Virus record (IMG/VR): IMGVR_UViG_3300043418_000182
Length of the DNA stretch: 20,000 bases
Origin: an uncultured virus (IMG/VR IMGVR_UViG_3300043418_000182)
Taxonomy: Duplodnaviria; Heunggongvirae; Uroviricota; Caudoviricetes; Schitoviridae
Strand: one strand, 5' to 3'
Shown here in pieces: positions 1 to 20,000 of the stretch. A program made the translations under genes and the position numbers. The notes under the pieces are model-generated. The model made no database searches and was not told the DNA's origin. It was given only the letters and a program-made list of their open reading frames with translations. The number at the start of each line of letters is the position of its first letter. Position 1 is the first letter of the stretch.

Positions 1-6
1 GACGAG

Positions 7-273
7 ATGAACATCGAGCACAAGCTTGATCTCATCCTTGAAGAAATCAAACACATGCGTGGAGCGTTCCCAAAGGACGAGGAAGGCAATGTGGACTATG
101 ACGGTCACCGCAAGTACCACGAACATTTGATTCGAGCTGCAGAGGCTCAGGAAGCCTTCTGGAATGACCTCAAGAAAGAGATCATCAAGAAGGGCATCTT
201 GGGTGCTGTGGTCATTGCCATTGGTTTGGTGTGGTTAGGTTTTCAAGCAAAGCTAGGTATCGGCCCGCATTGA
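7..273 (+). CDS. Small membrane protein, putative holin or lysis-cassette protein
   Basis: 88 aa with a single C-terminal hydrophobic segment (GILGAVVIAIGLVWLGF); first visible gene of the operon that ends in spanins and endolysin. Confidence 0.6.
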   Translation: MNIEHKLDLILEEIKHMRGAFPKDEEGNVDYDGHRKYHEHLIRAAEAQEAFWNDLKKEIIKKGILGAVVIAIGLVWLGFQAKLGIGPH

Positions 274-274
274 T

Positions 275-1039
275 GTGGATCCCATCAGCCTTCTCATGGC
301 AGCACAAGCAGCAGTGGCTGCTGTGCGCAAAGGCTGTCAGATGCTCTCTGAAGGCAAGGCTGAGATTGGCAAGCTCAAGAAAAACATTGAGCAAGGCATT
401 GGAGACGCTAAAGCAATCTACAAAGAAGTCACTGGCCTGTGGTCGTGGCTTCTTGGTTTATTTGGGGCTGGTCAAGGAAAGCCAAAAGGAACGGTACCAG
501 CGGTTGCACCAACACCAGCAGTGGTTGTTGCACCTAGCCCAGCTAAGAAAGCTAAGCGAGAAGTCGAGCCAGAGTTATCGTATGAGGAGTACCAGACACA
601 AGCAATCCACCAAGTCTGCGAACAGTTAAAGAGCTTCTTCGAAATCCGAAGAAAGCTGAAAGAACACTGTCTTGAATTGGAAGAGGTCAGCAAGACCACT
701 ACAACAATTGAAGACAGCGCTCTTGATAGAGTTGAGATCGAACTGCAGTTAGAAAACATGACAGTTCAGATCCGTGAAGCAATGGTGTATGCACCCGCAG
801 AACTGCGAAACATCTACAGCCGCTTCCTTGAGATGTACAACTTGATCATTGAAGAGCAAGAGTTTGCTCGTCAGGTCAAACGCAAGAAAGACAGGGATGC
901 AAAGTGGCAACGGGAACTCCTCCGAAATCATCGTATAGACCGGGCAACGGTGGGGATAGCCGTGGCGGTAATGGTTCTGTGGATGTGGGCCTTTCTACTG
1001 TCACTCGGATGGCTCGTGAAGACACACACTGGTTCGTAG
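275..1039 (+). CDS. Coiled-coil membrane-anchored hypothetical protein
   Basis: 254 aa with an amphipathic N-terminus, Pro/Ala linker, long helical region and C-terminal TM (ATVGIAVAVMVLWMWAFLLSLGWLV); starts 1 nt after the upstream stop. Confidence 0.75.
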   Translation: MDPISLLMAAQAAVAAVRKGCQMLSEGKAEIGKLKKNIEQGIGDAKAIYKEVTGLWSWLLGLFGAGQGKPKGTVPAVAPTPAVVVAPSPAKKAKREVEPELSYEEYQTQAIHQVCEQLKSFFEIRRKLKEHCLELEEVSKTTTTIEDSALDRVEIELQLENMTVQIREAMVYAPAELRNIYSRFLEMYNLIIEEQEFARQVKRKKDRDAKWQRELLRNHRIDRATVGIAVAVMVLWMWAFLLSLGWLVKTHTGS

Positions 1040-1245
1040 TGGGTGTTGTCATCCTTTCCTTTGTCCTGTTCTTTGTCCTCCCAATTGGTGTGCTCATTGC
1101 CGTCGATAATGAGAAGCGGCTTGGAAGAGCCGAAGATCGTATTGATCGCAAGATCAAAAAATTGGAGAAACTTGAACTACTCTTAAAGGAGAGAGATGAA
1201 AAAGCTATTGTTCCTAAGCCTGCTACTGATGCTGGTGGCCTGTGA
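1009..1245 (+). CDS. Small protein with N-terminal TM and coiled coil (i-spanin-like topology)
   Basis: Start reassigned to ATG 1009 (MAREDTHWFVVGVVILSFVLFFVLPIGVLIAV), followed by a heptad-like charged region RLGRAEDRIDRKIKKLEKLELLLKE. Confidence 0.6.
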   Translation: MAREDTHWFVVGVVILSFVLFFVLPIGVLIAVDNEKRLGRAEDRIDRKIKKLEKLELLLKERDEKAIVPKPATDAGGL

Positions 1246-1414
1246 AGACAGGTACCGGTACTTTTGCCAGGATCCCAAAAACTTTCAGGCCAAGCGATGC
1301 CAAAAGCCAGATTGTCAATTCACTCAGGACTGCCCTGAATATCTTGTAGCCCCAGTATTGGAGAAGAAAATTGAATCCACTCAATCCCCCACGAGCTCTG
1401 TTCCAAACAACTGA
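1196..1414 (+). CDS. Cys-rich lipoprotein
   Basis: Signal peptide MKKLLFLSLLLMLVA-C with lipobox LVAC, four further Cys, and strong SD (AAGGAG) upstream. Confidence 0.8.
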   Translation: MKKLLFLSLLLMLVACEDRYRYFCQDPKNFQAKRCQKPDCQFTQDCPEYLVAPVLEKKIESTQSPTSSVPNN

Positions 1415-1919
1415 AGAGCTGATCGCATTCTGTGAAGTCATGGTGTGGGCCTTCGTGGTCGGCATCGTGATGCTTGTGTTTGGTGGCTTGGTTTTCACCA
1501 TGCTTTATTCCGTGACGTTTGTTCAGCAGCCTCTTAAAACGATGGCTCCGATTGACATGGCCTACACCAAGATGCTCAACGACATCGTTCTGCTGATGAC
1601 GGGTTCTATCACTACCCTCATCGGTATGCGCGTGGCTAGAAAAGCCAGTGAGATGATTGCCAACAAGGTTTCGCCTATGTTGGTTCCCGGGGTAGCAGCT
1701 GCGGCCGCTACGGTACCTGGAGTTGTCTCCCCAAACGTACCGGTAGCTGAGGCACCTAAGCCAAGCGTAATGCCGGATTGGAATTGGATGGGTTGGACGA
1801 ATCCTCAGCTTGATGAAAGCTGGACACCGCCACCACCTCCAACGACGCCTGCGGATCACCGTGAGCCTGAAGAAGACCTCCATGACCTCGCAGTTGCTCG
1901 AGCAGAACAGAAAGGATGA
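1371..1919 (+). CDS. Two-TM membrane protein with Pro-rich tail, holin candidate
   Basis: Hydrophobic segments VMVWAFVVGIVMLVFGGLVFTMLYSV and IVLLMTGSITTLIGM; WTPPPPPTTP tail; ATGA overlap with Rz; exact start uncertain. Confidence 0.65.
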   Translation: MNPLNPPRALFQTTEELIAFCEVMVWAFVVGIVMLVFGGLVFTMLYSVTFVQQPLKTMAPIDMAYTKMLNDIVLLMTGSITTLIGMRVARKASEMIANKVSPMLVPGVAAAAATVPGVVSPNVPVAEAPKPSVMPDWNWMGWTNPQLDESWTPPPPPTTPADHREPEEDLHDLAVARAEQKG

Positions 1920-2392
1920 AGATGCTGATGCTTCTCAGGAACCCCTGGATCATTCTCGGCGCGCTATCTGCCGTCTTAACTGCATACTTCTACGGCCACC
2001 ATGCCGGTTTTGTGCAGAGGGACTTGGAGATGCAAGCCGAGATCTCAACAAAGAACGAGGAGGCTCGTGAGCGCGAAAGCGCGGTACGGGCCGAACTCGA
2101 TCAAACAACCACTCAATTGAAAGACGCTACAGATGCCATCACTCAAAAGCAAACTGCTCTTGATCGCGCTATTAGCTCTGGGCGGGTGCGCCTCCCAGCC
2201 GCAAGTTGCGTACAAGCCAATGCAGGTACCTCCGCTGCCCCCGTCGATCGGGTTGAAGCAAACGCCGAATCTGACCGAGAGACTCTCCGACTTATTGCTG
2301 CCATCGCAGCAGACGGAGACAAAGCCATCGTTCAACTCAACGCCTGCATCGACGCTTACAACCAAGTAAGGAGTCAAGTAAATGGTCAATGA
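1916..2392 (+). CDS. Rz: Rz-like inner-membrane spanin (i-spanin)
   Basis: N-terminal TM, Ala/Gln-rich coiled coil, C-terminal 'AADGDKAIVQLNACIDAY' typical of Rz; contains an embedded lipoprotein ORF. Confidence 0.85.
   Translation: MKMLMLLRNPWIILGALSAVLTAYFYGHHAGFVQRDLEMQAEISTKNEEARERESAVRAELDQTTTQLKDATDAITQKQTALDRAISSGRVRLPAASCVQANAGTSAAPVDRVEANAESDRETLRLIAAIAADGDKAIVQLNACIDAYNQVRSQVNGQ
2133..2369 (+). CDS. Rz1: Rz1-like outer-membrane spanin (o-spanin), embedded in Rz in the +1 frame
   Basis: Signal peptide with lipobox LGGC (Cys19) and Pro-rich mature part (PMQVPPLPPSI); lies entirely inside Rz as in lambda. Confidence 0.8.
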   Translation: MPSLKSKLLLIALLALGGCASQPQVAYKPMQVPPLPPSIGLKQTPNLTERLSDLLLPSQQTETKPSFNSTPASTLTTK

Positions 2393-2996
2393 ATCACAAC
2401 TGCAACGATTGCACATCAACCCAGCGTTGTGTGCAGCACTAAACGAAACGTTTGAAACGTTCCACATCAGCACACCACGTCAGCAAGCAGCCTTCTTGGC
2501 TCAGTGTGGTCACGAAAGTGGCAACTTCACCAAGCTGGAAGAAGACTTGCGCTACAGAGCAGCAACTTTGTTCAAGATGTTCCCAAAGACGCCAAAGCGT
2601 GCATGGGGGTTTGCATCTTTGGAAGAGGCCATGGCTTACCAAGGTCACCCAGAGCGCATTGCTTCACGCATCTACGGCGCTCGAATGGGCAACCGTGATG
2701 AAAAGTCAGGTGATGGCTGGCTGTACCGTGGCTCTGGAAACATGCAGCTCACCGGGGCGGCAAACTTCTTCCATGCCGGCAAAGCCTTGGGTGTCGACTT
2801 TGTCAAGAACCCTGATCTGGTGCGCACACCAGAATGGGCATTGAAGACTGCAGGCTGGTACTGGTCGACCCACAAGTGCAATGAGTTGGCTGAGAAAGCT
2901 GATTGGGTTGGCTTGACCAAAGCAGTCAATGGTGGCTTGATTGGCTATGACGATCGAGTGGCCCACACTGCTTTGGCACTCAATGTGCTGAACTAA
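2382..2996 (+). CDS. Endolysin, glycoside hydrolase family 19 (chitinase-like)
   Basis: Motifs AAFLAQCGHESGNF, GDGWLYRGSGNMQLTG and TKAVNGGLIGYDDR. Confidence 0.92.
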   Translation: MVNESQLQRLHINPALCAALNETFETFHISTPRQQAAFLAQCGHESGNFTKLEEDLRYRAATLFKMFPKTPKRAWGFASLEEAMAYQGHPERIASRIYGARMGNRDEKSGDGWLYRGSGNMQLTGAANFFHAGKALGVDFVKNPDLVRTPEWALKTAGWYWSTHKCNELAEKADWVGLTKAVNGGLIGYDDRVAHTALALNVLN

Positions 2997-3021
2997 AAAA
3001 GGCTCCTTTGGGAGCCTTTTT
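2996..3021. terminator. Bidirectional intrinsic terminator
   Basis: AAAAAGGCTCC-TTTG-GGAGCCTTTTT between the converging endolysin and minus-strand ORFs. Confidence 0.9.
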
Positions 3022-3217
3022 CATTGAGGGGTCTGGCCACCAAAATAAACCATGGGCATAGGGATTAAATCCTTGGCATAGGCTACGAAGATGGAATCTC
3101 GCCATGGCCTGTGAGGGTTGAATGCCAACACCTCAACTCGTTCACCCGTAGACAAGGCTATAACGTCTTGGCCGTTGAACTGGTACCTGTGCCCCTGCCG
3201 AGCAATTTGAGGCTCAT
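3021..3217 (-). CDS. Hypothetical protein, possibly frameshifted near its start
   Basis: Plausible frame IARQGHRYQFNGQDVIALSTG...PMVYFGGQTPQ. The coupled ATG at 3217 is one base out of frame; an alternative in-frame ATG lies at 3275. Confidence 0.5.
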
Positions 3218-3417
3218 GCCATCCACCTTTGCTCGATGGAGCACCAGGCAACGTGCTCAGACTCGGTAATAACATGGCCTGCCATTACTTCATCAACCTG
3301 GCCACCCAGGCGGAAGTACCGGTCATCCCGAAAGCACATGAGCTTGTCACCGGGCTCAAGCACCACGGTGATTTCTTGTTTACCTTGTCGGTTGGTTTTT
3401 TCTTTGATGATTTTCAT
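3214..3417 (-). CDS. Hypothetical protein
   Basis: 67 aa; part of an ATGA-coupled chain. Confidence 0.65.
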   Translation of the reverse strand: MKIIKEKTNRQGKQEITVVLEPGDKLMCFRDDRYFRLGGQVDEVMAGHVITESEHVAWCSIEQRWMA

Positions 3418-3635
3418 TGCAGTGTTCCATTCAAGGCCTCAAAGAGAGGGTCAGGGTAGCCAAGCACATAGTTCAGCATGATTCGATCGGATTGATGCAG
3501 ATGCACACCCATGCTGTACTCACGCACAAATGGGGTGCCATCTTTGTAGACACCGTGCACGCTGAGCTTTTCAACGTAGAGTTGCTCACCGCGTTCAATG
3601 CACTGAGCCTCTTCTGGTGTCAGTGGTGCAGTCAT
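3414..3635 (-). CDS. Hypothetical protein
   Basis: 73 aa; ATGA overlaps at both ends. Confidence 0.65.
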   Translation of the reverse strand: MTAPLTPEEAQCIERGEQLYVEKLSVHGVYKDGTPFVREYSMGVHLHQSDRIMLNYVLGYPDPLFEALNGTLQ

Positions 3636-3820
3636 CGTTGGCCTGGTTTGTTTTCCTGGTAGACACCAGAATGAGAAGTGCGATCTTTCAGAATGCCTAC
3701 GCAGCCATTGCTTGGTGGCTTGTAGGGCACTTCAACACCGTTGACCATGGATGGTTTGGTAAAAGCGTCTTGAGATCCAGGGCGCATGACAGGAGATGGG
3801 TTGAGTTGGAAGGGTTTCAT
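3632..3820 (-). CDS. Hypothetical protein
   Basis: 62 aa; stop overlaps the next start (ATGA). Confidence 0.6.
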   Translation of the reverse strand: MKPFQLNPSPVMRPGSQDAFTKPSMVNGVEVPYKPPSNGCVGILKDRTSHSGVYQENKPGQR

Positions 3821-3837
3821 TTGGTCTTTCAGTTGGT

Positions 3838-3966
3838 TTATTTGTGGCAGCCTTCAACAGTCAGGCCAGCTTGGGCGCGCAGGCAGTCCCAGACATCCGG
3901 CTCACCTTGAAAAAGGAAGAGCAGAGCGAAGACGAAGAGCCAGAATTTGAGGTCGTAGTTGCTCAT
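3838..3966 (-). CDS. Small membrane protein (42 aa, not in ORF track)
   Basis: Manually translated MSNYDLKFWLFVFALLFLFQGEPDVWDCLRAQAGLTVEGCHK*; ATGA-coupled to the upstream stop at 3963. Confidence 0.6.
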   Translation of the reverse strand: MSNYDLKFWLFVFALLFLFQGEPDVWDCLRAQAGLTVEGCHK

Positions 3967-4232
3967 CGCGCACCTCCTTCAAAGGCTTCAATGGCTTCGA
4001 GAACCATGAATGAGTCAACCAGCAAGCCGTGTGGTTTTTTGTCCAGTTCATACCGGATGTACTCAGCAATGTAAGCAGCTAGTTGGGCACGGCTCCCGCC
4101 GGTCAGCTGCTCAGCAAACTTTTGCAGTTGTTCGTAGGTAAACGAAACACCCGTGACGGCACGCATGGGGCCTTGGGTGTAAGGGATCGCACCACAGTTG
4201 TAAGCGGTGGTTCGGAGGTGTTCTTGGATCAT
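3963..4232 (-). CDS. Hypothetical protein
   Basis: 89 aa; first ORF downstream of attP. Confidence 0.65.
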   Translation of the reverse strand: MIQEHLRTTAYNCGAIPYTQGPMRAVTGVSFTYEQLQKFAEQLTGGSRAQLAAYIAEYIRYELDKKPHGLLVDSFMVLEAIEAFEGGAR

Positions 4233-4246
4233 GGTGTGCTTTCTGA

Positions 4247-4274
4247 ATGACGCACTTGATGCTCTATGACGCAG
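4247..4274 (+). repeat. Putative integrase arm-type sites (left arm)
   Basis: ATGACGCA at 4247-4254 and CTATGACGCAG at 4264-4274, with a degenerate TTGATGCT copy between them. Confidence 0.6.
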
Positions 4275-4277
4275 CGC

Positions 4278-4314
4278 AAAGAAAAAGGGCCTGAGTCGTT
4301 AGACCCAAGCCCTT
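4278..4314 (-). terminator. Intrinsic terminator downstream of the tRNA fragment
   Basis: Minus strand AAGGGCTTGGGTC-TAAC-GACTCAGGCCCTT-TTTCTTT, 17 nt after the CCA end. Confidence 0.8.
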
Positions 4315-4331
4315 GAATTTACTGCAAATTT

Positions 4332-4381
4332 TGGTGCGCCCGGAGAGACTCGAACTCCCGGCCCCCTGGTTCGTAGCCAGA
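4332..4381 (-). mobile_element. attP: attP core: 3' half of tRNA-Arg(ACG)
   Basis: Minus strand TCTGG-CTACGAA-CCAGG-GGGCC-GGGAG-TTCGAGT-CTCTC-CGGGCGC-A-CCA gives anticodon arm (ACG), T arm and acceptor 3' strand with CCA. No D arm or 5' acceptor strand upstream; about 540 bp from int. Confidence 0.9.
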
Positions 4382-4408
4382 AGGTAGATGAGCCAGTTTC
4401 CCTTGAAA

Positions 4409-4476
4409 GATCAAGTGCTTAGGTGGTTGGTAAATTGTCATTGTCAGGAAATTTGACAGAGCCTAAGTGTTTGATT
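4409..4476. promoter_or_regulatory. Two inverted IHF-like sites flanking TGTCA repeats (attP accessory sites)
   Basis: GATCAAGTGCTTA (4409-4421, +, 1 mismatch) and AATCAAACACTTA (4464-4476, -, exact match to WATCAANNNNTTR); TTGTCATTGTCA at 4435-4446 and TGACA at 4454-4458. Confidence 0.65.
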
Positions 4477-4496
4477 TTTAAGGAAGTCAAAAATGG

Positions 4497-4507
4497 CTAT
4501 GACGCAG
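4497..4507 (+). repeat. Putative integrase arm-type site (right arm)
   Basis: CTATGACGCAG, identical to 4264-4274 on the other side of the core. Confidence 0.6.
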
Positions 4508-4518
4508 TTTTTTGGGGT

Positions 4519-4764
4519 CTACCGGCGTGCAATCCAGCCAACTGGCTCGGTGTCTTCGCTGGTGATCTTGGCATACTCTGTGTCGGCCAAGGTACGGTCT
4601 TCAAAGCAGAACCGTCTGCCCCATCCGGTAGGGTTCATGTCCATGTAGATGGCGCGCGTGAACATCAGGTCTCCGATGCCCACAATGCTGCCGTCTTCCA
4701 ACAACTTGATGTCTCGGTAGCCTCCTAAGGCGCGGATCTCGTCAAGCAATTCTTCATTGGTCAT
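4519..4764 (-). CDS. Hypothetical protein
   Basis: Start reassigned to ATG 4764 (MTNEELL...), which has a GAGG SD and an ATGA overlap. Confidence 0.65.
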   Translation of the reverse strand: MTNEELLDEIRALGGYRDIKLLEDGSIVGIGDLMFTRAIYMDMNPTGWGRRFCFEDRTLADTEYAKITSEDTEPVGWIARR

Positions 4765-4910
4765 TTCATGGCCCTCAGTTTCAGCAAAAGTCCCTCGGTG
4801 TAGAGGCGAGACCAAACGGCGATCGCTCCCGTCGCGTGAGCGAAAGGGAGCAGAGCCATCAGTTTATCGAGCTCTCTATCGGCTCGTTCAACAAGTTCTT
4901 CCCTGGTCAT
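4761..4910 (-). CDS. Small hypothetical protein (49 aa, not in ORF track)
   Basis: Manually translated MTREELVERADRELDKLMALLPFAHATGAIAVWSRLYTEGLLLKLRAMK*; AGGA SD; fills the gap after int and is ATGA-coupled to the next gene. Confidence 0.55.
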   Translation of the reverse strand: MTREELVERADRELDKLMALLPFAHATGAIAVWSRLYTEGLLLKLRAMK

Positions 4911-4916
4911 GTGTTC

Positions 4917-6008
4917 CTATCTGAGGGGCGTTACCCGCTCTGCTTTTCTTCGGTAGATGCGCTCGGTGGTCTTGGCATCTGCGTGGGCCAGTAGGGCTCT
5001 GGCATGTTCAAGGGTGTCTGCATCACTGCCGACCTTGGCCCGAAGGTCATGCTCGGTGAAGTTTTGCTTGACGGCCGTCTCTTTGAGCACTCGTTCAAAA
5101 AAGCGCTGCCACATCGACTTCCACCCAGATGCTTTGCTTGTGGTTTCGTTGACGTAGCCTTGGCCATACCGGTTGCAGAACAAGAACGGTGAGTTGGGGT
5201 TAGACCGTGAAGTCTTGGCCAGCTCTACTGCCTGACGAAGCTCTGGTGACCACTCGTAAATGGTCCGCTTGCCGGTTTTCTTCTTGGTTTTGTGCCTTTG
5301 GGTATGGATGCCGTCTTCTTTAAGTTGATCCTCCTGCAGCCGCAGCAAGTCACCTTGAGCCAGCCCAGTGAGTAGCTTGAGTCGAATGTAGGCTTGGATC
5401 ATCAAGACACTGCCCTTTTTCCTTTTGGAATCCAATGACAGCGCTTCGATGATCTCCCAGTCTTCAACGTAGCGATCTCGGGGCAGAGCGTTTTGAAAGC
5501 GCATCTGGTAGGCAAATGGATGCCGGTTAATGAAGCCCCATTCCACAGCTTTGGTGTAAGCATGGGACAGCAGCTCCACTTCTCTGAGTGCAGCAATTCG
5601 CCCACCTGTCATTCGGCCAGTCTCAGGATCCTTCTTCTTGACCGATCGCTTGTCCACGTACTGGTAAACCAGTTGAGGCGTAAATGGTTCAAGAGGAAGG
5701 TGCCCAAAGATTTGTCGAATCTTTTTGAGCTGGCCTTTGTTGCTTGTTTGACTGGCGGCTGACTTGGTAGGGATGACCTCGATCACATAACGATCAAGCA
5801 ATTGGCCAATGGTCTTGGCAGTGTCAGCCCGTTCCACTCGATCAGCCCATACCTTGTAGGCTTCATTGAGCTTGTCACCCAGGCGGAATACTTTCTTGCC
5901 ATCCCACAAGTGCTCCAAACCAGGGGGAACCCGGTAGTAGTAGGCACCGTGGTCGACCTTCCACCGAAGTGGTAGGCCTTTGTTTTCTTTGAGTCTGGCC
6001 TTGGCCAT
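4917..6008 (-). CDS. int: Tyrosine recombinase (phage integrase)
   Basis: N-terminal arm-binding-like region (GAYYYRVP), box II HDLR, LLAHAD and catalytic Tyr in TERIY; box I reads LLTGLAQGDLL with the Arg absent; adjacent to xis and attP. Confidence 0.92.
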   Translation of the reverse strand: MAKARLKENKGLPLRWKVDHGAYYYRVPPGLEHLWDGKKVFRLGDKLNEAYKVWADRVERADTAKTIGQLLDRYVIEVIPTKSAASQTSNKGQLKKIRQIFGHLPLEPFTPQLVYQYVDKRSVKKKDPETGRMTGGRIAALREVELLSHAYTKAVEWGFINRHPFAYQMRFQNALPRDRYVEDWEIIEALSLDSKRKKGSVLMIQAYIRLKLLTGLAQGDLLRLQEDQLKEDGIHTQRHKTKKKTGKRTIYEWSPELRQAVELAKTSRSNPNSPFLFCNRYGQGYVNETTSKASGWKSMWQRFFERVLKETAVKQNFTEHDLRAKVGSDADTLEHARALLAHADAKTTERIYRRKAERVTPLR

Positions 6009-6232
6009 TACATTGCATCCCAGTTGGGTACTGCTTGTTTGGTTTTACGGTTGGCTTCAGGATTGCCATCAAACACTTTGGTGATGTGGGCTCTGAGGAT
6101 AGCGACGCTTCCATCAGGCCTCACACGGTGTTCAATTCCCATGGCTCTGAGAACCTTGACCTGCGCAGAGCAAACTTTGCGCTGGGTCAGTTCCTTTACT
6201 TCTTCAAAGTCTAGGAAGGTATCAGTGGCCAT
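6008..6232 (-). CDS. xis: Excisionase-like protein (DUF4224-type)
   Basis: MATDTFLDFEEVKELTQRK...AQVKVLRAMGIEHRVRPDG...PNWDAM pattern; TAATG-coupled to int; SD GGAAAGG before ATG 6232. Confidence 0.8.
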   Translation of the reverse strand: MATDTFLDFEEVKELTQRKVCSAQVKVLRAMGIEHRVRPDGSVAILRAHITKVFDGNPEANRKTKQAVPNWDAM

Positions 6233-6449
6233 GCCTTTCCGCCTGAGCCAGGATGTGTTCATCTTCAGCAGCTTGATAAGCAGCTTTCAGCTCTTCGTAG
6301 TGATTCTGGACATACCGGTAGTCAGCGTAGCCCAAGCCAGAAGCTTGAACAGCCTGAATATCGGCCATGTTGAACAGCCCAGTCAAACGAAGCTCTTCGT
6401 AGTCATGCCATTGTTGTAGGCGTTCTTGATTGAATTGAGGTTTTTGCAT
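6222..6449 (-). CDS. Hypothetical protein upstream of xis
   Basis: MQKPQFNQERLQQWHDYEELRLTGLFNM...; start reassigned to 6449 to avoid overlapping the divergent gene. Confidence 0.6.
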   Translation of the reverse strand: MQKPQFNQERLQQWHDYEELRLTGLFNMADIQAVQASGLGYADYRYVQNHYEELKAAYQAAEDEHILAQAERHGH

Positions 6450-6492
6450 GTAAATTGCTTTAAAATTTGGGAAATTCTTTAAAGGGAAACCT

Positions 6493-6912
6493 ATGGCCGC
6501 CAATGAAATGATCGCTAAGTTGTTCCATGCTCGCACTGCTGCGCACATGGCTCATCTTCAAACTCGCTCTTTTGCAGAGCACAAAGCTCTGAACGAGTTC
6601 TACGATGAGATCGTCGACTTGGCGGACACGTTCGCTGAAACATACCAAGGCTTCTTTGGTTTGATCATGGATTACCCACCCATGGGCCTGCCTACTGGCA
6701 AAGCTTGTGATTGGATTGATGGTCTTCGCATGTACCTTGAGAAGAACCGTGAGTCCAACTGCAAAGGCAAAACCACACTTGAAAACATCAACGATGAGTT
6801 GATGGGTCTGTGTGCACAGACTTGCTACAAACTGCGCTTCTTGGACAATCCAGCAATGGAAGAGTCTGCTGAAGAAGAGCAAGCCGAGTACATGGGAATG
6901 TCCAAGTGGTGA
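6493..6912 (+). CDS. Ferritin-like / Dps-like protein (phage DUF5856-type)
   Basis: AHMAHLQT...HKALNEFYDEIVDLADTFAETYQG matches the Dps-like four-helix bundle and its metal-ligand spacing; has its own SD (AAGGGA) and terminator. Confidence 0.8.
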   Translation: MAANEMIAKLFHARTAAHMAHLQTRSFAEHKALNEFYDEIVDLADTFAETYQGFFGLIMDYPPMGLPTGKACDWIDGLRMYLEKNRESNCKGKTTLENINDELMGLCAQTCYKLRFLDNPAMEESAEEEQAEYMGMSKW

Positions 6913-6926
6913 TAAACCACTGAAAG

Positions 6927-6961
6927 AAAAAAGCCCTCCAAGTGAGGGCTTTTTTTTTTTT
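6927..6961. terminator. Bidirectional intrinsic terminator
   Basis: AAAAAAGCCCTC-CAAGT-GAGGGC followed by a 12-nt T run, between the converging Dps-like gene and the polymerase operon. Confidence 0.9.
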
Positions 6962-7091
6962 ATTGTTTCAGGTGGTTCAAGAGGTAAAACATGGCAAGGT
7001 GTGCCGAGTCTTTGGTCTGGGTTTTGTTGAACACCCTCACGTAGTGAAGGTACCAACCCCAGTTGTCACTGCCAACGGGGTAGCGTTTCAT
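6960..7091 (-). CDS. Small hypothetical protein (43 aa, not in ORF track)
   Basis: MKRYPVGSDNWGWYLHYVRVFNKTQTKDSAHLAMFYLLNHLKQ*; ATGA-coupled to the polymerase stop, GGAG SD, ends at the terminator. Confidence 0.55.
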   Translation of the reverse strand: MKRYPVGSDNWGWYLHYVRVFNKTQTKDSAHLAMFYLLNHLKQ

Positions 7092-9727
7092 GCTGTCTCC
7101 ATTTCTTGCATGGCTTTCTTGCACGCCTCAGCGATCGTTGATTGATCTGCGTTGTTGGGCAAGGTGATGGGATGTGCCCAGTCTGGCCAAAAGATGTCCA
7201 GAGCAGCACCCAGCTTCACAGTTGGATGTTGGATCTCAGGCAACTCTTGCCATTGCATGGACTTGATGAGCTCACGGTTGGCCCATTCCACAACGTTGAT
7301 GTCGTCCTTCATCAGGATGTAAATCGCGTCATGGATGAGAGCCACTGGCTTGATGTCGAGTCGGTACTTGGATGCCCAGACCTTCTTCATGAAGTCCACC
7401 GCAGCACGGTTGTTCAATAGGCCATAGGATTGGCCCAATGCGTTACCGGCAGTGCGTCCTTCTGCTGCAGCTTCATAGGGCATGCCCCGGGTACCAAACA
7501 CCACTTGCGAAAGCAGGGGAGTACGGACCCTCAAACCAAATGCCACCTCAACGTAGCCGTCCTTGGCAGCCTGGTGGAGCCGCTTTTGAACGTAGGCATC
7601 ACTGACCTGGTAAAGATCGTGATAGCCCTTCTCGATTGATTTGGCTTTGTCTTCGGGCCAGCCCAAGTTGCTCATCATGCCGTGGTAGGTACCGCCGTAG
7701 GTCAACAAAAAAGTAGGAGCTTTTGAGTCCTGACGGAGCTCTGGAAATTCCTTTTTGATTGTGTTGACTGACTTGGGGTCATCCAGGTCAATATGAGGCA
7801 CCTGGTCACGGAAGTAGTAGGCTGCGCGCAAGCAGTGACCGTCAAAACCTTTTTCGTAGACAGCAAGCTTGTTGGGATCCTTGGTGGTCAGTGCAGAGAT
7901 GTAGTCTTCAAGCGAGTTGAAGTCAGCACCGCCAAACAGCCAGCCAATAGGAGCTTTGAAACACGTCTTGATGATCTTGCCAAACTCAGAGCCTGCAGGC
8001 AGGTTCTGCATGTTGGGATCAGAAGAGCTAAGTCGGCCAGAGACCGTACCACCCAAATTGAACGAGCCATGCAAGTACCGCATGCCATCGGCTTTCATCA
8101 CACCACGCTCAAACGCAGGGATGAAAGTGCTCAGGATTTTGGTGACCTTGCCGTAACCAATCAGCGCTTCAAGGATTTCCTTGTAGGCTGGTTCGTTGGT
8201 GTGGTTGATCAGTTTTTCGATCGTCTCTCCGCCTGTCGCCGGCTGCTTCGTGTCTGTGAGGTCAAGGACTGGGAGCCCCATTTGCTCATAGAGCAGTCTT
8301 TGAAGTTGGGGACCACTGTTAGGGTTAAAAGCAACACCAGCGAACTTTTCAATCGGATGCTGTTTGATCTTAAGTTTTGCATTGGCTTTTTCCATTTCGC
8401 TTTGCTGCAAAAGCAGGTTCAGCATTTGAATCACTGGGCTGTTGTGGATTGCATCGTAGTGACGTTGCTGCTCCCAAACCAGTTCTGTTTTGACTTGCTG
8501 GATTCGGTTGTCTGACATGGGCATGCCTGTCAATTCCAACTGAATGATCAACTTCAAGCTTGGCATCATCAACGTCTGGTAGATGTTGAGCTGCTGGTCT
8601 TGCACCATGGTGGGCCAGAATTTCTCAGCCACATAGTTGGTCGACAAAGCATCCACCAGGTTGTATTGAAGAAGCTCAGGCAACGGAATCTTGCGAATGT
8701 CCTTGATGTCTTCCTTGGCCCAGTTGCCTGCAAACTCATGAGCAAGGCTTTTCAAGCCCAACACGTTGCCAGCAGTGGAATTGGTGGCCAAGTACGCAAT
8801 GATCTTTGTGTCATGAAACCTGCGAGTCATCAATTCCAAACCATCCAGCAATCCTGCTGTGTCCAGCAAGTCGTGCATGAACAGTGTGTAGATGATCACG
8901 CACACGTCGTAATCTGCTTTGTGGAAAATCAACTCACCTTGGTAGGTCGAAAAGAATTCACGCAGCAGAGAACGCACACCACGGTTGATCAATTGCAGGC
9001 CATGAAAGCCGTCTTTAAGATCAATAGCAGCACATGGGTTTGGATGCTTGTCTCTCTCGATGTAATCACAAGCAAACGCAATGCCGTTGTGCTTGTCCCA
9101 GGCAAAAGCAATGGTGCCAATACCAGCTTCGTCAAATGCCAGCGAGAAGGCTTCGATGTCACAACTGAGGCTTGGGTATTGGTGCAGTGATTTGAGAGCT
9201 TCAGCGATGTCGTCAATGGATTCTGGGTACTGCGCGCTGTGAATAATGTTCTGACCCAGCGCTTGGTAGTTGCCAGCCAGCGATGAAGCCAAAGTATGCA
9301 AGCTCAAATCGAGTTTGGCTTGCAACGATGGGTTGTAAATCAACTGCTGGTAATTCAAAGCAAGCACCACATTCATGTGCTCGTAGCCTTTGACTTTGCA
9401 AGGCAGCACGTAACCAAAATGAGGATCTGCTTTGGATTGCCCAGTGAGCGTTTTGAAGTAGTTTGAGTCCGCTACGTAGAGATGCTTGACACCCACCTGA
9501 TCCAATGCAGGCAGCAGGTTGTCCAGATACTCTTTGATGAACTTGGCTGGCGCTTTGCCATCGGGGTTGTACTTGACGGTGAAAGCAATGATGTCGCTTT
9601 CAGAAACACCACGCTTCACCAGCGGGTCAATGTAGTTGATGCGCAGTTCGCTCTTGTTGAAAGAAGTACCTTTCACAAGGACAGCAATGCTGTACGAAGT
9701 GTTTTCGGTGAAGATGTGGTGTCTCAT
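7088..9727 (-). CDS. DNA polymerase family A with 3'-5' exonuclease (N4 gp39-like)
   Basis: ExoI CDIEAF, ExoII FHKADYD, ExoIII YNLVD; TVSGRLSSSDPNMQNLP; motif A GADFNSLE, motif B RQDSKAPTFLLTYGG, motif C IHDA. Confidence 0.95.
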   Translation of the reverse strand: MRHHIFTENTSYSIAVLVKGTSFNKSELRINYIDPLVKRGVSESDIIAFTVKYNPDGKAPAKFIKEYLDNLLPALDQVGVKHLYVADSNYFKTLTGQSKADPHFGYVLPCKVKGYEHMNVVLALNYQQLIYNPSLQAKLDLSLHTLASSLAGNYQALGQNIIHSAQYPESIDDIAEALKSLHQYPSLSCDIEAFSLAFDEAGIGTIAFAWDKHNGIAFACDYIERDKHPNPCAAIDLKDGFHGLQLINRGVRSLLREFFSTYQGELIFHKADYDVCVIIYTLFMHDLLDTAGLLDGLELMTRRFHDTKIIAYLATNSTAGNVLGLKSLAHEFAGNWAKEDIKDIRKIPLPELLQYNLVDALSTNYVAEKFWPTMVQDQQLNIYQTLMMPSLKLIIQLELTGMPMSDNRIQQVKTELVWEQQRHYDAIHNSPVIQMLNLLLQQSEMEKANAKLKIKQHPIEKFAGVAFNPNSGPQLQRLLYEQMGLPVLDLTDTKQPATGGETIEKLINHTNEPAYKEILEALIGYGKVTKILSTFIPAFERGVMKADGMRYLHGSFNLGGTVSGRLSSSDPNMQNLPAGSEFGKIIKTCFKAPIGWLFGGADFNSLEDYISALTTKDPNKLAVYEKGFDGHCLRAAYYFRDQVPHIDLDDPKSVNTIKKEFPELRQDSKAPTFLLTYGGTYHGMMSNLGWPEDKAKSIEKGYHDLYQVSDAYVQKRLHQAAKDGYVEVAFGLRVRTPLLSQVVFGTRGMPYEAAAEGRTAGNALGQSYGLLNNRAAVDFMKKVWASKYRLDIKPVALIHDAIYILMKDDINVVEWANRELIKSMQWQELPEIQHPTVKLGAALDIFWPDWAHPITLPNNADQSTIAEACKKAMQEMETA

Positions 9728-9735
9728 GGGTCTCC

Positions 9736-10251
9736 TTAGATAAGCAGGTTGGTAACCATCCTGGCTTTCATCATGTCGATGGGTGTTTTGTTTTGCACTT
9801 GCATCTGCAACACGCTTTCATCTGAAAGCTTGTGACGTTGGCAAGGACATGTTGAGATGATTTCCTGCAGCGGATGATGCACCGAGTCAGGCAGCAGTCT
9901 TAGATAGTCACCAAATTCATTGGAGACATTGAGCACCTGGTTGATGAAGCCAATGACATAAGGAAGTTCCTTTTCATTGAGCTCTTTCAGATCTTTCAGG
10001 TACTCATCCATCTGAGGACGCAGCTGAGGCAGCAGACGATTCCAGACGCGGGGAGGAGCCCCGACATCACAGGTGTACACCTCACCCTTGTAGTTGAACG
10101 ACTTGTGGCCGTGTCCTGCAAGGAGGGTGTTCCTGATGATGATGGTGTCCAGCCGAGTCTTGAATTGCTTCTGTACTGGTGTGTACAGAAAATCATAGAG
10201 CGTGTCTTTGATTTGCTGCTTGGTGCGAGGATCGTACTGCAGGTTTTCCAT
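9736..10251 (-). CDS. Conserved hypothetical protein at the N4 gp38 position
   Basis: 171 aa between helicase and polymerase as in N4-like genomes; call rests on synteny only. Confidence 0.65.
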   Translation of the reverse strand: MENLQYDPRTKQQIKDTLYDFLYTPVQKQFKTRLDTIIIRNTLLAGHGHKSFNYKGEVYTCDVGAPPRVWNRLLPQLRPQMDEYLKDLKELNEKELPYVIGFINQVLNVSNEFGDYLRLLPDSVHHPLQEIISTCPCQRHKLSDESVLQMQVQNKTPIDMMKARMVTNLLI

Positions 10252-10272
10252 GGTCTTCTCTAAGGGTTTGGG

Positions 10273-11523
10273 TTAAACCAAATCTCCGGTCAAGAAGACT
10301 TGGTGACGAGCACGGCTAATGCCGACGTACAACATGCGAGCAATTTGATCTCCTGAGTTGCAACGACTGATGTCGTCGAGATCAACAAACACACGATCAA
10401 ATGTAGACCCTTGGGCCTTGTTGATTGTGCAAGCATAAGCAGCACGCAGATCAATCCATTGCATCTCAATTTCTGAGACGATGTAGATCTCGTTTTCTGC
10501 TCTGGCTTTCTTGATGCGTGCGTTCTTGGACTCTAAAGTCTTGGGCATGAACACACGGGAAACGTGATCAATGGTGAACCAGTTACCCAACACGTCATGC
10601 ACTGTTTCGTCTTCGCTGATACCAGTGATCTGAACCAGTTGGTCAGTCTTGATACCTATTCGGCCGACAGTGATAAACGAGTTGCACACAGCGTAGTCAT
10701 CCACTTGAAAGTGCGGATCGCCTTTCACATGGTTGCGCACAAAGTGGTTGTAGCCGATTACACATTTGTTGGTCCAAGCCAAGATTTTAGAATCCTGGTA
10801 TCGCCAGTCAGGTCGAGTAAATTCTTGCTCGATGGCGGTATTGAACTCATCTCGTGAAAGGTACTTGACGGCTTCACCATCGGGAACGAAGCTGAAGAAT
10901 TCTCCTGTGTTAACGGTGTGACGAAACTTGGTAGACAGCTCCACGATGGGATTGCCTTCAGCTTGTCGAACCACGGTGGTCAATGCGGCACCACCGAAGT
11001 TGGCATCGAACACAGGGGTGCCTGTGCTCTTGACCGGTGTCAGCTGAGCAGGGTCACCGATGAACACCACCTTACAGTCACGAGTCATCTTGAAAATGAA
11101 GCCCAGCAACTGCTTGTCTACGTAGCTTGCTTCATCAATGAAGAGCAGGTAGCCAGATTTTTGTTCTTGGTTTCGAGGGATGAGTGTAGTGACGTTGGTT
11201 TTGAAATCCGTCTGTACACGCAAGCCTAGGAACGAATGAATCGTGTTGGCTGGGTAACCAGTGATCGAGCCAAGGTTCTCCGCTGCTTTGTTGGTAGTAG
11301 CGGTGAGCTCGATTTGGTAGTCGGGCTGGCTTGGGTTGATGAGTCGTGCGGCTTGCATGAACTCAGGGACGTGGTCGATGATGGTTCGCACCAAAGTTGA
11401 CTTGCCACAGCCTGAGTAACCGGAGAGCACAAATACTGTTTCGATTGGGTCAAGAAGGAATTGGTGAAACGCATCAAGTGCTTTCTGTTGGTCGTCTGTG
11501 AGAGTGATGGTTGCGGTGGTCAT
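10273..11523 (-). CDS. dda: SF1B Dda/RecD-like DNA helicase (N4 gp37-like)
   Basis: Walker A GYSGCGKS, Walker B FIDEAS, GDPAQL, TINKAQGSTF and LYVGISRAR. Confidence 0.92.
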   Translation of the reverse strand: MTTATITLTDDQQKALDAFHQFLLDPIETVFVLSGYSGCGKSTLVRTIIDHVPEFMQAARLINPSQPDYQIELTATTNKAAENLGSITGYPANTIHSFLGLRVQTDFKTNVTTLIPRNQEQKSGYLLFIDEASYVDKQLLGFIFKMTRDCKVVFIGDPAQLTPVKSTGTPVFDANFGGAALTTVVRQAEGNPIVELSTKFRHTVNTGEFFSFVPDGEAVKYLSRDEFNTAIEQEFTRPDWRYQDSKILAWTNKCVIGYNHFVRNHVKGDPHFQVDDYAVCNSFITVGRIGIKTDQLVQITGISEDETVHDVLGNWFTIDHVSRVFMPKTLESKNARIKKARAENEIYIVSEIEMQWIDLRAAYACTINKAQGSTFDRVFVDLDDISRCNSGDQIARMLYVGISRARHQVFLTGDLV

Positions 11524-11855
11524 GCAAATTCTTTGGTAGTTTGTTGCAGCGTTCGGCTGTCCTGCAGTTCTTGCAACGTGATGTTTAAAAGGCGCGCTAC
11601 TTTGATGTCTTCGTAGTGCGAGTGTGCAAGTGATGAAACACGAATGCTGTCTTTGTCCAAAGGACCGATAAACGGTTCTTTGCCGTAGTCGTCGTTCATC
11701 ATTTCAGCGTCTTTTAACGCATTGATGAAAGCAATGCCGGCGTCGTGAGGCAAGACCAATTTGCGGTTGTACGAAAGCTCAACAACAAAAAAATTGGCTT
11801 GCTTTTTGCTGTTTACTTTTTTGATGGCATCAAGAATTTCAAGCTCAGACTTCAT
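11520..11855 (-). CDS. Hypothetical protein
   Basis: 111 aa; overlaps both neighbours in the operon. Confidence 0.7.
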   Translation of the reverse strand: MKSELEILDAIKKVNSKKQANFFVVELSYNRKLVLPHDAGIAFINALKDAEMMNDDYGKEPFIGPLDKDSIRVSSLAHSHYEDIKVARLLNITLQELQDSRTLQQTTKEFA

Positions 11856-12966
11856 ATTTGATTACCTTTCCAAATGGAGCTTCGAACTTGTCGTTGTCAT
11901 GGATGAGCCATAGCACTTCACTTTTGGTGGTGAGTTCGCTAAAGTTGAAGTAGCCATCGGTAAACACAATCAACAGCTGAGGCTTATTGACATTGGCCCA
12001 TTCGAGAACGGGATCAATGTATGTACCACCACGGCCGCTGAAATTCATGTTCATCAAGTCTTTGACGTTTTTCACATCAGCCACTAGCTTCAGCTCGGTG
12101 TCGAACTGAATCATCGTGATCTTTTCTGGCTTCATCATTCGAAGAATCGAATGAGTCTCCGTCACGAATCGGTTGAACTCGTGATCGGATACGGAGCCAG
12201 AGGTGTCCACTGCAATGGCCAGGTTCATCAGGTTTTCACCAAACAAGCTGGGCAAATAGTGACGAGGAAAGAACCTGCGATTGGGTTTGCGGAACGAGTA
12301 ATCGTTCTTGGCAAACGTGCGCAAATACTTCAGCAAAATTTTGTTCCATGGCAGCTTGGGTGTAAGCAAGCGATCCAGGAAGATTTGAATTTCACCAGGG
12401 ATGGTGCCCGGTGCATCGTTGCTCATCTTGGATTGCATGGCTGCTTGACACAGGATGTCTTGCATGTCTGAAGCCAGTTGCTCAGATGCTGCAGGGCTGC
12501 CATCTCCAGGAGCTTCCAGGTCTTCTCCGAAGCCAGCCATGGGTTCGTTATCAGGTTGTTCTGGCAACAGGGCATAGACCTCTTCAGTGCTCATGCCTTT
12601 GTACTGGTCGTCAGCCAAGCCCATGCTGGGCATCTTGAAACCACGTTCTTTTAACTGCAGGTTGATGACGTGGTCTGCTGCGACGTTGAACTTGCGCTGG
12701 TTGAATGATTTGCCGCGCTCCATGTGCAGGTAGGCACAGTGCATGGCCTCATGCAGCATCAGGAAGATTCGTTCGTCATGGCTCAGGCTCATGAAGAATT
12801 CGGTGTTGTAACGCACCTGCGTGCCATTGGTGGCAGCAGTCTTGATGCTGTCATCAAAGATGTGCTTGAGGCTAAAGGCAAGGGTGGTGAAGAAGGCCGA
12901 GTCAGCTCTGGACATCAGAGCAATCTTGGCTTTGTTTAATGCAATATCGTGGGGCAGTTGGGACAT
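11845..12966 (-). CDS. Metallopeptidase-like plus vWA domain protein (N4 gp25-like)
   Basis: TAATNG, HEAMH zincin motif, MIDAS DTSGS, GRGGT and VFTDG. Confidence 0.9.
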   Translation of the reverse strand: MSQLPHDIALNKAKIALMSRADSAFFTTLAFSLKHIFDDSIKTAATNGTQVRYNTEFFMSLSHDERIFLMLHEAMHCAYLHMERGKSFNQRKFNVAADHVINLQLKERGFKMPSMGLADDQYKGMSTEEVYALLPEQPDNEPMAGFGEDLEAPGDGSPAASEQLASDMQDILCQAAMQSKMSNDAPGTIPGEIQIFLDRLLTPKLPWNKILLKYLRTFAKNDYSFRKPNRRFFPRHYLPSLFGENLMNLAIAVDTSGSVSDHEFNRFVTETHSILRMMKPEKITMIQFDTELKLVADVKNVKDLMNMNFSGRGGTYIDPVLEWANVNKPQLLIVFTDGYFNFSELTTKSEVLWLIHDNDKFEAPFGKVIKYEV

Positions 12967-12996
12967 AGGGCTCTCTTGGTTAAGAGGCCCATGGCC

Positions 12997-13482
12997 TCAT
13001 TCTTCTGTGTGTGCAATCAGCTGTTTGAGCCGATAGCGTTTGCCGTATTCGACTTGGTCATCCCAAGGCAGAGATGTGACTTTCTCTTTGTGATCGAGGA
13101 TGTACTTCTTAAGTGCCTCAGGCTCATCGAGCAATGCTATGAGTCGGCTCAGATCAGGGTTGAGGTACTCATTGGCTACTTCCTTGCGCACGGCGTCACC
13201 GTCAGGAGTGAACCGACAGGTTTCGGTTCCTGGTCCGTACTCACTACCTGAGTCCCAATCGCTTTCGAAAGGGATGCCTGCTTTCTCGAGTGCATCGAGA
13301 TGGGGCAGCGTTCCGTAGTTCACTTCGTACCAAGTGAAGTGGCATAGGAAGTGAGGATTGTTGGTTGCCTCGCTGTTATGAAATGAATCATTGGGCTGGT
13401 CCTCTTCTCGTTCGAAGATGGCTAAGGCAGCTTCTTTGTAAACAGACGGTATCGTCAGCGTGACAGAGGTGCGATCACCCAT
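12997..13482 (-). CDS. Hypothetical protein
   Basis: 161 aa acidic ORF in operon orientation. Confidence 0.7.
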   Translation of the reverse strand: MGDRTSVTLTIPSVYKEAALAIFEREEDQPNDSFHNSEATNNPHFLCHFTWYEVNYGTLPHLDALEKAGIPFESDWDSGSEYGPGTETCRFTPDGDAVRKEVANEYLNPDLSRLIALLDEPEALKKYILDHKEKVTSLPWDDQVEYGKRYRLKQLIAHTEE

Positions 13483-13486
13483 GATT

Positions 13487-13672
13487 TCACCGTTTGGTTT
13501 CGAGGTACTTGGTCAAGCGGTCAATGACCACCAGGTAGTACTCAGACATCTTGGCGTGGTATTCGGCCGATGCTTTGGAGTTGAGGAAGCTGCGGCGCGC
13601 TTCTTCCAAGCTCTCCAATGCAATGACATCAGCAGATGGCTTTTTGGTTAGGCGTTTGATTGTTTCGAACAT
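13487..13672 (-). CDS. Hypothetical protein
   Basis: Start reassigned to ATG 13672 (MFETIKRLTKKPSA...), downstream of the terminator hairpin. Confidence 0.6.
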   Translation of the reverse strand: MFETIKRLTKKPSADVIALESLEEARRSFLNSKASAEYHAKMSEYYLVVIDRLTKYLETKR

Positions 13673-13682
13673 GTTTACTTTC

Positions 13683-13713
13683 AAAAAGAAAGCCACCTGT
13701 AACAGTGGCTTTC
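13683..13713 (-). terminator. Intrinsic terminator after the AAA ATPase
   Basis: Minus strand GAAAGCCAC-TGTTACAG-GTGGCTTTC-TTTTT. Confidence 0.75.
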
Positions 13714-13719
13714 CTGGTT

Positions 13720-14733
13720 TTAGAACAGACTTGCTGCTGACTCGGAGACCCATTTTTGCACCGATGGATGAGACATCATGGTCTTGTTTCGTCGGATGGT
13801 TTCACGCATGGTGACCACCTGAAATTCCACAGGCAAACGCTTGATGAACTTCATCATGGAATCGAAGTTTTCCTTGGTAGCGTTGTGAGCCAATGAGCCT
13901 GTCAGGGCAAACAAGATTGAAGGCTCTTGCGGTACCTTGATGGCTTCAGGTGTGGCCACAATCTGCGCTGGCTTGGGCAAGTCAGCATAGATTTTGCAGA
14001 AGGTTGTGAACTCACGAGCCACCCCCTCAGACAAGGTGCCGGCCAGCATAGGCAAACGTTCAGGTGCACCATCCGCCGTCACTTTGAGGACGCGGTTGGC
14101 AAACTCCCAGGTACGTGGGCAAGCATAAGTCTTGTCCGTGTGGTCTGGGGTGAACGTGTACAGCTGGCCGGGCTTGAACTTCACGTAATCGGTGATGCGG
14201 TGATCGATGTCATTGGCCGAAGCCCATTCCACCCACTCATTGGCATCCACCATAAGCTCCATGTGCACCAGGCGAGACTGCAGGGCAGTGCTCATAGGTT
14301 GCACAATGGCGTTGTCTGTCTCCAAGTTGCCGGCTGCCACGATCGCTACACGATCATGAAGCTGATGGCTGCCCACCTGACGGTCCAGGATCAGCTTGTA
14401 GGCCGCTGCTTGAATGGCTGGAGGCGCTGAGGTGGCCTCATCCAGAAAGAGCATCCAGCCGCTGAAACCAGCAGGCACAGCATCACCTTGGATGGGGAAG
14501 TGCTTCATGGGCACGTAGTCAGCCTTGCCACCTTCAATGGTGGGAAAGCCTGCCAAGTCAGTTGGATCGCATTGGCTCAAACGAAGGTCGATGACCTTGA
14601 GGTTATGTTCCTTGGCGATCTGATAAATGACTTGAGATTTACCGCAGCCAGGTGAGCCCACAAGCATGGGCACCAGCTTGGCACGGATGTAGGAGGTGAG
14701 CATGGCGCTCGCCTGAGAGATTTTTACTTGCAT
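13720..14733 (-). CDS. MoxR-like AAA+ ATPase (N4 gp24-like)
   Basis: Walker A GSPGCGKS, DLRLSQCDPTDLAGFP, Walker B LFLDE, AAGN, ALQSRL and CPRTWE. Confidence 0.92.
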   Translation of the reverse strand: MQVKISQASAMLTSYIRAKLVPMLVGSPGCGKSQVIYQIAKEHNLKVIDLRLSQCDPTDLAGFPTIEGGKADYVPMKHFPIQGDAVPAGFSGWMLFLDEATSAPPAIQAAAYKLILDRQVGSHQLHDRVAIVAAGNLETDNAIVQPMSTALQSRLVHMELMVDANEWVEWASANDIDHRITDYVKFKPGQLYTFTPDHTDKTYACPRTWEFANRVLKVTADGAPERLPMLAGTLSEGVAREFTTFCKIYADLPKPAQIVATPEAIKVPQEPSILFALTGSLAHNATKENFDSMMKFIKRLPVEFQVVTMRETIRRNKTMMSHPSVQKWVSESAASLF

Positions 14734-14745
14734 GGGGTTCCTTGG

Positions 14746-15159
14746 TTACCACCAACTGTCATAAACAATGGCACCGCCCTCGGCGAATACCTTGCGTGCT
14801 TTTTGAACGAACTCAAGGACTTCTTCCTTGTCTTCGTCACTGAACTCATCCTTGTCACCAAAAAAGAAACCACCCTTGGCAGGTAGTGCTTTCATTTTGG
14901 CCATGGACTCCAGACGATCAATGTCATCTGGCATCACACGAACAGTGCTGCAGTTGAAGTCTTCATCCTTGCCACCTTTGGCACGGTAAAGACTCTCCAT
15001 CCAGCCGTGGAGGTGGTTGAACTTTCGCCAGTAGGCAAAGTCACCATCCACACCTTCGATGGGTTGGCCGTCGGCATAGAGCTTTTCAGCCACGTCCACC
15101 TGGTCGGTGTCTTGCAGGATGTCTTTGCGCACTGAGTACGCGTACATGTCGAGTCCCAT
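14746..15159 (-). CDS. Conserved phage hypothetical protein
   Basis: MGLDMY...YWRKFNHLHGWM...GFFFG...YDSWW pattern, recognised from other phages. Confidence 0.8.
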   Translation of the reverse strand: MGLDMYAYSVRKDILQDTDQVDVAEKLYADGQPIEGVDGDFAYWRKFNHLHGWMESLYRAKGGKDEDFNCSTVRVMPDDIDRLESMAKMKALPAKGGFFFGDKDEFSDEDKEEVLEFVQKARKVFAEGGAIVYDSWW

Positions 15160-15167
15160 GGGATTCC

Positions 15168-15353
15168 TTAAGCGCTGAGTTTCAGCAGGGTGTTGTGATA
15201 GGTCATCAGCAGACTGAACATTTCGTTCTTGTCTGTGATGGGGAGTTTTGATTCAGCGAAGTCGACGACTTCTTGAAGGCTTCCCAATGTAGGGAAGAGC
15301 GCCATAGGCACCGCACGGAGTAGCGGGTGAGAATTACTTACGGGTTTGGGCAT
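15168..15353 (-). CDS. Hypothetical protein
   Basis: MPKPVSNSHP...LLMTYHNTLL; start reassigned to 15353. Confidence 0.65.
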   Translation of the reverse strand: MPKPVSNSHPLLRAVPMALFPTLGSLQEVVDFAESKLPITDKNEMFSLLMTYHNTLLKLSA

Positions 15354-15660
15354 TGGTTTGTTTGGGGGTTCGCCAAAAGATTGCTTTGAGCATGCACTGC
15401 ACTTTTTCAACAAAAGTCAGTTCAATCATGTCAATGTGGAGTACTGGTTCAGATTTAACTGGTGCTGGAGCGGTCGTTACACCTTCGCTCTTCGTCCTAC
15501 GGACTCGAGCTCGGTTCACTCCCTCCTCAACTAACACTCGTTGAATAGTTCGAATAGACACATCAAAACGATTGGCCAGTTCTTCACAGCTAGTGAGATG
15601 AACGTTGTAAGCAAAAGCTACGTGGATCTTTTGTTCTTCTGTTAAACATTTAACTGTCAT
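15334..15660 (-). CDS. HTH DNA-binding protein
   Basis: SCEELANRFDVSIRTIQRVL helix-turn-helix; AGGA SD. Confidence 0.75.
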   Translation of the reverse strand: MTVKCLTEEQKIHVAFAYNVHLTSCEELANRFDVSIRTIQRVLVEEGVNRARVRRTKSEGVTTAPAPVKSEPVLHIDMIELTFVEKVQCMLKAIFWRTPKQTNAQTRK

Positions 15661-15669
15661 GGCTGGTCC

Positions 15670-16002
15670 TTAGTTTTTAACACCGTGCTCTTCGGCAACG
15701 GTTAAAAGAGCTTGGCTCAGTGTGTTGAAGTGGTTCAACGCTTTCTGAGTTGGAAACAAGTACTTGGTACGGCGGTTCTCGCCTTCGTACTGGTGGTAGA
15801 TCAAACCTGCTTTGCGCAGATCGTCCAACTTACGGTGCAGAGTTGCAGGTGAAGCAATCTCTTGTAGATCCATGCACTCTGTAACAGTCAATGCTTCATG
15901 TGCTGCACAGGTGGCGATGATCTCTAGTAAGCGAAGAGCGGTTAAATCAACACTCAGTTGGTGTTGTTCCGTGTGGGAGAGGAATTTGAGATAGGCTGAC
16001 AT
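15670..16002 (-). CDS. Winged-helix (MarR-like) transcriptional regulator
   Basis: ALRLLEII...ASPATLHRKLDDLRKAGLI...NRRTKYLFPT wHTH and wing motif. Confidence 0.75.
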   Translation of the reverse strand: MSAYLKFLSHTEQHQLSVDLTALRLLEIIATCAAHEALTVTECMDLQEIASPATLHRKLDDLRKAGLIYHQYEGENRRTKYLFPTQKALNHFNTLSQALLTVAEEHGVKN

Positions 16003-16205
16003 TGGTCATGGTCTTTCTTTTTTCGAAAATCGTGTGTTAGTCGGTACTGCAGGATCATTCCCCAAACAGTTCCCCAGATGACCCAGATCACTCGAGCGGC
16101 AAAGCTCCAGGTTTCAGGGTCTCTGTTCCAGTTGATGATGCCCAGAAGCATGTAAACAGCTGCGTACATGACTGGGTAGGCAATGAGATCAAGGTAAGGT
16201 TTCAT
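15954..16205 (-). CDS. Two-TM membrane protein
   Basis: MKPYLDLIAYPVMYAAVYMLLGII...VIWVIWGTVWGMIL; ATGA-coupled start at 16205. Confidence 0.6.
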   Translation of the reverse strand: MKPYLDLIAYPVMYAAVYMLLGIINWNRDPETWSFAARVIWVIWGTVWGMILQYRLTHDFRKKKDHDQCQPISNSSPTRNNTN

Positions 16206-16387
16206 GCCAGGGTTCCTAAAGTTTTTCCAGCCCATTCAAGATACTTGGCAGTGGTCTTGGCAATCTTGCTGGGTTTCTTTTTTGGCTTGGTTTTTGCTTT
16301 TGGCTTTGGTTTAAGTACAGGCTTGGCTGCCTCTACTGGTTGGTCATACTTTGGCCACGGGGCATTGGGTGCAAGTACTGTCTTCAT
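16202..16387 (-). CDS. Small Lys/Pro-rich protein
   Basis: 61 aa with KPKPKAKTKPKKKP; ATGA-coupled. Confidence 0.6.
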   Translation of the reverse strand: MKTVLAPNAPWPKYDQPVEAAKPVLKPKPKAKTKPKKKPSKIAKTTAKYLEWAGKTLGTLA

Positions 16388-16566
16388 GGTTCATCGTCTT
16401 TCTCCACTGGCTCAATTCCTGAGCCGTGGCATTTGTAGCAACTTGAGCCGTCATACATGCCTTCACCTGAGCCACTACATCCTGAACAGATTTGGTCTTC
16501 GTCCTCATCAAATTCCTCTTCAATGAGGTCTTCGTCAGGATCTACAAGGTCTCGATCTTGTGGCAT
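16384..16566 (-). CDS. Small acidic protein with DnaJ-type zinc-finger repeats
   Basis: CSGCSGSG and CYKCHGSG (CxxCxGxG twice) after an acidic stretch. Confidence 0.7.
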   Translation of the reverse strand: MPQDRDLVDPDEDLIEEEFDEDEDQICSGCSGSGEGMYDGSSCYKCHGSGIEPVEKDDEP

Positions 16567-16670
16567 GCGTAAACCTTTGGTTTTTGGGACACGTAGTAAA
16601 ACGTGATGGATGCAAGCAGCAGGCAAGTGGCCAAGACTGTGCAAGCGATGGTGATTAGAACTGTCTTCAT
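16542..16670 (-). CDS. Small membrane protein (42 aa)
   Basis: MKTVLITIACTVLATCLLLASITFYYV...; ATGA-coupled, GGAG SD. Confidence 0.5.
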   Translation of the reverse strand: MKTVLITIACTVLATCLLLASITFYYVSQKPKVYACHKIETL

Positions 16671-17008
16671 CGCATGCTCCCTATGTGCGCAATGGTGTAA
16701 AAATTCCAAAGAATGAAGCCGATGAAAATCAGAACAATCACCCCGGTGAATCGGTTGGAAATGCGTTGTTGCTCTTGGTTTTCTTCTTGAAGACGCTTGC
16801 GCTCTTCGATGTACATGTCGTACACACCAGGAGGTGCTTGGTAAATCAGCCACTCACGGAGCTCAGTTTGCTTGCGCTCTAGTTGGAAGCGGTCAATGGC
16901 TGCGTGCATCGCTGCATAGTCCAAAGTGGATTCAGGAATCACCTTTGACTGGTCGCCAATGATGGCTTTAACCTCTTCCAAGGTCTTGTTTTTGAGTTCT
17001 GGCTCCAT
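16667..17008 (-). CDS. Coiled-coil protein with C-terminal TM
   Basis: 113 aa ending in FTGVIVLIFIGFILWNFYTI. Confidence 0.7.
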   Translation of the reverse strand: MEPELKNKTLEEVKAIIGDQSKVIPESTLDYAAMHAAIDRFQLERKQTELREWLIYQAPPGVYDMYIEERKRLQEENQEQQRISNRFTGVIVLIFIGFILWNFYTIAHIGSMR

Positions 17009-17102
17009 GTTGTCTTTCTATCGGCTGTGTATAGTCAAAAAATGAATTTTCTGAAAGTTAGGATATCGGTTTGGGTTTTTGGAGAAGTCTCAGAGAACTT
17101 CT

Positions 17103-17136
17103 AAAAAAATAGGGCCTATCCTTTCGGATAAGCCCC
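17103..17136 (-). terminator. Intrinsic terminator after RNAP2
   Basis: Minus strand GGGGCTTATCC-GAAA-GGATAGGCCCT-ATTTTTTT with a GNRA loop. Confidence 0.88.
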
Positions 17137-17180
17137 ACTTCACCCAGTCACCACAGCGCCGGGAAGGCGCGATGGGTAAC

Positions 17181-18425
17181 TCAACACAATCCGTAGCTTG
17201 ACTCCCTGATGACATCTCCAAGGGTGTGAGACAACTTGGGGAAGTACCCTGGCTTGCCATGTATCTGGCTCAACAAGTCGTCCAGCAAGAAGCTGTCAGC
17301 CAAGTCAGCCAAGATTTCCTTGTACTGGAATCGCACCCAGTTCACGTTGTTGGCATGAGCCTTGAACTCGTCATGGATGGTGACAAGCTCAAATGGCTGG
17401 TACTGCAGCATGCCATTGACCATGGTGGCCAAGGCCTCAAGGTGCTTTTTGCTCAGCTGCTGGATGTTGTCCATGTCCAAGTAGGGCAGGATGACCACAT
17501 CAGCCACAGTGCTGCGAACGAACTGGTCAACGTAGTAGCCTGCCTTGCCTGCTGGGCGAGAGACCTCACGGACTTCTCCCATCAGACGTTCCAGCAACTC
17601 TAGCTCGATGAGGCCATCGGCATACTTGACCACATCAACATCGTAGTTACAGCGACGGTGCATGCAGCGCAGGATGTAGGCATCCACACTGTGGGTGAGG
17701 TTGGCGGCATTGCTCAGACCAGACTTTGACCCTTGGTTCTCATAGAACTCGTAGGTAAAGGTGGCATGGTCAAGTTCGTCAACTTCAATCCTGGCTTCCA
17801 CTTTCTTCATGACCTTGATGCGAGCATCAAACCCATCGGGAAGTATCCATTCATGCTGCAAGGCATACGGCTGCCAGCTGGCCAACAAGTCTTGCAGAAG
17901 TTCCCATGCACCAGGTGCAATGGTTTGGGCAGCCTGGTAGAAGGCATCGAGCTCAGGCGTGTTCTCACCAAACAATGTCTTGGGCTGAGCTTTGGAGCCG
18001 TAGAAGGATGTCATCAAAGCCTGTTTGGCATCTGAACGAGACACTTCTAGGCCACCACCCAAGATGACATTCATGGTGTCAGTGCAGGCAGCATAGGCAT
18101 CCGCGCGCACATTGGGGTCAACCAATCCTGTGGCCTTGGCACCAGCTTCACAGCCAGTAAGCACGGACATGACCTGAATGCCTGAGCAGCAGCCATCGAC
18201 ACCAACCATGTGGCCGGTTGGGATACCAGCCAGTGCTTTGCGAATGGCCTGCACAGCTTTCATGTAGAGAGGCTTGGTTTCGGCTTGGTCAGCCAACGTC
18301 TCGAGAACTGTGAGGTTGTCACGGGTCCATTGGATACGGTCTTCAAAGGTGAGCTTGTCCAGTCCAAACTGGGAAGCAGCATCTATGAGCAAGTACTCGT
18401 ATCCGGTATAGGTAGTCATTGCCAT
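17181..18425 (-). CDS. N4-like RNA polymerase II subunit 2 (gp16-like)
   Basis: T7-type motif A VDGCCSGIQ, motif B RSDAKQALMTSFYGS and motif C TIHDEF; 414 aa, the C-terminal half of a T7-type RNAP; AAGGAG SD. Confidence 0.95.
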   Translation of the reverse strand: MAMTTYTGYEYLLIDAASQFGLDKLTFEDRIQWTRDNLTVLETLADQAETKPLYMKAVQAIRKALAGIPTGHMVGVDGCCSGIQVMSVLTGCEAGAKATGLVDPNVRADAYAACTDTMNVILGGGLEVSRSDAKQALMTSFYGSKAQPKTLFGENTPELDAFYQAAQTIAPGAWELLQDLLASWQPYALQHEWILPDGFDARIKVMKKVEARIEVDELDHATFTYEFYENQGSKSGLSNAANLTHSVDAYILRCMHRRCNYDVDVVKYADGLIELELLERLMGEVREVSRPAGKAGYYVDQFVRSTVADVVILPYLDMDNIQQLSKKHLEALATMVNGMLQYQPFELVTIHDEFKAHANNVNWVRFQYKEILADLADSFLLDDLLSQIHGKPGYFPKLSHTLGDVIRESSYGLC

Positions 18426-18448
18426 AGAAGGCTCCTTAGTGGGTTGGT

Positions 18449-18634
18449 TTATCGGGTTGCGTTGAAGAACTTCATCCGCATGGACGCGTCTTCTAACGAT
18501 TCAGTGGCAAGGTCATTGTCATGAAGAGGGTTTTGCATCTGGTCATGCAGCCAGCGTGCTTCATCCTCAGTCAGTACCAATGTCACTTTCTTCGTGCTGT
18601 AGGTTTCGGTGGAAGATTGCATAAAGTCTTTCAA
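18449..18634 (-). CDS. Hypothetical protein
   Basis: 61 aa; start is TTG 18634 or ATG 18622. Confidence 0.6.
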   Translation of the reverse strand: MKDFMQSSTETYSTKKVTLVLTEDEARWLHDQMQNPLHDNDLATESLEDASMRMKFFNATR

Positions 18635-18873
18635 GGTGGGTTGAGTAGTTCCATTACAAGAAGTTCTTTGGGAACATCTTCTAAGAGAACTGGGGTGCCG
18701 TCACATCTAGACCAACAAGTGGGATAGAAGTTGTGGCCTTCGGGATACTTGATGTATCCGCCGTTGTAAACATCAGGAGGTAGGCCTTGAAACCTGACGG
18801 TTTCGTTCTGCCTTACCGATGATGTGAGCATTACCTGATTGGCGTAGTACACACGAGCAGTGCTGTGCTTCAT
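18631..18873 (-). CDS. Small hypothetical protein, member 3 of the C-terminal motif family
   Basis: Start reassigned to ATG 18873 (ATGA overlap, GGAG SD); ends EDVPKELLVMELLNPP. Confidence 0.65.
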   Translation of the reverse strand: MKHSTARVYYANQVMLTSSVRQNETVRFQGLPPDVYNGGYIKYPEGHNFYPTCWSRCDGTPVLLEDVPKELLVMELLNPP

Positions 18874-19079
18874 ACACCCACTCCTAGAAGTAGCAGGTGC
18901 ATGAGAAAGTCCTTGGGCACATGTTCTTTGGCTCGCCTTGTGAGCTTGCCTTTGAACAGCACATACCATGGGCTGGGAATACCAGGCTCATAGATGTACG
19001 CGTGCCTGAACTGACCGTAGTAGAAGCTGTTCAGTGCTATCACTTTCCCATGGGTTGGGTAGATGTAGAACCTGCTCAT
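18870..19079 (-). CDS. Small hypothetical protein, member 2 of the C-terminal motif family
   Basis: 69 aa, ATGA-coupled; ends EHVPKDFLMHLLLLGVGV. Confidence 0.7.
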   Translation of the reverse strand: MSRFYIYPTHGKVIALNSFYYGQFRHAYIYEPGIPSPWYVLFKGKLTRRAKEHVPKDFLMHLLLLGVGV

Positions 19080-19339
19080 GACACGCCCAACAGAAGTAGG
19101 TGTGCCTTGAACTCAGCTGGGAACTCTTGGAGATGTCTGGTTTCCCAGATTGCAGACCAGTTACGAGGCCTGTCGTTTTGAGCCCAGATGCCATAGCGCA
19201 TGTTGGGTTCAGTCTCGAAGTCATCCACACAAGGACAGTATCTGTACTTGTGCATGGCTGCTTGTTCGAACGACTCGGTGCGTACCTGAGGTCGTATATC
19301 TACCAGTCTTTCCTGGTACCAGAAGTACGTTGCCTTCAT
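19076..19339 (-). CDS. Small hypothetical protein, member 1 of the C-terminal motif family
   Basis: 87 aa, ATGA-coupled to RNAP1; ends QEFPAEFKAHLLLLGVS. Confidence 0.7.
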   Translation of the reverse strand: MKATYFWYQERLVDIRPQVRTESFEQAAMHKYRYCPCVDDFETEPNMRYGIWAQNDRPRNWSAIWETRHLQEFPAEFKAHLLLLGVS

Positions 19340-20000
19340 GACACACCCGTCACAATCTCCTCTTTGACCAGCTCAAGCTGAGCCTTTTTGAAGGACGTGC
19401 CCTGCGTAGTGATGTGGTACCCACACGCATAGATGCGGCCACGTTTATCCACCTTGTGGGTGAGATAGAACTGGTTGCCACATTGCACCATCAGGTCGTA
19501 GAACTCATAGCTTTGACGTTTGAAATCAGCCCACTGTTCTTCCTTGTCCTGCGAGTCGAGCTCAAAAGTTGGGTCTTCCTCCACGGTGCAGAGGAAGTCG
19601 GTATCCAACTTCAGGGCCACCTTGTTCATGAGGTTCAGAACATCCAGACACAAGTCTCCATCGTGGTGGTTTCCTGTCCCCAGAATCAACGAATCGTTGT
19701 GGGTGAGGTAGCCTGAGGAGAAGTTGTGGGTCAACTCCAATGGTTCGCACACCATGGGTGGCAAGTACTGAGAGTTCTGGATGAAGTCTTTCAGGTTGTT
19801 GCTCAGAGGTATCCGAGACTCCACCATCAGGCTGGCTGACTTGTCTGCCTTGACAATGTCAAAGGCATCGGTTTCACACAACACTGCAAGTAGCTCCGCT
19901 ACTGTGGTGATGGCTTCAGTACGGTCAGAGAACTTCAGTCGAGAAGCAATCTGGGCACTCACAGATGTGAACAGCTCAGGCTTTTGACTGTAGGCAATGC
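19336..20000 (-). CDS. N4-like RNA polymerase II subunit 1 (gp15-like), 5'-truncated by the window
   Basis: QYLPPMVCEP and the T7-type DxRGRxY motif (HKVDKRGRIYACGY); the frame stays open to the window edge. Confidence 0.92.
   Translation of the reverse strand, partial: IAYSQKPELFTSVSAQIASRLKFSDRTEAITTVAELLAVLCETDAFDIVKADKSASLMVESRIPLSNNLKDFIQNSQYLPPMVCEPLELTHNFSSGYLTHNDSLILGTGNHHDGDLCLDVLNLMNKVALKLDTDFLCTVEEDPTFELDSQDKEEQWADFKRQSYEFYDLMVQCGNQFYLTHKVDKRGRIYACGYHITTQGTSFKKAQLELVKEEIVTGVS

What the first reader, a model, noticed from the sequence alone, without database searches (positions are those of the whole stretch)
4247..20000. Apparently temperate N4-like phage: xis-int-attP module joined to a split-RNAP N4 core
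Seen in sequence: two-subunit T7-type RNAP, AAA and vWA genes, Dda helicase and family A polymerase in N4 gene order, followed by xis, a tyrosine integrase and a tRNA-derived attP. Established: N4 and most characterised relatives are strictly lytic, and their early transcription depends on an injected virion RNAP. Inference: this phage, or a recent ancestor, lysogenises. An induced prophage would have no injected vRNAP, so it needs another route to start the transcription cascade, which implies an uncharacterised lysis/lysogeny switch. Integrase-carrying N4-like sequences may already be known, so novelty is not established here.
Basis: partly seen in the sequence, partly recalled or inferred. 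Interest (0 to 1): 0.88.

Follow-up and report, generated by a model that had tools for sequence, protein, structure and literature searches.

The report
N4-like phage with integration module
This stretch belongs to a virus of the N4 type, a group long thought only to kill its host, and it carries an intact, long-kept gene set for inserting itself into a bacterial tRNA gene; such viruses were first reported from metagenomes in 2023, so this is a well-documented new example, not a new kind.

Summary
The minus strand carries RNAP1, RNAP2 (N4 RNAPII, PDB 6DT7, E 1e-57), AAA, DUF2201/vWA, Dda helicase and PolA in N4 order. A separate operon follows: orf75, xis (DUF4224), int, m98, then a 50-nt 3' fragment of tRNA-Arg(ACG) and a terminator. 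The attP is lambda-like. A phage-specific 10-mer sits once upstream and twice downstream of the core, and the motif differs between relatives. Six independent metagenomic N4-like contigs, four of them ~70-kb near-complete genomes, hold the module at the same place. The one read in full has a 3,433-aa vRNAP, a portal and a terminase. Int diverges in step with core genes (dN/dS 0.05-0.18). Two relatives lost int by deletion but keep attP. This excludes a chimera and a recent hitch-hiker. Integration of this lineage was not seen. Sister N4-like prophages with other integrases sit at tRNA-Cys with 46-50-bp att repeats, one decayed in a Xenophilus isolate and one complete in a Burkholderiaceae MAG. 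Caveats: Int lacks the canonical first catalytic Arg (Ala217), the host is unknown, and no repressor or operator was found (a MarR-fold protein is a weak candidate). Integrase-bearing N4-like viruses were published in 2023 (PMC10654107), so this is a new member of a known kind.

The parts
19336..19998 (-). RNAP1, small subunit of the N4-type RNAPII (5' end lies beyond the window)
   Evidence: phrog_2166 'N4-like RNA polymerase' 2.6e-83; 49-85% identical homologues upstream of RNAP2 in relatives
17181..18425 (-). RNAP2, large subunit of the N4-type RNAPII
   Evidence: PF00940; phrog_2051 3e-147; PDB 6DT7_B 'RNAP2' 1.2e-57; best cultured phage match about 50%
15670..16002 (-). MarR-fold winged-helix regulator (110 aa), a weak candidate for a lysogeny regulator
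   Evidence: Weak Pfam HTH_5/HTH_20/MarR. Profile A3 hits SlyA/MarR chains at E 0.01-0.08. AF2 pLDDT 84.7. Foldseek MexR 4e-5, and the listed top rows are MarR-family or other wHTH regulators. Homologues only in L003, L004, L006, L014.
15334..15660 (-). small HTH protein (108 aa), conserved across the wider clade
   Evidence: HTH_11 0.0033; tblastn hits in 15 distinct loci (L061 duplicates L006), including int-less ones
13720..14733 (-). AAA_5 ATPase
   Evidence: PF07728 2.7e-7; phrog_1297 1e-125
11845..12966 (-). DUF2201_N metallopeptidase-like + vWA-like protein
   Evidence: PF13203 2.1e-41, PF09967 7.5e-26
10273..11523 (-). Dda-like SF1 helicase
   Evidence: AAA_30, UvrD_C_2; phrog_325 2e-109
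7088..9727 (-). family A DNA polymerase
   Evidence: PF00476 6.5e-44; phrog_17 1.4e-145; 74-85% identical in int-bearing relatives
6960..7091 (-). 43-codon frame coupled to the polymerase stop (ATGA overlap)
   Evidence: read from the sequence; the same peptide is encoded after the polymerase of L014
6922..6960 (.). two-way intrinsic terminator ending both the polymerase operon and the DUF5856 gene
   Evidence: 17-pair hairpin flanked by A and T runs; chance Rfam Thr_leader hit on the same hairpin
6493..6912 (+). DUF5856 gene (139 aa), antisense to the flanking operons; replaces the spurious minus-strand 'o198'
   Evidence: PF19174 1.7e-21, 77.5 bits against cutoff 34.6
6222..6449 (-). orf75, first frame of the xis-int unit; no homologue in any locus
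   Evidence: read from the sequence; 0 tblastn hits
6008..6262 (-). excisionase (DUF4224); likely start at ATG 6232 behind GGAAAGG; its stop overlaps the int start (ATGTAATGG)
   Evidence: PF13986 2.6e-11; phrog_1266 excisionase 7.4e-11; sequence
4917..6008 (-). lambda-type tyrosine integrase (363 aa) with an N-terminal arm-binding domain
   Evidence: PF00589 29.7 bits against cutoff 27.1. phrog_1 3.9e-31. Profile A2 aligns to lambda Int 1Z1G residues 1-239, E 7e-5. K240, H320, R323, H342, Y352 invariant, but Ala217 at the Arg I position. dN/dS 0.05-0.18.
4519..4815 (-). m98 (probably 81 aa from ATG 4764), travels with int; function unknown
   Evidence: phrog_24748 4.7e-6. With the full 98-aa frame as query: present in int-bearing L003, L006, L012, L044, L049; not in int-bearing L005/L053 nor in L014/L002. 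The Atlas gave nothing.
4497..4507 (-). P-arm site CTGCGTCATAG, about 115 nt upstream of the core
   Evidence: exact repeat of the P' site; the same position holds a different, phage-specific motif in L003, L006, L012, L044
4332..4381 (-). attP core: 3' part of tRNA-Arg(ACG), from anticodon stem to ACCA
   Evidence: sequence; aligned with the full tRNA-Arg of L005 and the fragments of 9 other loci; 84-88% to annotated phage tRNA-Arg genes
4285..4314 (-). conserved terminator hairpin right after the core
   Evidence: 13-pair stem plus T run; conserved in L002, L003, L006, L012, L014, L044, L049
4246..4274 (-). two P'-arm sites: CTGCGTCATAG (4264-4274) and TGCGTCATT (4246-4254)
   Evidence: pairs at +101 and +120 in the five int-bearing relatives that share this P' arm and in int-less L014
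3021..4232 (-). small genes m89, m62, m73, m67, m84 downstream of attP, same strand as int; shared with int-less relatives
   Evidence: tblastn synteny in L003, L006, L014, L049, L082
1371..2996 (+). lysis block converging on the att region: p182 (phrog_25359), Rz-like spanin 1916-2392, GH19 endolysin 2382-2996
   Evidence: phrog_1327 3.8e-13, phrog_181 5.7e-69, PF00182 1e-10; same block in L003, L006, L014, L049

Best explanation
The window is the middle-gene and replication region of a genuine N4-like phage genome in its free (attP) form, together with the phage's own lysogeny module.

The module is a separate transcription unit on the minus strand: orf75, xis, int, m98. It ends in attP, which consists of one arm-type site, 50 nt of the 3' part of tRNA-Arg(ACG) as core, a terminator, and two more arm-type sites.

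Proposed mechanism (inferred, not shown):
1. After the linear virion DNA circularises, the lambda-type integrase bridges arm and core sites.
2. It recombines attP with the host tRNA-Arg(ACG) gene.
3. The phage copy of the 3' tRNA part and its terminator restore the gene.
4. Xis directs the reverse reaction.

The module is an old, vertically inherited part of this uncultured clade, and some members have lost it by deletion. How the N4 transcription cascade is held silent and restarted is not known. My reading is that the prophage is largely silent by default, because its early promoters need the virion RNA polymerase. Induction would then have to start with host-polymerase transcription of either the vRNAP gene or the RNAPII genes.
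For: Shown:
- The gene set and its order.
- Module anatomy and terminators.
- The tRNA-Arg fragment begins at the anticodon stem in the nine aligned phage fragments; L002 is cut shorter by a deletion, and L005 and L045 carry longer tRNA sequence (11 rows in all). The T arm comes in two mutually compensating variants.
- Arm motifs lie at -132, +101 and +120 from the core. The motif is the same within a phage and differs between phages: window and L049 TGCGTCATAG, L003/L006/L014 CTGCAATT, L012 TTGTACTAT, L044 TGTGCCAT.
- The N-terminus of Int aligns to the arm-binding domain of lambda Int.
- The same DNAP-DUF5856-xis-int-attP-lysis order occurs in L003, L005/L053, L006, L012, L044 and L049. Four of these are 70-73.5-kb contigs rated 96-100% complete.
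- G003, read in full, has a 3,433-aa vRNAP matching N4 gp50 structures at 1e-50, plus portal, terminase and primase.
- Pairwise identities of Int track those of DNAP, Dda and AAA.
- In the DNAP tree, window-type int genes or their remnants fill one 100/100 clade of 8 rows.
- dN/dS of int is 0.053-0.181 in the 9 of 15 pairs where dS was not saturated.
- L002 and L080 lost int by a microhomology deletion. L014 keeps a complete attP without int.
- Sister N4-like prophages are truly integrated. In Burkholderiaceae MAG contig G007:C129 a 50-bp exact repeat (166-215 = 76431-76480, the 3' end of tRNA-Cys) brackets about 76 kb. That stretch holds int, an HTH_17 xis, DNAP and an intact 3,733-aa vRNAP frame, at GC 48% against 60.5% in the flank. 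In the Xenophilus sp. isolate contig G006:C6 a 46-bp repeat brackets a decayed copy.
Against: - No integrated copy, attL or attR of this lineage was found. The RNAP2-profile scan of 185,579 species genomes gave 3 loci, none above 61% identity. The P'-arm scan of the metagenome collection gave 5 loci, all in phage form.
- No host tRNA-Arg matching the core was found: 0 of 401 Burkholderiales genomes at up to 2 mismatches.
- Int has Ala217 where lambda Int has catalytic Arg212, and Gln at the next position. Other members of the same integrase family have Arg at one of the two positions.
- No CI/Cro-type or S24 repressor was found in the window or in G003.
- No repeated palindromic operator was found.
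- The vRNAP, capsid and termini of the window's own genome could not be seen, because no genome is held.
Confidence: 0.75

Rival explanations
1. The module is kept, but the phage is lytic in practice. The integrase is inactive or barely active, or serves another purpose. This would resemble integrase-bearing T7-like phages, for which stable lysogens have not been obtained.
For: - Ala217 sits at the Arg I position, with no Arg at the neighbouring position.
- No integrated copy of this lineage was found.
- No repressor or operator was found.
- Relatives lose int without apparent harm.
- For the T7-like phage LUZ100, the authors state that no stable lysogens were obtained (PMC10134795, passages read).
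Against: - Strong purifying selection on int over long divergence.
- Arm sites that stay matched within each phage while differing between phages.
- Cores that follow different tRNA-Arg variants with compensating T-arm changes.
- Sister lineages really are integrated.
- Recalled, not tested here: functional tyrosine recombinases that lack Arg I are known, for example IntDOT.
Confidence: 0.17
2. The xis-int-attP block is an independent integrative element (an island or satellite) that inserted into an otherwise lytic N4-like genome and has its own boundaries.
For: - The same integrase family also occurs outside N4 contexts. 11 of the 14 int loci show no N4-like neighbour within the locus, and the best cultured match is Xanthomonas phage PBR31 at 55%.
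- Several different integrase types occupy the region downstream of DNAP in related phages.
Against: - There is only one att copy. No second repeat brackets the block, as would be expected for an inserted element.
- Int identities parallel those of core genes.
- The block is ancestral to a 100/100 DNAP clade.
- The P' arm and downstream genes are shared with int-less relatives.
Confidence: 0.05
3. Assembly chimera that joins an N4-like contig to a temperate phage at about 6.4-7.0 kb.
For: GC dips to 0.47 at 6001-7000. Read-level checks were not possible.
Against: The same junction (DNAP, DUF5856, xis, int) recurs in independent contigs from different collections at 54-85% protein identity: L003, L006 and L044 hold all four genes, L005/L053 and L012 hold DNAP, xis and int, and L049 starts at DUF5856. 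It is also found in 70-73-kb near-complete genomes.
Confidence: 0.01

Closest known systems
Integrase-encoding N4-like uncultured viral genomes and N4-like proviruses (Zheng et al. 2023, mSystems, PMC10654107; passages read)
   Same: These are N4-like genomes from metagenomes that carry an integrase. The authors report 54 genomes with lysogeny hallmark genes, 40 proviral regions, and subfamilies in which most members carry such genes. They infer a lysogenic strategy.
   Different: Their main text has no occurrence of attP, attachment site, repressor, induction or Burkholder-. Their proviruses are mainly in Moraxella. Worked out here: the attP anatomy, the tRNA-Arg target, vertical inheritance, secondary losses, and a complete prophage with 50-bp att repeats at tRNA-Cys. 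Their supplementary tables are hosted outside the paper and were not seen, so they may list some of the same IMG/VR contigs.
Escherichia phage N4 and cultured Schitoviridae (e.g. Pseudomonas phages LUZ7, PA26)
   Same: Two-subunit RNAPII (PDB 6DT7 match); AAA, vWA, Dda and PolA in order; in relatives a giant vRNAP, portal and terminase.
   Different: At most about 50% RNAP2 identity to any of 713 phage records with a match. No cultured member is known to carry xis-int-attP (from general knowledge). Here a tail-fibre and lysis block in the opposite direction splits the replication genes.
Lambda Int / attP (heterobivalent tyrosine recombinase with arm-type and core-type sites), and phages that integrate into the 3' part of tRNA genes
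   Same: N-terminal arm-binding domain and catalytic Lys aligned to lambda Int. Arm-type repeats on both sides of the core. A core that supplies the 3' part of the tRNA. Xis directly upstream of int with overlapping stop and start.
   Different: Ala at the Arg I position. The excisionase is DUF4224, not lambda Xis. A terminator hairpin lies between the core and the P' sites.
Temperate T7-like phages with a MarR-like regulator plus integrase (LUZ100, PMC10134795, passages read)
   Same: A phage group classed as strictly lytic and dependent on its own single-subunit RNAP, that carries an integrase and a MarR-fold regulator. The same open question applies: how is the phage polymerase held off?
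   Different: Here the MarR-fold gene lies 9.7 kb from int and not in its operon. It is missing from int-bearing L005 and L012. No operator repeats were found. N4-type phages also depend on an injected polymerase.
Xanthomonas phage PBR31 integrase (MT119766.1)
   Same: Closest integrase in a cultured phage: 55% identity over the full length, with an excisionase directly upstream.
   Different: PBR31 is a 40-kb non-N4 phage. No tRNA-Arg fragment was found beside its int. It has Arg at the +1 position of the Arg I motif.

Membership tests
N4-like phages (Schitoviridae) | Two-subunit T7-type RNAPII (RNAP1 + RNAP2) | tested here: met
   phrog_2166 2.6e-83 and phrog_2051 3e-147; PDB 6DT7_B 1.2e-57
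N4-like phages (Schitoviridae) | Giant virion-packaged RNA polymerase (vRNAP) | not testable with these tools
   The window does not reach that region and no genome is held. The syntenic relative G003 has a 3,433-aa frame matching N4 vRNAP structures at 1e-50. The Burkholderiaceae prophage has a 3,733-aa frame.
N4-like phages (Schitoviridae) | N4 order of middle genes: RNAP1, RNAP2, AAA, vWA, Dda helicase, PolA | tested here: met
   the same order in the relatives with DNAP at 55% identity or more, and in the LUZ7-like loci L020-L022 as far as those loci reach
N4-like phages (Schitoviridae) | N4-type portal, capsid and terminase | not testable with these tools
   Outside the window. In G003, portal phrog_1216 2.8e-248 and terminase phrog_38 1.7e-95. 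The presumed capsid protein gave no PDB sequence hit.
Lambda-type tyrosine integrase | Catalytic set R-K-H-R-H/W-Y | tested here: inconclusive
   K240, H320, R323, H342 and Y352 are invariant in 13 sequences. The Arg I position is Ala217 by alignment to lambda Int R212. Pfam score 29.7 against cutoff 27.1.
Lambda-type tyrosine integrase | N-terminal arm-binding domain, and an attP with arm-type sites on both sides of the core | tested here: met
   Profile aligns to lambda Int from residue 1. 10-11-nt repeats at -132, +101 and +120 that differ between phages.
Lambda-type tyrosine integrase | Demonstrated attP x attB recombination | not testable with these tools
   Needs an assay; no junctions were found in the collections.
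tRNA-targeting attP | Core identical to the 3' part of a host tRNA gene | tested here: inconclusive
   The fragment is clearly tRNA-Arg(ACG). No host gene with this sequence was found: 0 of 401 Burkholderiales. G006 and G007 tRNA-Arg genes are only 76-79% identical to the L005 tRNA.
Temperate phage | Integrated copies flanked by att repeats | tested here: inconclusive
   Not found for this lineage. Met for sister N4-like lineages with other integrases.
Temperate phage | Immunity repressor and operators | tested here: not met
   No CI/Cro/S24 family in the window or G003. Only ORFs of about 50-60 aa or more were scanned. No repeated palindrome was found.
MarR-based lysogeny control of temperate T7-like phages | MarR-fold regulator encoded by the phage | tested here: met
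   window 15670-16002: AF2 pLDDT 84.7, Foldseek MexR 4e-5, TM 0.64; profile hits to SlyA/MarR
MarR-based lysogeny control of temperate T7-like phages | Regulator in one operon with int, and operators at the phage RNAP promoter | tested here: not met
   The gene lies 9.7 kb from int. It is absent from int-bearing L005 and L012. No operator repeats in the window or the whole of G003.

The most novel reading that the evidence does not exclude
Temperate N4-like phages hold their prophage silent without a CI-type repressor. The early promoters are read only by the injected virion polymerase, so an integrated copy is off by default. The decision after infection would be made by a small non-CI regulator acting on RNAPII or on middle transcription; the MarR-fold protein at 15670-16002 or the conserved HTH protein at 15334-15660 are candidates. 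Induction would begin with host-polymerase transcription of the vRNAP or RNAPII genes. The terminator placed after the attP core is separated from int on integration. It could therefore give int a different transcript end in the free and integrated states, as sib does in lambda.
Probability: 0.2. Interest if true: 0.8.

Novelty: new member of a known kind. Interest (0 to 1): 0.5.

Why it matters
N4 is the textbook case of a phage that starts infection with a polymerase it brings in its capsid, and its relatives are used as strictly lytic therapy candidates.

This window shows that a whole uncultured clade of N4-like phages has carried a working-looking lambda-type integration module for a long time. 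The attP is mapped to the base, and the relatives include a complete integrated prophage. Together these turn the published survey-level claim of lysogenic N4-like viruses into concrete parts that can be tested: an Int/Xis pair, an attP of about 300 bp and a predicted attB.

It also sharpens the open question of how a vRNAP-dependent cascade is silenced and restarted. And it warns that the absence of an integrase in one N4-like genome may reflect a recent deletion in a temperate lineage.

Tried and rejected
- Exact 48-nt tRNA fragment in IMG/VR: 0 matches.
- 45-nt core, up to 2 mismatches, in 401 Burkholderiales genomes: 0.
- P'-arm pattern in the metagenome collection: 5 loci, none with a full tRNA or bacterial flank, so no attL.
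- No whole genome is held, so the window's own vRNAP, capsid and ends could not be checked.
- Megablast of the whole window against 50,697 phage records: only a 97-bp hit.
- phmmer of Int against PDB: nothing. Only the profile reached lambda Int.
- The m98 protein in the ESM Atlas: best score 0.85, uninformative.
- The presumed capsid protein of G003 against PDB sequences: nothing.
- Repeated palindromes (arms 6-8, spacer 0-8). In the window, the arms recurring at two or more sites were TTGATG (three scattered sites inside genes) and CAAGGA (two). In G003, the only arm recurring at three or more sites was TTGATG (three scattered sites). No 7- or 8-nt arm recurred in either.
- MarR-fold protein as the general repressor of the clade: rejected as a general answer, because int-bearing L005 and L012 lack it and int-less L014 has it.
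- The minus-strand frame 'o198' (6460-7056) and the long form of 'o108': rejected as genes.
- tRNA-Arg genes of the two prophage-bearing genomes: only 76-79% identical to the L005 tRNA, so they are not hosts of this lineage.
- Earlier notes of this scan: none on this genome.

Full report
OBSERVATION. On the minus strand the window carries, from high to low coordinates: RNAP1 (19336-19998, 5' end outside the window), RNAP2 (17181-18425), about ten small frames, an AAA_5 ATPase (13720-14733), a DUF2201_N/vWA-like protein (11845-12966), a Dda-like helicase (10273-11523) and a family A DNA polymerase (7088-9727). RNAP2 matches the solved N4 RNAPII large subunit (6DT7_B, E 1.2e-57, residues 3-413). 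Its best match among 713 phage records with a hit is about 50% identity, to Enterobacter and Pseudomonas N4-like phages. Further down lie a DUF4224 excisionase (6008-6262) and a tyrosine integrase (4917-6008). ARAGORN reports no tRNA gene. Bases 4332-4381, read on the minus strand, are nevertheless the anticodon stem-loop (anticodon ACG), variable loop, T arm and ACCA end of a tRNA-Arg. They match annotated phage tRNA-Arg genes at 84-88%.

ANATOMY OF THE MODULE. One correction matters. The minus-strand frame between the polymerase and xis is not a gene. The plus strand there encodes a DUF5856 protein (6493-6912; 77.5 bits against a cutoff of 34.6). This gene and the polymerase operon converge on a two-way terminator at 6922-6960. 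That hairpin also explains the chance Rfam Thr_leader hit. The polymerase stop overlaps a 43-codon frame (ATGA). The lysogeny genes thus form their own unit: orf75 (6449-6222, no homologue anywhere), xis (likely start at 6232), int (start overlapping the xis stop, ATGTAATGG), and m98 (4815/4764-4519, unknown function). After these come the tRNA fragment and a 13-pair terminator hairpin at 4314-4285.

THE attP. I aligned the region from the window and ten related loci. The nine aligned phage fragments start at the anticodon stem; L002 is cut shorter by a deletion, and L005 and L045 carry longer tRNA sequence. All eleven end in CCA. In the window and seven related N4-like loci (L002, L003, L006, L012, L014, L044, L049) the conserved hairpin follows the CCA end. 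The window and L005 share one T-arm version (CCGGGAG...CTCTCCGG). Most others share another (TCGTGGG...CCTGCCGG). The differences keep the arm paired, as expected if the cores were copied from different host tRNA-Arg genes. A script that looked for repeated 9-mers within 330 nt upstream and 200 nt downstream of the core found the same layout in the window, in L003, L006, L012, L044, L049 and in the int-less L014 (L005 and L002 do not show it). A 10-11-nt motif occurs about 132 nt upstream of the core and again at +101 and +120. The motif is constant within a phage and differs between phages: window and L049 TGCGTCATAG; L003, L006 and L014 CTGCAATT; L012 TTGTACTAT; L044 TGTGCCAT. In the window the copies are at 4497-4507, 4264-4274 and, degenerate, 4246-4254. 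Two exact 10-mers alone are weak evidence: 42 of 200 shuffles gave two matches at up to one mismatch. The recurrence of the layout with different words is the argument. It is the layout of a lambda-type attP with arm-type sites.

THE INTEGRASE. A profile of 13 integrases of this family aligns to lambda Int (1Z1G, 5J0N; E 7e-5) from residue 1 to 239. This covers the arm-binding domain and the first half of the catalytic domain. By that alignment the catalytic Lys is present (window K240). The HxxR, His and Tyr of the second half are invariant in all 13 (H320, R323, H342, Y352). The first catalytic Arg (lambda R212) aligns to Ala217, followed by Gln. Within the family, Arg stands at the canonical place in 3 sequences, one place later in 3 (among them Xanthomonas phage PBR31), and at neither place in 7. 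Those 7 include all six from N4-like contexts. This is a real caveat. Against a dead enzyme, dN/dS among six N4-linked int genes is 0.053-0.181 in the 9 of 15 pairs where dS could be estimated. The least saturated pairs are L003/L006 (dS 0.53, ratio 0.053), L003/L049 (0.81, 0.181) and L006/L049 (1.01, 0.139). Six pairs were saturated. I recall, without having checked it here, that IntDOT works without Arg I.

RELATIVES AND THE WHOLE GENOME. A polymerase search of IMG/VR gave 43 loci, and an integrase search gave 14. tblastn with 27 window proteins found the window-type int directly downstream of an N4-like polymerase in L003, L005 (same contig as L053), L006 and L012. It was also found in L044 (polymerase end, DUF5856, xis, int). 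In L049 the locus starts at DUF5856 and runs through int into the lysis block. Four of these contigs are 70.4-73.6 kb and rated 96-100% complete. I read one of them, G003 (71,628 bp), in full. It has a terminase, a portal and a 3,433-aa frame that matches N4 vRNAP structures (E 1e-50). It also has primase, exonuclease, RNR and ThyX on the other strand, then a tail-fibre and lysis block, then int, xis, polymerase, helicase, vWA, AAA, RNAP2, RNAP1 and early genes. The RNAP2 protein has more than 100 relatives at 69-88% identity in public metagenomes, many on contigs of 65-78 kb. The window therefore belongs to an abundant, uncultured N4-like clade. Its module lies between the polymerase-side genes and the converging lysis block.

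INHERITANCE AND LOSS. Pairwise identities of Int follow those of polymerase, helicase and AAA: L003/L006 95, 94, 93, 97%; L005/L012 81, 81, 75, 74%; all other pairs 70-82%. I built a polymerase tree of 23 rows. Left out were L016 (insertion), L018, L019 and L027 (partial), and the distant L021-L023 and L028-L043, except that L020, L026 and L031 were kept as outgroups. In this tree the window falls in a 100/100 clade of 8 rows. Five of the 8 carry the window-type int, and one (L004) is cut right after the polymerase. The other two are remnants. L002, and likewise the metagenome contig L080, join int codon 9 to the middle of the tRNA core through the shared word GA(G/C)AA(C/T)CAAGG. L014 lacks xis, int and m98 but keeps the P-arm sites, the core, the hairpin and the P' sites. 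The module is thus ancestral to the clade and was lost at least twice. Outside the clade I looked at 20 loci with polymerase identity of 55% or more and at least 3.9 kb of downstream sequence. For 15 of them (the other five were L003, L005, L006, L012 and L014), 45 frames of 230-600 aa were scanned. Four have the window-type int and four have other Pfam-supported tyrosine integrases (L001, L017, L025, L027). Two have weak candidates: L013 below the cutoff, L016 by tblastn only. Two are the remnants, two have a ParA-type ATPase instead (L007, L019), and six have none. The region downstream of the polymerase is a general seat of lysogeny modules in these phages.

REAL PROPHAGES. A scan of one genome per species (185,579 species) with a profile of 11 RNAP2 sequences gave three loci.

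- Burkholderiaceae MAG, 127-kb contig. An exact 50-bp repeat (166-215 and 76431-76480) is the 3' end of a tRNA-Cys(GCA) gene at 138-211. Between the copies lie a tyrosine integrase (392-1570), an HTH_17 excisionase, polymerase, helicase, vWA, AAA, RNAP2, RNAP1, early genes, terminase, portal, an uninterrupted 3,733-aa vRNAP frame, primase and a lysozyme. Beyond the second copy lie tRNA-Gly, tRNA-Leu, a racemase and fumarase. GC is 48.4% inside and 60.5% outside. The att site sits at the same place on the circular map as in the window, and the virion ends are joined inside the prophage. This is what circularisation followed by integration predicts.
- Xenophilus sp. isolate, 914-kb contig. A 46-bp repeat of the tRNA-Cys 3' end (119320-119365 and 76426-76471) brackets a 43-kb decayed copy. 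It has an integrase (Pfam 4.2e-16), a polymerase cut after residue 158 and only the first half of the vRNAP. GC is 56% against 66-67% outside. Here the module lies between AAA and vWA, so it was acquired at another place.
- The third locus is on a 75-kb contig of a Caryophanon MAG and was not studied further.

None of the three belongs to the window's own lineage (RNAP2 at most 61% identical). Their integrases are of another type: the window Int finds nothing on those two contigs at E 1e-10. Integration is therefore shown for N4-like phages as a group, not for this phage.

HOW IT MOST LIKELY WORKS. Shown: the parts, their order, their conservation and the attP layout. Inferred: Int bound to arm and core sites recombines attP with the host tRNA-Arg(ACG) gene. 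The crossover lies somewhere in the shared 50 nt. The start of the homology at the anticodon stem points to the anticodon-loop class of tRNA integration sites, which I recall from the literature and did not test. After integration the host promoter and 5' part are joined to the phage 3' part and its hairpin, so the tRNA stays whole and terminated. At the other junction, int, m98 and the core abut host DNA and lose the hairpin. Xis directs excision.

The switch is open. No CI, Cro or S24 family was found in the window or in G003. It folds as a MarR-family winged helix (pLDDT 84.7; MexR 4e-5). This is like the regulator proposed for temperate T7-like phages (PMC10134795, passages read). However, it lies 9.7 kb from int, is absent from int-bearing L005 and L012, is present in int-less L014, and no repeated palindrome was found in the window or G003. 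I keep it as a weak candidate only. From what is established for N4 (early promoters read only by the injected vRNAP, RNAPII for middle genes, host polymerase with N4 SSB for late genes, among them the vRNAP gene), a prophage should be silent by default. It must then be restarted by host-polymerase transcription of the vRNAP or RNAPII genes. This is inference.

KNOWN OR NEW. Five full-text searches were run; the four aimed at N4-like lysogeny found one paper that treats it: Zheng et al. 2023 (PMC10654107). It reports 54 N4-like genomes with lysogeny hallmark genes, 40 proviral regions (mostly Moraxella) and subfamilies in which most members carry such genes (passages read). Its main text does not mention attP, attachment sites, repressors, induction or Burkholderia-type hosts. 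Its supplementary tables were not seen. The kind is therefore known, and this window is a new, well-resolved member. The details added here are the tRNA-Arg attP with arm sites, the unusual Arg I position, vertical inheritance with two deletions, several integrase types at one locus, and a complete prophage with an intact vRNAP.

LIMITS. No host tRNA was matched, and no junction of this lineage was found.

Noticed in passing
L007:9979-10674(-) and L019:9129-9824(-): Two N4-like relatives (polymerase 68-71% identical to the window's) carry a ParA/MinD-type ATPase (AAA_31 6.5e-14, CbiA 5.5e-13) beside the GH19 endolysin, where others carry an integrase. This may be a plasmid-prophage life style.
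   Followed up: no
L005:14057-14133(+) (contig G002, 73.5 kb): This int-bearing relative has a full-length tRNA-Arg(ACG) at the att position instead of a 3' fragment. It also has a stray anticodon-loop piece (GGCTACGAACC) 126 nt upstream and an unrelated downstream arm.
   Followed up: partly
L002:14560-14650 and L080 (reverse strand, around its T-loop match): Both contigs show an identical deletion that fuses int codon 9 to the middle of the tRNA core through an 11-nt microhomology. This removes int, m98 and the P arm.
   Followed up: yes
L014:15560-15870: This int-less relative keeps a complete attP (two P-arm sites, core, hairpin, two P' sites). It could perhaps still be integrated by an integrase supplied in trans.
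   Followed up: partly
window 6493-6912 (+): A DUF5856 gene (its sequence has a Dps/ferritin-like look, my impression only) lies antisense between the polymerase operon and the xis-int unit. It is conserved in relatives, where its opposite strand had been mistaken for a gene.
   Followed up: partly
G007:C129 25080-27701 and 15773-17816; G002:C1 70158-72229: The terminase frame of the Burkholderiaceae prophage is 873 aa against 536 aa in G003, with the match in two blocks, which suggests an intein-like insert. RNAP2 there, and also in G002, is split into two matches about 800 bp apart, which suggests an intron or homing-endonuclease-like insert.
   Followed up: no
G006:C6 79865-85237: In the Xenophilus prophage remnant, the polymerase gene stops after residue 158 and abuts the first half of the vRNAP gene on the other strand. 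This indicates a deletion of about 30 kb. An H-NS-like protein and DUF6876 lie in the int module.
   Followed up: partly
G003 (L060:5093-7065, L060:15141-15680): The full relative encodes a 2OG-Fe(II) oxygenase, a radical SAM protein and an Nmad5 (nucleotide modification associated) domain protein. These are possible DNA or nucleotide modification genes. The window region has no Nmad5 homologue.
   Followed up: no
L001:12996-14153(-), L013:16145-17305(-), L016:17446-18612(-); also L017:18509-19666(-): A 385-388-aa frame lies next to the integrase in the sister clade with the other integrase type. In L001, L013 and L016 it has a weak LysR-type N-terminal HTH (HTH_1 8.8e-6 to 8.7e-5, at or below the cutoff). 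The L017 frame of the same size and place gave no Pfam hit. It is a possible regulator of that module.
   Followed up: no
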